Source: Candidatus Melainabacteria bacterium 17Bon1m (GTDB taxonomy: Bacteria > Cyanobacteriota > Vampirovibrionia > Obscuribacterales > Obscuribacteraceae). From it: DNA of 64,000 nucleotides. The notes beneath the pieces were generated by a model. It was not told the origin of the DNA. It was given only the letters and a program-made list of their open reading frames with translations, and ran no database searches. Positions within the stretch are counted from its first letter, which is position 1; each line of letters starts with the position of its first letter. Below are positions 1-64,000 of the stretch, in pieces. The stretch lies in contig JAVLKG010000007.1 in the NCBI GenBank assembly GCA_032128875.1, positions 298,496-362,495 of the forward strand, written 5' to 3'. The position numbers and the translations under genes were made by a program.

Positions 1-101
1 GCTTTTGTGAGATTGGGCGCTGGTAAGGCTTTTGGTAATCGGCTTTTTTGAGCGCGCCCGCATAGATTTTTGGATTGTCAGCCTGTGGGCGTCTTAGGCT
101 C

Positions 102-145
102 GCGCATCCACTCCGAAAAACCGGGATTTTTCGGAGTGGATGCGC
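102..145. repeat. Perfect 19-bp-arm palindrome, member of a dispersed repeat family
   Basis: gcgcatccactccgaaaaa-ccggga-tttttcggagtggatgcgc; the core recurs at 46103-46128 and 46235-46263. Confidence 0.85.
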
Positions 146-197
146 ATATCTAAATCCAGAGGGCATAAGTTAACTAAGCTGCTTGGGGTGACCCAAA

Positions 198-1187
198 ATG
201 GTTTCTGAAAAACTTACAGAGTATTCGGTAAACGTAATGGCGTTGGCGCGCATGGAAGCCGAACGCACCGGCAGCGCGAGTGTTGATGTTGAACATATTT
301 TTTTGGGTCTGCTAGGCGAGGCGTATGGTGTTGCGTCTGAGGTGTTGCGCAAGAATGGACTTCAATTGCACGGTGTTCGAGAGCAAATGTGCGAACAAAC
401 AAAAGAAGAACGTTTGGCTCAAAAAGGCAATTATTCTTTCAGCATTAAAGCTGCGAAAATCCTCAATTCTGCGCTTGAATTTGCGGTTCAAATGGAGAAT
501 GAAAACATAGACACAGAGCACCTCTTGCTTGCTGTTCTTGCGGAAAAGAATTGGAAAGTTCAGAGAATATTTGACGACTTTGGGGTTGACGCAAATAGGT
601 TGCGCAGTGATGTTGGGAAGGTTGTGCATGAGCGAGAGTTGAATCCGGCATCCGCTGAGGATGCTGGTTTTGAAGAAGCGCCTCGCAAGAAGAGAGCAAT
701 ATCTCCGACCGCGGAGTATTCTTGGCCTTCTACAACGCCGATGTTCTCTCACTTTAATGACTCTGCGATTAAAGTGGTTATGAGGGCGCAAGAAGAAGCA
801 AGGCGCCTCGGCCACAATTTTGTTGGTACGGAGCAGCTATTGCTTGGTGTTATACCGGACAATGGTTTAGCGGGTAAAGTATTTCGAGATTTAGGCATCA
901 CCCTTATTGCTGCTCGTCGTGAAGTTGAGAAAATCATCGGACACGGTTCTGGTTTTGTTGCTGTAGAAATACCTTTCACTCCGCGTGCCAAGGGGCTTTT
1001 GGTCGGTGCAATAGACGAAGCTCGCAGTCGTGGTTCTGAAATAATCGGAGCAGAACATATTTTGCTGTCGTTACTCGCCGAGGAAAATTGTGTTAGTACT
1101 CATGTCTTGCAAAATCTAGATGTGGACGCTGGAAAAGCCCGTGGAAACTTGCACAATGCTATGCGACGACCTGTTGTGGATGAGTGA
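198..1187 (+). CDS. Stand-alone Clp protease N-terminal domain protein (two Clp-N modules, no AAA+)
   Basis: [50 protein letters not shown]; no Walker A/B. Confidence 0.9.
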
Positions 1188-1191
1188 CTCA

Positions 1192-2031
1192 ATGTTCGAT
1201 AAATTCAGCAAGGATGCAATTAAAGTGGTCATGCAAGCGCTTGATGAGGCGCGCGTGTTTAAGCACAAAGAAGTAGGATCAGAGCATCTGCTTCTGGGTG
1301 TTTTCGCCTTTTGTGGCGATTCTATTTCGAAGGGTTTTCCGTACCTGGAAGGTGTCGATCTCGATCAACTGCGTGATGCAGTTAGAAATGTGAATCCGAA
1401 GGGCTCCAAAGCTAGCCCCGCCGAGCTTCCATTTAGTGACGAAGCCAAGGAGATACTCGTAAGTGCTTATCAAAAGTCTGGTCACAGCTTGATTTACTCA
1501 CGACACATTTTACTTTCGATGCTTGATAAGCAGAATAGTGTTGGAGTAAAGGTTCTCGAAATGCTTGGCGTTGACCTGGCTCCAGGAGCCGGGGGAAGCG
1601 AAGACGAGCAGTCCGCAGCTGTCCTTAAATGTGCTCGGGAGGAGGCTCGAAGACTCGGACACAATTTTGTAGGTACTGAGCAGATTTTGCTCGGATTGAT
1701 ACTTTGCAGGGGAAGTGTCGGCGCGGTTTTAAGTAGGTTTGGAATTGAGGTTGGGTGGGCTCGACAAGAAGTCGAAAAGATCATTGGTCGCGGCTCTGGT
1801 TTTGTGTCCGTCGAAATTCCATTCACTCCGCGAGCCAGGAAAGTGCTGGAATTTGCCTGGGATGAGGCTCGTCAACTAGGACACAATTACATTGGAAATG
1901 AACATTTGATGCTTGGGATTCTTCGTGATGATACCAGCGTTGCGGCTCAGATTTTGAAAGCGGCTCAAGTCAACACCGAGGAATTAAGAGCTGCTATCCT
2001 TGCTCTTTTCGATCAGCCAGAGGAAGCGTGA
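1192..2031 (+). CDS. Stand-alone Clp N-terminal domain protein (two modules)
   Basis: Starts MFDKFSKDAIKV (alternative ATG at 1180); [34 protein letters not shown]; no ATPase. Confidence 0.9.
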   Translation: MFDKFSKDAIKVVMQALDEARVFKHKEVGSEHLLLGVFAFCGDSISKGFPYLEGVDLDQLRDAVRNVNPKGSKASPAELPFSDEAKEILVSAYQKSGHSLIYSRHILLSMLDKQNSVGVKVLEMLGVDLAPGAGGSEDEQSAAVLKCAREEARRLGHNFVGTEQILLGLILCRGSVGAVLSRFGIEVGWARQEVEKIIGRGSGFVSVEIPFTPRARKVLEFAWDEARQLGHNYIGNEHLMLGILRDDTSVAAQILKAAQVNTEELRAAILALFDQPEEA

Positions 2032-2040
2032 GGCGATTCC

Positions 2041-2949
2041 GTGTTCGATAAATTTAGCAAGGATGCAATCAAAGTGATTATGCAAGCGCAGGAAGAAGCG
2101 CGCATGCTGAAACAGCAAGAAGTAGGTTGCGAGCATTTGCTACTGGGAGCTTTTGCTTCTGAAGTGGATTGTTTGCCTGTAGAGTCTGCCAACTCTCGTG
2201 ACGGTACCCTAGAGAAACTTAGGGCTTCGTTTTCGCAACGAGTGAAGAAGGGCGCCAAGCCTAGCCCGAAAGAATTACCGTTTGACGATGATGCAAAGCG
2301 CGTGCTAGTCAGTGCGTATCAAATTTCAGGGCACAAAACGATTTGTGCAAGTCACATTTTTCTGGCGCTGTTTGATTTTCCAGCAATACTGAATGTCTTT
2401 CGCGATACGAAAATTGACGCGAACGAGTTGCGCTACGCCCTGGTTTATCAAACGCAATTCCACGGGGGGCTGCAAGTTGTTGATGGTTCCTCTGTTTCGC
2501 AGCAAGAAGCCATGGAGCTCTGTCGAGATATCTCAGATGTGATTAGCTTTGCAGTTGCTGAAAGACATAATTTCAAGCAGAAGCATTTGAGTTCTGAGCT
2601 CCTTTTGCTTGGACTTATTCATGCTGGTGGCATGCCCGCTAAAATTTTGGAGAACGCTGGAGTTACGCTGGATTCGGCGCGCGAGCATTTTGTGAAACTG
2701 ATTGGTGAAGCTGCTGAACCAGCAGTGGTGGAAGTAAAACTGCAGTTTACTCCGCGTGCCAAGAAGCTATTGCACAATGCCAAGGAAGAAGCGTTTCAGT
2801 TGGGACAGGATAAACTGAAAGGACTGCACCTTTTGCTCGGATTCACCCATGAGCAAGATGGTGTTGCTTGGCAAGTCTTGCGAGAAAATGGCGTAGATTT
2901 AGCAGCATTGCGAGCGTCTGTGCTAGCTTTATTTGAGGAGACACGTTAG
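2041..2949 (+). CDS. Stand-alone Clp N-terminal domain protein (two modules, diverged)
   Basis: GTG start; N-terminus nearly identical to the previous gene; FTPRAKKLL..AKEEA motif. Confidence 0.85.
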   Translation: MFDKFSKDAIKVIMQAQEEARMLKQQEVGCEHLLLGAFASEVDCLPVESANSRDGTLEKLRASFSQRVKKGAKPSPKELPFDDDAKRVLVSAYQISGHKTICASHIFLALFDFPAILNVFRDTKIDANELRYALVYQTQFHGGLQVVDGSSVSQQEAMELCRDISDVISFAVAERHNFKQKHLSSELLLLGLIHAGGMPAKILENAGVTLDSAREHFVKLIGEAAEPAVVEVKLQFTPRAKKLLHNAKEEAFQLGQDKLKGLHLLLGFTHEQDGVAWQVLRENGVDLAALRASVLALFEETR

Positions 2950-2960
2950 GGATTTCGCTG

Positions 2961-3410
2961 GTGTTAAAAAACTACACTGAAAGAGCTACATACTCGATTC
3001 GGCGGGCTGAGGAAGAGTCGCGTAAGATGCGACATAACTACATCGGCACTGGCATGATTCTTCTTGGAATTTTGGAAGAAGGCGGCGCGGCAAGTCGGCT
3101 ACTCAATAGTTTTGGTATTACCTACGCGGCTGCACATGAAGAGCTTGAAGCGCTCATTGGGCGAGGCTCTGGTAATCTCGCGGCTGACATTCCGTTTTCA
3201 CCAAATGCGCAAGAGGCACTGGCATTTGCGCGCAAAGAAGCAGAGTCTCGAGAGATAAAAGATGTCGCTGTTCCGCATCTGCTTTATGCGTTGCTGCATG
3301 GTAAAGATACAATGGCTATGCGCGTTTTCGATGTGATGGGAATCAACTTTGATGTGATCAGAAAAAAGGTTGCTGAAGAACTCGATAAGAATTACGGCTC
3401 GCGAAATTAG
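2961..3410 (+). CDS. Stand-alone Clp N-terminal domain protein (one module)
   Basis: YTERA..AEEESRKMRHNYIGT, IGRGSG..IPFSPNA. Confidence 0.85.
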   Translation: MLKNYTERATYSIRRAEEESRKMRHNYIGTGMILLGILEEGGAASRLLNSFGITYAAAHEELEALIGRGSGNLAADIPFSPNAQEALAFARKEAESREIKDVAVPHLLYALLHGKDTMAMRVFDVMGINFDVIRKKVAEELDKNYGSRN

Positions 3411-3430
3411 TTCGTTCGCGACTTCTTATT

Positions 3431-3700
3431 CTATTTCTTCCGGTCGAACTCTTGATAGGCTGCGCTGTCATTACGGTTTCCGACGACTGTGACATACAGC
3501 ACAGACGAATCAAATCGATAGATAATGCGAAATTCTCCAACGTCTTTCCGGAAATGTTTGCCGTTTCCCATTGATATTGAATCAGTGGGACGTGGTTCAT
3601 CGCACAACTCAGTAATTGCTTTTAGTATCTGCAAAAACTGTTTGTTGTCGCGCTTTTTCAAGAAACGCATTGCGTCATTTGTTAGGTCTGGTTTTAGCAT
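3431..3700 (-). CDS. RelE/ParE-family type II toxin
   Basis: 89 aa, basic; FRKDVGEFRIIY..VTVVGNRND..Y; overlaps the upstream antitoxin. Confidence 0.85.
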   Translation of the reverse strand: MLKPDLTNDAMRFLKKRDNKQFLQILKAITELCDEPRPTDSISMGNGKHFRKDVGEFRIIYRFDSSVLYVTVVGNRNDSAAYQEFDRKK

Positions 3701-3947
3701 CGCGAGTCAGTTTTTCCTTGATGAAACTGGCAGTCGCTTCGGTACCAATGTAACCAGTCTTTTCTGCTACTTCGATTCGTGCCAACCAATAGTCGTTTTC
3801 AAGCTGCATCAGATGCTCGTAATCGGCCTGAGCGATCATAACTGCAACAGGGCGGCCATTTTTCTCGATTGAGATTGGCTCCTTTTGTGCCGCGGCAATC
3901 GCTTCACTCGTTTTGTTTTTTAGTTCTGTTGCGGTGATTCGTTTCAT
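3675..3947 (-). CDS. Phd/YefM-family antitoxin
   Basis: ITATELKNK..EPISIEKNGRPVAVMI..DYE. Confidence 0.9.
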   Translation of the reverse strand: MKRITATELKNKTSEAIAAAQKEPISIEKNGRPVAVMIAQADYEHLMQLENDYWLARIEVAEKTGYIGTEATASFIKEKLTRDAKTRPNK

Positions 3948-3987
3948 TTAAGTCGGACTATCAAGTTGCCTGTTGTGTATATATTGT

Positions 3988-4018
3988 CTATTTTGTTCAA
4001 AATAGCTATTTATGTCAA
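3988..4018 (-). promoter_or_regulatory. TA promoter with overlapping palindromic operator
   Basis: TTGACA (4018-4013), 17 nt, CAAAAT; palindrome ctattttg-tt-caaaatag at 3988-4005 overlaps the -10. Confidence 0.6.
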
Positions 4019-4084
4019 ATTTATTGCACCGCCTGACTTTTGGGGTTTAACCTGGATACTAAGCGTGATAGTAATACGAGGGGC

Positions 4085-4132
4085 AAAAAAAGAGGTGTCG
4101 CGTGTAGATTGCTCCACAAACGACACCCCTTT
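4085..4132 (-). terminator. Intrinsic terminator of the icd operon
   Basis: Stem gaggtgtcg/cgacacccc followed by a U7 tract on the minus strand. Confidence 0.65.
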
Positions 4133-4234
4133 GCCAGGTTTGGCTGAAACTCCATCAACCTGACGCTTCATGTGGTTAGTCTAAAGCGATGCGTCAGGTT
4201 GACGTGTCAGCGTGCCGAGGGCTCAGCTTGAGCT

Positions 4235-4588
4235 TTAGCCAGCATTCGCGTCCAGCTCGGCGATGAGGCGCTCGAGCTTTTCGACGCGTTTGCAAGCGGC
4301 GGTATACGCACCCTGCGCGGCCGCATAGCGGACGCGATAGGGATTGTGCCGATAGCCCCATTTGAAGCTCGAGTAGAGCCTCGTCATGTGGGCGCGGTGC
4401 TCGCGAGCGACTGCGCGATCGGTCTTCGCCTTGATGAGTGCCTCGCGCCGTTCGGCGGAGTTCATCGCACGGAAGCGAGCCGTTTCGGCTTCGTCAGCCT
4501 TGCGGTACTCGCGTTCGAGGTAGAAGTGAAAACCGACCAGCGCCGCTACAGGGAGCAGCGCGGCGGCGATGATGAAGATTGTGGTCAT
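4235..4588 (-). CDS. Hypothetical protein, N-terminal TM anchor plus coiled coil
   Basis: Hydrophobic N-terminus, GGAG RBS, same codon bias as the operon. Confidence 0.7.
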   Translation of the reverse strand: MTTIFIIAAALLPVAALVGFHFYLEREYRKADEAETARFRAMNSAERREALIKAKTDRAVAREHRAHMTRLYSSFKWGYRHNPYRVRYAAAQGAYTAACKRVEKLERLIAELDANAG

Positions 4589-4604
4589 GTTGTTATGCTC
4601 CCGT

Positions 4605-5183
4605 TCAGAGTGTGAGTTCGTAGCAATTGAGCACGCGCTTGCGACCCTTGTACGTTCCGACCTGCTTGAAGCCGAAGCGAGGGTAGTAGGCGTTGCTGCG
4701 CATGCCGATTGGTGTCTTGAGCGCGACTTTCTCCATGCCGCGTTTACGCGACGCGGTAATCAGTTCGGTGAGGAGAAAGCTGCCGATGCCGCTGCTCTGC
4801 ATGTCTTCGGCAACGCCGATTTCATGAAGAGTGGTGGCACCATCTTGGCGGTGGTAGGCGCGCAAGAAGGCGACGATGCGCCCGTCTGCGTCGACCACCA
4901 CGCGAATGCGGTGTTGCGATTTCTCGCCGTCGGCGTTTTGATTTTTCACCGCGTCTTCGACCACCACCCTCGGCAGATAGCCGAAGGATGCGCGATTGTT
5001 CTTGCTGTTGATGATCTTGCGGATGCCGACGTAGTCTTCGACCTGGGCGTCACGCACCGTCAACTTCGTCGAGATTGTCTTCGAAGCGTTAGTTGCGCCT
5101 GTCCGGATCGTCGTCGGCAGCTTGCTGCGATGGGCGATGCAGGAAGGCCCACCAGCAAGAAGTCCGAGTTTTGATTTCGCCAT
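4605..5183 (-). CDS. GNAT-family N-acetyltransferase
   Basis: LHEIGVAEDMQSSGIGSFLL (motif A), NAYYPRFGF (motif B); GAGGAG RBS. Confidence 0.85.
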   Translation of the reverse strand: MAKSKLGLLAGGPSCIAHRSKLPTTIRTGATNASKTISTKLTVRDAQVEDYVGIRKIINSKNNRASFGYLPRVVVEDAVKNQNADGEKSQHRIRVVVDADGRIVAFLRAYHRQDGATTLHEIGVAEDMQSSGIGSFLLTELITASRKRGMEKVALKTPIGMRSNAYYPRFGFKQVGTYKGRKRVLNCYELTL

Positions 5184-5198
5184 TGTCGTCTCCTCTGG

Positions 5199-5837
5199 TT
5201 AGCCTTCGAGCGCCGCTGCGAGCATGCGGTCGTAGGTGACGCGCCGTTCGTAGTCCGTCTTGGGCGGGTTGTAGGGCAGCGCATCCGTGTAGATACGGGC
5301 GAAGTCGCCGGCTTGCGCCTTGCGAATTCGAGCGTTCCACACCTTGATGAGCTGGGCGGCGCAGGCGTCGGGCAGCGGTTCGCGGCGAGTGCGAAACTTG
5401 CTGGCGAAGCGACCCATCCAGCCGTTGCGGCGGACGTTCTCGAAGATTTGAACAATCTCGGGCACGTCGCTCACGCCGGCGGTGCTGATGATGAAGGGCG
5501 CCTTCTCATAGCGGAACGGCATGGTGCTGCCGTTTGCGCCGGGGGCGTCGGAATTTTGTGCGACTTGCCAGCGAATCTCGCTGCGATCGGAGTAGGGAAA
5601 CGGTGTCACCGGCGGTGTCAGGTAAACCAGCTTGAAGCCGGCGTCACCACCCTGGACAAACGCGATGCGAGCGCCTTTCAGCTCGTGCACCTTCTTGGGG
5701 TGCATGAGGTTGGTCTTGTGGCATCCGGTCAAACCGAAGCTGCCGAATTCCCAAAAGGGATCCGAGCGCATCTCGGTGGGGCGCTCCATGTGCGGCTGCC
5801 GGAGCAGCGCGACGAGCACTGTCTGCTTCTTGGGCAT
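5199..5837 (-). CDS. Conserved hypothetical protein, possibly nucleotide-modification-associated (Nmad2-like)
   Basis: DPFWEFGSFGLTGCH resembles, from memory, the Nmad2 NPF..TL.TC motif; start may be 5849. Confidence 0.5.
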   Translation of the reverse strand: MPKKQTVLVALLRQPHMERPTEMRSDPFWEFGSFGLTGCHKTNLMHPKKVHELKGARIAFVQGGDAGFKLVYLTPPVTPFPYSDRSEIRWQVAQNSDAPGANGSTMPFRYEKAPFIISTAGVSDVPEIVQIFENVRRNGWMGRFASKFRTRREPLPDACAAQLIKVWNARIRKAQAGDFARIYTDALPYNPPKTDYERRVTYDRMLAAALEG

Positions 5838-5940
5838 GTTTCTCTCCATGAGTTTGTTATGAAAGGAGAGCCACCGCGACTTAACGCGATGGCTCTCGGT
5901 TACTTAGACAAACCGCACAGAGAGGCGCTCTGCGCGATTA

Positions 5941-7494
5941 CTACGCTTCTTTGGCGGCGTTTTCGCCCACCTTCTCCACCTTCTCGGCGACCTTCTCGGC
6001 GACGATGACGCCGGTCGTGTCCGGGAATGGCACCGCCGCACCGAGCTTTCCGTCTGCATCTTCGAGCAGCCAGCAGTGCCCGTTGTAGCGGTTTTCCTCG
6101 ATCCACGGATTGAGGTAGCTGTCGCAGTGCACGACTTTGTAGCCGAGCGCGACCAGCTCTTTGTGCCATTCGTCGGTGGTCCAGACGCCGAACTCCTCGT
6201 TGACTTCCATCGCCCAGTTGGCGAGGTAGTCTTTCTTCGAGAGGAATTCGTTGGCTTCGTGCAGCGTCATGCGGAAGTGCGTGACGCCGTCGAAGACTCG
6301 CTCGTCGTAAGCGAAGCCGGGTTTCGCCGACTTGCCTTTGAACTCGCGGGCGAACTTGCGGAAGCGCTCCTCGAGTTCTGCGTCCTTGCAACGCAGCCAA
6401 ACAAGGCGGTCGCCGTTTTCTGGTTTCACACCATCGCGAATGATGATGCGCCCACCCACCATCAGTTCCAACCAGGCGTTCTTCAACGCCAGCCGGATCT
6501 GGTCACGGTCGTAGCCGTTGTACGAGTACACCTCGTGCATGACCGACGAGAAGATGATGGTCGACACCGTCCCTTCAGCGAAGCGCTTGTGGATGATGTT
6601 GCCCATCACAACTGCGACGTTGTGGTTGGGATAATGCTGACCTTCCGAGCGGTGCAGCAGGTCACGCGACAGGTCCATGCCGACGATCTGCGCCTTCGGA
6701 TAGAGGTTCGACAGATGAATCAGCAGGGTGCCAGTGCCGCAGCCTTTGTCGACGATGTAGCCGCCGACAATCCAGGGGCAAATGTCCTGAATCTTCACCG
6801 ATAAGCTGGCGTCCATGCCCTCGCTGTAGACGGCGAAGTCACGACCGTGCGACAGTTCGCCGTCGTCGTTGAGCAGCACGTCGCTGAAGAGCGTAGCGAT
6901 ACGCTCTTCGACTTGGTGGCTTTCGAAGACCGCAGCAGTCTCTGCCGTTGCCAGCTTTCGCCAGTCGCCGCGAGTCGCCACTGCCTGAAGCAGGTCGATG
7001 GGCAGCTTGCCGGCGGTGCTGGGCACGATCGCCTTGTAACCCGCTTTGGCGAAGTGCTTGTTGACGTCCGCGTTGGACGAGACGAGCACCGTGTTGGCGG
7101 GCGTGAGGACGGTCGTTTCGTCCGACTCCGACTTCACGACGTCGCAGATGTGCGCCGTCCAAGCCAGTGAATCGGGGATATCCGCGGCAGCATGGATTTC
7201 GTACGGGCGCCCGAGCTTCTTCGCGAAGCCCTCAGCGATGAGCTTGCGCTCGTTGCTGTAGAGCGGGTGCCGCTTGGTGCCGCCTTGCCCGTCCGCCGTG
7301 ATGACGAAGACCAGCTTGCCGGGAACGTGCTTGAGGGCACGCTTGAGCGAGCGTTCCTGGTCTTTGGTGACGCCATGCCAGCGTCCCACGAGGAGCAGAT
7401 ACTCGGGCTTCACGCCGAGGGCTGCGGTTATCGCCGTGCCGAGAGCTCCCTTCGGAGCGGGTCGGGGCGATTTCTTTACATGAGTCGTGCGCAT
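5941..7494 (-). CDS. Fusion of a degenerate NadM/NMNAT-like domain and a class I SAM methyltransferase
   Basis: N-term LLVGRWH..GTKRHPL..ER..DIPD..W; C-term IVDKGCGTG, GMDLS, FSSVMHE, GGRIIIRD; AGGAG RBS before 7494. Confidence 0.75.
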   Translation of the reverse strand: MRTTHVKKSPRPAPKGALGTAITAALGVKPEYLLLVGRWHGVTKDQERSLKRALKHVPGKLVFVITADGQGGTKRHPLYSNERKLIAEGFAKKLGRPYEIHAAADIPDSLAWTAHICDVVKSESDETTVLTPANTVLVSSNADVNKHFAKAGYKAIVPSTAGKLPIDLLQAVATRGDWRKLATAETAAVFESHQVEERIATLFSDVLLNDDGELSHGRDFAVYSEGMDASLSVKIQDICPWIVGGYIVDKGCGTGTLLIHLSNLYPKAQIVGMDLSRDLLHRSEGQHYPNHNVAVVMGNIIHKRFAEGTVSTIIFSSVMHEVYSYNGYDRDQIRLALKNAWLELMVGGRIIIRDGVKPENGDRLVWLRCKDAELEERFRKFAREFKGKSAKPGFAYDERVFDGVTHFRMTLHEANEFLSKKDYLANWAMEVNEEFGVWTTDEWHKELVALGYKVVHCDSYLNPWIEENRYNGHCWLLEDADGKLGAAVPFPDTTGVIVAEKVAEKVEKVGENAAKEA

Positions 7495-7642
7495 AGTTTT
7501 TCTCCTGCAAAGGAATACGGCATTTTCGTGCCGAATTAGACACGACACCGATGGAGCAAATTCATCGCTGAACTTGCAACCATCGGGTCGTATCCGGTGG
7601 TCGTCCTGGCGGACCTGACGACCACCCGGTCGCAGGCTCGCC

Positions 7643-8953
7643 TTACTTGCGAATCGCCTTCTTGCCCTTCAGCGCGGCTTCCACCGTGCGTCGGGTCGGC
7701 TTCACCATGTTGGCGATGACCGCGTCCGTGAACTTCACCGTGCCGACCTGGTTGCCGTTCTTCATGAACCGCGCCAGATCTCCGGTGGCAGTCTTCGAAC
7801 GCAGCGTCTTCTCGATGGCGCGAGTGACGCACACGGCGGCCTCGTCCCAGTCGATGTACTCCAGCATCATGACGCCGGAGAGGGTGAGCGAGCAGGGGTT
7901 CGAGATACCCTTGCCGGCGATGTCGGGCGCGGTGCCGTGCGTGGCTTCGAACATGGCGCTCTTGGCGCCGATGTTGGCGCCCGGAGCGATGCCCAGTCCG
8001 CCCACTTGACCGGCTGCGTCGTCCGAGATGTAGTCGCCGTTGAGGTTCGTGGTCGCGATGACCGAGAACTGAGTCGGCTTGCAGAGCAGCTCGTAGAACG
8101 TGGCGTCGGCGATGCGGTGGTTGAGCAGGATCTTGCCTTCCGGCAGCTTGCCGCCATGCACCTTCCAGAGGTCGTCCTCCGACACCATGATGTCGCCGAA
8201 CTCCTCAGCCGCAAGCTCCAGACCCCACTTCAGGAACGCGCCTTCGGTGTGCTTCTGGATGTTGCCCTTGTGTACGATGGTCACGACTTTGCGGCCATGG
8301 TCGATGGCGAACTCGATTGCTGCACGCACGATGCGGCGCGAAGCATACTTCGAAATCGGCTTGATGCCGATGCCGGAGTCTTCGCGGATTTCGTGACCGT
8401 ACTTGCGAGCAACGGCGATGATCTCTCGCGCGCCTTCGGAGCCGGCCTCGAACTCGATGCCCGCATACACGTCTTCCGTGTTCTCGCGGAAGATGACCAC
8501 GTCCAGGTCCTGCGGGCGCTTCACCACGGACACGATGCCCTTGAAGTAGCGCACAGGACGGACGCAGCTGTACCAGTCGAAGTGCTGGCGCATGGTCACG
8601 TTCAGGCTGCGGATGCCGCCGCCGGTGGGTGTGCCGAGTGGTCCCTTCATGCCGATGCCGTAGTAGTCGAGCATCTCCAGGGTTTCGGCCGGCAGGGGGC
8701 TGCCGAACTTCGCCACTGCTGCGTCACCAGCGTAAGCCGGCAACCAGGTGATGCTTCGTTTGTCGCCATAGCATTTCGCCACGGCGGCGTTGATGATGCG
8801 ACGAGTCGCTTCCGAGATTTCCGAGCCGATGCCATCGCCGTCGATGAACGGAATGATGGGGCGGGTCGGTTTCACGGCTTTGCCGTCCACGAGCTGGATG
8901 ATTTCACCAGCCGGGGCGGGCTCGCCGTAGAACTTTCTGACAGGTTTTGACAT
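7643..8953 (-). CDS. icd: Isocitrate dehydrogenase, prokaryotic type I, NAD+-type signature
   Basis: GDGIG, KGPLGTPTGGGIRSLNV, FRENTEDVY, VHKGNI, NLNGDYISD, FEATHGTAPDIAG. Confidence 0.93.
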   Translation of the reverse strand: MSKPVRKFYGEPAPAGEIIQLVDGKAVKPTRPIIPFIDGDGIGSEISEATRRIINAAVAKCYGDKRSITWLPAYAGDAAVAKFGSPLPAETLEMLDYYGIGMKGPLGTPTGGGIRSLNVTMRQHFDWYSCVRPVRYFKGIVSVVKRPQDLDVVIFRENTEDVYAGIEFEAGSEGAREIIAVARKYGHEIREDSGIGIKPISKYASRRIVRAAIEFAIDHGRKVVTIVHKGNIQKHTEGAFLKWGLELAAEEFGDIMVSEDDLWKVHGGKLPEGKILLNHRIADATFYELLCKPTQFSVIATTNLNGDYISDDAAGQVGGLGIAPGANIGAKSAMFEATHGTAPDIAGKGISNPCSLTLSGVMMLEYIDWDEAAVCVTRAIEKTLRSKTATGDLARFMKNGNQVGTVKFTDAVIANMVKPTRRTVEAALKGKKAIRK

Positions 8954-9210
8954 TTTTCGGACTCCTTTCGTCAGAGTTTTTCAACGAAGAACAGTTGGTC
9001 CGTTGTGACTCGCGTAAGGACGCGCGAGCTGAACAACGGACCGGACAGGCTTTCAGCTAATGGTCGATAGTCAACGCTCGGAGGAATACCCGAGAGAATT
9101 GCCGAAACGATGGTTGGGACTACGTTGTCGGTGTTTGTCTGACTAAAAGCTCCAAGAGTTGAAAGAAAAGAGATACAGCTATGACCCTAGTAGGTTTTAG
9201 GCAATGTCAA
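8954..9210 (-). promoter_or_regulatory. Promoter-like motif and structured 5' leader of the icd operon
   Basis: TTGACA-N17-GGGTCATAGCT (9210-9177); hairpin ggtccgttgt/acaacggacc at 8997-9042; AAGGAG RBS. Confidence 0.55.
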
Positions 9211-9356
9211 GCAATGCTTATTGCCTAATAATTTACGCAAGCCCGCGCGAAACTTTGAAATCTTAGATTTCTGGGTTCACTTAGCTGCGATAGCTCTTTG
9301 AACTGGGCTAAGTTGAGCTGGTCTTAAGAGAGGTCTAGGGTGGGTATCATGTTGGC

Positions 9357-9695
9357 ATGTTGCCAGCCAATCGCGACCCTTCTGAAAACAATTCCGTCGG
9401 TTTTCCGCTTCCCGCTGAAACGCGTCGGCTATCTGTCTCCTTGCGAAATTTCAATGCTGTTGTGGTGGTAATTTTGCTGTCGGTGGCCGTTTGGTATTGC
9501 AACCAAATTCATATCTGGGAACTCGGAAAGGGCACTATTTGGGCATTTTTTTTGCATCGATACTGGGGCATAATCCCAATAGTTTTTGCGGTGTTGCCGG
9601 TAGCGGCATGGAGCGTGCCGATGCTCTATCTGCAAGACAAAGCGCAGAAGAAAAAACTGATCGTTGAATATCGCGATATTCCAAAACTTCGATAA
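9357..9695 (+). CDS. Small two-TM membrane protein
   Basis: Two hydrophobic helices, basic C-terminus. Confidence 0.6.
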   Translation: MLPANRDPSENNSVGFPLPAETRRLSVSLRNFNAVVVVILLSVAVWYCNQIHIWELGKGTIWAFFLHRYWGIIPIVFAVLPVAAWSVPMLYLQDKAQKKKLIVEYRDIPKLR

Positions 9696-9836
9696 ATCCA
9701 GTCATAGGCGTGATCCACACCTAGACTAACCTCCCTTCAAAAGCATTTGATGTTTTTACCGAAAGGCTTCTGAAGGGTCCACCTAACGCAGTTGTGTAGA
9801 ATGGAAATGAGAGCAACGATCGAAGGGTGACGATTC

Positions 9837-10181
9837 ATGTGGCGAACCTCCACACGAGTCCTACAAAGCACAGCCTGCCTTTTGGCTGTTTTGTGCTTCG
9901 TTTTCGTTCGCACAACGGTGCTCGCGCCGCACAATAGCGAGGGCGTGATCAAAGCCTGTGGGGAGATTTTGCACGTTTGCGTGTCCGGCTCTCCAGAGAT
10001 TTTGCTGGACAGCAAGCCGCACAAAATTTCAAAAATCCACTCTCCGATTGGGACTCGAATTCACCATAAACCTGTCGATCAAATCGCAAACCGGTTTGAG
10101 CGATTTCAGCTGTTTTCGAGGGCGAACGTTCTCGAAAGCAAACAGCCGATCTGGCTGATAAATCAAGCTTTGTTGATTTAG
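9837..10181 (+). CDS. Small exported protein or putative regulatory uORF upstream of the antiporter
   Basis: Signal-like N-terminus, His-rich middle, ends IWLINQALLI. Confidence 0.55.
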   Translation: MWRTSTRVLQSTACLLAVLCFVFVRTTVLAPHNSEGVIKACGEILHVCVSGSPEILLDSKPHKISKIHSPIGTRIHHKPVDQIANRFERFQLFSRANVLESKQPIWLINQALLI

Positions 10182-10305
10182 TCACGGTATCAGGAACTGA
10201 AACTAAAGCTGGTGGCATCTTCTCTTTCGGGAGAAGAGAAAACCGTAGGTGGTAACTCATGGTGGCAAAAGAACGCCGGAGTTTAGGTGGACTTAGGAGT
10301 TTTTG

Positions 10306-12363
10306 ATGACGGAACTTGCTCTAATTGGTGATTTGGCTTTGATCTGGATCGTTGCGGCGGTCGCAGGTTATATCTGCGCGCGTCTGAAGATACCGCTGAT
10401 CGCCGGTTATACAGGAGTGGGAATTCTTATTGGTCCACACGGTTTGAAGTGGATAGCCGAACCGGGTGATGTTCATGTTCTCGCTGAGATGGGCGTCGCA
10501 TTGCTTCTTTTCGCGCTCGGGGTGGAAGTTTCACTGCGCCAGATTCTCAAATGTTCTATAAAAGTTGTCGGTACTGCGATCTTGCAAATTGGCTTCACTG
10601 TTCTCGCCGCCTGGTCTGTGGCACGCCTTTTCGGCTTTGCGACCACCCCTGCTGCCGGCATTCTCTTCGGATGGATTTGCGCTCTGTCCAGTACTGTTGT
10701 TGTAACGAAAACCCTGATGGATCGCGGCGAAATCGACGCTATACATGGAAGGATGTTATTGCCTGTTCTTATTGTGCAAGACTTGAGTCTTGTTCCAGTA
10801 ATAGCACTGCTGCCTGCATTTCAAGGCGCCGGTGGAGACAATTTGTCGTCCGTGGTGTTAATTGCGTTGGCAAAAGCTGTTCTTCTGATAGGTGGTGTTC
10901 TCGTAGGTGCATACACTGTCGTGCCGGCGCTTTTGAAACCGATCGTCAAATCACAGCATCGTGAACTGTTCTTACTTACCATATTAGGTTTGTGTCTCGG
11001 TGTCGCAGTAACCAGTGACCGTGCTGGTTTGTCGCTTGCCCTGGGAGCTTTCCTTGCCGGGATTATGGTTAGTGAATCTCCGTATGGATCTCAGGCGCTC
11101 GTTGATGTAATGCCTCTTCGAGACCTGTTTGCCGTCGTGTTCTTTGTATCGATCGGTATGTTGTTGAATCCCGTGTTTCTCGCCTCACATGTTGTCGAAG
11201 TGTTGGCATTCGTTGGATTGCTTTTGCTGATGAAGGTCATCATTGGCACCGCCAGCGCGTTTTTGTCTACTAGTAATTGGTGGAGCGCGCTTCTCTTCGG
11301 TGTGGGAATTGCTCAGATCGGAGAATTCTCCTTCGTGCTGGCGATGCTTGGCTATCAAGCAAAACTATTGGAAGAGTCGCTCTACAACCTCTTTTTCGCT
11401 GCTGCTGTTGTAACCCTGGTTCTGTCTCCGATTCTTATGAATGCTGTTCCAAAATTGCTGGGACGTTTTGCATCTGCCAAGGCGCGGCAAGAAGCTGGTG
11501 TCACGGGCGATGGCGTCGAAGAGCATGGATTGAACCTGTCCGGGCATGTAATTATTTGCGGCTTTGGCAGAACTGGACGCAATTTGGGCTTGGTCTTGAA
11601 CGGAGTGAATATTCCCTATGCAGTTGTTGAATTGAACGCCAGCATATTGGAAGAACTCGACGCCGAAGATATTCCTCACGTATTTGGTGATTCGGTCAGT
11701 CACCTTGTGCTGCAACGTGCCGGTCTTCTCAGAGCAAAGGTTCTCATCATTACGGTTCCTGATCCACTTGCTGCACTCACTATCAGTAATATGGCTAGAG
11801 AAATGAATCCGGATGTGAAAATTATCGTGCGCGCTCACCGCTCCGAAGATATAAATGTCTTGCGTGCGGCTGGCGCAAATGCTGTGGTACAGCCAGAGTT
11901 TGAAGCGAGCATCGAGATTTCTCGTCTGACTCTTATGAGTTTGAACATGGGCGATCCAATTATCCAGAGAGCGCTGCAAGATGTTAGAACCCAGCGATAT
12001 CGGCTGTTTCAGCCGGATGTGGCCGAAGCTTCATTGGCTCAGCTCATCGGGTTTGCGCATGATGAGTTTATTGGAACCTGGTTTGTCGTTTCCAAATCTC
12101 CAATTGTTGGGCAGAGTTTGCAACAGCTGGACATCCGCCGCCTGACGGGCGTAACTATCTCTGCTGCGCGCCGAGGCAACAATCTTGTCGTGCATCCTGA
12201 TCCGACTTTCGCATTGGCTGAGGGCGACGAATTGTACGTTGTTGGAACGCAAGACCAGCTCGTAGAATTCGAAGACACGTATCAGATAACGCGCTTCTGC
12301 CCGACATCCGAATATACAAGTGATGAGATCAGCCCATCTCGCCTGTTGCTGGAAGAAGCGTAA
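10306..12363 (+). CDS. CPA2 cation/H+ antiporter (KefC/YbaL-like) with TrkA-N and TrkA-C domains
   Basis: LAEMGVALLLF, ALSST, LIVQD, LGAFLAG, AQIGEFSF, IICGFGRTG, C-terminal RCK_C. Confidence 0.92.
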   Translation: MTELALIGDLALIWIVAAVAGYICARLKIPLIAGYTGVGILIGPHGLKWIAEPGDVHVLAEMGVALLLFALGVEVSLRQILKCSIKVVGTAILQIGFTVLAAWSVARLFGFATTPAAGILFGWICALSSTVVVTKTLMDRGEIDAIHGRMLLPVLIVQDLSLVPVIALLPAFQGAGGDNLSSVVLIALAKAVLLIGGVLVGAYTVVPALLKPIVKSQHRELFLLTILGLCLGVAVTSDRAGLSLALGAFLAGIMVSESPYGSQALVDVMPLRDLFAVVFFVSIGMLLNPVFLASHVVEVLAFVGLLLLMKVIIGTASAFLSTSNWWSALLFGVGIAQIGEFSFVLAMLGYQAKLLEESLYNLFFAAAVVTLVLSPILMNAVPKLLGRFASAKARQEAGVTGDGVEEHGLNLSGHVIICGFGRTGRNLGLVLNGVNIPYAVVELNASILEELDAEDIPHVFGDSVSHLVLQRAGLLRAKVLIITVPDPLAALTISNMAREMNPDVKIIVRAHRSEDINVLRAAGANAVVQPEFEASIEISRLTLMSLNMGDPIIQRALQDVRTQRYRLFQPDVAEASLAQLIGFAHDEFIGTWFVVSKSPIVGQSLQQLDIRRLTGVTISAARRGNNLVVHPDPTFALAEGDELYVVGTQDQLVEFEDTYQITRFCPTSEYTSDEISPSRLLLEEA

Positions 12364-12375
12364 AACCATTCTGTT

Positions 12376-12429
12376 GTAGGCGAGCCGCATGCGGCTCCCT
12401 GAGCAGGAAGGCACATGTGACTCCCCTAC
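12376..12429. repeat. GTAG-type REP doublet
   Basis: gtaggcgagccgcatgcggctccct ... ggcacatgtgactcccctac between convergent genes. Confidence 0.7.
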
Positions 12430-12442
12430 TTTCGCTTATGAT

Positions 12443-13636
12443 TTAACCGCCGAGATACTGGCGGGCGCATTCTGCCAATAGTGCAGAACCCAGCGGCAGT
12501 GCGTTTTCGTCGATGTCGAATTGCGGGGTATGAATTGCACGCGGCGAATCTTCGATTTTGGTTCCGAGGAAGAAGAAGGCGCCGGGTACAACTTGCGACA
12601 TGAAGCTGAAGTCTTCCGCGCCCATTTCGTAGTTGGATTCGATGACGTTTTCCTTGCCCAGAATGCGGGCTGCGACCGAGCGAACGACGTTGTTTATCTG
12701 CGGATCATTGGTGACCGCCGGATTATCCTTCGTGCGCTTTATCTCGAAAGAACCCCCCATCGCCTCAACAACTGATAACGCTTTCTTGAGTTCTTCAAAA
12801 ATCAATTCGCCGATTTCGTTCTCGAAATAGCGTGAAGTGCCGATTAGTTGAACTTCTTCGGCGACAATGTTTGGTCGATAGGTAGTGCTCTTGATGCCGC
12901 CAAACGTGAGAACAGCAGGCTCCAGCGCGGATTTCCTACGCGATATCACAGTCTGAATCGCTTGTACTGCCTGGGCTGCAAGGATAACAGCGTCGATGCC
13001 ATATTGGGGATAAGCGCCGTGAGTGGGAATGCCTCGGATGCTGATTTCGAAGGTGTCGCAGGCAGCGAGCATGGCTCCGTCTTTGACTTTGATTTTGCCG
13101 ACCGATGTCTTGGGATCGCAATGCAATGCGAAAACAGCATCTACATCGTGCATGCAGCCCTGCTCGATCATCAATGTGGCGCCTGATTTGCCGTCGTCGT
13201 TGACCATTTCCTCGGCGGGTTGGAAGAGGAAGCGGACCCGTCCGTTTTTGGGAGGGTCTTGAGCCAAAAGCATTGCTGCGCCGAGTGCGCAGGCTGTGTG
13301 AGCGTCGTGACCACATGCATGCATAACGCCGGTGTTCGATGAGCAATACTCTTTGGGGTTCTCTTCTGTTATGGGAAGCGCGTCCATGTCGGCTCTCAGC
13401 GCGACTGTTCGTCCGGCGCTCGCATCGCCGATTTCGGCGACGACGCCTGTGCCGCCCACCCCGGGTCGCACATCGTAGCCTAGTTTGCGCATTCTATCTG
13501 CGACAAGTTTGCCCGTATTTGCTTCGTCGAAACTCAGCTCGGGATGCTTGTGGATGTGGCGGCGCAGTTCGACAATTTCGGACTTGAACTTCTCGACCTG
13601 TGAGAGGACGGGCGCTTGCTCGACTTTGCTTGACAT
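12443..13636 (-). CDS. M20D family amidohydrolase
   Basis: HPELSF, LRADMDALP, MHACGHD, FQPAEE, GAEDFS, HTPQFD. Confidence 0.93.
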   Translation of the reverse strand: MSSKVEQAPVLSQVEKFKSEIVELRRHIHKHPELSFDEANTGKLVADRMRKLGYDVRPGVGGTGVVAEIGDASAGRTVALRADMDALPITEENPKEYCSSNTGVMHACGHDAHTACALGAAMLLAQDPPKNGRVRFLFQPAEEMVNDDGKSGATLMIEQGCMHDVDAVFALHCDPKTSVGKIKVKDGAMLAACDTFEISIRGIPTHGAYPQYGIDAVILAAQAVQAIQTVISRRKSALEPAVLTFGGIKSTTYRPNIVAEEVQLIGTSRYFENEIGELIFEELKKALSVVEAMGGSFEIKRTKDNPAVTNDPQINNVVRSVAARILGKENVIESNYEMGAEDFSFMSQVVPGAFFFLGTKIEDSPRAIHTPQFDIDENALPLGSALLAECARQYLGG

Positions 13637-13812
13637 TGGCGTGTACAACCTTCTATCGAACGCGTTGACGCGTTCCTCAGGGACAAACCCGCAGATCATA
13701 CACCGCGCGCTGGCAAAGGATACGTGGTTCTTGATAATGTGAATCAATAGGCGCACCCGGTGGTATAGGAATACTGGGGGCTATTCGCTTTGCGGCTGGG
13801 GGGAGACTGGTT

Positions 13813-14427
13813 ATGGTTAAACGTGCTTTGTCGGGCGGATTGTTTGGTCTGGCGGCTTGTTTGTTAATCGCTGGCGCGGCTTTTGCGCAAGGAGCGCCCG
13901 GGAACACCGGCGGTGGTGGGGGCGACGACCTGAATGCTCGTATCCACAGGCAGTTTCAGCGCATCGAGCGGGGAGTGAGAATCGGAGCGATTAACGCTGA
14001 TCAAGCAAACAAGCTCAAGGCCTCCGTTCAAAGTTTGCAGGGGCAGGTGGCCGCAAAACGGCAAGCGGACGGATCTTTGAAGAAAGAAGATCTCACGCTT
14101 TTGGAAAATTTGTTCAATCAAAACAGCAACATGATTCATTCGACGATTGGCGCCGGAGAGCACAAGGCTGACGGCTCAGCGGCTGTCGGACCAGCTTGGA
14201 CACCCGGAAAGGATGGGGCGCAAAACTCGCAATCGTTGCTCAAGGAAATGAAGATTGAGAACCGCCGTGAGTTGCGTCAGGAGCGCCAGGCAATCGAGCA
14301 AAAGATCGAGCAACAGCAGCTAGACTACGAGCATAAGATGATCCCTGAACTTGCCAATCAAAAGAAAGCAATCTTGAATGGCAAACAGCAGTTGAAGGAC
14401 ATCAGGAAAGAACAGAACGCCAATTAG
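13813..14427 (+). CDS. Secreted coiled-coil hypothetical protein
   Basis: Signal peptide ending AFA-Q; Q/E/K-rich helices. Confidence 0.75.
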   Translation: MVKRALSGGLFGLAACLLIAGAAFAQGAPGNTGGGGGDDLNARIHRQFQRIERGVRIGAINADQANKLKASVQSLQGQVAAKRQADGSLKKEDLTLLENLFNQNSNMIHSTIGAGEHKADGSAAVGPAWTPGKDGAQNSQSLLKEMKIENRRELRQERQAIEQKIEQQQLDYEHKMIPELANQKKAILNGKQQLKDIRKEQNAN

Positions 14428-14460
14428 GAATTCAAAAAACTGCTTAGATAATTTCCGTGC

Positions 14461-14829
14461 CTACTTTTCTGCAGGCGCAGAAGATTCCTGCTCTGTAGGG
14501 CTTTTCTTCATCGTATCTTCTACTGAAGCATCTTCTTTTCCAGCATCTTCTTTTCCGGCTTCTTCTTTTGTCGGTTGTTCAGTGTCGATTGCGGCAGGTG
14601 TCTCAGTTTTTGGCTCGGTGCTCGAATCGGTCTTTTCTTCGGTCTTTGTTGCTGGTTGTGTGACTTTTGCCGGAGACGCTTCGTCCGAATGTTTCGTCTG
14701 ATGGTCCTGCCAATACTGCCAAAGTGATACCATCAGCAGTGGCGTAAGAATGAGAGCCGAGACAAGTAAAATTTCAACCCACAGCGGGAAGCCGCGGGGG
14801 TGAAGCTCGGGTTGGTCGAATTTAGTCAT
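14461..14829 (-). CDS. Membrane-anchored protein with low-complexity acidic tail
   Basis: One TM; KEEAGKEDAGKEDAS repeats. Confidence 0.7.
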   Translation of the reverse strand: MTKFDQPELHPRGFPLWVEILLVSALILTPLLMVSLWQYWQDHQTKHSDEASPAKVTQPATKTEEKTDSSTEPKTETPAAIDTEQPTKEEAGKEDAGKEDASVEDTMKKSPTEQESSAPAEK

Positions 14830-15227
14830 TTTCTTCTTTGGTGCAGGGCGCCTGGCGTAACCTCAAGTCTACATTCCTTTGCGTCATTCTGAGGAAAAGA
14901 TCTCGAACTTTTGCGCGTATTAGCTGAATTTGAACTCTTACAATTGGTGGCTTTTTTGTGCAATACTAAAACGCATAGTATGTATGACGTAAACAATGAA
15001 AAAGGCTGAAGGGGGTCAATGGGACGAGATTTGCAGAAACGCTGGCACGAGAGAGAGTGGGGTTTTGATTCCGACTTTCTCTCGTGTTTGCGCACGTTGC
15101 TTATACCGATTGGTGCAGACTCCAAGAACAAGCCGCGAAGAAGCACCAATTGCTTGATGATTCATTCGCAGCTTGGCTTGGGCGAGAAGTCAGAGTGCAG
15201 ACGACATTACGTCAGACCAGAGCCGAA

Positions 15228-15539
15228 TTACTTGCGGTTCTTGTCGTCGGTGTCGTCGCCAGGCTGACCTGAATTTCTGTCGTCACGGTTGGTACCGTCA
15301 CCGTTTTCCCCATCGCGATTGCGCGGGCGGTTGGCACGAGCAAGCGCACCAGCGAGCTCATAGAGCCCCCAGGTGCTGAAGATCATGACCACGAACGCCA
15401 GCTTGATGCAGTCGACTGCATAAGCAACTGCATCGCCGCCGGTACCGATTGTCCAGAGGACACCGAGACCGAAAGCCGGACCCATGATGGAGATTGTGAC
15501 GATAAGACCGTAGAAAAACGATTGCCAGAAGCGATTCAT
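15228..15539 (-). CDS. Small two-TM membrane protein with C/G-ending codon bias
   Basis: AAGGAG RBS; two TM; D/N/R-rich tail. Confidence 0.7.
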   Translation of the reverse strand: MNRFWQSFFYGLIVTISIMGPAFGLGVLWTIGTGGDAVAYAVDCIKLAFVVMIFSTWGLYELAGALARANRPRNRDGENGDGTNRDDRNSGQPGDDTDDKNRK

Positions 15540-16517
15540 AACGGTGCTCCTTCAGTTTATGGAAGCGCATGGATATGCGTTCCTATCAGCCGTTTTCGAA
15601 ATTGCGGCCGATTGGTTGTGTAACTAGCTACCGCGAGACTGCTACTCGTGATCTCAAATACTTGGTCTTGCCAAAACGCATCTTCAATCCGACGAACAAC
15701 ACCGGGTCGCTTTCGCGGCCGTAAGGTAATTGCTGGCAGGAGAAGAATTTGGCTGGGAAGCTGGGGGTTTGGGATCAAGAGGGGTAGTTAGAAAGCAATC
15801 CGAGGTTAAAACTAATAAGCAACTACGATCAAGAACTCATGACTGAAGCCTAAAAAGGCCGTTTAAAAATGTGCACGGTGCAAGTCCTAGAAGGTGCAAC
15901 CGGCTGGGCTCCTGCTTGGTTGGTGAAGAAGTAGCGCAACTGATGGCAGCGAGTTGAGAATTAGCGCGGCTCGTAGACGGACTGCTTTGTGGTTGTAATG
16001 AGTTCTTCTGTAATTGGTTTTGAGTTATCAACATCGCTTCTTTTGGAGAGTTGGCTGTCGATGACGACCGATGACAAGAGGTTGTGCGAGCCTTGTAAAC
16101 CATGACAAGCTCGTTATTTCAAGGTTTCAAAACCAATTCGTAGGCTCCGTCAATGCCTAGGACTTTCAGTCACTATCAAAAATTTTCGTCGAGAATTCAT
16201 TTTGTTTTGGGAAGCTGTCGACTTTGAGTGACGTGCCATCACAATTGGTGCTGATAATGTTTTGATGCGGTGGCACATTCGCACTGTATATGGTGGTTGA
16301 TCATAAAAAGATGGATGTCAGTATGAAAAACGCGGGAACTTTGTAAACTGCCATATAGTCAACGCTTTCAGCCCTGTTTGTATTCGAAGTGGTACCGCCG
16401 GTGCCATCGCGAAAATAAAAAGGATAGACGGTTGATTTTTTATACGACATCATTATGATAATGTTTTAGAATCTTGCAAAAAGAAATTCTGTTTAGCGCC
16501 ACTAGAAGGAGCGATCG

Positions 16518-17237
16518 ATGAAGAGGACAGGTCTTAACGCAATCGTCGCGGGTGTTCTGTCCATTGGACTGGTTCTACCTGCGGTAGCACAAAGCTACAA
16601 CGGTCAACAATTACAAGGACGTGTTACTTATGTTCCAGCCGGAACATCTGTTGACGCAGTACTTACAAGTCCAATCGACAGTGGAGTCGCCAAAGCCGGC
16701 GATCTCTTCAGTGCTAAGTTGTATACCCCGATGTATCTTGGTACCGACCTGGTGCTTCCCGGCAACACGGCTCTCGAAGGGCAAATGGTATCCGTCGATA
16801 AGAGCGGATTGGCCGGAAGCAACGGCAAAATGACCCTGAGACTGACCGGTGCTGTTACTCCTGATGGAGTCAGATATCCGTTGTCTGCAGTTATTACTGC
16901 AAACCAAACAGCTTCGGTTGTACATGAAACAAAAGATGGTCAAAGTCTCAAAGGCAGAACCACTTCCAGCACCGTTAAGAGCGGCGTTGTAAGAACCGGT
17001 CTTTGGACCGCAGGCGGTACCTTGCTGGGTATCTGCTTCGCGCCGATCGTCGGTGGAGCAGTCGGAGCCGGAGCTATCGCTGGTGTCGCAACTGGTGGCG
17101 CAGTCGGACTGGGAAGCAACTTGTGGCGTAAGGGCAAGGATGTAAAAATCCCAAGCGGCACACGCATCCAATTCGCTCTCGATCAGCCGATGTCGCTTAC
17201 TCAAAGCGTAGCCGGCGGTCCTGCGAACTATCGTTAG
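16518..17237 (+). CDS. Secreted protein, VirB10/TrbI-like beta domain plus glycine zipper
   Basis: VPAGT..LTSPIDS..GD.F, GAVGAGAIAG, KGKDVKIPSGT; AAGGAG RBS. Confidence 0.75.
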   Translation: MKRTGLNAIVAGVLSIGLVLPAVAQSYNGQQLQGRVTYVPAGTSVDAVLTSPIDSGVAKAGDLFSAKLYTPMYLGTDLVLPGNTALEGQMVSVDKSGLAGSNGKMTLRLTGAVTPDGVRYPLSAVITANQTASVVHETKDGQSLKGRTTSSTVKSGVVRTGLWTAGGTLLGICFAPIVGGAVGAGAIAGVATGGAVGLGSNLWRKGKDVKIPSGTRIQFALDQPMSLTQSVAGGPANYR

Positions 17238-17294
17238 GAACGTGACTTCAGCATATTGAAGTCTGTTAGGTTAGGGGAAACAGGTAACGAGGGA

Positions 17295-17444
17295 TCGAAA
17301 GGTCCCTCGTTTCTTCTTTGGGCGTGGTGGCGCATCGAAAGGCCCCTCGTTTCTTCTTTGGGCGTGGGGGCGCGTTGCACGCGCCCATTTTTGTAGGGGC
17401 GATGCCATGCATCACCCGGCGGGCGGCATTAATGCCGCCCCTGC
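17295..17444. repeat. Direct duplication plus REP cluster
   Basis: atcgaaaggYccctcgtttcttctttgggcgtgg twice; palindromes at 17364-17386, 17393-17417, 17421-17444. Confidence 0.75.
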
Positions 17445-17475
17445 AGCTGAGAGAGGCTATCAACCGGACGAGCTG

Positions 17476-17526
17476 ACTTCTTCGAAATTACTTTTTCGAA
17501 ATTACTTCTTCGAATCTACTTCTTCG
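17476..17526. repeat. 14-bp tandem repeat, about 4 copies, overlapping the stop codon of the TPR gene
   Basis: acttcttcgaaatt / actttttcgaaatt / acttcttcgaatct / acttcttcg. Confidence 0.8.
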
Positions 17527-18667
17527 CTTTGACAGCTGCTGTCTTTGGTGCAGCGGCTTCCTTGAGCGGGCGCAGTGACGGAAGAGCAGCTTTGTCTTGA
17601 GTCTTGACCAGTACGGCGACTACTTCGCGCAGTTTCCCGTCGTTTTTCATTTCCTGGTAGGTCTTTGCCAGTCCAATGTTGAAAGCGGTGTTTTCGGTCG
17701 AACCTGTGTATTTCTGTGCGCCGCTTTTGAATTGGAATTCTGCCTGCAGATAGTGCTTTGCTCGCAATTGCTTGCATGCTTCACGGTACTCTTTGACCCA
17801 CTGATCTGGATTGTTGGCGTCTTTGTCATTCCATCCGCAACCGCACGAAACGCCACCGGTCCCACCTATTTCCAGCTTTGCGCCACCGTCAGTCACACTT
17901 ATTTGAGGTGGGGATTTTTTCCAAAGAGAGTTCAAATCTGTAACAACTTGCTCTTTGACGAAAAATTTTGCAAGTGCTCTTTCGGCCTTCTTCATCTCGC
18001 TGGAAGAGCCTTCTGCCTTTGCTTTGGAAATAGCCTTCAAGTACCAAGGTTTGGCTTCGTCATACCTTTGCTGCATGGCATACCACTCACCTGCTCCTAG
18101 CAATTCTGCCGAAAAACATTGCCCAACTGATTCGTTCTGTTTCAGTGTTTCCTTCAACAAATGCTCTGCCTGTGAGATGTTGTTCTCCTTGGTGTAGCAC
18201 TCGATAAGATCGAATTTTAGTTTGTGTTTGACGTCATACTCGCTGGCAAGTGGGATCAGTTTTGCAAGCAATTCTTCTGCCTTTTGATAATCTCCCGCTT
18301 GGTAGGCGGCTTCAGCATAGCCTGTTAGCTCGTTCTTGTATTCTTCGCTCAAATGGTCGCCGAGTGATTCACGAATTGCCATGACCTTTTTGAAATACTC
18401 GATCGATTGCTGTCGGTCCGGTGTGTTGCGCAAAAGTAAAGCCAATGCGCTTAAAAGTGGCAGGGTGTCGCGATCGGATGCATGTGTTTCTTCCAAATGT
18501 TGCAAGTGTTTTTTCAGCATCTCGACAGCTTGTTTGTCGAGTTGAAGTTCTTTCTCTTCGTAAAAAAGTGAAGGTTTTTGCGGCGCCATACCTTGTGCTA
18601 CCGTCACTGTTGTCGCTGTGTTTAAGCAGATCGCGGCAATCAGAGTATGCAGTAACAATCGTCGCAT
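17516..18667 (-). CDS. Secreted TPR-repeat protein
   Basis: Signal peptide; YQKAEELL, YDEAKPWYLKA helical repeats. Confidence 0.8.
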   Translation of the reverse strand: MRRLLLHTLIAAICLNTATTVTVAQGMAPQKPSLFYEEKELQLDKQAVEMLKKHLQHLEETHASDRDTLPLLSALALLLRNTPDRQQSIEYFKKVMAIRESLGDHLSEEYKNELTGYAEAAYQAGDYQKAEELLAKLIPLASEYDVKHKLKFDLIECYTKENNISQAEHLLKETLKQNESVGQCFSAELLGAGEWYAMQQRYDEAKPWYLKAISKAKAEGSSSEMKKAERALAKFFVKEQVVTDLNSLWKKSPPQISVTDGGAKLEIGGTGGVSCGCGWNDKDANNPDQWVKEYREACKQLRAKHYLQAEFQFKSGAQKYTGSTENTAFNIGLAKTYQEMKNDGKLREVVAVLVKTQDKAALPSLRPLKEAAAPKTAAVKAKK

Positions 18668-19012
18668 CGAAAACTCCTGGGTTGAAATAATTTGGGAAGG
18701 TTTCAAAACCAAACTGCCAGAATGCCACTGTATACGGTGGCGGATGGGGATTTCGCGTTTATCTGACGGGCCGTCCCATCTCTGTCGACCAATGATATGC
18801 CACTTTTTCTTCGATTCACTGTCAGATTAAATTTGGGAATTTCCCTACGTACTTCCACGATAAGACAACTCGCCAACAGGCTTGACTTTTGGTACATTGT
18901 CAAGCACCTAAAAGCTCCTTGCGATTATTCCATTTGTTTTCGGCTATCCAGCTGCGTTGAACCTCACAGTTCGCGCCTGGGTCTATGAAACAGTTTTTCG
19001 AGACTTATCTCT

Positions 19013-22000
19013 TTGGCATTCGAAGCATTTCCCACAGGTAATCTTTCCAGCTATATGGTCGCCCAGGCCACAGATGTGGGCGGCGGCGAGCACAAGCCCG
19101 AGCAACACAAGCCCGAGCAGCAAAAGTCCGAACAACAAAAGTCAGAACAACCAACCGCGGAGCAGACTAAAGACCACGGTGGGCTCTTAACCGAAATATT
19201 TGGCGACCGCAAAGAACGTACCCTGGCTGGATGCGTCATTGGGTCGGTCAGAGACGTATTCTCCAGCAAATTGACCGAAGAAGAAAAGGTCAAACGTGCC
19301 GAAGGCAATGACTTTGCTGCCACGATAGTTGCCGACACCGCTGCCATGATGAGCAAGAAAGTGGCGGTGGGTGGACTTGTACGTGCCACAATGATGGCGG
19401 ACACAAAAGGCGATGCCCGCGATTTTGCTCTCGGGTTCTTGAAAGACGGGCTCGAGGGTGTAGGTCTCAACTACATCGGGAAGATGGCGCAGCCTGGCTC
19501 CAGAGCATTTGAGTATGCCGGCGCCAGACTAGGCACCGGTTTGAAGCAGGAAATAGCTCTACATGCCGGCTCCGGCGCACTTTTCGGAGCACTGAAGGCA
19601 GGTTCTGACCCGATGGCGTGGCGCGATCAGGACGGGCACTTTTCATTCCAGGGCGGCCTGAATAATCTTACAGATTTGAAGAAAATGTCGACCGCTACTT
19701 TGTCCGGCGCCGTTATTAACGTCCCAGCGGGCATGCTCGGTTTTCGGATCGCCAAGTCATCGACCTTGTCTGTTGCCAACCGTACGGGTTCTGAAGCCCT
19801 CGGCACAGTAGCCGGTGGCGTACTCTCTGGTGGCGGCTCCGGCGCAATCTTCGGCGGTCTGGATGCAGTTGTGCATGGCAAGAGTCTTAGCGAAATCGGC
19901 AAGAGCACCTTAGACGGTATGCTCATTGGCGCGGGCACTGGGGGAGCGATGTCCGGCTGGCATGCCTTCAGGCCTGGTCAAAAGGCTCCACTAGAAACTC
20001 AACTACAGGAAAAGCTTCAACCGAAGTCTCAGGATGCTGGGCGCGAGCAGTTGGCGCAAGAAAGGCAAGTTCGTACGGTGCAAGACGGGCAAGAGCGTTT
20101 GTTGGCTGAAGGTGAATTGCCTGCAATCTCTGAAGCTAGCCGCGTCAAACTGACCGACAAAGTAGAGTCTCTGACACCGCTGCAGCAGCAAAAGATGTTC
20201 GATGCGCATGATGCGGTTTCATTTGTCTCGGCGCCGAAAGAGGGCGTTCGTGAGCTCAATAGCCAGCTAGTCTTGGAGAAAAAGGGCGTTGTGACTATTA
20301 CGCGAGTCAAGGATGACCCGAATATTCCTAAGACTTTCAAGGACGATGCTGAGTTTAGAAATTGGACGGAAAACCATGTTGAGCAAGCGCGCATTTATCG
20401 AATCGATGGCACCGACGTCAAAATAGTCGTGCCCGAAGCTTATGCTCAGAAGCTCGATAAGGTTCGAGAACTGAGATTCTGGGCAGAAATTGACACGCCT
20501 TCATTCAACAGCAAGCCGATAATTGAGCAGCGTGTTTTGCGCAAAGCGATTCTGGAAGGCGATATGGAACTTGCCAGAGCTGCATTCGGAGATAAAGCCG
20601 ACAATATTGCGCGTATTATCAAAGCCCGCAATGAGATAGATTCTCTTCTCGCTAATCAAAGAGCTCTGCCCGAAGATTTCGTTGGAGCGGTGAAAGAGCT
20701 GCCAGATCCAAGTTTGATCAAGGAGATAATTCTTCTCGACGAACCATCGCACAGAGATGTCTTTAAGCGCTCGCAGGCAGATGAATTGGGCAACAGTTCG
20801 TACAGTGCCGGAGCAAATGCCGATCGCAACGGAATCATCACTTTCTTTGAAGCCTACAATTCACGCAAGAAAGGTGACACTACGGGCGGAACAATCAACG
20901 GCTACCTCGCTCACGAGTGGTCTCACCTGGTTAAGTTCAAGCTTAAAGAACACAGTGCTTTGTTCAATGAAACTGCTGAAATAGAGACGGATTGGTACAT
21001 TCGTGAGTACGCGAGACGGCAATATCCGGATAGTCCAGAACTGCAACATCACGAAAATTTCGCCGTGCACCTTGGTGATGAATTGATGGCGGCTGACGCC
21101 GACCGCTTCTTCATCACGGCTCATAATGCACCTGTTCGAACCACAATGCTGGCTAAGGCGCTGCTTGAAGCAATGATTCCTCAAACAAAAGAGGTCGTTG
21201 TACATCCCGCTGATTTCCTCAAGCGCATCGATCAAATACCGGAAAACATGCCCAATCGCGAATCGCACGTGGCTCGTCTGAAATACATTGCGGAGGAGAT
21301 TGTCCCGGTTGCTAGGGAGAAGCTGGTCGAAACCATCAACTCAGGCAACTTGAATGAAAGAGTGCGCGCGTCTCTATTGTTGGGACGCATGGGGCATAAA
21401 AGCGACATCGCGCGTGTTCAGGAAACGCTTGATACCATCACAGACCCATTGCTGAAGAGAACGCTTTTTAGCTCGGTGTCGAATATCTACGATAACAGTC
21501 TGACCAATCGTATGAACTACTTGATCGAAAATGCCAAGCTCGGACAACCGCATAGAAACGAAGCTTTGGCTAATTTGGGTGGCTTGCAGCACCCCGAAGC
21601 AAAAGCGTATTTCGACGTGCTTCGCTTAGCTGGCAGCGATGCAAATCAAGTCGAGTTGATGAATTTCATTCAGAACACTCCGCACACTGGTCCAAAGAAA
21701 ATGGCATTTGAAACCATCATGGGCTTCGTTGAAAAGGCGCCGTACAAGAACGAATTCCTGCAGACATATCTCGCTAAATTGCTACGCACTCAGCCTGATA
21801 TCAGACTTGAGGTGATAAACCAAGCGGTGAAACATCCTTCCTTGCAAACCGAAATTGAAATTATGAATCTCACGAAGTCTCGCGATCAGGCTGTTGCGCT
21901 TCGTGCGAAGCAAGCTGTTGCAGAACTCCAGCTGGCGAAGAAGTTGGAGAATTATGGTAAGTGGATCAAGGGTGGCGATGAGCAAAACAAGTATGTAGCC

Positions 22001-22216
22001 ATTCAAGAACTGGCGTGGCTAAATGATAATCGCGCAGTGCCGATGCTGCTGGAGGTTGTCGCCACCAGCAATCCCAAATGGGCGAGAGAAGCAATTGACG
22101 CTCTAAAGCACTACAATCCGGCAATCATCGCGGTCGAAGCGCATCAGATGCAACGCAACGGTAGTCCAATTCGCTGGGGCGATGTTCAACGTCAAATGAA
22201 CGCTACACGGCACTAA
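19013..22216 (+). CDS. Large multidomain protein: Gly-rich hydrophobic region, HEXXH metallopeptidase-like domain, HEAT repeats
   Basis: GGVLSGGGSGAIFGG; LAHEWSH..ENFA; AIQELAWLNDNRAVPMLLE. Confidence 0.8.
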   Translation: MAFEAFPTGNLSSYMVAQATDVGGGEHKPEQHKPEQQKSEQQKSEQPTAEQTKDHGGLLTEIFGDRKERTLAGCVIGSVRDVFSSKLTEEEKVKRAEGNDFAATIVADTAAMMSKKVAVGGLVRATMMADTKGDARDFALGFLKDGLEGVGLNYIGKMAQPGSRAFEYAGARLGTGLKQEIALHAGSGALFGALKAGSDPMAWRDQDGHFSFQGGLNNLTDLKKMSTATLSGAVINVPAGMLGFRIAKSSTLSVANRTGSEALGTVAGGVLSGGGSGAIFGGLDAVVHGKSLSEIGKSTLDGMLIGAGTGGAMSGWHAFRPGQKAPLETQLQEKLQPKSQDAGREQLAQERQVRTVQDGQERLLAEGELPAISEASRVKLTDKVESLTPLQQQKMFDAHDAVSFVSAPKEGVRELNSQLVLEKKGVVTITRVKDDPNIPKTFKDDAEFRNWTENHVEQARIYRIDGTDVKIVVPEAYAQKLDKVRELRFWAEIDTPSFNSKPIIEQRVLRKAILEGDMELARAAFGDKADNIARIIKARNEIDSLLANQRALPEDFVGAVKELPDPSLIKEIILLDEPSHRDVFKRSQADELGNSSYSAGANADRNGIITFFEAYNSRKKGDTTGGTINGYLAHEWSHLVKFKLKEHSALFNETAEIETDWYIREYARRQYPDSPELQHHENFAVHLGDELMAADADRFFITAHNAPVRTTMLAKALLEAMIPQTKEVVVHPADFLKRIDQIPENMPNRESHVARLKYIAEEIVPVAREKLVETINSGNLNERVRASLLLGRMGHKSDIARVQETLDTITDPLLKRTLFSSVSNIYDNSLTNRMNYLIENAKLGQPHRNEALANLGGLQHPEAKAYFDVLRLAGSDANQVELMNFIQNTPHTGPKKMAFETIMGFVEKAPYKNEFLQTYLAKLLRTQPDIRLEVINQAVKHPSLQTEIEIMNLTKSRDQAVALRAKQAVAELQLAKKLENYGKWIKGGDEQNKYVAIQELAWLNDNRAVPMLLEVVATSNPKWAREAIDALKHYNPAIIAVEAHQMQRNGSPIRWGDVQRQMNATRH

Positions 22217-22230
22217 GGTTAGTGTAATAG

Positions 22231-22257
22231 AGTGTCGACGCCATGCGTCGACACTAC
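22231..22257. repeat. GTAG-type REP palindrome between convergent genes
   Basis: agtgtcgacgccatgcgtcgacactac. Confidence 0.7.
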
Positions 22258-22281
22258 GGTATTCACAAGCTTATAGTGATT

Positions 22282-24249
22282 CTAGGCCGGGTGGAACATC
22301 TGGAAGAGCTTGTCCATGGAGAAGCTCATTCTGACTGGGCGTCCGTGCGGGCAGGTGTCGTTGCGAGGTGTTGCTATCCAATCACACAGCAGTGAAACGA
22401 TTGAATCTTCGGAAAGTGTCATGCCGTTTTTCACAGCAGACTGGCAAGCAATTGACTTGGTTGCTTCCAAAATGATGTTGGCGTGATCGCAGGTGATGAG
22501 CTGGTCTAAGAGTTCTTGAATTGCCGTCTCGTAATTCTTGTGTGCGAGTTCAAGCGGAACTTGCGTGCAGCAGCTGCCACCGTCTTCGGTGTGCTCGAAT
22601 TCAAAACCAAGTTTCGATAATGTCTCTTGGTTCTCTTTCAGGCACGCAGATTGTTCGGCGCTCAGTCGCAGAGGGGCTGATATCAACAGCGTTTGTGTAA
22701 GTTCTGTCAAGCGCCCAGGTTCGCTTTGAACTGCCAGCAGCCGTTCGTAAATTGTTCTCTCGTGGGCAATATGTTGCTCGATTATTTCTAACCCTTGTTC
22801 CGACTCGACCAAGAAATAAGTGTTCTTCAAATACGCAAGAAGTCGCCAACCATCTGGCAATTGACGGCGTGTTTGGGTTGTTGTCGAAGGAGTGTAGGAA
22901 GTTTCCTCATTTGACTCTTCCGATTCAAATGAACGTTCTTTTGTGCTTTCACGAGCAAAAATTGTTTCCCCTGCAATCCGCATGTCGCCCCGATTTACAT
23001 CGGGTTGGCTGGTAGGCAGATTGAAGGTCAGGCGGTCACGAAATCCAAGCTGACGCGTGCGCGCTGGGGATTCCGCAACAATAGAGCTTTGCTCCGTGTG
23101 CGCTTCCTCGCCTGCCTTTTCGAAGCGGGCATAAGCGATTTGTGCATCAGGAGATGTGTAGGTTTCAGTTTCTGCCGAGCGGGATTCAACGATCAGACTA
23201 ACTGCTGCGAGCTCAGGCTTGGGCTGTGACGCTGCGAGTGCGTGGTCGATTTCGTGGCGAGGAACAGATCGCATTGCAGTGACAATTGCGCGCTGAACGG
23301 TCAAATAGACCTCGTTGCCTTGACTGTATTTGATTTCTTTTTTGGTCGGGTGGATGTTGACGTCGACGTGTGACGGGTCGACTTCAATTGCAATAACTGC
23401 GAAAGGATGTCTGCCCCTAGGAATGAGGTCGCTGTAGGCGTATTCCAGAGCTTTATAAGTGAGGGGGCAGCGTACCGGGCGGTTGTTGACCATAGTCAAA
23501 ATCGCCTTGCGGTCTCCTCTGAAATGAACTGGTTTTGCAACCAGTCCGCGCACTTTAACGCCGCTTGTGACGTCGTGATTGTTGACTTCGATGAGCGCTT
23601 CGTTGCCGGTGAAAAGCTTTGCTTCTTTCACCACAATTCTCAAATCATTTGAGCCGCTGGTGCGCATGTGCACAGTGCCTTCGTGCTCTACGGAGATTGC
23701 CACGTGTGGATAAGCGATAGCGAGGCTCTGCACAATTTCTTGAATGTGCGCGAATTCCGTTGAAGCTTTTTTGAGGAATTTCAATCGAGCTGGGACGTTG
23801 TAAAACAAGTCCACGACTTCCATCGTCGTGCCGGGGGCGCAGCCTGTCTCTGTGCTTGTGATCTTGCCTTCTTGGGCGTCGATGCGGAAGCCACTCGCTG
23901 CGTCTTTCAGGCGTGTGTAGCAGGTGACTTTGGCGACTGAAGCGATGGAGGGCAGTGCTTCTCCGCGGAAGCCGAGCGAAGTGAGGCGCCAGAGATCGTC
24001 CGCGCTGGCTAACTTTGAAGTGGCGTGGCGCTGGAATGCGAGGATTGCATCCTCTGGCAGCATCCCATGCCCATTGTCGGCGATTGAAATGGTTCGGCAG
24101 CCTTCCGATACGCTAATCGATATATCGGTTGCTCCGGCGTCGATGGAGTTTTCAACCAGCTCTTTAACGACCGATGACGGGCGTTCCACCACTTCCCCTG
24201 CGGCGATTTGGCTGGCTATGTAGTCAGGGAGAACTTGTACTTTAGGCAT
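22282..24249 (-). CDS. mutL: DNA mismatch repair endonuclease MutL
   Basis: IAAGEVVERPSSVVKELVENSIDAGA, GFRGEAL, DVNIHPTK, EQHIAHER, CPHGRP. Confidence 0.97.
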   Translation of the reverse strand: MPKVQVLPDYIASQIAAGEVVERPSSVVKELVENSIDAGATDISISVSEGCRTISIADNGHGMLPEDAILAFQRHATSKLASADDLWRLTSLGFRGEALPSIASVAKVTCYTRLKDAASGFRIDAQEGKITSTETGCAPGTTMEVVDLFYNVPARLKFLKKASTEFAHIQEIVQSLAIAYPHVAISVEHEGTVHMRTSGSNDLRIVVKEAKLFTGNEALIEVNNHDVTSGVKVRGLVAKPVHFRGDRKAILTMVNNRPVRCPLTYKALEYAYSDLIPRGRHPFAVIAIEVDPSHVDVNIHPTKKEIKYSQGNEVYLTVQRAIVTAMRSVPRHEIDHALAASQPKPELAAVSLIVESRSAETETYTSPDAQIAYARFEKAGEEAHTEQSSIVAESPARTRQLGFRDRLTFNLPTSQPDVNRGDMRIAGETIFARESTKERSFESEESNEETSYTPSTTTQTRRQLPDGWRLLAYLKNTYFLVESEQGLEIIEQHIAHERTIYERLLAVQSEPGRLTELTQTLLISAPLRLSAEQSACLKENQETLSKLGFEFEHTEDGGSCCTQVPLELAHKNYETAIQELLDQLITCDHANIILEATKSIACQSAVKNGMTLSEDSIVSLLCDWIATPRNDTCPHGRPVRMSFSMDKLFQMFHPA

Positions 24250-24483
24250 GGGCAGATTCTAACAGAGGCTTCCCTGCGCGTCCGTATCCGCACCCTGTGC
24301 CGATAGTTGGAAGTTATTTATATCTTGCAAACCGGTTGGATTTCGCCATTTAATGGCTAATCTGTGCATTTAACGCGCAGAACAAAGTAAATTTAACGCT
24401 CATGTACTAGCATTTGAGATTGAAATTAGTCTTCCAATTTTCTCGTTGTATATATCTTTGGTTCTAAGAGGTGCTGAGGCAAC

Positions 24484-25092
24484 ATGGGCAGGGACATCGC
24501 GATGCCGGACAATGTCGTTCTGGAGCTTGTGGGCGACTCAACGGAGATGGATCCTGAGATTTTCTTTGAGGAACTACTGGGACTTGTAGAGCGCTCGATT
24601 TTGCAAGGGCGCCTCCTTATCTCGCTGAAACAGGCGGGTTTGACACTGGTTTCGCTGGACACGTCTTCCAAGCCTTACAAGCAGGTCAGCGACTTCTTGA
24701 TTGACAATCCGCTAAAACAACAAAAGTTCGAAGCTGAGGGCGAAGAAGGTTGTTATCGCATTGAGCTTCCCTTCACCGATGAAATGATTCAGGAGTTGGA
24801 GAGTTTCGCGCCAGAGCTTGATTTAGATCCGCAGGAGATTGACGAAATCGTTGCTGCCTTCTTGCGCTTGTTTCACGCATTCGTCGGCTTCGAGGTCGAC
24901 AATGAAGAGTTCGGATATCAGGCGGCAATACGCGGATTGAAAGAAGATCTCGAAGACTTCCACGAGAAAGGTTGGACGATGTCCGGCATGGCTGGTGTTG
25001 TCGATACACCCGCGACGATGGATTCAAACATCGTCTGGGCGAGTGAAGCTAAAAAGCCAAAGGACAACCCGGTTTTCTGTGTTTTTGATTGA
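24484..25092 (+). CDS. Acidic hypothetical protein
   Basis: Open 202-aa frame, D/E-rich, directly upstream of the kinase. Confidence 0.7.
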   Translation: MGRDIAMPDNVVLELVGDSTEMDPEIFFEELLGLVERSILQGRLLISLKQAGLTLVSLDTSSKPYKQVSDFLIDNPLKQQKFEAEGEEGCYRIELPFTDEMIQELESFAPELDLDPQEIDEIVAAFLRLFHAFVGFEVDNEEFGYQAAIRGLKEDLEDFHEKGWTMSGMAGVVDTPATMDSNIVWASEAKKPKDNPVFCVFD

Positions 25093-25104
25093 TGTTCGAA
25101 CTTG

Positions 25105-26271
25105 ATGACGAGCGCTAGCGACAAGCGATTCTGGTTTTCTGTGCTGCTTGCGGTACTTATAGCGGTGATTGCGGTAATTGGGATGCGCAATTTCGTCTCG
25201 TTTGAGACTGAAGTGTTTGAGCGTCTAATGCTTGCATTTGGGGAAACAGAATCCACTTTGAAGGCTGGAGGTGGCAACCCAGTTGCACAACTGGTATGGG
25301 TTGCGGTGGTTTCTGCGTCGTTGTCTTTTGCTGGTATTTTTGCCGGGACGAAACTTCAAGTAGCGGCGAATCAGCGCTTGGTTGTGTTTCTTGTGGTGTT
25401 TATCCAATTGCTTGGCGTTTCTCTCTTGCTCGATTGGGTTGTATGGAAATACCTGCACATCAGCCTTGCGCCTGTTACTTTTGTTGTTTCAATCATTCTT
25501 GGATTGGCCGGAGGCTTTGCAATTCGTCGCTGGGATGATGGCGATGTCCGCCTGCAGTCCCAGTTTTATCAATTGAAGGTGCGCAACAATGAGCTGCGAG
25601 ATGTGCGTTTGCAAATGGTCAGACAAGATGAAGTAGAGCGCAGGATGCTGGCTGCCGACCTGCATGATCAAGTTCTGAACGACATGAAAAGGTTGCGCAA
25701 AAAATTCGAAGCATATGCAAAAGACAGAACTGATGAGCAGAAAGCAGAGATCGACCAAATACTTGCAACGACTATGGTCGAAATTCGCGAAGTTATGGAC
25801 AGTTTGTGCCCATCCGCGCTAGAGCATCTCGGATTGACTGCCGCGCTTGAAGATTGTGCGCGAAAAGCGGGAGAAAAGGGCGGCTTCAAAGCGCGTTGCA
25901 AGAGTAAGGTCGAAGATGCTGATGTGGAAAAACTTTCGCTGGTTGAACAGTCATTGCTCTACCGCCTTGTGCAGGAAGCGCTCACCAATGTGATTAAACA
26001 CGCCGAGGCGAAAACCGTCCGCATCAATACTGAGAGGGACGGGGAGAGCTTGCTGGTTACGGTTTCGGACGACGGGAAGGGGTTGCCGGAAGGCAAAGCA
26101 AATGAGGAGTCCAGAGGTTTACGCTATATGCGCCAGAGGGCAGATCTGATTGGGGCGACCATCTCATTTCGCGCAGGCGATCTGGTCGCCAATTCTGGAA
26201 ACCCTGGAACAGTAGTGGAGATACGGGTAGACCTTGCAGGGAGAACAGCAGTTGAAAGTACTGGTGGTTGA
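25105..26271 (+). CDS. Membrane sensor histidine kinase (HisKA_3, NarX/DesK type)
   Basis: Four TM; ERRMLAADLHD, QEALTNVIKHA, DDGKG, GLRYMRQRA. Confidence 0.92.
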   Translation: MTSASDKRFWFSVLLAVLIAVIAVIGMRNFVSFETEVFERLMLAFGETESTLKAGGGNPVAQLVWVAVVSASLSFAGIFAGTKLQVAANQRLVVFLVVFIQLLGVSLLLDWVVWKYLHISLAPVTFVVSIILGLAGGFAIRRWDDGDVRLQSQFYQLKVRNNELRDVRLQMVRQDEVERRMLAADLHDQVLNDMKRLRKKFEAYAKDRTDEQKAEIDQILATTMVEIREVMDSLCPSALEHLGLTAALEDCARKAGEKGGFKARCKSKVEDADVEKLSLVEQSLLYRLVQEALTNVIKHAEAKTVRINTERDGESLLVTVSDDGKGLPEGKANEESRGLRYMRQRADLIGATISFRAGDLVANSGNPGTVVEIRVDLAGRTAVESTGG

Positions 26272-27001
26272 GGATGTTCCGGCGTTGAGGGCGCATGCCA
26301 TAGATGCCGTGAAGAGGCTTTTCCCGAAGGCAGAAGTTGCTGAAGCAACGAATGGCGCTGAGGGGCTGGAACTCGCGCAGAGCACCTCGCCGGACTTCAT
26401 CATTATGGATGTGTCGATGCCGGAAATGAGTGGCATCAAGGCAGCGCAAAAGATTTGGCAAAGTTCTCCGCAGCGCAAGATACTTTTCTGGTCGCAGTAT
26501 CATCGCGAGGCGTATGTTCGCGAACTCGGCAAAATTGTGCCAGACGAGGCCATTCACGGCTATTTGCTGAAGTCGGAAGGCGACGACAAGCTGGAAGAGG
26601 CAATCAATTCGGTTTGCAATGAAGACAATCCGTACATCGATCCGATCGTGCGTGGTGTACAAGCGCGCTTGAAGTGCAAAGACAGCTCACTGACTGATGT
26701 TGAGTTTGAAACGCTCGTGGATATTGCCACTGGTCTCACGGATAAAGCTATCGCCGCTCGCCGTCACATCAGTGTGCGTGGGGTTCAAAACCGCCTATCA
26801 ATGCTGCTGGACAAGCTCGTCAAAGGCGAAGATACGCATCTGCGCGAAACAGCCGGCATGGAGATTTTCAACCCGCGTACGCGTGTTGTGTTCGAAGCGC
26901 TGCGCCGCGGTTTGGTCGACCCTGATGAAGTTCAGCAACTCGAATCCGATCTGACTGAGTGGTTTGACGAAGAGTTCGACTACCAGCGCGCAGCGAAATA
27001 G
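26252..27001 (+). CDS. NarL/LuxR-family response regulator
   Basis: VLVVED, IMDVSMPEMSG, GYLLKS, LTDVE..GLTDKAIA HTH. Confidence 0.92.
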   Translation: MKVLVVEDVPALRAHAIDAVKRLFPKAEVAEATNGAEGLELAQSTSPDFIIMDVSMPEMSGIKAAQKIWQSSPQRKILFWSQYHREAYVRELGKIVPDEAIHGYLLKSEGDDKLEEAINSVCNEDNPYIDPIVRGVQARLKCKDSSLTDVEFETLVDIATGLTDKAIAARRHISVRGVQNRLSMLLDKLVKGEDTHLRETAGMEIFNPRTRVVFEALRRGLVDPDEVQQLESDLTEWFDEEFDYQRAAK

Positions 27002-27144
27002 CGTCTCCTCAATTTCAAAACCTATGAGAGTTCAAAAGCGATAGTTTTTGGTCACTCGAATTACAAAAAATAAAAGCTGCTGCTGATGCGGTTTGCGCCA
27101 CCGTCTTTTTAAAGGGATTTTGGACATCCCTGGAGAACAGAAAA

Positions 27145-27665
27145 TTGCGTGTTGGAATTTATGTCCGTGTCTCAACTGCAGACCAGCAAACGCTGCCGAT
27201 GAAACTGGCTGCGATCAAGAAACATGTCAAAGCCCGCAGCTGGAAAACAGGTTTGGAAGTGGATGATATTGGATCTGGCGCTGTAAATCGAAGGCAGCGC
27301 GAGCAGTTGACGCGGGTAGCGCGCTGGCGAGAAATAGATACGATTGTAGAAGCGATCGCTTGGAGCGTCCTCAGCCTGATTTAGTAGCTACATTACAGGA
27401 GCCTGGAAATCAGGTGGGCTTTGTTTCGATTACTGCAGCAAATTGCTTTACCACCTCAACGGGAAGGGTGCTGGCGGGCATGCAAGCCGTCTTTACGGAA
27501 TTCAAGGGAGATGGTCAGCGAACGGGTGAAAACCGGCATTTCCACGCGCGCAAGAAAGGGGCGGCAGCATTGCAAGCTGACAAAGTTGGAAAGCTGCATC
27601 AGCAAAGCCGACCAAAGGCTGAAATGAAAATAGCCAGCCGGGTTGGCATGGTCGAACTTCAATGA
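27145..27665 (+). pseudogene. Frameshifted serine recombinase/resolvase remnant
   Basis: IYVRVSTADQQ in one frame, TTSTGRVLAGMQAVFTEF in a second, ERVKTGI in a third. Confidence 0.8.
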
Positions 27666-27772
27666 TTCGGATTTGGCTATCTGGCGACTTAGACCGGTCT
27701 ATTATCAATGGTGAAAAAAACACCATGTCTTATCGTTGGTTTTCTGGCGTTCTTGGTTAATGTCCACTGGCA

Positions 27773-28348
27773 TTAATGGTTCGATCTGGCTTTTAATGCG
27801 TTTCCGTATTGCACTTCGGCATTAGTAAGTGGTTGCCCCTTGCTATGAACTCTATTTCTAATTTCGAGAAACTCTTTTATTAGTGGTTCTGCTTTTTGTT
27901 CTTCTCCAACAGACAAATAATAAGTCGCATATTGATAAAGTCTCGATTGGAGAAGTGAACTATTCGCGCCTTTTAGTCTTCCAAGATGCAAATTATTTCG
28001 AATGTAGCCATCTACAATTCGATTGTCTTTTTGACCATAAGTGCTGGGAACATGTGCCTCAAATTGGAAACCAATAGAAGCTTTCCGTTCGTTCCTCGTG
28101 CCGTCCTGTTGGATTTCTGCGACTAACCCGTCGGAATATTTCTCAATTGTCCGGCTTTTGTCTACTTCTGTACTTTTTAGAAATACAATTTCATTAGGAA
28201 ACAATGGACCTCCAATAGTGCCTAGTGTTTTTTCTCCATAATTTCTCGGCAGTGAAATTATTGAATCTGAAGATTGAGCGCATGGAATAGTAGCGCTGCA
28301 AAAGGACAACAAAATCAAATATGGGAAAGTTTTGTTCATGTGCTTCAT
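27773..28348 (-). CDS. Exported hypothetical protein (AT-rich gene)
   Basis: Signal peptide; TPR-like C-terminus. Confidence 0.65.
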   Translation of the reverse strand: MKHMNKTFPYLILLSFCSATIPCAQSSDSIISLPRNYGEKTLGTIGGPLFPNEIVFLKSTEVDKSRTIEKYSDGLVAEIQQDGTRNERKASIGFQFEAHVPSTYGQKDNRIVDGYIRNNLHLGRLKGANSSLLQSRLYQYATYYLSVGEEQKAEPLIKEFLEIRNRVHSKGQPLTNAEVQYGNALKARSNH

Positions 28349-28392
28349 AGATACCTCGCAAAAACTCAACTTATCAAAATTTTTTCGAAAAG

Positions 28393-28424
28393 GGAACTGT
28401 GCAGGAATTTTCCTGCACAGTTCC
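28393..28424. terminator. Long stem-loop, probable terminator
   Basis: ggaactgtgcagga / tcctgcacagttcc just downstream of the 28441 stop. Confidence 0.65.
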
Positions 28425-28440
28425 AGTTAAACCTTAGTTA

Positions 28441-31400
28441 CTAGTGTGTTTTAGAGCCAAACGGCGCGTACCAGTTAGGAGTGGTATTCGAGCAGTAAGC
28501 TGGAGATGAGGGCGGTGTGAAAGCATCAGATGCGAGTGCGTTCCCCCAAGCAAACGTGCATTCCATGTATTTACCAGTCGATAGCGAAAGATTGCTGTTG
28601 ATCAGCAAATCGGCGGTTGAATGCGTTAAGTTACTCACGGTTCCAACGTTTTGATTCGCATATGCAGCAAAAGCAAAAGCCTGTGCATACAGTTCTGAAA
28701 ATCCTGAGGAATTAGGATCCAGGCTAGAGAAGGCAAAGATGCCTCCGTCAGAAAGCCTGATTATTTCGCTGTTCGTTTTACCTGCATAAGCACCAACAGG
28801 ATCGTTCAACACGCCACTTGAACAGAATTGTTGACCCGTAACCCGGTCGATCACTCCTATAAGAGGAGCATCTAGGCCAGAACACGGATCTCTGTAGGTT
28901 GAACTTAACTCATCGCTTCCCAAAGCTGAATAGTCAAGGCGCAAGAAGTCGTTGTAAGCGAAGCCGATGTAGGTATTGCTCGTTGACTGCAAGCCACTAT
29001 TTTGGTGCTTATATGCATAATCAAGAGCATGCCCAATTTCGTGAACGGAAGTCTCTGTTTCCCTTACCTGATTACCGAAGAAAGGCGCTTCGAAAACCAT
29101 ACTGTAAGTCTTTCCTAAGATATCGCCTGTGTAACCAGAGGCCAGCAGACCAACGTTTGCTCCCAATGTGTTCAGTCCGAAGAAATTTACGGCATCATCG
29201 CGAGTAGCGAAAGTATAGATGTCCACATCATCCTCACTCAATTTAAATCGAGCTTGGGCAGGAACATGCTGCATTGCGTCATTCTGGATTTGTGAAGGTG
29301 TACCTCCAGTGCAGTCCCAGAAACTTTTCGGCCAGTCGCCAGTACTATTAGCGTACTGCTTGCAGGTGACTTCGCTTTCGATAACGGTATTCAAAATCTT
29401 TATAGATCCCGAGTCCGAATTGACGAAAAGCTTCGGAGCTGATTTCCTAAGTGCAACGCAACAGTCACCATCTCCACCATCACTTTCAACCGCGATCAAG
29501 GTGTTCACGTTGAAAGGTGTTGGGTTCGAGAGTTCAACATGTCCGCCGGCACCGCCATTGACACCACCGAGTGCACTGATCGACACAATTGTGCTCATAT
29601 CGAGCTCGTCAGTCGATCTGAGTTTGATGCTACCACCAGTCCCGCTGTCAGCAGCGTCCGCATTAAAGGAAGCCATTGAAAACGCAAGGCTAGTTTCCAT
29701 ATCTAATTGGATTTCTCCACCATCGCCTGACGAATCTGACCTTGCATCGAAGAAGCTGGTCCCTTCAAGCGCGATGCTTTCAGCGGAAATCGCAACTGTA
29801 CCACCGTTTCCAGTTCCAAAGGCACGTGCGTTAAACGAAACAGTAGAATCGTTGCTGCCTGCAATCGCGTCGGCTTCGATTGTCACTGTTCCAGCGTCAG
29901 CGTTGTTTCCATCGGCGTAGAAATTGACTGCACCGTAGTCGAACGACAGACTGGTTGCGCCTGAAGGACTGGTCCCGGGATAGTGGATAGTCTGTTTAGT
30001 ATCCTCACCGTACGCGAGGAAATTTGCGTTACCATAAAAACTGATGGGGTTTGCGGCAAAATAGCTTCCAGTCTCTTTGCCGTACGTGTATACGTTCAAT
30101 GTAGTATTGTCTGGCGAGTAGAATTGTAAGCTTCCGTTATTCACGTCGAACTGGCGAATATGCGGAAGAATCCCTCCCAAATTCAGCACGGTTCCAGTAT
30201 CAATGTTGAAGATGGCACCGTCCTTGATATCAGAACCAGAATCTCCATTAACATTGATTGTGGCGCCACCGGAATAGAAGAATTGGCGCGCCGCGATCAA
30301 AACATAGTGGTTTGAACCGTCTAGTCCATAATTGCTGGCATCTATAACGGAATTGTTGGTCAGTTCGACTCTTTGCGCACGAAGCACAATCTGTCCTGCT
30401 TTGCTAGTGCTGGAGCCTGCTGCGGAAAGCGTGCCACCCTTAAGCTTGATGTTTCCGCTATCGGCGTTGAGCAGGATTGCTCCCGCATCGGAATTTAAAG
30501 ATGCAACGCTGATTGCAGCGCCATTCTCTATCGTGATTCCGCCCGAACCCTTATTCTCCACACCTACATACTGAAGAGGAGTCTGATCCCAAAGAGGGGT
30601 TCCTCCACCAGATGTCTGTGGGGCGGAGCCACCAGTATCAGTAGTGGCAAATAAAGCAAGCGCATGATTGCTTCCTGAAGAAGTACCTATGACGAACTCG
30701 CTGATGTTGCCTGACAAATTGGTGTGAAGTCGAATTGCTCCTGCATAACTCGTACTCCCGGCATAGATGTTCTCAACGGAAATATCTCCGCCGGCGAAAA
30801 TTTCCGCTTCGAGAACATTGATATTTCCCGTTACAGTAACCTTTGCGCTAGATGAATAGGGCATGCCAGTATCAGCCCAGGCAGAAAAAACTCCAAAGAC
30901 GCTTGTGATTGAACCATTGACAGCAATAGAGCCGTTATCCTGGGTATCGATTGAAACCCCGTCGTGTCCGTCAATGTTTCCGTTGATTGTTACGTTTCCC
31001 TTCGACGAAGAAAGAACATAGTTAGTCTGGCTAGTCAGATTTCCATTCACAGTAATTGAATCGGATGATTCCAGAGAAACGTGATAGCCTTCGCTATTTA
31101 AGCTGCCCGTGATGAGCTGCGCTGATGAAGCGAAAGAGTCTACGATTGTTGCGGGTGAGCAACTCATGCTCGCGCGTACGACGCAATCTGCATCACTCAT
31201 AGGAGCACTCGATCCACCACCGGAAGTGGGAAGAGTGCCCTGAAGGTGGAAGTTGACACCAGCTGCGAGTCTAATAGCACCCGTTGTACTTACATCGCCT
31301 ACGGTAACATTGCCGCTCGCGACGGCGACAAAATCGACCAGAGTAGTTCCAGAATACGAGAAGCTCGGAACGGAAAGATCGCCACTAAAATTGTAGTACA

Positions 31401-31971
31401 GCGGATCTCCTGATGCGACCTGCTTTGTGATGATCAAATTGCCTTTGTTCACCCCGACAGCGATGTTTTCTGCTGAGAGTTCTACTTTGCCATTCAGGCT
31501 GTTGGCTCCAATTTTGAGAGCTTTATCAGCGGTGAAAATCACTCGTTCGGCAGTGAGGTCTCCGCCGACAAGTTCAATATCGCCGGTGGAAACAAAACCT
31601 ACGGCATCTGGGGCCTTGATAGTGCCCGCCTTAAGGTTGAGCGCAAAGGGGCCGGTGCCATTATTTTGGAACGTCAAATTGAGCACATTAGAAATGATGA
31701 CACCATCATTTTGAAGTCCAGAAGCTTCAATTTGAGCTTGACGGACATCGCCGATAATCTGCAAGGTACCGTGATTCTCAAAACGCCCTTGGACGCGAAG
31801 CGGTCCCTTGGATGCGTCATAAGTGGCTGTCGCTCCTTGAGGAATAACGAGATCACCTACAGTACTTTTAACTTTAATAGGTTGAGACGTTTCGGGATGA
31901 GCCGAAACTGGGGAAAGCGCAAACATCGACAAGCAGGTCAATGCTGTGAACATCGCGAGCCTTATTCGCAT
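28441..31971 (-). CDS. Large secreted FHA-like beta-helical protein with C-terminal HEXXH metallopeptidase-like domain
   Basis: Signal peptide, ITVNGNL/GNGGTVAI repeats, VHEIGHALD..SELYAQAF; AGGAG RBS. Confidence 0.8.
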   Translation of the reverse strand: MRIRLAMFTALTCLSMFALSPVSAHPETSQPIKVKSTVGDLVIPQGATATYDASKGPLRVQGRFENHGTLQIIGDVRQAQIEASGLQNDGVIISNVLNLTFQNNGTGPFALNLKAGTIKAPDAVGFVSTGDIELVGGDLTAERVIFTADKALKIGANSLNGKVELSAENIAVGVNKGNLIITKQVASGDPLYYNFSGDLSVPSFSYSGTTLVDFVAVASGNVTVGDVSTTGAIRLAAGVNFHLQGTLPTSGGGSSAPMSDADCVVRASMSCSPATIVDSFASSAQLITGSLNSEGYHVSLESSDSITVNGNLTSQTNYVLSSSKGNVTINGNIDGHDGVSIDTQDNGSIAVNGSITSVFGVFSAWADTGMPYSSSAKVTVTGNINVLEAEIFAGGDISVENIYAGSTSYAGAIRLHTNLSGNISEFVIGTSSGSNHALALFATTDTGGSAPQTSGGGTPLWDQTPLQYVGVENKGSGGITIENGAAISVASLNSDAGAILLNADSGNIKLKGGTLSAAGSSTSKAGQIVLRAQRVELTNNSVIDASNYGLDGSNHYVLIAARQFFYSGGATINVNGDSGSDIKDGAIFNIDTGTVLNLGGILPHIRQFDVNNGSLQFYSPDNTTLNVYTYGKETGSYFAANPISFYGNANFLAYGEDTKQTIHYPGTSPSGATSLSFDYGAVNFYADGNNADAGTVTIEADAIAGSNDSTVSFNARAFGTGNGGTVAISAESIALEGTSFFDARSDSSGDGGEIQLDMETSLAFSMASFNADAADSGTGGSIKLRSTDELDMSTIVSISALGGVNGGAGGHVELSNPTPFNVNTLIAVESDGGDGDCCVALRKSAPKLFVNSDSGSIKILNTVIESEVTCKQYANSTGDWPKSFWDCTGGTPSQIQNDAMQHVPAQARFKLSEDDVDIYTFATRDDAVNFFGLNTLGANVGLLASGYTGDILGKTYSMVFEAPFFGNQVRETETSVHEIGHALDYAYKHQNSGLQSTSNTYIGFAYNDFLRLDYSALGSDELSSTYRDPCSGLDAPLIGVIDRVTGQQFCSSGVLNDPVGAYAGKTNSEIIRLSDGGIFAFSSLDPNSSGFSELYAQAFAFAAYANQNVGTVSNLTHSTADLLINSNLSLSTGKYMECTFAWGNALASDAFTPPSSPAYCSNTTPNWYAPFGSKTH

Positions 31972-32594
31972 GTTTTTCTCCTGTTTAAGTTGGTTTGGTT
32001 CCACCTCTTCTCTCAAATCCAGGCACAGCAACGTTTTGAACAGCGTTGCTGTTCATGTCTTGCTGGTTTCTATCCTTCTATTTGCGCTGGGCGCTGGGAA
32101 TTTCTCTGGATGATTACTGGAAAAGTGGACAGCTCAACCTATGTTTCCGGCACGCTCAAATTCGCCTCAGAAGCCGTAATCGTTACAGAGTCAACGTTTC
32201 TTAACTGCGTAAAGTTTGTAAATGCGCGGTCTTGTATAAGTGTCAAGCCGGAAATATTTAGGCATAGAGCCAATCTAAATGAAATCGAAAGGCTAGCGCC
32301 AAGGTTAAAGAGCTGGTATTCTTTTGGTAACTAAAAGCTAAAAAAGCATCATTCGCGCTAGTTTTCCGAATCGCGCTTTGTCGTGATTTCAAGATGTTTG
32401 GCGCAATTTTTATTGGTCTTGATTTTCGGAACAAAGTGGCCACAAGGTTTTAGGCTGAATGTCCGATTATGCCTGTAATGATTCATTCACCAAATATGAC
32501 TTGATTATTACTATCTCCTGTTTTGCGTGATCGGCTGCGGCAGTCCCTGAAATACGTTTTTCCCTAATTTTTTTGTTCTGCTTGACGCATTTAA

Positions 32595-33815
32595 TTAGGC
32601 GGGTATCTGCAGTTTTTCCTTGAGAAACACTTGATGCAGCGAGTCTGCTGCAAGGTGCAGCTGGTCGTGTTTTACCCAAAAAGAAACTCGCGATTGCCCT
32701 TCAACGTTCCAAAAGCGCGGGACTATTTTGTGGTGAATGAGGCTGGAGAATACTTTGTTTACTGTGTCTCCGGCGTTGTAAAAATCCCCAACCAATGAGA
32801 GTTTCGCGAGTGGTTTTGCGTGCTCCATTGGTAGGTGCAACTCGATTGCTAATTCATTTACCAGTCCAATCACGTCATGCACGTGTCGATTGCTGACTGC
32901 TAAGTAGGCTTTGTGAGCGGTCTTTCTGCCCACTCTGCAAATCACTTCGAGCGGCATGCCGAGTTCTACCGCGCGATTTTTGAACTCTTGAATTATGGCA
33001 AGCTCAGCGAGGTTGTCTGCTCTGTGCACCGCGAAGATTTCTTGTTGAGAATCGCACGCGACGCCGAGGAAGTCGCCGGTCGAACTTCCGTCTATAAGCG
33101 TGCCTTGGTCCGCCGGATTGTACGCAGATCTAACTCTCAGTTCGACGTTGTACTCGCGGGCGATGTCCATGGCGGACGGCGCCATAACGAGTGCGCCGGC
33201 TTTGGCGAAGTTGAGCATCTCAGTGTAATTCACTTGTTCGTACTTCACCGATCTGTCGCACATTCGGGGATCGCATGAATAGATACCGTCGACGTCGGTG
33301 AAGATATCGCAGCGCTCTGCTTTCAGGTGTGCTGCTATGGCGACCGCGGTGGTGTCGGAGCCTCCGCGTCCCAGTGTTGTGATTGCGCAGCTTTCGGACA
33401 CGCCTTGATACCCGCACACTACCGCCACGCGCTTTTGCTTCAGGCATTTCATCAGAGCGTATGTGTCCACGCATTTGATTTCGGCTGAGCCGTATTGATT
33501 GTCTGTCAGAATTCCTGCCTGCCATCCGGTGAACGCAGTGGCTGGCACATCTATGGAATTCAGAGCCATAGCCAAAAGGCTGGTGGAAACTTGCTCGCCC
33601 GTCGAGAGCAGCAAATCCATTTCGCGCTTTGATTTTTTTGCGTCGAACGAACTGCTCAAGAGCAGCAGGTCGTCGGTTGAGTTACCCATTGCAGATGCCA
33701 CGACCACTACAGAGAAGCCCTCATCGACGCTTTTCTGCACTATCGCTGCGGCGTCTCGAATTCGCTGAATACTACCCAGCGACGAGCCGCCGAATTTCTG
33801 CACGATGATTTTCAT
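32595..33815 (-). CDS. lysC: Aspartate kinase
   Basis: VQKFGGSS, VVVASAMG..TDDL, TGEQ, TTLGRGGSDTTA, TDVDGIY..DPR; diverged ACT region. Confidence 0.9.
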   Translation of the reverse strand: MKIIVQKFGGSSLGSIQRIRDAAAIVQKSVDEGFSVVVVASAMGNSTDDLLLLSSSFDAKKSKREMDLLLSTGEQVSTSLLAMALNSIDVPATAFTGWQAGILTDNQYGSAEIKCVDTYALMKCLKQKRVAVVCGYQGVSESCAITTLGRGGSDTTAVAIAAHLKAERCDIFTDVDGIYSCDPRMCDRSVKYEQVNYTEMLNFAKAGALVMAPSAMDIAREYNVELRVRSAYNPADQGTLIDGSSTGDFLGVACDSQQEIFAVHRADNLAELAIIQEFKNRAVELGMPLEVICRVGRKTAHKAYLAVSNRHVHDVIGLVNELAIELHLPMEHAKPLAKLSLVGDFYNAGDTVNKVFSSLIHHKIVPRFWNVEGQSRVSFWVKHDQLHLAADSLHQVFLKEKLQIPA

Positions 33816-34000
33816 TTTGATACCTCGGGATTCGATACTAATAACTTCGCGTGAAAGCCCGGGCGAGCGCCGTCCGGGCCTTCGCGATGGTTCAGGTCTG
33901 TGATGGAAACTTGCTAGCGGCTAACTGGTGCCGCGCTTTGCGCTGCGGTCTTATGCCGTGGCTTATGCCGCAGTTCTATGCCGCGTCTTGCCCTGCAGTC

Positions 34001-34162
34001 CTATGGACCTGCAATCGGGTCGAACATCGGTTTATTGCCGTAAGCCGTTTTGATGGTTTTGACTCTTCCACGCACGGTCGTTGCCCGGCTGGATCGCGAA
34101 TGTGCGTTCAGTTTCAAAGTCACATTCTTTCTACTGTTGGGTTCCCTTTTCTTTGTTTTCAT
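34001..34162 (-). CDS. Putative 53-aa leader peptide of aspartokinase
   Basis: GAGGAGG RBS; MKTKKREPNSRKNVTLKLNAHSRSSRATTVRGRVKTIKTAYGNKPMFDPIAGP*. Confidence 0.6.
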   Translation of the reverse strand: MKTKKREPNSRKNVTLKLNAHSRSSRATTVRGRVKTIKTAYGNKPMFDPIAGP

Positions 34163-34375
34163 GGCTGCGATTCCTCCTCTGGAAATTGTTCAACCTGTGC
34201 TTAATTAGACTCCCGGGGGCGTCCAGAAGAGGCATAGATTTCGCCCGCCGACATAAAGTTAGTGTCAATTCATAATTCATTAATTGCCGGCTAGTTTTGA
34301 ACCTTAAACGCGGTCGAATAACGCCCTAAGAGGCTGTCATTTGATCTAGACTTCTTAACTCTGGAGGAAACGCCC

Positions 34376-34774
34376 GTGACGGACGATTTTGAACAGGCGC
34401 TGGCGTTTGAAACGTTGGCTGCATCGCTAAAGATGGACCAGAAGGCAGCAGCCGATATGGTTGAACAGCTGGCGCGGATGCTCAGTAGCTGCTTGCCGGA
34501 CAGCGTGGAAATCAAGCGCGGCGGCAATATCTTCTCCAAGGAGAAGCCAGTCGAGCAAATGACTATTAAGTTCGACGATTCCAATTACCAGATTGTCAAA
34601 GTTAGCAATGGTCGCTATACCGCTAAGCACCTCAAAATGGTGCGTGGTGTGGCGTTAAAAACGACTGAAATGCCATTTGATAAGTGTTTTAACGAGATTG
34701 TAGAAAATCTCGCCAAGATGGCTGAAAACAATGCGGCAGCTCGGATGGCACTCAACAAGTTTGTACTTGGCTAG
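34376..34774 (+). CDS. Conserved hypothetical protein, first gene of the YbjQ-like operon
   Basis: GGAGG RBS; LAASL..VRGVALKT motif. Confidence 0.75.
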   Translation: MTDDFEQALAFETLAASLKMDQKAAADMVEQLARMLSSCLPDSVEIKRGGNIFSKEKPVEQMTIKFDDSNYQIVKVSNGRYTAKHLKMVRGVALKTTEMPFDKCFNEIVENLAKMAENNAAARMALNKFVLG

Positions 34775-34792
34775 ATGGCGAACTGACACCAT

Positions 34793-35803
34793 ATGTGGTT
34801 TAAATTCAAAGCAGAATCACCTGAGGAAGTTGAGCGTAAACGTAGTGTAGAAACTGCAATTACAGCACTCCAGAACGGCGAGGTGATGCCGCGCGCCCGC
34901 CATCGAATTGAGCATCATATGGCGAGTGGTGCAAAACTTTTCTCGACAGACATGACTGTCAAAGAACATATTCTTATTGAAGAATGCGGGATTCAGCCGC
35001 TTGGACAGGTCATGGGTTCTTGCTTCTACCGTATCGGACTTTGGAACACCAATGTTTCTAATCGCTACACTGGCGAAATTTATGCCATTGCCGATGCGCA
35101 TCGCGATGCTCGTCAGAAAGCGGTAGATCGCATGAAGAAGGAGGCGGCGTTGTATGGTGCTGACGGAATCGTCAGTGTTCGCATCAAATCTAGCCGCGCT
35201 GATTACAGCTCAGATTTAGTTGAATTTACAGCGATAGGAACAGCTGTGAAAGTTCATAATTGGGAAAAGGAAGATCTCGATGATGAGCCATTTACCAGTG
35301 AGTTGAGCGGACAGGAATTTTGGCAGTTGATTCATGCCGGATACAGACCAGTCAATATCGTTTTCGGTATCTGCGCATACTACATAAACACCGATTATTC
35401 GACGCGCAGCCTGACATCGCGCAGCGTGTGGTTTAACCAGGGCAACCAGGAAGTTAGGCAATGGACTCAAGGTTTTTATGAGGCTCGTGAACGTGCCATG
35501 AGCGGCATGCAGAAAGATATTGAAGATCACGGCGCAGATGGCTGTGTGGGCATGTACGTTGATTGTGAGATTGAAGATATTGAGTACGAAGTTAACGACA
35601 CGAGATATTTGGATTTGTTGATTACGATCACGGCATTGGGATCTTCTGTCAAAAAGATGAAGAGACCTCACAAAGCAATAGAGCGAAAACCGCTTACGAT
35701 GCTGAATTTGTCCAACAAGAGTTTTGTGACTATTGGAGGATCTCGGACTGACGAGTTGCGTGGCTCGATTGACGACGAAGATTTTATGAACGATTACGAC
35801 TGA
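34793..35803 (+). CDS. Double YbjQ/UPF0145-like (putative heavy-metal-binding) protein
   Basis: AR..A..RM..EA...GADGIV..EFTAIGTAV pattern twice; FTSELSGQEFW. Confidence 0.8.
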   Translation: MWFKFKAESPEEVERKRSVETAITALQNGEVMPRARHRIEHHMASGAKLFSTDMTVKEHILIEECGIQPLGQVMGSCFYRIGLWNTNVSNRYTGEIYAIADAHRDARQKAVDRMKKEAALYGADGIVSVRIKSSRADYSSDLVEFTAIGTAVKVHNWEKEDLDDEPFTSELSGQEFWQLIHAGYRPVNIVFGICAYYINTDYSTRSLTSRSVWFNQGNQEVRQWTQGFYEARERAMSGMQKDIEDHGADGCVGMYVDCEIEDIEYEVNDTRYLDLLITITALGSSVKKMKRPHKAIERKPLTMLNLSNKSFVTIGGSRTDELRGSIDDEDFMNDYD

Positions 35804-35872
35804 TTTGAAACGCGCATTAGAAACAAAGGTTTGGCATTCCACGGTTAAGTAAGAACTCAAAGGAACAGGAAA

Positions 35873-36694
35873 ATGACCAGCTCATCCGGATCGGGAGATC
35901 TTCCACAACACGCTAAAGAACGCCTTCATCAAATGATGGGTGAGGGTGGGCACCGCAAATTGTTTACTAGCGATTTGACGGTCAACGAATTCTTGCTGGT
36001 CAAAGAGTGTGGCTTCGAACCGCTAGGCATGGTCGTTGGTACATCCATCTATCACATCGGCTTTCAGCAAGCGAAGTGGACGCAGAATATGGAGATGGAA
36101 GTTCTCACGCAAGCGATGTATCACGCCCGCGAGTTAGCGATGACACGTATGGAAGAAGAGGCGCATGAATTGGGTGCTGACGGTGTTGTGGCAGTTCGCT
36201 TGACCGTAAAGCACATGTCGTGGAACTCTGATATTGCTGAATTCGTTGCAATCGGAACAGCAGTGCGACACGTCGATAATGACGGCAAATACAAAGCTTT
36301 GAATGGTCGCCCTTTCACAAGTGACTTGTCCGGTCAGGACTTCTGGACCTTGCTGCATGCCGGATATCGCCCAGTCGGAATGGTTATGGGCAATTGCGTG
36401 TATCACATCGCGCACCAGACTTTTGGTCAATGGTTCAAATCAGTTGGGCAGAATGTGGAGATGACCAACTTCACACAGGGCCTCTATGATGCGCGCGAAC
36501 TGGCGATGGAGCGCATGCAGTCTGAGGCGGAAGGTCTGCAAGCAGAGGGAATCGTCGGTGTGGACATTCACGAAGGCAACTACGGATGGAGTACTCACGT
36601 AATCGAGTTCTTCGTCGTAGGCACAGCGATTGTTCCTATCCGCGCCGATCACCACATTCCGACGCCGCAGTTAGTGTTGTCTTTGAACGACTAG
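35873..36694 (+). CDS. Double YbjQ/UPF0145-like protein, paralog of the previous gene
   Basis: FTSDLTVNEF, ARELAMTRMEEEA..GADGVV, FTSDLSGQDFW. Confidence 0.85.
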   Translation: MTSSSGSGDLPQHAKERLHQMMGEGGHRKLFTSDLTVNEFLLVKECGFEPLGMVVGTSIYHIGFQQAKWTQNMEMEVLTQAMYHARELAMTRMEEEAHELGADGVVAVRLTVKHMSWNSDIAEFVAIGTAVRHVDNDGKYKALNGRPFTSDLSGQDFWTLLHAGYRPVGMVMGNCVYHIAHQTFGQWFKSVGQNVEMTNFTQGLYDARELAMERMQSEAEGLQAEGIVGVDIHEGNYGWSTHVIEFFVVGTAIVPIRADHHIPTPQLVLSLND

Positions 36695-36795
36695 CAGCTT
36701 GTAAGTGTTGAAGGAAATGACCGGAGCGCCGCATCTTGGCGGCTTTGAAAATTTTCTTCCCTCCGAAGCCGGCGAGCCGCCGGCGCTCCAAGGTT

Positions 36796-37989
36796 TTAGC
36801 CTTGTGAGCTGCGGATCGCGAACTGAATAATTGCCTGACTCAAGTCGAGTGCGCCAGTGCGAATACTTTGTCTGAGAGACACCGCGAACTGCACGAGGTC
36901 GCGCTGATCCGGGTAATAGCGCATGAGTGATAGTTCCAGCGGTTTTGAACTCTCTACGGCAAACTCGATCGCCTCTTTGAAGTTTTCACTGGATAAGTGT
37001 TTGAAGTCGTCGTAATCCGCCAAGATCTTCCTGACGAACTGCGGCTCATGAGCCAGTTTTGTGCAAAGCTCTTTGAGTTGGACCAAGCGGAAGAAACCGG
37101 CGACTTTGAAAAATTGATAGAGGCTCATGTTTTTCTCTAGCACAGTGGGCACCAGTCCTGCCGCTTCTAGCAATTCTTCAGTTCTTGCCGGCGTCGCTGA
37201 AATCGCTTTGAGCAATTCAATTGCCGCTTCCGGTTTCATCATGCCATGCCGAACATCGCGTTGCATGCGCAGAGATAGCGACAAGTGCTCCGGTCGCACG
37301 GGACCTTTTTCTGCAAGAACAACCCCGAGCAAGCGCTTGCGCTGCCGCGCTTCAGTGAGCGCCTCTTCCAATTCGCCTTCGCTGATTAATCCTGATTTGG
37401 TCAGCAATTCTCCAAGCAGCATTCCCTGGTTTTCCTTGGCGGCGATTTTGTCGGCAACAGAACTGAGGTGTTCTAGTGCCTTTTCGAGACTCACTTCGCC
37501 GTTTCTTATGTGCTCTTGTGTTTTCAGAAATTCGCTGAGCAACTGTTCTGAAATCAAATCGAGGGTAGTTAAAACGCGCCCGAGCGGCAAGCCCGACGCG
37601 TGTGCGGCGCTCAACAAACCGCGCAGTTCATCCTCGCCGATGATGTTTGTTTTCGTCAGCAACTCGCCTAGGCGGAAACCCTTGCTGGCATAAGCGTCGA
37701 TTTCCATGAGAATGAGTGCGTCGGGCAAATTCCAGCGGTTGCGGCGGCAGGTTCTCAATGCCTCTAGCGCGTCGTCTTTGGAGATAAAGCCGTCTTTCAG
37801 CATCCACTGAGCATGTACCGCCGCCAAAACAAGCGAGTCGGACATTTTTTCCTGGATTACCAATGCCTTGCCCAGCGGAATCCGGCAATTGTCGGAAACG
37901 GCTTTCCCTTTTGTGACGTCGGTTTCTGTGACGATTCCCGCCTGCGTCAGCAGTGTACCTAATCGAATATCTTCATGCCCTTGTGGCAT
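36796..37989 (-). CDS. Stand-alone MshEN/GspE-N-like repeat protein
   Basis: RLGTLLTQAGIV, RLGELLTKTNII, LLGELLTKSGLI, each with a partner half motif ending in Q. Confidence 0.8.
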   Translation of the reverse strand: MPQGHEDIRLGTLLTQAGIVTETDVTKGKAVSDNCRIPLGKALVIQEKMSDSLVLAAVHAQWMLKDGFISKDDALEALRTCRRNRWNLPDALILMEIDAYASKGFRLGELLTKTNIIGEDELRGLLSAAHASGLPLGRVLTTLDLISEQLLSEFLKTQEHIRNGEVSLEKALEHLSSVADKIAAKENQGMLLGELLTKSGLISEGELEEALTEARQRKRLLGVVLAEKGPVRPEHLSLSLRMQRDVRHGMMKPEAAIELLKAISATPARTEELLEAAGLVPTVLEKNMSLYQFFKVAGFFRLVQLKELCTKLAHEPQFVRKILADYDDFKHLSSENFKEAIEFAVESSKPLELSLMRYYPDQRDLVQFAVSLRQSIRTGALDLSQAIIQFAIRSSQG

Positions 37990-38165
37990 AGGTCACCGTT
38001 TTGCCCAGTGAATGTCTAGCAAACTCAATCCCTGATTGAAGATTAGCTGCCTCGGAATCCTGCGGTTTTTTTGTACCGCGGTAGCCAGTAAGTGCTTTGT
38101 TCATCATGCCCAAGTCACGCGTGATTTTCTCCAATTGTGACAGTAGTTTTTTGTCTATAATCGAA

Positions 38166-39023
38166 ATGATGACAGGCTTACGAAAGTCACAGTACGGACC
38201 GAGGCGCGCAAATCACGTGCAACCCTTATGGCGCCGATGTTTTCGCGTCTTCGCGCTAGTCTTCGCAACGTCGCTGTTTGGTTGTTTGCATTCGGCTACA
38301 GCGGCAGACACCCCTCCGACGCCGTCGCCAAAGAGCAATGCTCCCGAGGCAGCTATTAAAAATGCTTGGAAGCTCGACCAGCGCTCTCGCGTTTTGGGAG
38401 ATGTAACTATCTTCATTTGCCCCACGGGGATAAAGGCAGTTAACCGCAAGGATAAGCTAACTGTTGTTTGCGCCGCTCCCTATGCGGAAGTTGTAACTTA
38501 CAGCTTACGAACCGGAAAAATCTGCAAGCAGACTTTTGCGCGTTCGGATAATCCGTATGCTAAAGCTGTAGCCATGTTTAGTGGTATTGCCCATGCGCAG
38601 GTTCCGGTAGTGAAAACGCGAACGTATCAAAAGGGCGGTCTCACGTGGAGCGACTTCAAGATAACCGAGGAGTACAAAAAACAGCGTCAGGCTATGTGGA
38701 AAAAACATGAGGTAACTGGCTCGGAACCTGCTTACGGCAACCTTGTCGTATTTTCGTTGCCGATGGATAAGCGTGCAATTGATTGGCTGGCTCGTTTGTA
38801 TTGCGTTCCGAAGACCGGGATGATCCCGTTTGACGTGACTTTCTGGGATGTCGACAACGAAGTTCACTCCTTGGTGAAAACGTTCAGCATGGTTTCCACC
38901 AGGCTTACGGCATCTGACTTCAAAATCCCCGGTGGACTGCATCCCGTGAAGGATCCGCGTTCTGTCATTCAGGATGAAACAGCAAACGATGCTATCGAAA
39001 TGATGATGGGCGGCTCCAAATGA
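38166..39023 (+). CDS. Secreted hypothetical protein, paralog of 61568-62380
   Basis: Signal peptide; W.L.Q..G..TI...P motif shared; start uncertain. Confidence 0.7.
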   Translation: MMTGLRKSQYGPRRANHVQPLWRRCFRVFALVFATSLFGCLHSATAADTPPTPSPKSNAPEAAIKNAWKLDQRSRVLGDVTIFICPTGIKAVNRKDKLTVVCAAPYAEVVTYSLRTGKICKQTFARSDNPYAKAVAMFSGIAHAQVPVVKTRTYQKGGLTWSDFKITEEYKKQRQAMWKKHEVTGSEPAYGNLVVFSLPMDKRAIDWLARLYCVPKTGMIPFDVTFWDVDNEVHSLVKTFSMVSTRLTASDFKIPGGLHPVKDPRSVIQDETANDAIEMMMGGSK

Positions 39024-39216
39024 CCGGGCGCTTGCGCTAGATGGCTCAGGCTGCGCCAGTGGCTGTTTTGCCGTCTACTGACGTCAACTGCGCTAGGTTT
39101 TTGGCTCAGAGCCGGTGAATTATGACTCATGACAACATGAAATGATGTCAATGGTTCTATAAACCCTTGCTAAGAGCTGGAGATCTCTTTGTGGCCTGCG
39201 TTCATGAGATTAGGAT

Positions 39217-39537
39217 TTGACCCTCCTCTTTGCTACCGTGGGTTATATCTTCTCTTCTCGCAATCAAGGCGCAAACAACACAAAGTGTAGTTCTCAGACA
39301 GTTTCCGGTTAATCAAATGCCCGCATCGTGCGAGCAGCCGGAGCCCGTTTGTTTTGCGCCGTAAGGGACCTTAGCAAGACGTTAGGAAACGTCTATGGGA
39401 GTCGTTCGTAGCTCAGGAAAGTTTGATCCCTAGCACTTCGTCAAATCCCGCTTTCTTCCCTTTCTCTAATAAGAAAGCCTGCCTCAAACCGGCGCTTCAC
39501 CGCACCGTAAGACTGCAGGCTGCAAGGAGTTTCTAAA
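39217..39537 (+). promoter_or_regulatory. Promoter-like motif and long structured 5' leader
   Basis: TTGACC-N17-GGGTTATATCT; long-range stem ggcgcaaacaa/ttgttttgcgcc (39268-39360); agacgtt/aacgtct hairpin; AAGGAG RBS. Confidence 0.55.
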
Positions 39538-41055
39538 ATGAAACGAGAAAGGCAAAAGCGTTCGGCTAGCCCCAGCCAGCGTATCAAAATGCACATCTTG
39601 GGGTCGGCTGGAGATGTCTCCGGCTCGCTGTTCTACTTCGAGTACTCGCCGCCTGAAGGCAAAGTCATTCGCTTCCTGCTGGAAGTGGGCTTGCACCAGG
39701 AGCACGAGGAAATCAATCGCCAGAAGCGCCTTCCCAAGGGCGTCGACGCGAAGGACATCAACTTCGTCATCATCAGCCACGCGCACATCGACCACTCCGG
39801 TTGGTTGCCCGCGCTGGTGAAAGACGGCTTCCGCGGCGCGGTGTACACGCACCCTGCCACGAAGGACCTCCTGGACTTCTTGCTGCTCGACTCTGGTCGT
39901 CTGCAGGAGAATGCGGCTGACCGCGTCAACCGCTTCATCGCTCGCCGCCAGAAGAAGGCACAGGCAAGCGGCAAGAAGAGCCGGCGCATTCCGATGAGCG
40001 TGCCGTTGTACACACCGGAAGATGTTCCGCTGTGCTTCCCGCTCTTCAAGTCCATCAACTACAACCAGCTCTACAACATCGCCGACGGCATCCAGCTGCG
40101 CTTCACCGAAGCCGGCCACATCCTCGGCGCCGCTGTTGTGACCCTGACCATTGGCAAAGGTGACGAGGCGAAGACCGTGTGCTTCACGGGCAACGTCGGT
40201 CGCGCTGCTCCGCCGATGCTCAAGCCGCTCGTGCCGGTCAAACACGCTGACTACGTGATCACGGAGTCGACGTACGGCAACAAGCTGCATCAGAAGCGCG
40301 ACCGCCTGTCGACGCTCGCTGAGTACATCAACAACGCTTACGCACGCGCCAAGCAGAAAGATCGCGCCACCGGCTGTGGTGTCATCGTCATTCCTGCTTT
40401 CGCTGTGGACCGCGTACCGACTGTGCTGCATGACGTGCAAACGCTGGCAGCGCAGGGTCGTATTCCCAACCTGGCTACTTACCTGGACAGCCGCATGGCT
40501 ATCGCCGGCGCCGCTGTCTACCGGAAGTATCCGGCGCTGTTCCAGGATGACGTTCGCCAGCAGCTCGAGAAGGGTCTCGACCCGTTTGCTCCGGCGCGTT
40601 ACCTCGAGTGCGTCAAACCGGAACAGACCAACGCTCTGTACGAAAACCAGAGCGAGCCGATCATCATCGTCGGTTCTTCCGGCATGGCTGCCGGCGGCAA
40701 GATTCTTCGCCACCTGGAGAAGCGTCTGACGCAGAAGAACAGCACGGTGATCTTCGTCGGCTACCAGGGCACTGGTGCTCTCGGCTACGACCTCGTCAAT
40801 AAGAAGCCGAAGCAGGTCCGTGTGCACGGGAAAGTCATTCCTGTGCGCGCCACCATCGAGTACATGTCCGACTACTCCGGACACGCCGACTACGAGGAAA
40901 TCATCGGTTGGCTGCGCCACTTCGAGAACAAGCCGCGTAAGACGTTCCTGGTTCACGGGGACGGCGGTGCGCTCGAGGCCTTCAAGGGTCACATCGAAAA
41001 GGCGCTCGGTTGGTCGGTTGTCGTGCCTCAGCGCCGGCAATGCTTCGAGCTCTAA
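39538..41055 (+). CDS. MBL-fold beta-CASP RNA-processing hydrolase (YSH1-like)
   Basis: SHAHIDHSG, AGHILG, ESTYG, SSGMAAGG, VGYQ, SGHAD, FLVHG. Confidence 0.9.
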   Translation: MKRERQKRSASPSQRIKMHILGSAGDVSGSLFYFEYSPPEGKVIRFLLEVGLHQEHEEINRQKRLPKGVDAKDINFVIISHAHIDHSGWLPALVKDGFRGAVYTHPATKDLLDFLLLDSGRLQENAADRVNRFIARRQKKAQASGKKSRRIPMSVPLYTPEDVPLCFPLFKSINYNQLYNIADGIQLRFTEAGHILGAAVVTLTIGKGDEAKTVCFTGNVGRAAPPMLKPLVPVKHADYVITESTYGNKLHQKRDRLSTLAEYINNAYARAKQKDRATGCGVIVIPAFAVDRVPTVLHDVQTLAAQGRIPNLATYLDSRMAIAGAAVYRKYPALFQDDVRQQLEKGLDPFAPARYLECVKPEQTNALYENQSEPIIIVGSSGMAAGGKILRHLEKRLTQKNSTVIFVGYQGTGALGYDLVNKKPKQVRVHGKVIPVRATIEYMSDYSGHADYEEIIGWLRHFENKPRKTFLVHGDGGALEAFKGHIEKALGWSVVVPQRRQCFEL

Positions 41056-41178
41056 GCTCGTAGTCGAACTCAAGCTCGGCATCGAACACTGAACACCAGG
41101 CAGCAAGCCTCCGGAGAACAGGCTCTACCTGAGCGGCAGAGCTTGTGATCCGGCGGTCGCTGTCGAAGGAGATTTAGT

Positions 41179-41586
41179 ATGCCCAAAATCATTCTCGTCC
41201 ACCTGGCATTCTTCGCCGCGCTCTTCGCGCTGGTGTTGCCGGGTTTGAACAACCTCACAGAAGCGGTTGGTTTCGGCGGCGGCATTCTTGCTGTCGCAGT
41301 CATGACCGTGCTGGCAGAGGTGGTGGTTATTGCCAGTGGCGTGCTCGGTCGCATCGTCGGCGACGCGCTCGGTATCAACCCCTTGCTCCAGCGCAAAAAG
41401 GCGGAGACCCTGTCGGCGAGCATCATGACGGTGCTCTTCGCCGGCTTCCTGTGGGCGAGTTCGGCAATCTTCCCGTCCGTCATCACCGTGACGTTTGTTT
41501 CGTCATTGCTGGTGTCGGTCGTGGCTGTCGTCGTTCTCTTCATCGCGGTCTACGTCAAACGCGCCATCATCGCCAGCCGACCCTGA
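41179..41586 (+). CDS. Four-TM small membrane protein
   Basis: Four hydrophobic segments; AAGGAG RBS. Confidence 0.75.
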   Translation: MPKIILVHLAFFAALFALVLPGLNNLTEAVGFGGGILAVAVMTVLAEVVVIASGVLGRIVGDALGINPLLQRKKAETLSASIMTVLFAGFLWASSAIFPSVITVTFVSSLLVSVVAVVVLFIAVYVKRAIIASRP

Positions 41587-41700
41587 GGCTGGTCGCAGGC
41601 CATGGCCTTTTCTGTTGAGCACCGAAAGGAGCTCAACGGAAACGGCTTATAGCGCAAGCTTATGGCCGTTCTTTCCTGTCCACCAGAAAAGGAACACTCG

Positions 41701-42396
41701 ATGAACAAATGGTGGAGAAAACTCTTGCCCGGTGGTGAGCGCCTCGCTCTTCCTCCGCGGCGAGTCACGCAGTGGTTTTGGGTGGTCATCGCCATCCTGT
41801 CGCTGCCGTTCATGATTCTCGACACTGCCAGCCTGTACGACACCGCCATCGCACAAGGTGCGACTTTCGGCGATGCAGCACTGCGCGCGCTCGTCGGGTT
41901 CTTCGCTATTGGGCTCGCATACGGGATGATGGGAGGAATGCTCTTCTTCCTGGTCTGCCTATTCACTTCGGTAGTGATACCGGATGTGGTGTCGGGAGTC
42001 CGAGCCGTCAACAATGCCGCCCGTCGCACACCCGCTGCCTGGCAGCGGTTTCGCGAAAACGCTTCTCGCGCCACGTCGAGAGTGCGTCAAAGGACGGTTT
42101 CGTTCTTGCGCTTCCTGTCCGGAATTCCGGTCAAGGTTCGCGCAATGACCGCGCGCGATTGGCTGTTCACGCTCTACTGCGTGCTCGCCGTCGCTATCCT
42201 CGCCGGTATGCTCTGGTTCGCCTGGGGCTGGGCAGGCGTGGTCGTTTCGTGGCTGCCCGATTGGCTTTTCGACGACCGGCGCTGGTTCCTCCAGGCTATC
42301 GTCGACTGGTTCATCTGCATGATTCCATGGACGTTGGCGCTCTCCGTGCTGAACGCTGTGTTTAAGGCGTTCATCAGGCGGGGAAGTAAGCGCTAA
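41701..42396 (+). CDS. Four-TM membrane protein with Arg-rich loop
   Basis: AAGGA RBS; TM pairs flank ARRTPAAWQRFRENASRATSRVRQR. Confidence 0.7.
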   Translation: MNKWWRKLLPGGERLALPPRRVTQWFWVVIAILSLPFMILDTASLYDTAIAQGATFGDAALRALVGFFAIGLAYGMMGGMLFFLVCLFTSVVIPDVVSGVRAVNNAARRTPAAWQRFRENASRATSRVRQRTVSFLRFLSGIPVKVRAMTARDWLFTLYCVLAVAILAGMLWFAWGWAGVVVSWLPDWLFDDRRWFLQAIVDWFICMIPWTLALSVLNAVFKAFIRRGSKR

Positions 42397-42460
42397 CGCA
42401 GGTCCTTCACCACTTACGCTGTGGGCGGCTCAGCTGCCCATGGCACAAGGAAAAACTGAT

Positions 42461-43054
42461 ATGAGTCACGAGAAAAAGACTTGTTCTTGTCACGGCGCCG
42501 CCGGTCAGCCTGCTGCGAACGCAACGGGCTCCATCTCTCTCAGCACCCCGCGACCCAAGGTCACGCTGCCGAAGATGATCAAGGTCGCTAAGGCTGACGA
42601 GGCTCTCTATCGCCAGGTCATCGAAGCCGCCAAGCGGGCGAGCGAAGATGCCTACTGTCCGTACTCCCAGTACAACGTCGGTGCTGCGGTGCTGACGTTC
42701 GACGGTGAGATTCACGCTGGTTTCAACGTGGAGAACTGCGGTTACTCGCAGACCATTCACGCCGAGGAATCCGCACTCACCCGCGCTCTCGGCAGCGGTT
42801 TGCTCCGTCGCGCGGCCACCCAGGGCGTCGATCAGTTCCATGCCATCAAGGCTGTCGCGGTCTACGCGCCCAAGGGTTCCGACCCGTGGCCCTGCTGCAA
42901 CTGCCGCCAGTTCCTGGGTGAGTTCGGTTACGACATGCACATCATCGGCGAAGAGCCGAAGAGTGGTCGTATCCTTTGCCTGACGCTCGGGCAGCTCGTT
43001 CCGTTCGCCTTCCCAATCGAGGAAGTGCTTCGCAGCGTGCGCGGCGAGCGCTAA
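42461..43054 (+). CDS. cdd: Cytidine deaminase with N-terminal extension
   Basis: AYCPYS..VGAA, GFNVEN, HAE, PCCNCRQ, LVPFAF. Confidence 0.9.
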   Translation: MSHEKKTCSCHGAAGQPAANATGSISLSTPRPKVTLPKMIKVAKADEALYRQVIEAAKRASEDAYCPYSQYNVGAAVLTFDGEIHAGFNVENCGYSQTIHAEESALTRALGSGLLRRAATQGVDQFHAIKAVAVYAPKGSDPWPCCNCRQFLGEFGYDMHIIGEEPKSGRILCLTLGQLVPFAFPIEEVLRSVRGER

Positions 43055-43160
43055 AACGCTCACCGACGACCATGCACAAGTGGAGGCCGGGGTCTAATCA
43101 CCCCGCGCCTCTGCTTGTGTTATGGGCGTCTTCGAATATCGCGAACTTAGAGGACGCACT

Positions 43161-43700
43161 ATGTTGGCTCTGCATGTAGCTATCAGCCTGGTGTTCGTGT
43201 ACCTGCTCTTCTCGCTTGACGAATACGTCACGCATCGCTACCTCATGCATCGCATGAAGTTTGCGAACTGGCTGAAAAGCAAGTTCCTGAGAAGGCTGTG
43301 CACGAATCACATGTCGCTGCATCACAAGCGCGGTTATCGACACACTGATGACGAGCCGGACGATTCTCTGGCCGACATCATGATCGCCGCTGCTATCGTC
43401 GGGCTGCCGACAGCTCCCATCGTCTGGTACATCGATCCGATCACGATCTATGTGGCAGGCGTGTTTTCTGTCGTCTACAGCGTAGTTTGGTGGCTGGTGC
43501 ATCTCGAGATGCATCGCAACAAGGGGTGGTTCTATGCGAAAAACCCTGTGTTTCGATACCTCGAACGGCGCCATCAGCAGCACCATCTCTACCCCGACAC
43601 TCAGTACAACATTCTTCTGCCGTTCTGGGACTGGGTCTTCCGCACTCATCGCGTGAAGGAAGCACGTCAGAACCGACGTCAGCGCGCTGCGGCATTCTAA
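43161..43700 (+). CDS. Fatty acid hydroxylase/sterol desaturase superfamily membrane enzyme
   Basis: His boxes EYVTHRYLMH, HMSLHH, VHLEMH, HQQHH; PFWDWVFRT. Confidence 0.85.
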   Translation: MLALHVAISLVFVYLLFSLDEYVTHRYLMHRMKFANWLKSKFLRRLCTNHMSLHHKRGYRHTDDEPDDSLADIMIAAAIVGLPTAPIVWYIDPITIYVAGVFSVVYSVVWWLVHLEMHRNKGWFYAKNPVFRYLERRHQQHHLYPDTQYNILLPFWDWVFRTHRVKEARQNRRQRAAAF

Positions 43701-44114
43701 GCCGTAGCTCGAAGTAGCGTAAAAGCACGACAAGCGTAAAAGCGTGACGAAGCGACCGATGCGTGTGATGAGGACTATTTCCGCAAGGATTGAGTCCTCT
43801 AAACACACATCCGCGCCGCTTCGCTTTCTAATCTGTGCAACTATAACAACTAGTAATAATACTGGATGCTCGGATCTGCCGCAGCAATAGCAAATCAGCT
43901 TTTCCGCTTTCGTCAGACCGCATGTTTTCGCTACGGTCAATTATCGGGGCTGTGTAAGTTTGTCTCTATATGTCTTAAATATCGCCTGGCGTGTGCTTGC
44001 ATTTTCGGCGTTTGAGGCAGAATATAATGCCTAGATGGCAGGCACTCTGCTCGGAAATCCCCCTTGAACAATTCTGTAGATCTTCCTCTCACAAATTCAC
44101 CGTTGCTTTTGGCG

Positions 44115-45161
44115 ATGAATTCTCCTGTTCTGCATGAGTTCATAGCCTATCTCGCGCAGAAGAAGAATGAGCAAGAAGCCAATCCCGACCAGCATCTGAC
44201 GATCGAGCTGTCGCGGGAGTTCATCGGCAAAGTTCGTGAGGCCTTCAAACAAGACATTCTTGACGGCGAGCGCCGTCTGCATTTGCTGGCGCATCTTCTT
44301 GCATCAATCATGTTGGAAGGCGAATTCGAGCTGCATAGCAATGTCATTGGTTATTTGCCGGGCGAGGAGAATCGCCAGTTTTTAATTCGCGAAAGGATTA
44401 ATCGCGAAACTCTCTATTCGGTGACCGACATCGATCTCGGCAATCACATGCTGGACAATTTTCGCTACCAACGCGATCGCTCGTGGGTGCCGCTGGCGCT
44501 TGCTGCTAACTTCGTTGAGTACATTCCGCTGCATCGTCCGATTACCGGTGTTAACCGTTTAACCAGCCGGGTCAAGGCTGAAGAAGAGCTCTCCAACAAA
44601 GTTGCCGATGAAATCTTCGCCCTCGATGAATTGGTTGCGCGCGACAAACAATTGCGTCAGTACAGCAAATTTGTCAAAGATATTTTTGGCATCAAAATAG
44701 TTTGCGAAGATGACGTCACATGTATGGCTGTGCATGAGACGTTGAAGAACCTCTTGGTAGGCGACATTAATGCGACACTCGCAGGCATGTTGGAAGAAGT
44801 CGGACTACCTGTGAATGAAGACAGTTCGCATCCGCTTTTAGCGTTTATCGAGACGAAAGACTATCTGACTTGCGATCCCAGTAAGATGAAACGCACGGGC
44901 TGGCGCGCCATTAAGAGCGTTGTTGAATGGAACGATTGTTTGTTCGAAATTCAAATTCAGCCTCTGGCAAATTATTATTTAGAACTCGATCACATGGCGG
45001 GGCCGTCGCACCGCTCATTCAAGTTTACCCGTGATACTTTGCGAGACGAAGTGGCTAAGCGCATTCCGTTGTACGGCTTGTATCGCGAATTGCTGACGAT
45101 GCTCTTCAAAGAGTCAAACGCGCCGATCGAATCTAAGAACGTTTCGGTGATCATTAAGTAG
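44115..45161 (+). CDS. Divergent RelA/SpoT synthetase-fold nucleotidyltransferase
   Basis: SRVK..ELSNK, KDIFGIKIV, KDY..K.TGW, FEIQIQ, SHRSFK; start could be 44064. Confidence 0.7.
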   Translation: MNSPVLHEFIAYLAQKKNEQEANPDQHLTIELSREFIGKVREAFKQDILDGERRLHLLAHLLASIMLEGEFELHSNVIGYLPGEENRQFLIRERINRETLYSVTDIDLGNHMLDNFRYQRDRSWVPLALAANFVEYIPLHRPITGVNRLTSRVKAEEELSNKVADEIFALDELVARDKQLRQYSKFVKDIFGIKIVCEDDVTCMAVHETLKNLLVGDINATLAGMLEEVGLPVNEDSSHPLLAFIETKDYLTCDPSKMKRTGWRAIKSVVEWNDCLFEIQIQPLANYYLELDHMAGPSHRSFKFTRDTLRDEVAKRIPLYGLYRELLTMLFKESNAPIESKNVSVIIK

Positions 45162-45389
45162 TCTCGATTGCGAAAGCCTTTTGTTCTTGACTTAGCACGA
45201 TTCCAGATTTAAGCTTTCCAAGCGCAAATTCCACAACTTTTCCACGAAATTTTGTCAGAGTTGATATGCGGGCAGTGTAAGCCTGCATGTCCGTCTCCCA
45301 AGCAAAATACGCATCAATACGGCGTTCGCGCGCTTGCGTTGTCCTGCGTATTTACAACAAAAACAAAATGCGCCTTCGCTGAGAAGTGA

Positions 45390-45935
45390 TTGGCTGATTT
45401 ATCGCGTAAGCGTAAATCGGTATCAGAAGAGCTTCTTTGTAGGTCAAGCTGCACGTATTTCTCGAAATGCTGCGCAAGTTTTGTGCTGCGAATTTTGGGT
45501 TGCGAGTATCGCGCCGTTGTTTCGCTGCGCCATATTTCGCTGCGCCAATGTGCGCACCCCGACTGGATTGCCATGTCTGAATTTCCCCATTTCGATAATG
45601 CAAAGCTTATGATTGCGGCAAGTGCTAGACATTGCCGAACCACCATTGAAGACTTGCCGGTTGGACAGATAGTTGTTGATGAAGCAGGAACTATCCAGTC
45701 GATTGATGTTTCCACTGAGATGGCATTGGGTTTTGAAAACATTCGTGGTATGAGGGTTTTGGAACTTTTGCTCGATGGCTATAACTGTTTTCCGCAGAAA
45801 CTCTCTCTTGCCACTATTGGTGATTTGGGCTCAAACAAGTTTTGCTCCCGCGAGGGCAAGGAGTTTTCCGCACGCATTGTCTGTGTGCCTGGCTCGCATC
45901 CCAAAACGTTTTTGCTGAGCATCGTTTTTGGATGA
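45390..45935 (+). CDS. Possible PAS-domain fragment or pseudogene
   Basis: IVVDEAGTIQ..LGF..GMRVLELL..REGKEFSARI; N-terminus unconvincing. Confidence 0.4.
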   Translation: MADLSRKRKSVSEELLCRSSCTYFSKCCASFVLRILGCEYRAVVSLRHISLRQCAHPDWIAMSEFPHFDNAKLMIAASARHCRTTIEDLPVGQIVVDEAGTIQSIDVSTEMALGFENIRGMRVLELLLDGYNCFPQKLSLATIGDLGSNKFCSREGKEFSARIVCVPGSHPKTFLLSIVFG

Positions 45936-46102
45936 GAAATTGCGCTGCAGGACGTGTCGGCGACCGGCATGATGTCCATGGGGGCGGACATGAGGTGGCT
46001 CACAACTCTGTCGAAGAGCTGGTTTATGGGTCTGCGTTGAAAGCGTCCCGAAGACTGCATTTTATTCCTGACGACGATGTCTGGAATCACATTTGGCCTT
46101 TG

Positions 46103-46263
46103 CTCCGAAAAACCGGAATTTTTCGGAGTGCCGATCTCTTGAATGTCCTATCTGGTAAGGGTTTTGAGGTTTTTGCTGCTCTCGAAATTGAAAGTGCTCA
46201 AAGCGCTCGCAGGGCGTAGGTTTTGGGCGATTGGCACTCCGAAAACCTGGGATTTTTCGTAGT
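46103..46263. repeat. Two copies of the ctccgaaaaa palindrome forming a MITE/REPIN-like unit
   Basis: ctccgaaaaaccggaatttttcggagtgccgatc ... gattggcactccgaaaacctgggatttttcg. Confidence 0.75.
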
Positions 46264-46407
46264 TACTGGTGTGGCGCAATTTTCACGGGCTCGGTTTTTT
46301 GTGATATGAAAGCGTATAGTAGCTATGGAGTGAGAGAGAAAAGCCTGAGAGCATGCGGCTCCCAGGCTTTTCGTCTTACTCGTTTGCTTCGTCAGCAAAA
46401 ATCGTTT

Positions 46408-47286
46408 TCATTGAATCAGTTCCATCACCACCGCGCCGAGCACGATGAGCGAGATACCGATTGCGCGAACGACATTGAGTTTTTCCTTCAGGAACGTGAG
46501 CGCGAAGACGTACATCACAAGCGGGTAGCCGGCGGTCATCGTAATCACGTATCCAGCGGTCGAATTGGTGAGCGCTAAGATATACGCGATATTACCCGCG
46601 GTGACACCTGCGGCTGAAAGCCAGGAGAATTTCCAGGCGCCGGGTGTGCGGAAAGCTGTTTGGTAGCCGTATTTCCTGAAGAAGATAAGGATTAAGACGA
46701 CCAGTGCAGTTTTCCAGCAGGCCTGCGCGAAGTACGTTTCGAACGGGCGGCCGAACTCAAGGGCGCGTTTTTCAAAGATGCCGAGCAATCCCCAGAGCAG
46801 TGTCGACAACACCACGCAGAAGATGAGCACGAGCTTGTCGTGCTTGGTCATCTTCTTTTGTTCTTCTCCACCTGACCAGCCAATCAGAGCCACGCCAACG
46901 CTGACGAGGGCTGCGGCTGCGACTGCGGAGATTTTGAACGGTTCGCCCGTGAGCGGAGTGGAGAGAAGTTGCCCGATTATCGGATAGCCGGCTGTGATGC
47001 CCAAAACCCAAGATGCCTGAGTTTTGCTCATCGCATAATAGTAGGCGAGAAACGCCACCATCGCCGCCACCGCATTCAGACCTTCCCACATGATGACGCC
47101 CGTGCCGATGTGCCAGTCCGGATAGATCCAGGGCATGGACACACCAAGCACGAGCGCGACCACTCCAAGAAAGAGGTGGAAGGTGACGAAAACCGCACGC
47201 GGCTCCGCCGATTCTACCGCCTTCTTGTCAAAGATGCCCGCCACGCCCCATGCCATGAGGGTTAGAGCGATCCAGGCTATTGTCAT
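46408..47286 (-). CDS. EamA/DMT family transporter
   Basis: Ten TM, WG..GIFDKKA, ITAGYP, internal duplication. Confidence 0.88.
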   Translation of the reverse strand: MTIAWIALTLMAWGVAGIFDKKAVESAEPRAVFVTFHLFLGVVALVLGVSMPWIYPDWHIGTGVIMWEGLNAVAAMVAFLAYYYAMSKTQASWVLGITAGYPIIGQLLSTPLTGEPFKISAVAAAALVSVGVALIGWSGGEEQKKMTKHDKLVLIFCVVLSTLLWGLLGIFEKRALEFGRPFETYFAQACWKTALVVLILIFFRKYGYQTAFRTPGAWKFSWLSAAGVTAGNIAYILALTNSTAGYVITMTAGYPLVMYVFALTFLKEKLNVVRAIGISLIVLGAVVMELIQ

Positions 47287-47317
47287 TCCAGGTTGTCCCT
47301 TCGGAAAGCGGGTGCGT

Positions 47318-48517
47318 TTAGGCGCCCTTGTTGTCCTTTTCCACGGGCTCGCCATCAGCTTTTGGCGCTGCGGTTTGCCCGTTGGTGACCGATTGCCCGT
47401 TTGCAGTGCAGGGCTGTCCGTTTTCCGGACTGGTTCGCCCGCCGTTGCCGGTCGGTTTTGCGACTTCTGCAGAAGCTGCCTGTGTCGGAGTTACACCGGT
47501 GTCTCCGGTGCGCAAAGGGGTTTGCTGCTCGACGGCATTAGCCTGACCTTGCGGTCCTGCCACTGTCCGATCGTCAGTTTCCAACACCTGAGCCTCCCTG
47601 CCGCCGGCAACTTCATTCGGTGCCCCGTTTTTACTTTTCGTTCTCGTCACCGCATACTCTATAACCTTGTTCATCTCGGCGGCAACCAGGAGAACAAGGC
47701 TCGAGAGCCAGAACCAGAACATCAGAGCCATAACCCCGCCCAGCGAGCCGTAGATGCGGTTGTACGAGGCGAAGGTCAGCACGTATTCGCGGAAGAGCAG
47801 CGTGGCACCCAGAAAAACGATGGTGCCAAAAACACTGCCCGGCGTCACCCAGCGTCCACGCTGATGAGAAGCCGGTCCCATACGGAAAATCAGTGCCATG
47901 CTGCCCATGACGGTAGCCGGCACGACTATCCACTTTACGATGGTCACGTAGTAAGCCGTGTCACCGGTGATGTGAAACAGGCTCAAAATCTGCGGCCATG
48001 CCAGAAGAACGATCAACGCTACGAGCCCAATCGCCATCTGGATGATGGTGATGAGAATCGCCCATAGCCGCACGTGCCAGTACGGGCGCGTTTCCTTCAC
48101 ACCATAGATCTTGTTGAGAGCATCCATGATGTCGACGAAAACTGCCGACGCCATCCAGAGCAGCACCACGATGCTGATAGAAACCAGCCCGATTGGTGGC
48201 TGCTCCTGGATGTGTGTGATCTGATCGGTGATCACATTGGCTATGTCGGGCGGAAAGAGAGTCAGCAAAAACTCTCGCACCTGCTCGGGCGTGAGATTGC
48301 CGATGCCCAAATCTACTCCATTTGAAGCTCCCGAGAGATTCGGGAGCAAGTAGATGAAGGCGGTCAGCGCGAGGATAAGGAAGGGAACCGACGCCATCAT
48401 TGAGCTGAAGGCGATTGCCGAAGTGCGTGTCAGCACCTCGTGGCGGGTGATGTTGCGCCACGTTTCGACGAAGAGTTCCCAAACAGTCAGTTTGCCTGTC
48501 ACCTCGGGCAGTTTCAT
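47318..48517 (-). CDS. YihY/BrkB family membrane protein
   Basis: ALNKIYGVKETR, YNRIYGSLGGV, AEMN; low-complexity tail. Confidence 0.9.
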   Translation of the reverse strand: MKLPEVTGKLTVWELFVETWRNITRHEVLTRTSAIAFSSMMASVPFLILALTAFIYLLPNLSGASNGVDLGIGNLTPEQVREFLLTLFPPDIANVITDQITHIQEQPPIGLVSISIVVLLWMASAVFVDIMDALNKIYGVKETRPYWHVRLWAILITIIQMAIGLVALIVLLAWPQILSLFHITGDTAYYVTIVKWIVVPATVMGSMALIFRMGPASHQRGRWVTPGSVFGTIVFLGATLLFREYVLTFASYNRIYGSLGGVMALMFWFWLSSLVLLVAAEMNKVIEYAVTRTKSKNGAPNEVAGGREAQVLETDDRTVAGPQGQANAVEQQTPLRTGDTGVTPTQAASAEVAKPTGNGGRTSPENGQPCTANGQSVTNGQTAAPKADGEPVEKDNKGA

Positions 48518-49885
48518 TCATTTGCCCTCCGGCTCGCCTGTTGCATTGGCGACCTTGGCGGTGTCGGCGGCCAGGTAGCGAGCGCCCCACAGCCAGAGAA
48601 CGCCCGAGAGGAGGATGGCGCCGGACACCACCAGGAAGGCTGTGTTCATGCTGCCGGTTTTGTCCGCAACTGCGCCAATCACCATCGGTGATATCACGTC
48701 GCCGAGCGCGTGAATGATGAGGATGTTGAGCGCGAATGCGGAGGCACGCATCGCAGGATGCGTCACGTTGGCGAGGATAGTGTTGGAAGGACCGGTCGAT
48801 ACGAAGAGGCAGAAGCAGGCGCCGAAGATGAGACCCCACGCATAGGGAAACGGCGTGTAGAGCGCCGCGATCCAGAGCGGGAAGCCCACCAGCATCGCTG
48901 CTGCCGAGACCTGGAAGTATGCACCCTTGAAACGATCGCGCAGTTTGTCGGCGATCCAGCCACCGAATACGGTGCCGGCGATGCCTGCTACGACGAGAAT
49001 GCCGCCGAAGATCAAGTTGACCTGAGCGAGGTTTTCCACACCGCGATATTCGTGGATGTAGGACGGAATCCAGAAAGAGATGCCGCCCATGGCGAAGGTC
49101 ATCGCTGCCATGCCGAGCGTGTCGAAGCGGAAGGACGGAATCTTGAGGATGCCGGCGTAGTCCTTGAGGGACATCTTCTTCTTCGACTGTTGGACGAGGT
49201 TGTCCGCGCCGCCGCGGGTGGGCTCTTTCATGAAGAGACACCAGATACCGAGCAGAACGCCGGGCGGAACGACGAGGTAGAACGCCCATTGCCAGCCGAG
49301 ATGCGCCGCGACCTGCCCACCCAGGATGAAACCGAGGGCAGCGCCGATCGGAATGGCCAGGTAGAAGAACGCCATCACCTTGCCGCGCACGTTGAGCGGG
49401 AAGATATCGGAGAGCATCGCGGGGGCGATAGGACCGTATGCTGCTTCACCGATGCCGACGAAGCATCGTGTGAGGAGCAGCACGCCGAAGGTGGTCGCCA
49501 GTCCGGAGCCGCCTGAGGCGAGACTCCAGAGGATGACACCGAAGGCGATGATCCACCATCGCTTGAGATTGAGGGCGCCGAAGATAGGTGCCGTGATCAT
49601 GTAGGTGACCATGAATGCCATCGCCAGAAGGCCAATCATGGCGTTTTCCGGATGACCACCGAGGAAGCCGCCGAAGAAATTCAGCAGCCCCTGCACGAAT
49701 GGACCGGGCTCAGCGCCAGGTGCAAAGAATTCTTCTCTGATATTCGGCACAACGGCAGCCAGAACTTGCCGGTCAATCCAGTTGAAGAGATTGATTGCAA
49801 GGAGCAGCCATAGTGCACCTTTCGCTCCGGGCGCGGCGTTGGCAAAAATGCCGCCGGGCGCGGAGCCTTGTTTTTGATCAGACAT
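48518..49885 (-). CDS. Spinster-like MFS transporter
   Basis: INLFNWIDRQ, RCFVGIGEAAY, HALGDVISP. Confidence 0.88.
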   Translation of the reverse strand: MSDQKQGSAPGGIFANAAPGAKGALWLLLAINLFNWIDRQVLAAVVPNIREEFFAPGAEPGPFVQGLLNFFGGFLGGHPENAMIGLLAMAFMVTYMITAPIFGALNLKRWWIIAFGVILWSLASGGSGLATTFGVLLLTRCFVGIGEAAYGPIAPAMLSDIFPLNVRGKVMAFFYLAIPIGAALGFILGGQVAAHLGWQWAFYLVVPPGVLLGIWCLFMKEPTRGGADNLVQQSKKKMSLKDYAGILKIPSFRFDTLGMAAMTFAMGGISFWIPSYIHEYRGVENLAQVNLIFGGILVVAGIAGTVFGGWIADKLRDRFKGAYFQVSAAAMLVGFPLWIAALYTPFPYAWGLIFGACFCLFVSTGPSNTILANVTHPAMRASAFALNILIIHALGDVISPMVIGAVADKTGSMNTAFLVVSGAILLSGVLWLWGARYLAADTAKVANATGEPEGK

Positions 49886-49914
49886 GTGAGGAGTCCTTAG
49901 GGTGAAACCATCCT

Positions 49915-49966
49915 GTAGGGCTGCGCATGCGCAGCCCTTTCAGGGAACCGCATGCGGTTCCCCTAC
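49915..49966. repeat. GTAG-type REP doublet (REPIN-like)
   Basis: gtagggctgcgcatgcgcagccct + agggaaccgcatgcggttcccctac. Confidence 0.8.
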
Positions 49967-50039
49967 TCAGGAAGGGATGTTTCATTTATCCGAGTGTCAG
50001 GGCTCGTGCCCGCATTATTGCGAGCAACCGATTTGGAGA

Positions 50040-50810
50040 TTACTTCGTGCGACGACGCGATGCGCCGGGCGTGGAAGTTTTCACCGGTGTGCTTTTGCAC
50101 GCCGTGACAAACACTTTGAAGAGCCGCCTATTGCCTTCGAAGTCGCGCTCCGGATGCCATTGCACGCCGATGACAAATCGTTTGCGGAGATGTTCTACCG
50201 CTTCGATAATGCCATCTTCCGCATGGGCAGTTGCCTTCAGCCAGCGCGCCAATTTGAGCGCCGCCTGATGGTGGGAGCTGACCGTCTGAGCAATGACGGA
50301 GCCATAGATGGAGAACAGCTTGCTGTCCCGGGCGACCATCGCCGAGTGAGTGGCGCGTGGTTCACCTTCGTTTGCCCGGTGCTTGATGTTCGCTCTGACC
50401 GCACAGTTTGCAAGCGAGGCGAGGTGCTTCGGAATGTCGATGATAAGCGAACCTCCTAGCGCAACGTTAATCAGCTGGAGGCCTCCGCAGATTCCGAGGA
50501 CTGGGAGATTGCGCTTGATAGCTTCTTTGGCCAGCGCCAGGTCGAACTTAACCCTGTCCGGGTGGAGCAGTGCCACAGTTTCGTCCTGTTCGCCGCCGTA
50601 AAGCTCGGGATTGTAGTCACGTCCGCCGATGAGGAGGACGCCATCGAGCCGGTCCAGAATGCGCCGCATTGCAGCGGGTTTTGAAGGCGGAATCAGCACC
50701 GCAATGCCGCCCGCCTTCTCCACCGCTTCGTAGTAGGCACGCGCGACGCGCACCTGTTCCGGCTTTGTGACGTCCACATCGACATTCAAGCCGATGATGG
50801 GTTTCGTCAT
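50040..50810 (-). CDS. Peptidase C26 / PuuD-like gamma-glutamyl hydrolase
   Basis: PVLGICGGLQ, SSHHQA, GVQWHPE. Confidence 0.92.
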   Translation of the reverse strand: MTKPIIGLNVDVDVTKPEQVRVARAYYEAVEKAGGIAVLIPPSKPAAMRRILDRLDGVLLIGGRDYNPELYGGEQDETVALLHPDRVKFDLALAKEAIKRNLPVLGICGGLQLINVALGGSLIIDIPKHLASLANCAVRANIKHRANEGEPRATHSAMVARDSKLFSIYGSVIAQTVSSHHQAALKLARWLKATAHAEDGIIEAVEHLRKRFVIGVQWHPERDFEGNRRLFKVFVTACKSTPVKTSTPGASRRRTK

Positions 50811-51796
50811 AGCGTTGCCATATCCTCGATTACGTACATGATGCCGTCGACTGCCAGCGTCATACGCGTGAAGTCGAGGCGATCGATGGTGTCTTTGGGT
50901 GTGTGGTAGAGCGGGTAACGGAAGTTGGACGTGTCGGTGACCATCACACCATCGTAACCATGCTGCCAGAAAGCCCAGTGGTCCGAGCGACCGGCGTCCT
51001 TGGCGAAGGACGGCGCCGCGACACCTTCGGAAGGCAGTCCCGCATGTTTGCGGAACACCTCAACGCAGCGGCGCACAAAACTGCGACCCTTGGCGTTGCC
51101 GACGAAAGCCAGGAAATTGGCGACGGTCGGATAGAACAGGTTGAACGGGCTCGGGTAGTGCTGGGAGTTGGGCTCGGTCGAGTAAACGCCGAGCATCTCC
51201 AGAGAGAGCATGCCAACGATGTTCTCGTTGCGCTCACGGCAGCGTTTCGCATAGGCAAAACTGCCCATCTGGTCCCAGGTGCCGCCCGGATGCTCTTCAT
51301 TGGCAAAAGCCACGAAGCGAATTGTGCGGTCGGGAGCATTGGCAGCGGATCGGCGGCAGAAGGCGCGGCACAACTCCAGCATGGCGGCGACGCCGGTGCC
51401 GTTGTCGTCCGCTCCGGGAGTGTTGTTGACGGTGTCATAGTGAGCACCGACCACAACAATTTCATCAGGGCGCTTCTTGCCTTTGATTTCGACGATCAGA
51501 TTCGGCATTACCTTGCCATCGAACTCGATGTTCTGACGCTCGACCTCGAGATTGAGTCCCTTGAACTCGCGCTCGATGTAGTCGATAGCCTTGAGCATGC
51601 CGGCGTAGTTGCCGATGCTGCGCTCACCGATCTGAACCGCCAGCGTTTCGACGTGCTCAGTCAGCCGCGCGCGCAGCAATTCTTGCGGCCGTCCGAAAGA
51701 CGGCAGGCGACCCCGATAGCTCTGTCCCGGCATTTTGACGTACCGGTAAGCCAGAGGGTAGAGCAAGAACTTGAGAATGGTTTTCTTGAAGCTCAT
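50807..51796 (-). CDS. M28 family peptidase
   Basis: GAHYD, GADDNGTG, ANEE, SDH, YHTPKD. Confidence 0.9.
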   Translation of the reverse strand: MSFKKTILKFLLYPLAYRYVKMPGQSYRGRLPSFGRPQELLRARLTEHVETLAVQIGERSIGNYAGMLKAIDYIEREFKGLNLEVERQNIEFDGKVMPNLIVEIKGKKRPDEIVVVGAHYDTVNNTPGADDNGTGVAAMLELCRAFCRRSAANAPDRTIRFVAFANEEHPGGTWDQMGSFAYAKRCRERNENIVGMLSLEMLGVYSTEPNSQHYPSPFNLFYPTVANFLAFVGNAKGRSFVRRCVEVFRKHAGLPSEGVAAPSFAKDAGRSDHWAFWQHGYDGVMVTDTSNFRYPLYHTPKDTIDRLDFTRMTLAVDGIMYVIEDMATL

Positions 51797-51831
51797 ATTA
51801 TTGTCTCCTCAAGTTTTTCACATTTCCGCAC

Positions 51832-52896
51832 TTAAGGGAGGATATGAGGGGCTTCCTTCAGGAAGACACCCTCGACTTGGCGAGCGAAGCAGCGCTTGCG
51901 AATCGACTTGATGTCGATGGCGGCAAGGTTGCGGCGCAGCCTAAGGAGAGCGTCCCGATTTTCTACCGGGATGCGTTTGCCGCGTTCGAGAGCGTCCACC
52001 GTGGAGATGAACCCTTCGACTACTGCGTGCCATTTCTGGTCGAGATTGAGCGTGAACTCCATGGCGTGAAATCCACGAATCATCGGCTGAGCGAGCATCA
52101 AGCCGTCCTTTTCTTCGGGATGGACTGCATCGATGGACACGCACTTTCCGCCGCAAAAGATGTGGAAGAGCATGCGTAGCCACCGATTTTTCTTGATGAT
52201 CTCTTCGCTGATGTCGATGGCGAAGATGTCCGATTTCTTGACGCCGAAATAACGCGGCGGCAAGTCGACTGGGCACTCACCGAACTCGGTGAAGGCCCCG
52301 TCCCACAGCGGCTCGCCTTTGAAGGCGACCGCATCGATCACGCCGGGAATGGCGCAGGAAGCGCGAACAGCCATACCCACAGGCACGGGCTCGTTGGCCA
52401 CGTGCAGCGGGTGCGTGCCGAGACCCATGTGATGAGCACCGTTTTTGGTGAACACCACATAGCCACGATCGGCACTGGCGACTGTCCAGTATTTGTCAGG
52501 CCACGTCTTGGTGACGGTGCTGACGAAAGTCCCCAGCTTCTCGCTAGAGAAAACGCCGTTTTCCGGGCGAGTCTGCTCATAGCGATACTTCATGAGGAGT
52601 GCGAGAACTTGTCCGAGCTTGCCGGTCTTTGGCGTGAGCAGGCTGGAGAAATCCGTCTGCAACGCGTGCGACAGAATCTGCGTGGCATCTGCTCCGCTTG
52701 CCAGAAGTGCTGCGGGTATCGACCCGCCAGAAGCACCTCCGATGGTGGCAAAGTTTTTCAGTCCGGCGAGTTGAAGGGCAACGATGGCTCCGGCACCAGC
52801 CAGAACCGCTTTGCTCCCTCCGCTTCCGAAGACCACATTCAGCTCGCCCATTTCGCTAGAACGCAGAACGAGGTCTGCTTCATTTGGGCTTGTCAT
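51832..52896 (-). CDS. Patatin-like phospholipase
   Basis: GSGGSKA, GASGG nucleophile elbow, ASCAIPG, WDGA. Confidence 0.88.
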   Translation of the reverse strand: MTSPNEADLVLRSSEMGELNVVFGSGGSKAVLAGAGAIVALQLAGLKNFATIGGASGGSIPAALLASGADATQILSHALQTDFSSLLTPKTGKLGQVLALLMKYRYEQTRPENGVFSSEKLGTFVSTVTKTWPDKYWTVASADRGYVVFTKNGAHHMGLGTHPLHVANEPVPVGMAVRASCAIPGVIDAVAFKGEPLWDGAFTEFGECPVDLPPRYFGVKKSDIFAIDISEEIIKKNRWLRMLFHIFCGGKCVSIDAVHPEEKDGLMLAQPMIRGFHAMEFTLNLDQKWHAVVEGFISTVDALERGKRIPVENRDALLRLRRNLAAIDIKSIRKRCFARQVEGVFLKEAPHILP

Positions 52897-53831
52897 TTTG
52901 AGAATCCCTGGTTTTTAGGCGTTGGGAAGTAGAAACGAAGACGACAGCTCATCTCCACACCAGCAGGCAACCGATTCGGCAAGCGCTGCAATCCTGAAGA
53001 ACGCAGATACGCGTCAACCGGTTCGCAGAACGCTCATGCAATGCACCGCCAGGTTCAGGTTCGCAAACAATGCGTCGCTAAAAACTAGAGCGGTGTAGTT
53101 CGGAACTATGAGTTTCAAGAAAGGCAACGTGGTTAGAAACCTTTCTTTGAAACACACATCTGGTAAAGCGATAAGCACTTCAAATCACATGTCGCGCTTG
53201 CGCGCAGACACGGAAATAAGTAACCAAGATCAAAGGTCAGATGGACTTGATGGGTTTGGTTTTAAAACAGGTAAGAAACAAAAGTGCTTCGAGATTCTAT
53301 AAAAAAGAGACTTCTGTATTCTTGATGTCATAAGCCTAAAAAGATCGAATGCTAATAAACACAGATCACACAGCTTCAGCAGAGCTAGCATATCTTGTCA
53401 TCTTTCTGCTGCGCGAAACCTTTGTCACGCAATGGTTTTAGCATTATGGCCAGGCGGTGCTAGATCTTGAGTGACTGAGCAAAACAACTTAAGTCGGGCG
53501 TAATCAAAGAACGTAAAGCAACTCATGCAGGCTTCCTTTACGCGGCGAAAAGTGGCCCGGTGCTAATTGCGGCAATCGGTTTGCTGATTGAATGTACGCC
53601 TTGGCATCCAGGGTAGAGTTGGTTTTTGTCTTGGATTTTTTTGCGATGGCAATGGCTATGGCCTTCGTTATTGCTCAAAACAAGGCGCAAAAAAGAGCAA
53701 AAACTGAGTCTGGGAAGACTCAGTTCTTACTCATATTGCGTGCAAGCCAAGCACTTGGGTAAAAAGCTTCAGAGGCCTAAATCGAACTTCTAGGGACTGT
53801 TTGGTCGTTTAACCGTCGGTCTAAAGGCCGG

Positions 53832-54095
53832 TCAGTCGTACAAAAGTTCGCCGGGAATCCAATCGAGGTTGACTCTACCGGTGGTGCGATCTGTTTGCGA
53901 AGAACATAAACTTTCAAATTGCTTTGGTGTCCTTCCGCAGTCGCATGGCGTACTGCTGTCGTGCCCTTCGTGGCTCACTGCTTCGCTATTCATTGAGTGT
54001 AGTCTGACGCGCAGAATTGGCGGTGCGTCTTGATTTCCGCTCGGCGAGTAGCTCCGAGATTGCCAGTAATTAAGAAGGGTTTGAGGAAAATTCAC
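53832..54095 (-). CDS. Possible small hypothetical protein
   Basis: 87-aa ORF in an otherwise empty region, TTGACA upstream; no recognisable family. Confidence 0.3.
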   Translation of the reverse strand: MNFPQTLLNYWQSRSYSPSGNQDAPPILRVRLHSMNSEAVSHEGHDSSTPCDCGRTPKQFESLCSSQTDRTTGRVNLDWIPGELLYD

Positions 54096-54797
54096 GTTTG
54101 AGAAATTAGTAAGAAATCGTTAGTGAAACCAAATTTGATACCAGCAATTCAATGTATAACACAGTGTGAAGTGGCCGTGTTTATGTCAAGCACACCTTCG
54201 GCGGCTAGACGTGCTTAATCAGTTTTGACGTTCGCAAATAGAGTTGGCATCAAAAATATATGCGATGCAACATTTCGAATTTCCAAAGTTTCTTGGAAAA
54301 CCGCATGAGCAGCTAACTGTTTCAATCTTTTCCGAACGTGAACTCGATTACATGTGTCTGGGTATTTTGAGACACTTGAGCAATCTATTAGCTAATTCCA
54401 ACTGCTACAAATGCATTTCCAAATGCTCATAATTCCCCCGCCTGTTTCGATTTGCGGGCCTTGTAGATATGCGATCGGGCGCCACGTTTTTCTAACAACC
54501 TGCGGCACGCTTTTCGTTTCTATATAGGTCCAATTCCATCCTATTCAGACCACTCAGATCTCTATGGTTTGAGCAGTTACCAAATTGTCTTTGCTGCGTG
54601 CCAAAACTTACAGCTAATAGTAGGCGACAGAAATTCAGCAAATAGCGATTGCTGAAGTATAACTTCTAACTTGCAAGTTAGGTGTTACAATGAGATTGTA
54701 GAAAACCTGTAGAAAAGTTTGAGACCACGGCGGAGTTTTTAGTTCGTTTGTTGAAAATGGAATCCCAATTATTTGCGCTTGCGAGGCGCGAAAAACC

Positions 54798-56006
54798 ATG
54801 AATTCATACGTGATTGACGGAGTATTCACTCCCAGGGCTAGCGTCAAAAAAGGTGTCAGTGCTTACACGACCATCCACCCACAACAACTAGTAGTATCCT
54901 GCTTGCAGGCGCTCGCAGAGCGGCAACCCGAAGTTTTGCCGAAGGCGGAGACGGCTTTTTTCGGATGTGTGTCGCAAGTAAATGATCAGGGAGCCAACAT
55001 TGCAAGAAATGCAATTTTGTCGGCCGGGCTCGATTGGTCTGTTAGCGCGTCCAGCGTCAACATGTGCTGCGGATCTGGACTGCAAGCCGTGAATTTAGCT
55101 TCTGCATTGGTGGCGTCTGGAACGAATTCTGTTGCATTGGCTGGTGGAGTCGAAAGCATGTCGCGAGTCAAAATGGCTAGCGATGGCGGTTTTATGGACG
55201 GCAATAACGATGAATTGCGCAAGAGGTTGATTCAAGTTCCGCAAGGAATTAGTGCTGACTACATCGCCGCGACTGATGGATTTACCCGTGAAGAGTTGGA
55301 CGAATTCTCGCTTCATTCGCACCGTAAGGCATTTGCTGCAGCACAGAAAAGCTATTTTCAGTCTGCCTATGCGCTGGTCAAAGATGAAGCGGGGGCGCCT
55401 CTTCTCACTCGCGATGATCACATTCGACCTGATACTTCCATGGATGGCTTGAGTCAGCTAAAGCCTGCGTTTGCTGCTTTGGAAGAACAGTTGATGGCTG
55501 CAGGAGTCATTGGAGACGGTAAGACACTCGATAAGTTTGGACCATTTCACACGGCTGGTAATTCCAGTGGAATCGCTGATGGAGCGTCTGCCGTGCTTGT
55601 CGCCGGCGAGAGTTTTATCGAGCAATCTAAGGTAAAACCGCGTGCACGTATCTTGAAGGTCGTGGCAAAAGGAAGCGATCCTGTCGTTATGCTAAATGGA
55701 CCTTCTGCCTGTTGCGATCAGGTTCTTAAAGAGTGCGGGATGTTGCCGAATGACATTGACCTATGGGAGATAAACGAAGCCTTTGCGGTTGTTCCTCTGC
55801 AAACGATTCGAAATTTAAAACTCGACCCTAACAGAGTAAACATCAATGGTGGCGCAATAGCGCTCGGTCACCCACTTGGCGCGACCGGCTCGATATTGTT
55901 GGTTTCTCTTCTTACAGCGCTAGAGAAAGAAGACAAACAGATTGGATGCGTAACTTTGTGCGTCGCTGAAGGTCAAAGTATTTCAGCCGTCATTGAGCGT
56001 GTGTAG
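54798..56006 (+). CDS. Acetyl-CoA C-acyltransferase (thiolase)
   Basis: [38 protein letters not shown]. Confidence 0.93.
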
Positions 56007-56058
56007 AAGAGAAGGTTTTAGGTTGCGCGAAGGGTCGTTTGAAGAGGTAATTAATTAG

Positions 56059-56394
56059 ATGCAGCGTCGATCTGATTGTCCAATCACTTGCACACTAGAT
56101 CTAATCGGTGATAAGTGGACGCTTGTAGTGCTGCGCGATCTGCTCTTTCTCAATAAATCAAAATTCGAAGAGTTTCTCGCTTCTCCCGAGCGTATTTCCA
56201 CAAGTGTTTTGACCGACCGTCTGCACAAGCTTGAAAAAGCAGGATTGATTGAAAAGTCACCCTACAGTACTCATCGTCTTCGAATGACTTATTCGCCAAC
56301 CGAAAGAGGTAAAACCCTTACGCCCGTTTTGCATGAAATAGTCAAATGGGGGCGAACGAACTTTGAGGATACTGTGATTTTTAGCGCCGATTAG
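56059..56394 (+). CDS. HxlR-family wHTH regulator
   Basis: RSDCPI..LDLIGDKWTL..LRDL. Confidence 0.92.
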   Translation: MQRRSDCPITCTLDLIGDKWTLVVLRDLLFLNKSKFEEFLASPERISTSVLTDRLHKLEKAGLIEKSPYSTHRLRMTYSPTERGKTLTPVLHEIVKWGRTNFEDTVIFSAD

Positions 56395-56621
56395 AAAGCA
56401 TATGACAATGAGTAAACTCTTGTGTCTCTGGAATTTTGGGTGTACAGACGAAACTTAATTAGGACAGGGGCGCTTGTTCTTCGAACGAGGAAGATGTACA
56501 TGTGCGATGGGTGGAAAATTCCAAAGATGGCTTAAAAGTTACCGATAGGTTATGGTGCGCTTTGTGTGTCTTTATGTCACGCAACTGCGTCGTCACATTT
56601 AGGTAGCTGTAGGCATCCCGC

Positions 56622-57941
56622 GTGAATTTGAAACTGATCTGGCTGCTCCGATCTGCAGCCGTAATGTTGTGTACGGCAATGATTTGGTGGCTCTTGTGGG
56701 TAGATTTTCATCGACTTGATTTGGTGGAAGCAACAGATTTTGCTAACAGTTGCTATGTCGCTGGAAAGATTGCTCAGACGGGAAATATTCACCTGCTTTA
56801 TCCGTCAATGTCTGCAACAACCTACGTTGGAAGCTCGTTTCCACGGATAGCACATGAATTATTGAGCGCACTGCCCGTGGGGTCATATCCCGTGTGGCAA
56901 TACTCACCCTTGAATGCATTTCTATTTTCATATCTTTCAATCCTCCGTGTTGATTCCGCCCTTCTAATCTGGCAAATCTTAAATGGAGCCGCCACCCTGG
57001 CAATTGCTGCAATGGTGGCGAAGCCCTTCCGCTTGCGTGTTATAGATGCATTTCTCTTTTGCTTTTGTTTTGCGCCCTGGTTCATGATGATCAAGTTTGG
57101 GCAGCAGGGGCTGATTTTTGGTGTATTGCCATTGTGTCTTGGGTTTTGGTTGGCGCTTAGAAACAGGTCGGTGTTATCGGGCTTGTGCTTATCCATCACC
57201 TTCCTCAATCCCAAATACCTGATAATTGCGGGGCTCTTTGCGGCTTTTGTTTTCTGGCGAAACAAGAAAATATTGCCAGGACTGCTGCTTGGTGTGGCGT
57301 TCTGGATTACATTCTTGTTCCTCTCCACTCCTAATGTGTTGCTGCCGTGGATTCATGGACTTAAGCTCGCTGAGCTTTATTTCTTCGACCCGCATTTATT
57401 GCATCGAACGTTCATCTACACATCCCTGCCGGCTCTTTCAATTCTGAATATGCCTGTTGAGTTTCGTGATATGGCAAAGATTGTTTGCTATACGGCGGCT
57501 GCAGTTGTAGCTTTTGCAACCTTGTACGTTGGTGCTAGGGCTTGTAAAAGCATGCAAAAAAAACAGTTTTTCTTGTTAGCTCTCACCCTTTCATTTCTTG
57601 CGATGCCCATCATTGAGCCCCATCTGCTCTTTTACGATCTTTCCGGCGCGGCCATCGGACTGCTCGGTTTATGGAAATTGAGAAAGTTGGAGATGCCCAA
57701 CCTCGGCGGTCTTTCAGCGATGCTTTGGGTGACTATCACTTGCTATTTCTTGATTTTTGCGTTCAACCTACTCCAGCCGCAACCTCTCGTGTTCGTTCTG
57801 ATTCTTGCAGGCGCGTATTTGCAGATTTTGCGACTATTGGTGCAGGCGATGCATACAAAAGGACCGGGCTTGGCTACGCCGCAGGAAAGGCAAGGACCAC
57901 ACTCTCTTGAGCCGCTTGCTATGGGTGCAGAACGACAATAG
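56622..57941 (+). CDS. GT87-like polytopic glycosyltransferase
   Basis: DFANSCYVAG, YSPL, GQQ, PHLLFYD, many TM. Confidence 0.8.
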   Translation: MNLKLIWLLRSAAVMLCTAMIWWLLWVDFHRLDLVEATDFANSCYVAGKIAQTGNIHLLYPSMSATTYVGSSFPRIAHELLSALPVGSYPVWQYSPLNAFLFSYLSILRVDSALLIWQILNGAATLAIAAMVAKPFRLRVIDAFLFCFCFAPWFMMIKFGQQGLIFGVLPLCLGFWLALRNRSVLSGLCLSITFLNPKYLIIAGLFAAFVFWRNKKILPGLLLGVAFWITFLFLSTPNVLLPWIHGLKLAELYFFDPHLLHRTFIYTSLPALSILNMPVEFRDMAKIVCYTAAAVVAFATLYVGARACKSMQKKQFFLLALTLSFLAMPIIEPHLLFYDLSGAAIGLLGLWKLRKLEMPNLGGLSAMLWVTITCYFLIFAFNLLQPQPLVFVLILAGAYLQILRLLVQAMHTKGPGLATPQERQGPHSLEPLAMGAERQ

Positions 57942-58031
57942 GTAAATCCCACCTATTCGTCTTTTTGACACGTAGGTGCCACGTGGAAATTATATGAATT
58001 GCTCTACAGGTGGCGAGCTGAGGTAATTCAA

Positions 58032-58523
58032 ATGGGTCGCGATTTTATTGAAGAAAAGGCTTACAGAATGGCGCAGGACCTCGACAGAGGTGGCGGCGAG
58101 CTGGTGGCTGAGAAATTGCGCCAGGATTCGATTCGGCTGCCGGAGACAGAATTTGCTAGGTTGGTAAGCATGACTCGAGAGTATGAACGCCCAGGTGTGG
58201 GTGATGACTTGCAATCTCGCCCAATGCATGGTGGCGAAGTCATCACTGTTCAAAAGTACCTGGGGCAAGATCGCCGCGGAAACGATGTTGTTCGGTCTTT
58301 ACCGGCAGGCGAAATTGATTTCTCCAATATCTATGAAGAGCAAAACCGAGGTGGTCGTGATGGTCGTCGAGGAAATCGTGATGGGATCGATCCTAAAGAT
58401 GTAGCCATCGGCGCTGTGATTGGATTTGGAATCGGAAAAATCATTGAACATCACAATGATAAGAAAGACGAGCGGCGCCGTGATGACCGTCGACATGATG
58501 ATCGTCGCTATCCGCATAGATAA
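58032..58523 (+). CDS. Hypothetical protein with glycine zipper and R/D-rich tail
   Basis: GAGG RBS; AIGAVIGFGIG; DERRRDDRRHDDRR. Confidence 0.7.
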   Translation: MGRDFIEEKAYRMAQDLDRGGGELVAEKLRQDSIRLPETEFARLVSMTREYERPGVGDDLQSRPMHGGEVITVQKYLGQDRRGNDVVRSLPAGEIDFSNIYEEQNRGGRDGRRGNRDGIDPKDVAIGAVIGFGIGKIIEHHNDKKDERRRDDRRHDDRRYPHR

Positions 58524-58547
58524 CACTCACAACGAGATTGTCCTCAA

Positions 58548-58588
58548 CACCGGGATTGATAAGCGATCCCGGTGCCTTCGTGTTTTTG
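58548..58588 (+). terminator. Probable intrinsic terminator
   Basis: caccgggat/atcccggtg stem followed by a U-rich stretch. Confidence 0.55.
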
Positions 58589-58650
58589 CCCGGCTCGCAC
58601 CATCATCTACATCGCAATCATGGGAGCTTCTGGAACTGATTAGGTAGAGG

Positions 58651-59514
58651 CTAGCTTGCCGGCTGTGTCGTTGGTTGTAGTATCGAGCGCAGTGCTTGCA
58701 GGCTTGCGTTCAGAGATTCAATACTTTTTTCGTCGCTCCAAATTAACTGCTGTGCTTCCCACGCGGAGTCCTCGTTCTTTTCGGTCTCGCGTTGTTCTTT
58801 TATCGCGCGTTGAACAGATAAGTGTTCGTTGGCTTTTGCTATGGTCGTTTCAGTGACAGCAATTTGTACTTTCACAATTGCGGCGAAGCTTTCGGCGTGC
58901 TGCGGTTCTTGTTCAATGAACTTTTGAGCACAATGCGCGATCTGCTGCTCCAGTTTTGAAATCCTTTGTTCTGCAATTTGCACTGCTGTATTAAAACTCG
59001 GACCGGCCTGTTTCTCATCGATAGCAAAATTCGGAAGTTCATCGATGAAGTTTTTAATCGCGCCAAGCAGTTGCTCTCGTAAGGTTGTTGGCAGAGGCAT
59101 GGCGCTCAGTAAATCTTTGAGAATTAGAAGCCTGTGGATGATGATATTAACTGACTCCAGGCGTGAATTCAGGTGCAGGCGTCTTTGGTTCAGCAGAGGC
59201 AATTGCGATTGGAATTCCAGGTTGGAATGCATGTAGGACACCTTGCGCTGCAAATTCTGCAACGCCAGTTGCTCATTGTCTTGCTCAAGCGCGAGCCTCG
59301 CGCGCTCTTCCCATGTCTCAATCTCTGAAGAGCTTTTTTCAATGTCCCTTTCGATCATTGCTTGCGCGCTCATCGCATCAAGAACAGCTGCATTGCAGGC
59401 TTCGTGAAATAGTTTGAGCTGATCATATGCGCGCTCGACATCTTTGTCCGGAGCGAGTTTGCGCGCAGCTTTTGTCAGCCTGTTGAACCATGAGTCTTTT
59501 CGTTCGTCGGTCAT
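58651..59514 (-). CDS. PspA/IM30-like coiled-coil protein (divergent)
   Basis: WEERARLALEQDNEQLALQNLQRK. Confidence 0.65.
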   Translation of the reverse strand: MTDERKDSWFNRLTKAARKLAPDKDVERAYDQLKLFHEACNAAVLDAMSAQAMIERDIEKSSSEIETWEERARLALEQDNEQLALQNLQRKVSYMHSNLEFQSQLPLLNQRRLHLNSRLESVNIIIHRLLILKDLLSAMPLPTTLREQLLGAIKNFIDELPNFAIDEKQAGPSFNTAVQIAEQRISKLEQQIAHCAQKFIEQEPQHAESFAAIVKVQIAVTETTIAKANEHLSVQRAIKEQRETEKNEDSAWEAQQLIWSDEKSIESLNASLQALRSILQPTTQPAS

Positions 59515-59600
59515 CTATCACACCGCATATCTGCGACTCAGCATATATGCGATTCTCTCACAACTGCTTGAGAAAAACTTTGGGGTAAAGCCTATTAGCC

Positions 59601-60719
59601 TTAGTGCTGCGTGAGCTGGACGCAGATGCCGCCGAGGACAATGAGTGCAATTCCTAGCAAGCGGGTGGCGTTAAAACGTTCTTTGAGGAAAAGAATCGTG
59701 AAGCCGTACATGAGCAGCGGGTAGCAACCAGTAATGGTGATTACATAAGACGCGCTTGCCATGCCGAGCGCTGCGAGATATGACCAGCCACCGATCGCGA
59801 GAGTAAGTGTTGAGAGTCCGGTGAAAAGCCAGGCTTGTGGAGCTTGCAATTGCGGGCGTTTTTTCGCAATCAAGAAATACAAGCAGAACGGAACCAATGT
59901 GGTGAGGTTCAAAACCAATTCCACGAAGTACACCACCAGCGGTGGCGCCATGCCGACAGCGATTTTGTCGAACAATCCCTTGATGCCCCACGTGAGTGTG
60001 GCGAGAGCCACACAGACAGGAACAACAAATTTGGAGAAGGAGCTTTCTTTGACCTTCTCAGGAGCTTTTATGGTGTGAACGGTAAGGTTTGCAGTCTCTA
60101 CAGGTCTTTCGAGGACAGCAACACCGCCTCGGTCTGACGATGGGGTGCTGAAGGGAAACGGTTCAGCAGCGCTGGCTCTTCGCAAGTTTTCCAGAACAAG
60201 TTGACGATCATCTAAAACGATTTTGTCTTTACTCTTTTCTTGTTTCTCACCGGTCAAACCAACCGAGAACACACCGGCGGCAATCAGTGCGCCACCGAAC
60301 ATTAGTCCGGGCACGAGTTTTTCGCCCAGGATAAAAACAGCCAAGATCTGCGCTACAAGCGGATATCCAGCGGTGAAGCCGAGGACAAAACCTGCTTCCG
60401 CCCGCGACATCGCTGTCACATAGCTGATCATGCTGATGACGTAAAAGACGGCACCTATTGCACAATAATAGATTAGGGGGCCGCTCGCTTGCCAACCTGG
60501 ATGGAACGCGTTCAACATCCACAGGCAGAGCGGTAGTTGCGGCAGTTGGCAGACTAACATCGCGAACAAAACGTCGCGGTTCGATGCGAAGTGCAAAGCC
60601 TTCTTGTCGAAGATACCCCAAACGCCCCAGCATGCCAGGCAGACGAGCACGAGCCCGTTCAATCCCCATTGGGCGAACATGGTCGGTTCAAACAGGCTGG
60701 TCAAGCCAGGCAACGGCAT
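59601..60719 (-). CDS. EamA/DMT transporter with long central loop, paralog of 46408
   Basis: WGVWGIFDKKA, FTAGYP, ITGCYP. Confidence 0.85.
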   Translation of the reverse strand: MPLPGLTSLFEPTMFAQWGLNGLVLVCLACWGVWGIFDKKALHFASNRDVLFAMLVCQLPQLPLCLWMLNAFHPGWQASGPLIYYCAIGAVFYVISMISYVTAMSRAEAGFVLGFTAGYPLVAQILAVFILGEKLVPGLMFGGALIAAGVFSVGLTGEKQEKSKDKIVLDDRQLVLENLRRASAAEPFPFSTPSSDRGGVAVLERPVETANLTVHTIKAPEKVKESSFSKFVVPVCVALATLTWGIKGLFDKIAVGMAPPLVVYFVELVLNLTTLVPFCLYFLIAKKRPQLQAPQAWLFTGLSTLTLAIGGWSYLAALGMASASYVITITGCYPLLMYGFTILFLKERFNATRLLGIALIVLGGICVQLTQH

Positions 60720-60861
60720 GGTTATCTTCGGAGGTTGCGGGTGTGCAAGACATGCCAGCGTACCATTGAGAGTGTAATCAAGTGAAACTCTTAGGCTGTT
60801 TTTAGTAATTAGGGAAACAAATAGCTTTCGCCGCCCGCGCTAAGTGCTAATTAGAGGCGGC

Positions 60862-61467
60862 TTAGCTCTCGCCCAGTGTGCTTCTTGCGTCGCACGCCGT
60901 TTCCACTGCTCGTTCTTCGTCTTGAACCGCGAGCACAACTTGTTCATACAAATTCCCGTCGGCGGTCGCGAAAAGCAATGTGCCATTGTCTGCCATGTAC
61001 GCGAATGGATTGATAACGTTCAGTTGATCCCAAAACCGTTCTTCGAACGTGCAGGATTCCATCTTGTGGAGTCCAACATGCCCGACGGAAAACCCGAATC
61101 CGCCCCAGTTGATAAACACTTCCGCTGATTCGATCTTTGGCGCAGAATTGAAAACGTACCACTCGTCGTACATATTGCCGTGGCAGATATCTCTGGGAAT
61201 GTCTGAAGGGTTTGAAACTCTCGGGCTGAGAGAAAAAATCCCTCTGCGTTGGGGTTGGTCTTTAAAGTCTGGATTGTGTGTTTCGTTTACTGCGTACTTC
61301 CAGCCTTGGTTCAACTGTTGTTCATTCAGAATCACCAAGCCGCTGTCCAGCGAAGTGACCAGTACAAACTTGTCGATAACAGTCTGTGGGGATTTTTCAA
61401 GTACATCACCCATGCAAGCCGCTTTCGAGCTTAGCCACATCCACTTGCCGTTTTTGCCCAGTATCAT
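60862..61467 (-). CDS. Hypothetical protein
   Basis: VTSLDSG, YDEWYVF, EVFINWGGF, FWDQL; start uncertain. Confidence 0.65.
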   Translation of the reverse strand: MILGKNGKWMWLSSKAACMGDVLEKSPQTVIDKFVLVTSLDSGLVILNEQQLNQGWKYAVNETHNPDFKDQPQRRGIFSLSPRVSNPSDIPRDICHGNMYDEWYVFNSAPKIESAEVFINWGGFGFSVGHVGLHKMESCTFEERFWDQLNVINPFAYMADNGTLLFATADGNLYEQVVLAVQDEERAVETACDARSTLGES

Positions 61468-61567
61468 TGCGCTGCTATTTCCTGATTTCTGGTTCCGGTT
61501 TCTCTCAGCGTTTCCTTTCGACCGGGACATGCATGGCATGCACACACGTTTCGCTTAAATGGTCCTT

Positions 61568-62380
61568 CTATGGCTTCCCGAGCAGGTCTTGAATAAATCC
61601 CTCATCAGTTACGTTGGTGACGTCACCGACTGAAGCGGCAAGTTTGTATTTTGGAACAGTCCAGAGTCTGTTGTCGTTTGGAACTTGTTTGGCGCTTATC
61701 GTGTCGAGGTCGGTTCTCACACGACCTTCTCTATGAACTGTTCCACGAAGCGGCACGCCACCGAGCACGGCCATCGTCTGCATCTCGGCGAGAACTTTGC
61801 AGTTGCGAGGCGAGATAGCAATTGTTTCAGCGATATAAGAGGTGTAGCTTACTTTTACATGTTTACTTCCGCCGGACATGAATCCGCCGCCGCCACCCTT
61901 GAAATACAGTTTTTCATCGCTCGCTTTGTAAGCGCGAGTAGCTAAGCCGGCAACAGTAGTCTTTTCTGATTCTTTCGACAGTTTCCAGCTGAGCTTGGAA
62001 GTGTTTTCACCACCAACTTGCATCATCTTTGAAAAACTGTGCTCAAAACGATTCCAGTCGACGCAGCTCGCTAACTTGCGCCTGTCACTGAAAACCCAAA
62101 CCTTTCCGCTTTGCTCATCTGCAATTAAGGTGTTGCCAATGTCGGTGTTTTCCACGCGTAATTTTTCCGGGAAAACATATATGGTTTGGTGTCCATTGGC
62201 TGCATGTTTTTGTTCGAGCATCCAGCCTTTCGGGCTTGCCTTGGTTGCAGCATCGGTGGGCGCGCTAATCAGGCTGTTGATGAGCAAAGCGGGCATAAAA
62301 AATCGACAAAAGCCGTTCAAATTTTTACCTGTTTTGTACCTTGCGAGTAAGTGAAGATCATAACCTAAACGGGGCGGCAA
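61568..62380 (-). CDS. Secreted hypothetical protein (DUF4412-like), paralog of 38166
   Basis: GWMLEQ..G.QTIYVFP, TVAGL, GGVPL; start uncertain. Confidence 0.7.
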   Translation of the reverse strand: MPPRLGYDLHLLARYKTGKNLNGFCRFFMPALLINSLISAPTDAATKASPKGWMLEQKHAANGHQTIYVFPEKLRVENTDIGNTLIADEQSGKVWVFSDRRKLASCVDWNRFEHSFSKMMQVGGENTSKLSWKLSKESEKTTVAGLATRAYKASDEKLYFKGGGGGFMSGGSKHVKVSYTSYIAETIAISPRNCKVLAEMQTMAVLGGVPLRGTVHREGRVRTDLDTISAKQVPNDNRLWTVPKYKLAASVGDVTNVTDEGFIQDLLGKP

Positions 62381-62444
62381 ACATAACTAACACTTGAGCG
62401 CATATGCGAAAGAATGGCTAAAATGGGGGCATAAGAGAAGAGAA

Positions 62445-63860
62445 ATGACTAGTTCAGCGACACCCATAAACAAAATTGCAATTCGGCCGGCGGCAAGCCT
62501 GCTGTTAGGCTCAGGCGTGGTTGTGCTGTTTCTTGCTTGTTGCGGACAAAGTGCCTTTGCAAATGAGAGTGGTTTGCCTTTTGAACTTCCGAAGCGCGTG
62601 CCGTTTGTGATTCCAGAACCCGCTCAGGCTGCACCGCCTGCGCCAAGTGCTTCTGTATCTCCTGAGACGCCAGAAGAGCCGAAAGTACGCAAGAAGCGCA
62701 AAGCTGCTAAGAAAGTTGCCCCTGAAGAGAGTCCGTCTAAAGCTTCTGAACCTAGCCCGTCGGTCGCTAATTCTGCGCCCGCGAGCGAATCTGCGCCACC
62801 GCAACCAGAATCCACAGCGCCGGCCACAGATCCTGTTTTGAGTGCGCCCTCATCCGATTCTCCTTCTGCGTCGTCAGGCAAGCGCTTCTTGCTGCAAGGT
62901 AAGACCGAAGTGGTTGACTTCAGGCTGAGCGAATTTGACGGTTACAAGCAAGGAATGGCGGCCTTGGATAAGCGCAATTATGCTCTTGCAGAATCATTGT
63001 TCAAAGCTGCTGCTGCCAAGCTCGATAATGGCTATGAGAAGTATCGTGCAGAGTGCAATTTTTTCGAAGCGAAATGCTTGATGATGCAAGGGAAATTTGA
63101 CCAGTCGATGGCTCTTCTCAAATCGGCTATTGCTATGTTTGATCAGCATGACCCGAGCAATCCATACAAGTTAGCAGCTCAAAGACAGGTTGGAGACTTG
63201 TTGAGCGGTAAGGCGAGAATGGATGTTGCTTCTCTGCACGCGCATACAAACTTGCACCAAGCTCGCGTCGTTGACCAAAACATCACTTTTTATTCGAGAG
63301 TAGCTACTGATGATTCAGATCCGGTACTACTGCGCTGTGAGAAGGAGGCGATTTCTAGCACTATTCATGACTGCTTTGCTGAAATGACGTGCCTTGAGAC
63401 AGCGGAGCTGGGCACTAATGTCGGCAATGCGAATGGGCGCTGGCAGCCGCTTTTGGTCAAGGGTGAGCCTGCGGCGTTCGAATTTGGAGCCAAGTCACCG
63501 GTGGTGAACATAAAGGTGAATGGACAGATAAAAGAAGTACCTGTCAACCTTCCAATGGTAAACGGGCTTCGGAGAGTTTTGCTGGCGACCGACAACGAGA
63601 AGGTTTGCGCGATAGATGTTGATAACAACGACACCTGGCTCCTGCAAATGGAAAATCTTCCGGACGGTACAATAGGCCGCGTGCGTTGGGCTTTGCTGAG
63701 ACACGTCAAGCAAAAGAGCGCAACCTGGGGCGTCAGCCGTAATGTGTTGAACAAGCCGCACCCGACGGGGAACGCCTGGGGATCGGCGCCGCATCGCGGT
63801 TTTGGTAGCGTGCAAAACGTTAATCCGCGACTTTTTAGAAATAGTCAAGGCAAGTACTAA
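62445..63860 (+). CDS. Secreted protein with Pro/Ser-rich linker and TPR region
   Basis: Signal ending AFA; PAPSAS linker; YALAESLFKAA TPR. Confidence 0.75.
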   Translation: MTSSATPINKIAIRPAASLLLGSGVVVLFLACCGQSAFANESGLPFELPKRVPFVIPEPAQAAPPAPSASVSPETPEEPKVRKKRKAAKKVAPEESPSKASEPSPSVANSAPASESAPPQPESTAPATDPVLSAPSSDSPSASSGKRFLLQGKTEVVDFRLSEFDGYKQGMAALDKRNYALAESLFKAAAAKLDNGYEKYRAECNFFEAKCLMMQGKFDQSMALLKSAIAMFDQHDPSNPYKLAAQRQVGDLLSGKARMDVASLHAHTNLHQARVVDQNITFYSRVATDDSDPVLLRCEKEAISSTIHDCFAEMTCLETAELGTNVGNANGRWQPLLVKGEPAAFEFGAKSPVVNIKVNGQIKEVPVNLPMVNGLRRVLLATDNEKVCAIDVDNNDTWLLQMENLPDGTIGRVRWALLRHVKQKSATWGVSRNVLNKPHPTGNAWGSAPHRGFGSVQNVNPRLFRNSQGKY

Positions 63861-63878
63861 GACTTTGATCGCTGAGAG

Positions 63879-63907
63879 AACCCGCATGAGTCGCGGGTTT
63901 GTTTCTT
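63879..63907 (+). terminator. Probable intrinsic terminator
   Basis: aacccgc/gcgggtt stem followed by tgtttct. Confidence 0.55.
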
Positions 63908-64000
63908 GCGCGACAACGGTTATGTATGACTTCACTAAACCATGTAGCAGGTCCTGCTCAAAAGAACGAGCTAAAACCTCTGCCATTTTCGCTTTTCGAC

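Follow-up and report, generated by a model that had tools for sequence, protein, structure and literature searches.

What can the receptor head of a protease motor do when it is encoded without the motor, in four genes standing side by side? In ClpC, this head is the docking site for adaptors, for phosphoarginine-tagged or unfolded substrates and for antibacterial peptides. It forms the gate through which substrates enter an essential protease, and several classes of antibiotics and at least one phage protein are directed against it. Free heads have so far been studied as single copies only, namely ClpC2 in actinobacteria and ClpT in plastids. Here, we describe positions 198-3410 of the window (the whole 64,000-nucleotide stretch analysed, from a Melainabacteria genome), where four plus-strand genes, g1 to g4, follow one another with intergenic gaps of 4, 9 and 11 nt, and where the domain content of each product is Clp_N alone (Pfam E 3.7e-44, 4e-41, 2.4e-25 and 2.1e-21).

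The Pfam domain PF02861, which comprises two tandem repeats of ~53 residues and has a gathering threshold of 20.7 bits, matches g1 to g4 with four, four, three and two repeats at 76-149 bits. A profile built from the modules themselves resolves these into 2+2+2+1, giving the seven N-domain modules of ~145 aa apiece (1A, 1B, 2A, 2B, 3A, 3B and 4) that the initial annotation had counted. The array holds 12 of the 26 Clp_N repeat matches of the whole genome. Neither Pfam nor NCBIfam found a domain besides Clp_N in g1-g4, and modules and short linkers occupy the whole length of each protein; the NCBIfam matches are confined to the N-terminal ~150 positions of ClpA/B/V models and lie far below the cut-offs. 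The Walker A motif G..G.GK[ST] was not found in any of the six frames of C7:296000-304500. The earlier description of four closely spaced genes made only of Clp-N modules, with no Walker motif, is borne out by the gaps, the Pfam search and this six-frame scan. The apparent match between seven modules and the ClpP heptamer was dropped because the number of modules is not constant, ranging from 5 to 8 among species.

A domain assignment that rests on homology is also what one would see if g1-g4 were fragments of a decaying clpC duplicate or functionless annotation noise, and the initial annotation had named two signs beforehand that would count against an intact array: AAA+ remnants in other frames and a dN/dS near 1 with no expression. 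We searched C7:296000-304500 by tblastn with the AAA+ regions of ClpC and ClpB from this genome; no remnant scored below E 0.38, the best value obtained, and the same query run against the clpC locus as a positive control returned E 0. The reading frames are intact in seven other genomes, dN/dS is 0.03-0.31 over the array genes, and the AlphaFold2 (AF2) folds are confident. The array genes are intact, carry no AAA+ remnant and are not the debris of a broken clpC; with the missing Walker A motif and the dN/dS values added, we rejected decay, and decay or noise has next to no probability left.

The array proteins are stand-alone ClpC N-domain paralogues with the all-helical, pseudo-symmetric NTD fold. 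The closest PDB matches of all seven modules are ClpC/ClpC1 NTDs, for example 1B and g4 with 5gui (E 2e-44 and 1.3e-26) and 1A with 6cn8 (4.1e-20). These structures, which include the Arabidopsis ClpC1 NTD (5gui), the M. tuberculosis ClpC1 NTD (6cn8, 3wdb) and the B. subtilis ClpC NTD (5hbn), have the same double-repeat helical fold as the array modules, and Foldseek placed the AF2 model of g3 on ClpC NTDs, ligand-bound ones included, with TMt 0.82-0.88 and rmsd 1.4-2.2 Å. Unlike ClpC/ClpC1, the array modules have no AAA+ body, occur free or paired and evolve fast, whereas the true NTD is invariant. ClpT1, ClpT2 and ClpC2 score far below the ClpC NTDs: g4 reaches E 1.6e-10 with ClpT1 (4y0b) and 1.9e-4 with ClpT2 (4y0c), 1A reaches 1.7e-4 with ClpT1, and 1B reaches 1.5e-11 with ClpC2 (9p2p), against 2e-44 for ClpC1. 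In the module phylogeny, a check proposed in the initial annotation, 2A falls inside the 3A clade and 2B is sister to 3B.

Similarity to the genome's own ClpC NTD is uneven, at 57% identity for 1B, 55% for 2B and 31-38% for the other five modules. In the NTD that acts as phosphoarginine (pArg) receptor, two pockets are each built from a threonine (T7, T81) and a glutamate (E32, E106), according to passages of PMC12583610. We mapped the pocket residues of the array onto T7, E32, K85 and E106 of S. aureus ClpC. Modules 1B and 2B, which had been singled out as near-canonical, retain the second pocket (T81, E106) and share the stretches GHNFVGTEQ and IPFTPRA; 1B also retains the equivalents of F2, F80 and K85. 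Module 1A retains T6, E31 and E106, and pocket 1 of 2A and 3A keeps S/E, while one or both pocket glutamates are missing in five of the seven modules. The pocket variants listed in the initial annotation all recur in the translations and the alignment (DVEH in 1A, GCEH in 3A, SSEL and KGLH in 3B, GTGM and AVPH in g4), and each pocket pattern is fixed inside its own orthologue group. Judged from the alignment, the modules other than 1B and 2B carry what appear to be re-specified pockets, fixed group by group. In the genome studied here (G000, 93.2% complete), the arginine kinase McsB (PF00217) gave no match, the B. subtilis control being found, and MecA was not found; phosphoarginine is therefore unsupported as a ligand here. 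Because mycobacteria contain pArg with no identified arginine kinase, as parts of PMC13345244 state, the absence of the kinase from G000 does not exclude pArg.

The four genes differ in build. The first, g1 (198..1187, plus strand, 329 aa), encodes module 1A (residues 2-147), a linker (151-176) and module 1B (182-326); in its AF2 model (mean pLDDT 80.0, pTM 0.56) residues 151-176 fall below pLDDT 50, so that g1 is predicted to be two domains joined by a disordered linker. Alignment of the genus orthologues marks a conserved linear motif, SPTAEY(S/A)WPS, at residues 160-180 (675..737, plus strand), mostly inside the low-pLDDT segment. SPTAEY, WPS, TP and F are invariant in 7/7 aligned genus orthologues, the stretch N-terminal of the motif is variable among the same seven, and the motif recurs in 28 g1-family database proteins and is absent outside g1. 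To our reading, the motif is similar to the LE(L/Y)SW stretch with which repeat 2 of the ClpC NTD begins. The dN/dS of g1 is 0.070 between G000 and G011, and 0.077 between G009 and G004, G-numbers denoting genomes.

The second gene, g2 (1192..2031, plus strand, 279 aa; modules 2A and 2B), lies in a longest ORF of 1120-2031. Its true start is most likely the ATG at 1192, because the opening MFDKFS then matches g3 and the G011 orthologue, and the protein collection also holds a 279-aa gene call. As the tree shows, g2 is a tandem duplicate of g3, and it is limited to some species: the copy is full-length in G011, half in G007 and diverged in G009, and the loci fetched from G006, G004 and G002 yielded none (dN/dS 0.14). 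For g3 (2041..2949, plus strand, GTG start, 302 aa), the AF2 model (mean pLDDT 87.6, pTM 0.80) predicts that 3A and 3B pack as one compact double domain with a helical linker; its Foldseek matches, all ClpC/ClpC1 NTDs, cover a single module (TMt 0.82-0.88, TMq ≤ 0.43), and dN/dS is 0.13-0.15 in unsaturated pairs. The single-module g4 (2961..3410, plus strand, GTG start, 149 aa) has lost both pocket glutamates; its pocket signatures are constant in 5 to 6 of 6 orthologues, and in an alignment of 9 sequences the repeat-2 surface is invariant and an EELDxxYGxR tail follows at the C-terminus. It is present in all fetched orthologous loci except that of G012 (6/7), and has the dN/dS values 0.034 (G011-G007) and 0.046 (G009-G004).

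Within the genus, an orthologous locus was found in 7 of the 12 other genomes, with a different gene content in six of the seven fetched. The array locus is a divergence island: it changes far more quickly than the flanking genes do, or than ClpC itself. In the comparison of G000 with G011, protein identity is 92-99% for the flanking genes (dN 0.015-0.032, dS 0.13-0.45) and 85, 78, 53 and 57% for the array genes (dN 0.087-0.40, dS from 0.88 to saturation), and nucleotide identity drops from 90-97% to 48-83% exactly across the array. Across six genomes of the same family, drawn from several genera, the ClpC NTD (146 aa) is 100% identical, and in three further genomes its identity is 93-99%; the free modules range from 46 to 92% identity inside one genus. 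The array genes are under purifying selection, with pN far below pS in all 21+3+15+21 orthologue pairs. The initial annotation had looked to the pocket residues for a signature of selection, and this was not recovered: across 8 gene pairs, no sliding 30-codon window has pN clearly above pS, and in one window the two are about equal. The elevated dS indicates alleles that are old or imported, not rapid adaptive change, and causes other than conflict could explain it; the divergence island is compatible with a conflict role. Such strong divergence of intact Clp_N genes between species suggests that they encode binding modules which stand on their own, and that the locus is not a broken motor gene. 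By composition, the array is not unusual (GC 0.475 against 0.499 for the genome, 17th percentile), and we rejected a horizontal island on that ground.

Beyond the genus, the class as a whole conserves multi-module Clp_N proteins. Its other orders have a three-module protein that lies between two housekeeping-like genes, which we take from recognised motifs to be ruvX-like and tilS-hpt-like, and this context favours a core proteostasis role. A 1:1 orthology of these three-module proteins to g1-g4 was not found, their modules matching the ClpC NTD or module 2B best. A search for related loci outside Melainabacteria returned full-length ClpC only. At the level of single proteins, g1 is matched at E ≤ 1e-10 by 5774 of the 8000 candidates of 180-576 aa that were scored, and the databases hold proteins with up to 12 Pfam Clp_N repeats and no other domain. 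The uncharacterised 'Clp protease N-terminal domain-containing proteins' of cyanobacteria, Ktedonobacteria and others have the same ATPase-less multi-module build; compared with them, the genus-specific operon of four genes, the linker motif of g1 and the behaviour as a divergence island are features reported for this locus alone. Literature searches (open-access full text, main articles) returned no bacterial multi-gene Clp_N array, in line with the earlier remark that no four-gene array had been described.

Some of these relatives have ties to conflict systems. Relatives of the double modules are fused to TIR, EAD1 and EAD7, which suggests that the module serves there as the binding part of conflict systems, and parts of PMC7159879 describe ClpN repeats standing where a beta-propeller would be. 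Phage Clp_N proteins (phrog_35667, E down to 4.5e-45; 22 phage records) likewise consist of a free ClpC-NTD-like module, in this case carried by a conflict party, and the matches to the phage ORFs, those of Mycobacterium phages Myrna (gp251) and Phabba among them, have 41-45% identity. Unlike the array, the phage genes are single-copy and belong to other host phyla. Gp53 of phage SPO1 targets ClpC in an adaptor-like manner (PMC6873191). PADLOC defence models gave 0 families at E ≤ 0.01 for g1-g4 and two upstream proteins.

How might free heads act? Our tentative reading, held at somewhat under even confidence, is that g1-g4 are ClpC-head paralogues that bind head ligands in trans, as sponges or holdases similar to ClpC2. 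One operon would supply soluble, ATPase-less free receptor heads, of which 1B, 2B and partly 1A would capture in trans the ligands that in their absence dock on the invariant ClpC head, and the re-specified modules 2A, 3A, 3B and 4 would bind new ones; the proteins would then sequester, buffer or hold these ligands in the manner of a ClpC2-type sponge or holdase. We infer each step that concerns binding or an effect on ClpC-ClpP proteolysis. The nearest precedent is mycobacterial ClpC2, which sequesters cyclomarin and rufomycin, binds pArg, and joins an NTD-like domain with repressor activity responsive to pArg and antibiotics, according to sections of PMC10030653 and PMC13345244. ClpC2 (9p2p, 8ad9) and the 'Clp amino terminal domain protein' 8b9o are likewise ATPase-less with an NTD-like domain. 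This precedent also admits the notion that g1-g4 are ligand-responsive repressors with an NTD-like sensor, but ClpC2 has an extra N-terminal part for dimerisation and DNA binding ahead of one NTD-like C-terminal domain and is a DNA-binding repressor, whereas the array is Clp_N only, multi-module and a four-gene operon; with modules and short linkers filling the proteins and the similarity to ClpC2 weak, a role as transcriptional regulators is very improbable. A variant of sequestration, which we consider doubtful, is a decoy shield: fast-turnover free heads would intercept phage or competitor proteins and peptides aimed at the unchanging ClpC head. For a frozen ClpC head that would be unable to change, the cell would keep a recombining, gene-gaining and gene-losing repertoire of free heads, a bacterial counterpart of the integrated decoys in plant immune receptors, with the Clp_N-TIR and Clp_N-EAD fusions as its effector-coupled form. 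A decoy of an invariant target should stay target-like, and five of the seven modules are the 31-38% identical ones.

Two further explanations would have the array serve the Clp machinery directly. Plastid ClpT1 and ClpT2 (4y0b, 'Double Clp-N motif protein'; 4y0c) are likewise stand-alone N-domains of ClpC lineage from the cyanobacterial-plastid branch, and g1-g4 could be accessory subunits of this kind, which dock on the ClpP/ClpR core or on an Hsp100 and control assembly or chaperone access. ClpT proteins, however, are single-module, their orthology to g4 is not supported (1.6e-10 against 1.3e-26 for the ClpC1 NTD), and we know of no hypervariable array for ClpT. As described in PMC4243950, ClpT1 associates with the protease, has ClpC2 and ClpD as binding partners and modulates ATPase activity; ClpT acts on the Clp machinery with no ATPase of its own. 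Six ClpP-family matches in the genome would fit a cyanobacterium-like multi-paralogue core, multi-module Clp_N proteins occur in housekeeping contexts across the class, and the invariant g4 repeat-2 face and C-terminal tail suggest one constant partner. Yet ClpC NTDs, and not ClpT1/ClpT2, are by far the nearer relatives of the modules, so any ClpT-like role would be convergent, and a conserved ClpP partner leaves the 46-57% within-genus identity and the gene turnover unexplained; on balance, we regard such a role as unlikely, while giving it some weight. The other explanation, to which we give little credence, is that of true adaptors, each module recognising a substrate class and delivering it to ClpC for degradation. 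The diverse, module-specific pockets would suit this, as would the beads-on-a-string build of g1 with its conserved aromatic linker motif as a possible tether, and passages of PMC12583610 have all characterised ClpC adaptors working through the NTD region. These adaptors bind the NTD and do not copy it, however; the array proteins have no element known to bind ClpC, and the linker motif is confined to g1.

For free heads, a multi-gene, multi-module operon with its own fixed pocket for each module type is new, as is a divergence island beside an invariant target, and the locus draws attention to ATPase-less multi-Clp_N proteins as a class that is very large and unstudied, with TIR or EAD conflict domains in some members. 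If sequestration or decoy action were true, such heads would offer bacteria a general route to protect or tune Clp proteolysis, and would be natural binding scaffolds for ClpC-directed ligands.

The array is bounded on both sides by candidate transcript ends. A perfect hairpin repeat, read from the sequence as CATCCACTCCGAAAAA..TTTTTCGGAGTGGATG, occupies 110..137 (no strand assigned), 60 nt upstream of g1, with a second copy just outside the window that stops 5 nt short of position 1. The 7.55-Mb genome contains 9 copies, which are all intergenic and show no link to a single regulon. The score of the first copy is that of a bidirectional terminator-like site, and the hairpin is probably a terminator or a transcript boundary that separates the upstream gene from the operon. 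We rejected a heat-shock-type operator: the 9 copies stand in unrelated intergenic spots after gene ends, and this placement makes the hairpin look terminator- or REP-type. RNA-library contigs from three runs of one sample break at the hairpin where the DNA contig continues, a weak hint. The same three RNA-Seq runs carry the locus as long contigs with even depth over 14 kb on both strands; this coverage is indistinguishable from DNA carry-over, which it may be. At the other end, an inverted repeat TCGCGAA..TTCGCGA followed by a T-rich run (3399..3440, plus strand, read from the sequence) overlaps the g4 stop and is the likely operon terminator, although the consensus terminator scan did not list it.

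Immediately downstream, on the minus strand, lie a Phd/YefM antitoxin gene (3675-3947; Pfam PhdYeFM E 3.5e-11) and an overlapping 89-aa partner ORF (3431-3700) with no Pfam match. The antitoxin pair is a mobile insertion beside the array and separate from it: the G011 locus has a gap in its place (window 3475-4074), and in G009 the same pair (93% and 81% identity) stands inside the array, between a g2-like gene and g4.

The array lies on contig C7 (window C7:298496–362495) of a 7.55-Mb assembly (35 contigs, 93% complete) whose closest public records are Candidatus Melainabacteria MAGs, and comprises four forward-strand genes: g1 (198–1187; 329 aa), g2 (279 aa), g3 (2041–2949; 302 aa, GTG start) and g4 (2961–3410; 149 aa, GTG start). 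For g2, we chose the ATG at 1192 over a longer frame from 1120 that overlaps g1, because the product then opens with MFDKFS, like g3 and the orthologue in the congeneric genome G011. The spacers of 4, 9 and 11 nt have the layout of a putative single operon, with a purine-rich stretch directly 5′ of every start and an inverted repeat followed by a T-run overlapping the g4 stop. Clp_N was the sole domain found with Pfam and NCBIfam, and a profile built from the modules resolved seven N-domains of ~145 residues each (2+2+2+1). No AAA+ remnant was detected at the array by tblastn (best E 0.38; control E 0) and Walker A was absent from all its frames. Together, the ORFs, domain searches, tblastn and motif scan confirm the four-gene, Clp_N-only, Walker-less arrangement described in the initial annotation, and every motif quoted there was found in the g1–g4 translations or alignment.

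These are real genes. Of 12 other genomes in the genus, 7 carry an orthologous array at the same position, between 753-aa and 727-aa genes upstream and GNAT, 216-aa and 535-aa genes downstream; the five without one are 64–86% complete. By the Nei-Gojobori method, pN was far below pS for every orthologue pair; dN/dS, quoted only for pairs with unsaturated dS, was 0.07–0.08 for g1, 0.14 for g2, 0.13–0.15 for g3 (0.27–0.31 in pairs including the source genome, G000) and 0.03–0.05 for g4. AlphaFold2 predicted a single compact body for g3 (pLDDT 87.6, pTM 0.80) and two good domains joined by a disordered linker for g1 (pLDDT 80.0, pTM 0.56; residues 151–176 below 50). Single modules matched ClpC/ClpC1 N-terminal domains (NTDs) in Foldseek (TMt 0.82–0.88), with no solved chain spanning both modules among the matches. 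In RNA libraries from one sample, the array was present only in long contigs of even depth. That g1–g4 are dead fragments is scarcely credible.

The novelty here is a divergence island next to an unchanging target. Across G000 and the 6 other family genomes compared, the ClpC NTD shows 100% identity (93–99% in 3 more), and the free modules share 46–92% identity within the genus. In the comparison of G000 with G011, proteins of the flanks share 92–99% identity (dN 0.015–0.032, dS 0.13–0.45), whereas g1, g2, g3 and g4 retain 85%, 78%, 53% and 57% protein identity, with dN of 0.087–0.40 and dS from 0.88 to saturation; nucleotide identity drops from 90–97% in the flanks to 48–83% in the array and recovers beyond it. 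Gene content also differs among species: g1-g2-g3-g4 in G011; an extra g1-like gene, g1, half of g2, g3 and g4 in G007; g1-g3-g4 in G006 and G004; a g1-like gene, g1 and g4 in G002; and g1, g3, a g2-like gene, a toxin-antitoxin pair and g4 in G009. The raised dS implies alleles older than their flanks, or imported, and not simply quicker amino-acid change. As a sliding window gave no stretch with pN clearly above pS, we regard the locus as a hotspot of divergence and turnover and make no claim of positive selection.

Identity to the G000 ClpC NTD ranged from 57% (g1B) and 55% (g2B) to 38% (g3B), 36% (g2A and g4), 33% (g3A) and 31% (g1A). We mapped pocket residues onto T7, E32, E106 and K85, which an excerpt of PMC12583610 assigns to two phosphoarginine pockets and the AAA1 contact. 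In this mapping, pocket 2 is retained by g1B and g2B. Module g1A has T6 and the two glutamates, g2A and g3A preserve S/E at pocket 1 alone, g3B has E31 and T81 without E106, and neither glutamate survives in g4. All these patterns are fixed by orthologue group, so the modules are specialised rather than decaying. In a FastTree topology, read without support values, g2A nests in the g3A clade and g2B is sister to g3B, which points to g2 as a duplicate of g3.

G000 encodes ClpC, ClpB, one ClpS and six ClpP-family matches; neither McsB nor MecA was found in this 93%-complete assembly. Outside the array it has five more free Clp_N proteins, one putatively membrane-anchored, plus a cut-off ClpA N-domain, and its 26 Clp_N repeat matches are the highest among 121 sampled phylum genomes at least 90% complete (next, 14). 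A 403-aa protein (C3:258773–259984) would be a double Clp_N protein tethered to the membrane: one module is ClpC-like (66% identity with the ClpC NTD), the second has diverged and follows a YEYSW sequence, and the C-terminus includes a hydrophobic segment resembling a membrane anchor. Separately, clpA, beside clpS (C2:700586–701116, outside the window), has an in-frame TGA in the N-domain/AAA1 linker, which divides the reading frame into a 176-aa N-domain part and, still in frame, the remaining 666 aa. The short frame (166–176 aa) recurs in 4 of 13 genus genomes (G000, G009, G006, G004), six have a fused frame of 812–841 aa, and three have frames of 492–620 aa, probably cut by contig ends; the TGA could reflect a real split, read-through or recurrent error.

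Relatives are abundant: 5774 of 8000 scored database candidates (180–576 aa) match g1 at E ≤ 1e-10 and 5422 of 8000 match g3 at E ≤ 1e-5. Almost all g1 relatives among the matches listed have Clp_N alone; their sources include cyanobacteria and Ktedonobacteria, and named ones are mostly 'Clp protease N-terminal domain-containing protein'. Other orders of the class carry a three-module protein of 454–490 aa, exemplified by 454–455-aa versions in two small-genome members (L050:2863–6738 from G031; L051:1706–5586 from G037). Its neighbours there, which we take from their motifs to be ruvX-like on one side and tilS-like and hpt-like on the other, suggest a housekeeping context. Phages also carry free Clp_N proteins. 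For g4, a search without length limits returned 17,501 representatives (E ≤ 0.001), the top matches being multi-module proteins; in the longest, at 1762 aa, Pfam finds 12 repeats and no other domain, and others, likewise built from Clp_N repeats alone, reach 1375 and 1064 aa. Double modules are sometimes fused to TIR_2, EAD1 or EAD7 (Pfam), domains of conflict systems described in an excerpt of PMC7159879. Such giant or fused proteins (P0226, P0241, P0229, P0072, P0104, P0063) make up an unstudied class, possibly linked to conflict systems.

The adaptor/decoy interpretation first proposed for the array is partly supported. Our best, still tentative, reading is that g1–g4 act as free receptor heads that would bind head ligands in trans, buffering or holding them, because ClpC2 offers a precedent (excerpts of PMC10030653 and PMC13345244) and because the ClpC head is targeted by phage and antibiotics (excerpts of PMC6873191 and PMC12583610). 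Against it stand mainly the failure to find an arginine kinase in G000, the distance of five modules from ClpC, and the apparent housekeeping context of the three-module protein. The proteins would instead be true adaptors only with low probability. For every module, ClpC NTDs outscore ClpT1, ClpT2 and ClpC2 by a wide margin in the PDB search; a ClpT-like role, exerted on the chaperone or on the ClpP/R core (excerpt of PMC4243950), is an unlikely alternative, and ClpC2-type repression is highly improbable. A modest share of probability falls to explanations outside these readings. The array is of the same kind as known stand-alone Clp N-domain proteins; what is new is their organisation as a multi-gene, multi-module, fast-diverging operon, and we found no paper describing a multi-gene Clp_N array in open-access full text, exclusive of supplements.

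A perfect hairpin repeat, CAT(C/G)(C/T)ACTCCGAAAAA-loop-TTTTTCGGAGT..ATG, occurs twice between the upstream gene and the operon (window 110–137 and C7:298464–298491, just before the window). G000 has nine copies, all intergenic, including two pairs with members about 140–155 nt apart; they resemble REP elements or bidirectional terminators, and RNA-library contigs (three runs, one sample) end at the pair upstream of g1. The 753- and 727-aa genes (L027:9441–11702 and 12178–14361, a C7 locus just upstream of the window; forward strand) have no clear family, save a borderline Amidase_5/CHAP-like C-terminus in the latter (E 2.5e-4). They adjoin the array in at least five genomes and, unlike it, are 97–99% identical between G000 and G011. 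Downstream, on the reverse strand (3431–3947), a Phd/YefM antitoxin gene and an overlapping 89-aa ORF without a Pfam match are missing at the G011 locus and lie inside the G009 array (93% and 81% identity); they are a mobile toxin-antitoxin-like pair that landed twice in the array locus. GC content rises from 0.47–0.49 in the array to 0.56–0.63 over the next 5 kb (4000–9000), which holds the GNAT, 216-aa, 535-aa and 436-aa ORFs (all reverse strand), and returns to 0.48.

Finally, the g1 linker motif R(K/R)xR..SPTAEY(S/A)WPSxTPxF is invariant in 7 genus orthologues, occurs in 28 database relatives and lies mostly inside the segment predicted to be disordered by AlphaFold2. It resembles AKRxLE(L/Y)SW, the start of repeat 2 in the ClpC NTD, and may be a relic of a lost module retained as a short binding motif.

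Follow-up and report, generated by a model that had tools for sequence, protein, structure and literature searches.

The 64,000-nucleotide window analysed here, from Candidatus Melainabacteria bacterium 17Bon1m, contains four blocks of genes that stand apart from their neighbours in codon use (Table 1), raising the question of whether they belong to a gene programme of their own. A first-pass annotation of the sequence had described these blocks as richer in C/G-ending codons, and this was confirmed by a GC3 of 0.745 (0.66-0.84) in their 17 called genes, compared with 0.510 (0.30-0.61) in the remaining 37 genes of the window (p=5e-9). This codon class is genuine: the genome-wide codon clustering that the annotation had suggested separated 549 genes (class H) from 5535 others (class L) with a GC3 gap of 0.26, and all 17 flagged genes were members of class H. 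Within the genus, orthologues of the genes of the first operon kept a GC3 of 0.73-0.87. Moreover, all synonymous families in class H were shifted towards G/C, ATG starts appeared in 93% of its genes and TAA stops in 54%, while strong Shine-Dalgarno sites were present in 72% of H genes versus 28% of L genes, and at least two predicted membrane segments in 22% versus 14%. A Pfam scan of 52 window ORFs showed no integrase or transposase family, in agreement with the annotation, which had noted none adjacent to the blocks; eight tyrosine-integrase matches were found in the genome, none of them inside the chromosomal region holding the H genes (the H region), and no Rfam families were found in the window.

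Table 1. Class H genes and operons of the window, with their predicted promoters and leader (positions in the window).
Feature	Position	Strand	Details
H-class operon, five genes	4235..8953	-	GC3 0.76-0.84
Small membrane protein	4235-4588	-	in the 4235..8953 operon
GNAT acetyltransferase	4605-5183	-	in the 4235..8953 operon
216-aa protein of unknown function	5199-5849	-	in the 4235..8953 operon
Adenylyltransferase-like/SAM methyltransferase fusion	5941-7494	-	in the 4235..8953 operon
Second isocitrate dehydrogenase (IDH)	7643-8953	-	in the 4235..8953 operon
Predicted 5' leader of the IDH operon, ~225 nt	8954..9176	-	pyrimidine tract at 5' end, strong Shine-Dalgarno at 3' end
Predicted H-type promoter of the IDH operon	9184..9214	-	-35 at 9214-9209, 19-bp spacer, -10 TAGGGT at 9189-9184; 14.7 bits
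Lone H-class small membrane protein gene, acidic tail	15228..15539	-	GC3 0.66
Predicted H-type promoter of 15228-15539	15803..15832	-	18-bp spacer, 11.7 bits, 269 nt from start codon
Weak, uncertain promoter candidate for the 39538 operon	39210..39258	+	9.3 bits; -10 candidate at 39234-39239, then pyrimidine tract
H-class operon: beta-CASP ribonuclease, two membrane proteins, cytidine deaminase, fatty-acid hydroxylase	39538..43700	+	GC3 0.69-0.79
H-class operon: patatin, peptidase M28, peptidase C26, MFS transporter, BrkB/YihY membrane protein, EamA transporter	46408..52896	-	GC3 0.68-0.75
Uncertain promoter candidate for the 52896 operon	53275..53325	-	11.9 bits, 403 nt from start; -10 unlike the typical H form

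The same annotation had proposed that the products of these genes share a basic terminal tag. All seven basic stretches quoted for them were found in the sequences, although that of the patatin is internal, about 20 residues from the end. As a property of the class, the tails did not hold, as the K+R content of the last 20 residues was 0.148 in both 493 H and 5102 L proteins (p=0.79), and that of the first 20 residues was 0.124 in H versus 0.116 in L (p=0.095). Basic tails are thus equally common in low-GC3 genes, which the annotation itself had named as evidence against its tag. Furthermore, terminal charge and extension length did not differ in 97 H/L paralogue pairs (p 0.13-0.80), and about 94% of H proteins had no basic C-terminal patch. 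The tag model could draw on a slight excess of strongly basic patches in the last 30 residues (28 of 493 H versus 183 of 5102 L proteins, p=0.025), which became 7 versus 54 at a stricter cut-off (p=0.49), on the patch test within the window (passed by 3 of 17 H and 0 of 34 L proteins), on a pI of 7.1 versus 6.35, and on a higher N-terminal net charge (0.84 versus 0.12, p=1e-10), mostly due to fewer Asp/Glu; whole-protein charge per residue in the paralogue pairs was +0.004 in H and -0.007 in L (p=4e-5). Neutral or acidic ends were found in several of the flagged genes (4235, 5199, 5941, 47318, 48518 and 50807). The named tails are real and kept within the genus, and they are genus-level features of single proteins: the N-terminal tail of the methyltransferase was carried by all 7 homologues at ≥82% identity, by 4 of the 51 at 49-72% and by none of 37 distant ones, and the IDH tail was present in 9 of 9 close copies but missing from the H-type IDH proteins in two other genera. 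An Arg/Lys tag serving targeting, packaging or RNA binding across H proteins is accordingly very improbable.

Class H has, in addition, a chromosomal address. A total of 536 H genes lay within 1.40 Mb flanking dnaA and 13 across the remaining 6.15 Mb, the H region of G000 being assembled from unlinked contigs with its borders set by the H genes themselves. This region represents about 13-18% of the genome and comprises about 150 patches of H genes interspersed with ordinary ones; dnaA and the GC-skew switch lie inside it, within an H-free gap of 52 kb. In a genome of another genus (G017), 101 orthologues were of class H and 114 of class L over 340-1100 kb around dnaA, compared with 8 and 195 elsewhere. 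Members of class H are thus confined around dnaA in two genera, and in the present genome they occupy zones flanking oriC with an H-free core. The GC3 offset of H orthologues was seen again in G024 and weakly in G018, almost no H orthologues were found in eight sampled windows of G021, and single H genes were patchy across relatives, with TerD in 5 of 13 genomes of the genus. A separate tRNA set for the H region was rejected, as tRNA-Asp, adjoining dnaA, is the only tRNA gene there. No clear parS site was found, the scan yielding three matches with two mismatches, none of them in the H region.

A promoter-like motif common to H operons was recovered, consisting of TTG, 18 bp, TAGnnT and a pyrimidine tract. 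It is strand-specific: on held-out data the AUC was 0.83 with 351 L regions as the contrast and 0.88 with the reverse strand, and only about half of the held-out H regions exceeded the 95th percentile of L. It emerged again from a seed lacking the G or the tract. Counted in-sample, strong sites preceded 78 of 291 H genes, 20 of 365 L genes within the region and 12 of 2500 L genes outside it. In G017 the AUC was 0.70, and the predicted promoter of the IDH operon sits in a block kept in nine genomes of the genus. An A at -8 was present in 6% of H sites versus 24 of 44 tRNA-upstream hexamers; the stretches upstream of L genes yielded no housekeeping motif, so this contrast between H and housekeeping promoters rests on 31 tRNA windows. 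The predicted H leaders were about 230 nt long and folded, with a median folding z of -3.2 (60 tested), and that predicted for the IDH operon reached -3.76, with none of 200 shuffles as stable. About 540 genes have in common a high GC3, ATG as start codon, strong Shine-Dalgarno sites, folded leaders and a distinct promoter-like motif. The cross-validating motif, the long folded leaders and the confinement around dnaA in two genera argue for the co-regulated programme that had been proposed from the window.

Other candidate signals were tried and discarded. A CGCG/GCTAG-rich upstream element was enriched, but it was strand-symmetric, kept no fixed distance and performed poorly in cross-validation (AUC 0.66, and 0.50 against the reverse strand), and a generic housekeeping seed with a fixed spacer missed the H motif (AUC 0.53). 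A lock between the pyrimidine tract and the Shine-Dalgarno site, an idea taken from the IDH fold, was not sustained in 88 leaders, where native pairing was no better than swapped (0.106 versus 0.123); removal of the tract freed the site slightly (0.43 to 0.47). Repeated recombination sites, integron-like or other, were not found in the spacers, every 10-12-mer being confined to at most 10 of the 479 upstream regions. All 17 sigma genes of the genome lay outside the H region and none was preceded by a strong H promoter, the best candidate scoring 11.0 bits, and G021, which is poor in H genes, has seven group-1/2 sigmas. The contigs of four sequencing runs were flat and DNA-like, and runs X1 and X4 behaved like DNA.

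Regarding gene content, many glycan and lipid hydrolases and stress and RNA-repair proteins were found in class H, including a Ter cluster, PrkA/SpoVR, an RNA ligase and Sir2. Peptidases accounted for 26 of 281 H proteins scanned, a share counted in H alone. TCA enzymes and tRNA synthetases were also present in a second copy, together with copies of S1 and FtsH, and the duplicated housekeeping enzymes were 53-67% identical to the native copies. Aconitase, fumarase, PEPCK and CysRS are among the H genes. No polymerase, sigma or phage-structure genes were seen among the H genes. A domesticated prophage or jumbo phage was rejected as the source, as PHROGs matches were limited to 11 of 85 proteins scanned, with head/tail rows reduced to a protease and an RNA ligase, and neither of two viral scans found a relative. 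The 216-aa protein gave weak EVE-like leads only in the ESM Atlas. A mis-assigned phage contig, the subject of PMC13623518, has no bearing on class H.

The origin of the class was addressed through its substitution rates. Four-fold differences were fewer in H than in L in two comparisons (0.151 versus 0.268, and 0.239 versus 0.503), and H also changed less at second codon positions (0.031 versus 0.052). The class might be a historical relic, an old GC-rich replicon or imported operons that came to lie near the origin ahead of the radiation of the family and have been slowly ameliorating, in which case the common promoter style would be the housekeeping style of the donor and mark no separate state. 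The shift of all synonymous families, the confinement to a single region, the divergence of the duplicated enzymes and the separate H-IDH clade, apart from native IDH in quick trees, are consistent with it. However, plain amelioration predicts equal per-site rates, and the G/C-to-A/T rate in H was only 0.31-0.51 of that of neighbouring genes (0.69-0.95 for A/T-to-G/C); G/C-to-A/T synonymous change is slower in H, and thus the bias is upheld, beyond mere fading. The parsimony equilibrium GC was 0.66 in H versus 0.51, slightly below the 0.69-0.72 estimated in simulations of a stable 0.765, so slow decay may coexist, which would also agree with a relic. Against a relic also stand the equal GC3 of H genes with an other-genus orthologue (0.772, n=74) and without one in the sampled DNA (0.770, n=337), the occurrence of the H promoter before low-GC3 genes, some of them on plasmid-like contigs, and an H region with no integrase or virion genes and a single tRNA gene. 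The IDH AU test (p=0.5) did not separate import from duplication, and no outside IDH above 58% was present among the best 80 of 599 matches. An ameliorating acquired island was not supported, as the per-site rates were not host-like and neither tRNA-anchored borders nor an integrase were seen. A relic is considered unlikely as the full account, although it may also underlie the preferred reading as its origin story.

Alternatively, H genes could be the most highly expressed ones, with translation-optimised codons and origin-proximal dosage. Their Shine-Dalgarno sites, start and stop codons and slower synonymous change would agree with this, as would the few H calls outside the region, which include what we take to be GAPDH, AtpA and L33. 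Nevertheless, EF-Tu, RpoC and L1 have a GC3 of 0.60 and belong to class L, 40 ribosomal-cluster genes keep GAA, AAA and CAA with a shift correlating only 0.44 with that of H, and the ribosomal and polymerase genes lie outside the H region, all of which makes high expression an improbable cause. An assembly or binning chimera of two organisms, which the differing GC of H-rich contigs might suggest, is refuted and deserves practically no credence: single contigs from other runs carry H and L genes at even depth, and this mixing of H and L genes is conserved in synteny in G011, G007 and G002.

With moderate confidence, the flagged blocks are ascribed to a second transcriptional programme that would operate on the scale of the genome in this melainabacterium, best read from its sequence features as a stage-specific regulon held near oriC. 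The H motif would quite likely be recognised either by one of about six sigma-70 paralogues of group 2 or by the primary sigma assisted by an activator specific to the set, so that the H genes would be turned on together. The corresponding state would be a non-dividing cell that digests and respires macromolecules and withstands stress with its own TCA, tRNA-synthetase, S1 and FtsH copies; a starved, resting or dispersal cell has about even chances, and feeding on a host or prey a smaller one. The position near oriC may, with a probability somewhat short of even, have been selected in the manner of the Bacillus forespore, the rest of the chromosome being neither duplicated nor accessible in the H state; that it marks the landing place of an old replicon is a lesser possibility. 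High GC3 and UA avoidance would, slightly more probably than not, result from selection on the mRNAs that favours stable transcripts and disfavours housekeeping -10 sites inside genes. A bolder and rather unlikely proposal is that cells of this family can differentiate into a type not yet described, whether for resting, dispersal or attachment to a host, in which only the origin-proximal sixth of the chromosome is expressed. Such a cell would run a programme of 500 genes reserved for it, with a sigma factor of its own, duplicated central metabolism and structured mRNAs of long life; it would parallel the Bacillus forespore by convergence and be legible from codon use alone. For these uncultured, non-photosynthetic cyanobacterial relatives, the idea of a hidden life stage can be tested directly, since about 540 listed genes, a single promoter motif and a defined chromosomal location are now available. 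Moreover, neighbouring genes with different GC equilibria constitute a clean within-genome case bearing on what maintains bacterial GC content, and H-rich contigs, differing in composition, may drop out in binning and so bias metabolic reconstructions of the group.

Among known systems, the stationary-phase regulons of RpoS-type and cyanobacterial group-2 sigmas use near-housekeeping promoters with an altered -10 interior and spacer, and contain stress and catabolic genes of the PrkA-YeaH-SpoVR kind. Class H resembles them in its near-housekeeping promoter and in stress and catabolic genes such as PrkA/SpoVR. To our knowledge, those regulons are scattered round the chromosome with neither their own codon regime nor a duplicated TCA set, unlike the origin-confined class H, which has both. 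Ameliorating genomic islands and integrated chromids also show compositional contrast in blocks and regional clustering, as class H does, but H differs in showing no mobility genes, a family-wide age, a lower GC-to-AT rate and one promoter type. In Bdellovibrio bacteriovorus, according to PMC3627812, patches specific to the attack-phase or growth-phase programme make up a mosaic genome, one promoter consensus serves several hundred genes (a FliA box in 92 of 140 attack-phase promoters), and GC differs between programmes, though not at the wobble position. Class H is similarly patchy, with hundreds of genes under one motif and a GC contrast, but its gap lies in GC3 (0.26), its motif is sigma-70-like instead of FliA, its patches are origin-confined and no flagellin was found in five genomes; phase specificity was measured in Bdellovibrio, whereas for class H we infer it. 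Finally, in the forespore sigma-F zone of Bacillus/Geobacillus, as described in a preprint (bioRxiv 10.1101/381442), acquired membrane-rich genes of one promoter class flank a narrow protected origin zone, the whole spanning about one third of the chromosome, and transfers ameliorate to the GC of their neighbours. Class H shares with it the H-free origin core, the single promoter class and the richness in membrane proteins, but it covers a smaller part of the genome and keeps its GC apart from that of its neighbours.

The first-pass annotation had set apart operons rich in C/G-ending codons, and this class was borne out: in the window, which spans C7:298,496-362,495, GC3 was 0.745 in the 17 flagged genes vs. 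0.510 in the other 37. Across the assembly (7.55 Mb, 35 contigs, 49% GC), a self-trained caller yielded 6142 genes with approximate start sites. Their GC3 distribution was bimodal, and a codon likelihood ratio assigned 549 of them to the high-GC3 class (H) and 5535 to the ordinary class (L), with 58 unassigned. H genes are clustered, with 286 same-class runs observed vs. 579±17 by permutation, and the interleaving of both classes is not a chimera. ATG was the start codon in 512 and TAA the stop codon in 299 of the 549 H genes, and a Shine-Dalgarno motif was found in 72% of H vs. 28% of L genes. Moreover, H genes are not the same as the ribosomal class, because EF-Tu, RpoC and L1 had a GC3 of 0.60 and the ribosomal cluster retained GAA, AAA and CAA. 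Beyond codon use, out-of-frame TAA and TAG were scarcer in H coding sequences (0.33 and 0.47, respectively) than in L (0.69 and 0.80). GGCC was strongly depleted in the coding sequences of both classes (0.33-0.37 of expectation), which suggests a restriction or methylation site of long standing.

The codon bias of H genes is kept up. Four-fold differences amounted to 0.151 in 70 H genes vs. 0.268 in 99 L genes against the relative G011, and to 0.239 (63 genes) vs. 0.503 (76 genes) against the relative G007. Among polarised changes (54 H and 66 L genes), the H rates relative to L were 0.31 for G>A, 0.38 for C>A, 0.45 for G>T and 0.51 for C>T, compared to 0.69-0.95 for A/T-to-G/C and 0.62-0.92 for GC-neutral changes; two-fold sites concurred. 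The equilibrium GC was 0.66 in H vs. 0.51 in L. In simulation, parsimony yields 0.69-0.72 for a stable 0.765, which leaves room for mild decay and rules out drift to the host value. The bias may be due to selection, to biased conversion or to protection from damage, and the coding-strand asymmetry (on either replication strand, A was more depleted than T) favours a cause acting at the RNA level.

A total of 536 of the 549 H genes fell within ~1.40 Mb, alongside 595 L genes, in a region made up of seven complete contigs plus the initial parts of three more, while contigs C1, C2, C4, C6, C9-C11, C16 and C17 had at most two H calls each. The dnaA gene (C7:149,968) lay near the minus-to-plus turn of the GC skew, within a stretch of C7 (105.7-157.5 kb) that has no H genes, among neighbours that we take to be rnpA, yidC, jag and dnaN. 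Since these limits were derived from the H genes themselves and the contigs are unlinked, a genome of another genus (G017) served as an independent test, with 40 windows of 20 kb sampled on its 2.86-Mb contig. Those at 340-1100 kb held 101 H and 114 L orthologues vs. 8 and 195 in the remaining windows, and dnaA and the skew switch were near 585 kb. H orthologues were also richer in GC3 than L orthologues in G017 (0.80 vs. 0.72), in the relative G024 and, more weakly, in G018. The relative G021 gave only two H matches in eight windows, both at background GC3, and had one aconitase and three FtsH vs. two and seven here. H markers were missing from several genus members (G005, G006, G010 and G011), G011 lacking the H aconitase, PrkA and TerD yet being nearly identical elsewhere; this may reflect true loss or GC-rich contigs lost in binning.

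A conserved block was found upstream of IDH in nine genomes. Two motif models, one seeded from this block and the other from TTG/TAnnnT alone, converged on the same pattern: TTG and, after a spacer of 18 bp (72%), TAGnnT, followed by a pyrimidine tract poor in G. It was present in 110 of 148 operon-leading regions at a median of 247 nt before the start codon. All 17 sigma genes of the genome lie outside the H region, and none could be linked to the motif. In held-out tests, H regions were separated from 351 L regions with an AUC of 0.83 and from the reverse strand with an AUC of 0.88, and 53% of 128 held-out H regions exceeded the L 95th percentile; the same model ranked H above L orthologues in G017 (AUC 0.70, 56 vs. 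106 regions). A at -8 was rare in H promoter zones (7% of 375 hexamers) but stood in 27% of 3446 L-region hexamers and in 24 of the 44 that preceded tRNAs. Leaders folded better than shuffles of themselves, the reference used instead of L leaders (median z -3.2, first 60 of 97). Furthermore, the promoter and GC3 are separable, because the motif also precedes some low-GC3 genes, including on C17 and C27, which, judging by sequence, presumably bear relaxases; mobile elements may be tapping the H programme. Long divergent spacers were typical of H operons, and hairpin insertions like those of a strain in run X9 appeared in the IDH leader of relatives.

The shared basic tag that the first-pass annotation had proposed did not hold, and the tails are not a hallmark of the class. 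Terminal K+R was equal between H and L at the C-end and nearly equal at the N-end, C-end basic patches occurred in 5.7% of H vs. 3.6% of L, and no terminal difference was seen in 97 H/L paralogue pairs. Two traits remained: the overall composition of H proteins was slightly more basic, and their N-termini had fewer acidic residues. The quoted tails were kept within the genus and mostly not beyond; the beta-CASP insert in G017 was still basic, but shorter. Close homologues of the window methyltransferase carry the labels 'Candidatus Melainabacteria' or 'Cyanobacteria'.

Under strict Pfam cut-offs, 121 of 281 scanned H proteins (140-900 residues, taken from those 40 of 58 stretches that were richest in H genes) had a match, 26 being peptidases. 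Others included glycoside hydrolases, acyl-CoA dehydrogenases, citrate synthase, aconitase, PEPCK, a Ter cluster, PrkA, SpoVR, MoxR/DUF58, RNA ligase, Sir2, ADP-ribosylglycohydrolase, two class-I tRNA synthetases and one S1-domain protein; no polymerase subunit, sigma factor, histidine kinase or capsid was among the scanned proteins. Seventeen H/L pairs shared 53-73% identity, including aconitase, IDH and PEPCK and, we assume, MDH, fumarase and CysRS. In trees, H-IDH formed one family-wide clade, which may stem from duplication or from import.

Features of the window and of other contigs (positions without a contig are those of the window)
Feature	Position	Strand	Remark
Clp N-domain genes	198-3410	+	four, motor-less; fast divergence, 51-85% to G011
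Phd/YefM antitoxin	3431-3947	-	directly after IDH operon; downstream 89-aa ORF presumably RelE/ParE-like, no Pfam match
X9 strain, IDH leader	9055-9065		75 letters replace 9
X9 strain, upstream of IDH promoter	9312-9759		91 other letters replace 446 bp
Short repeated intergenic elements	12382-12430, 17361-17442		probably REP-like family; break assemblies
Low-GC3 (0.30) neighbour of large protein	27773-28369	-	no G011 orthologue matched
Large protein, probably secreted	28441-32031	-	no Pfam match; no G011 orthologue matched
1.9-kb stretch without called gene	53000-54790		upstream of patatin operon
Extra S1-domain proteins in H region	C7:86922, C19:43975		two; candidates for translating folded leaders
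Strong predicted H-type promoters at low-GC3 genes	C17:76127, C27:56, C27:10025, C5:218829		some contigs plasmid-like
tRNA arrays outside H region	C1:269233-270215, C3:1007950-1010321, C4:286272-286804		one near integrase genes

Sequence features, position and rates are observed, and a sigma, a state and a reason for the position are inferred: the H set is probably a stage-specific regulon, whose genes would serve a non-dividing state of macromolecule digestion and stress resistance and whose proximity to oriC would be kept for dosage or access. The main rival, a relic replicon with no separate state, is rather improbable, and such a replicon may also have been the source of the set.

No account of such a gene class was found in the literature searched, with subscription journals outside its coverage. 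The nearest likenesses, and likenesses only, are the Bdellovibrio phase mosaic (PMC3627812), as the H set would work alike, and the forespore sigma-F zone (10.1101/381442), as it is placed alike. In contrast to both, the H set has a large wobble-position contrast.
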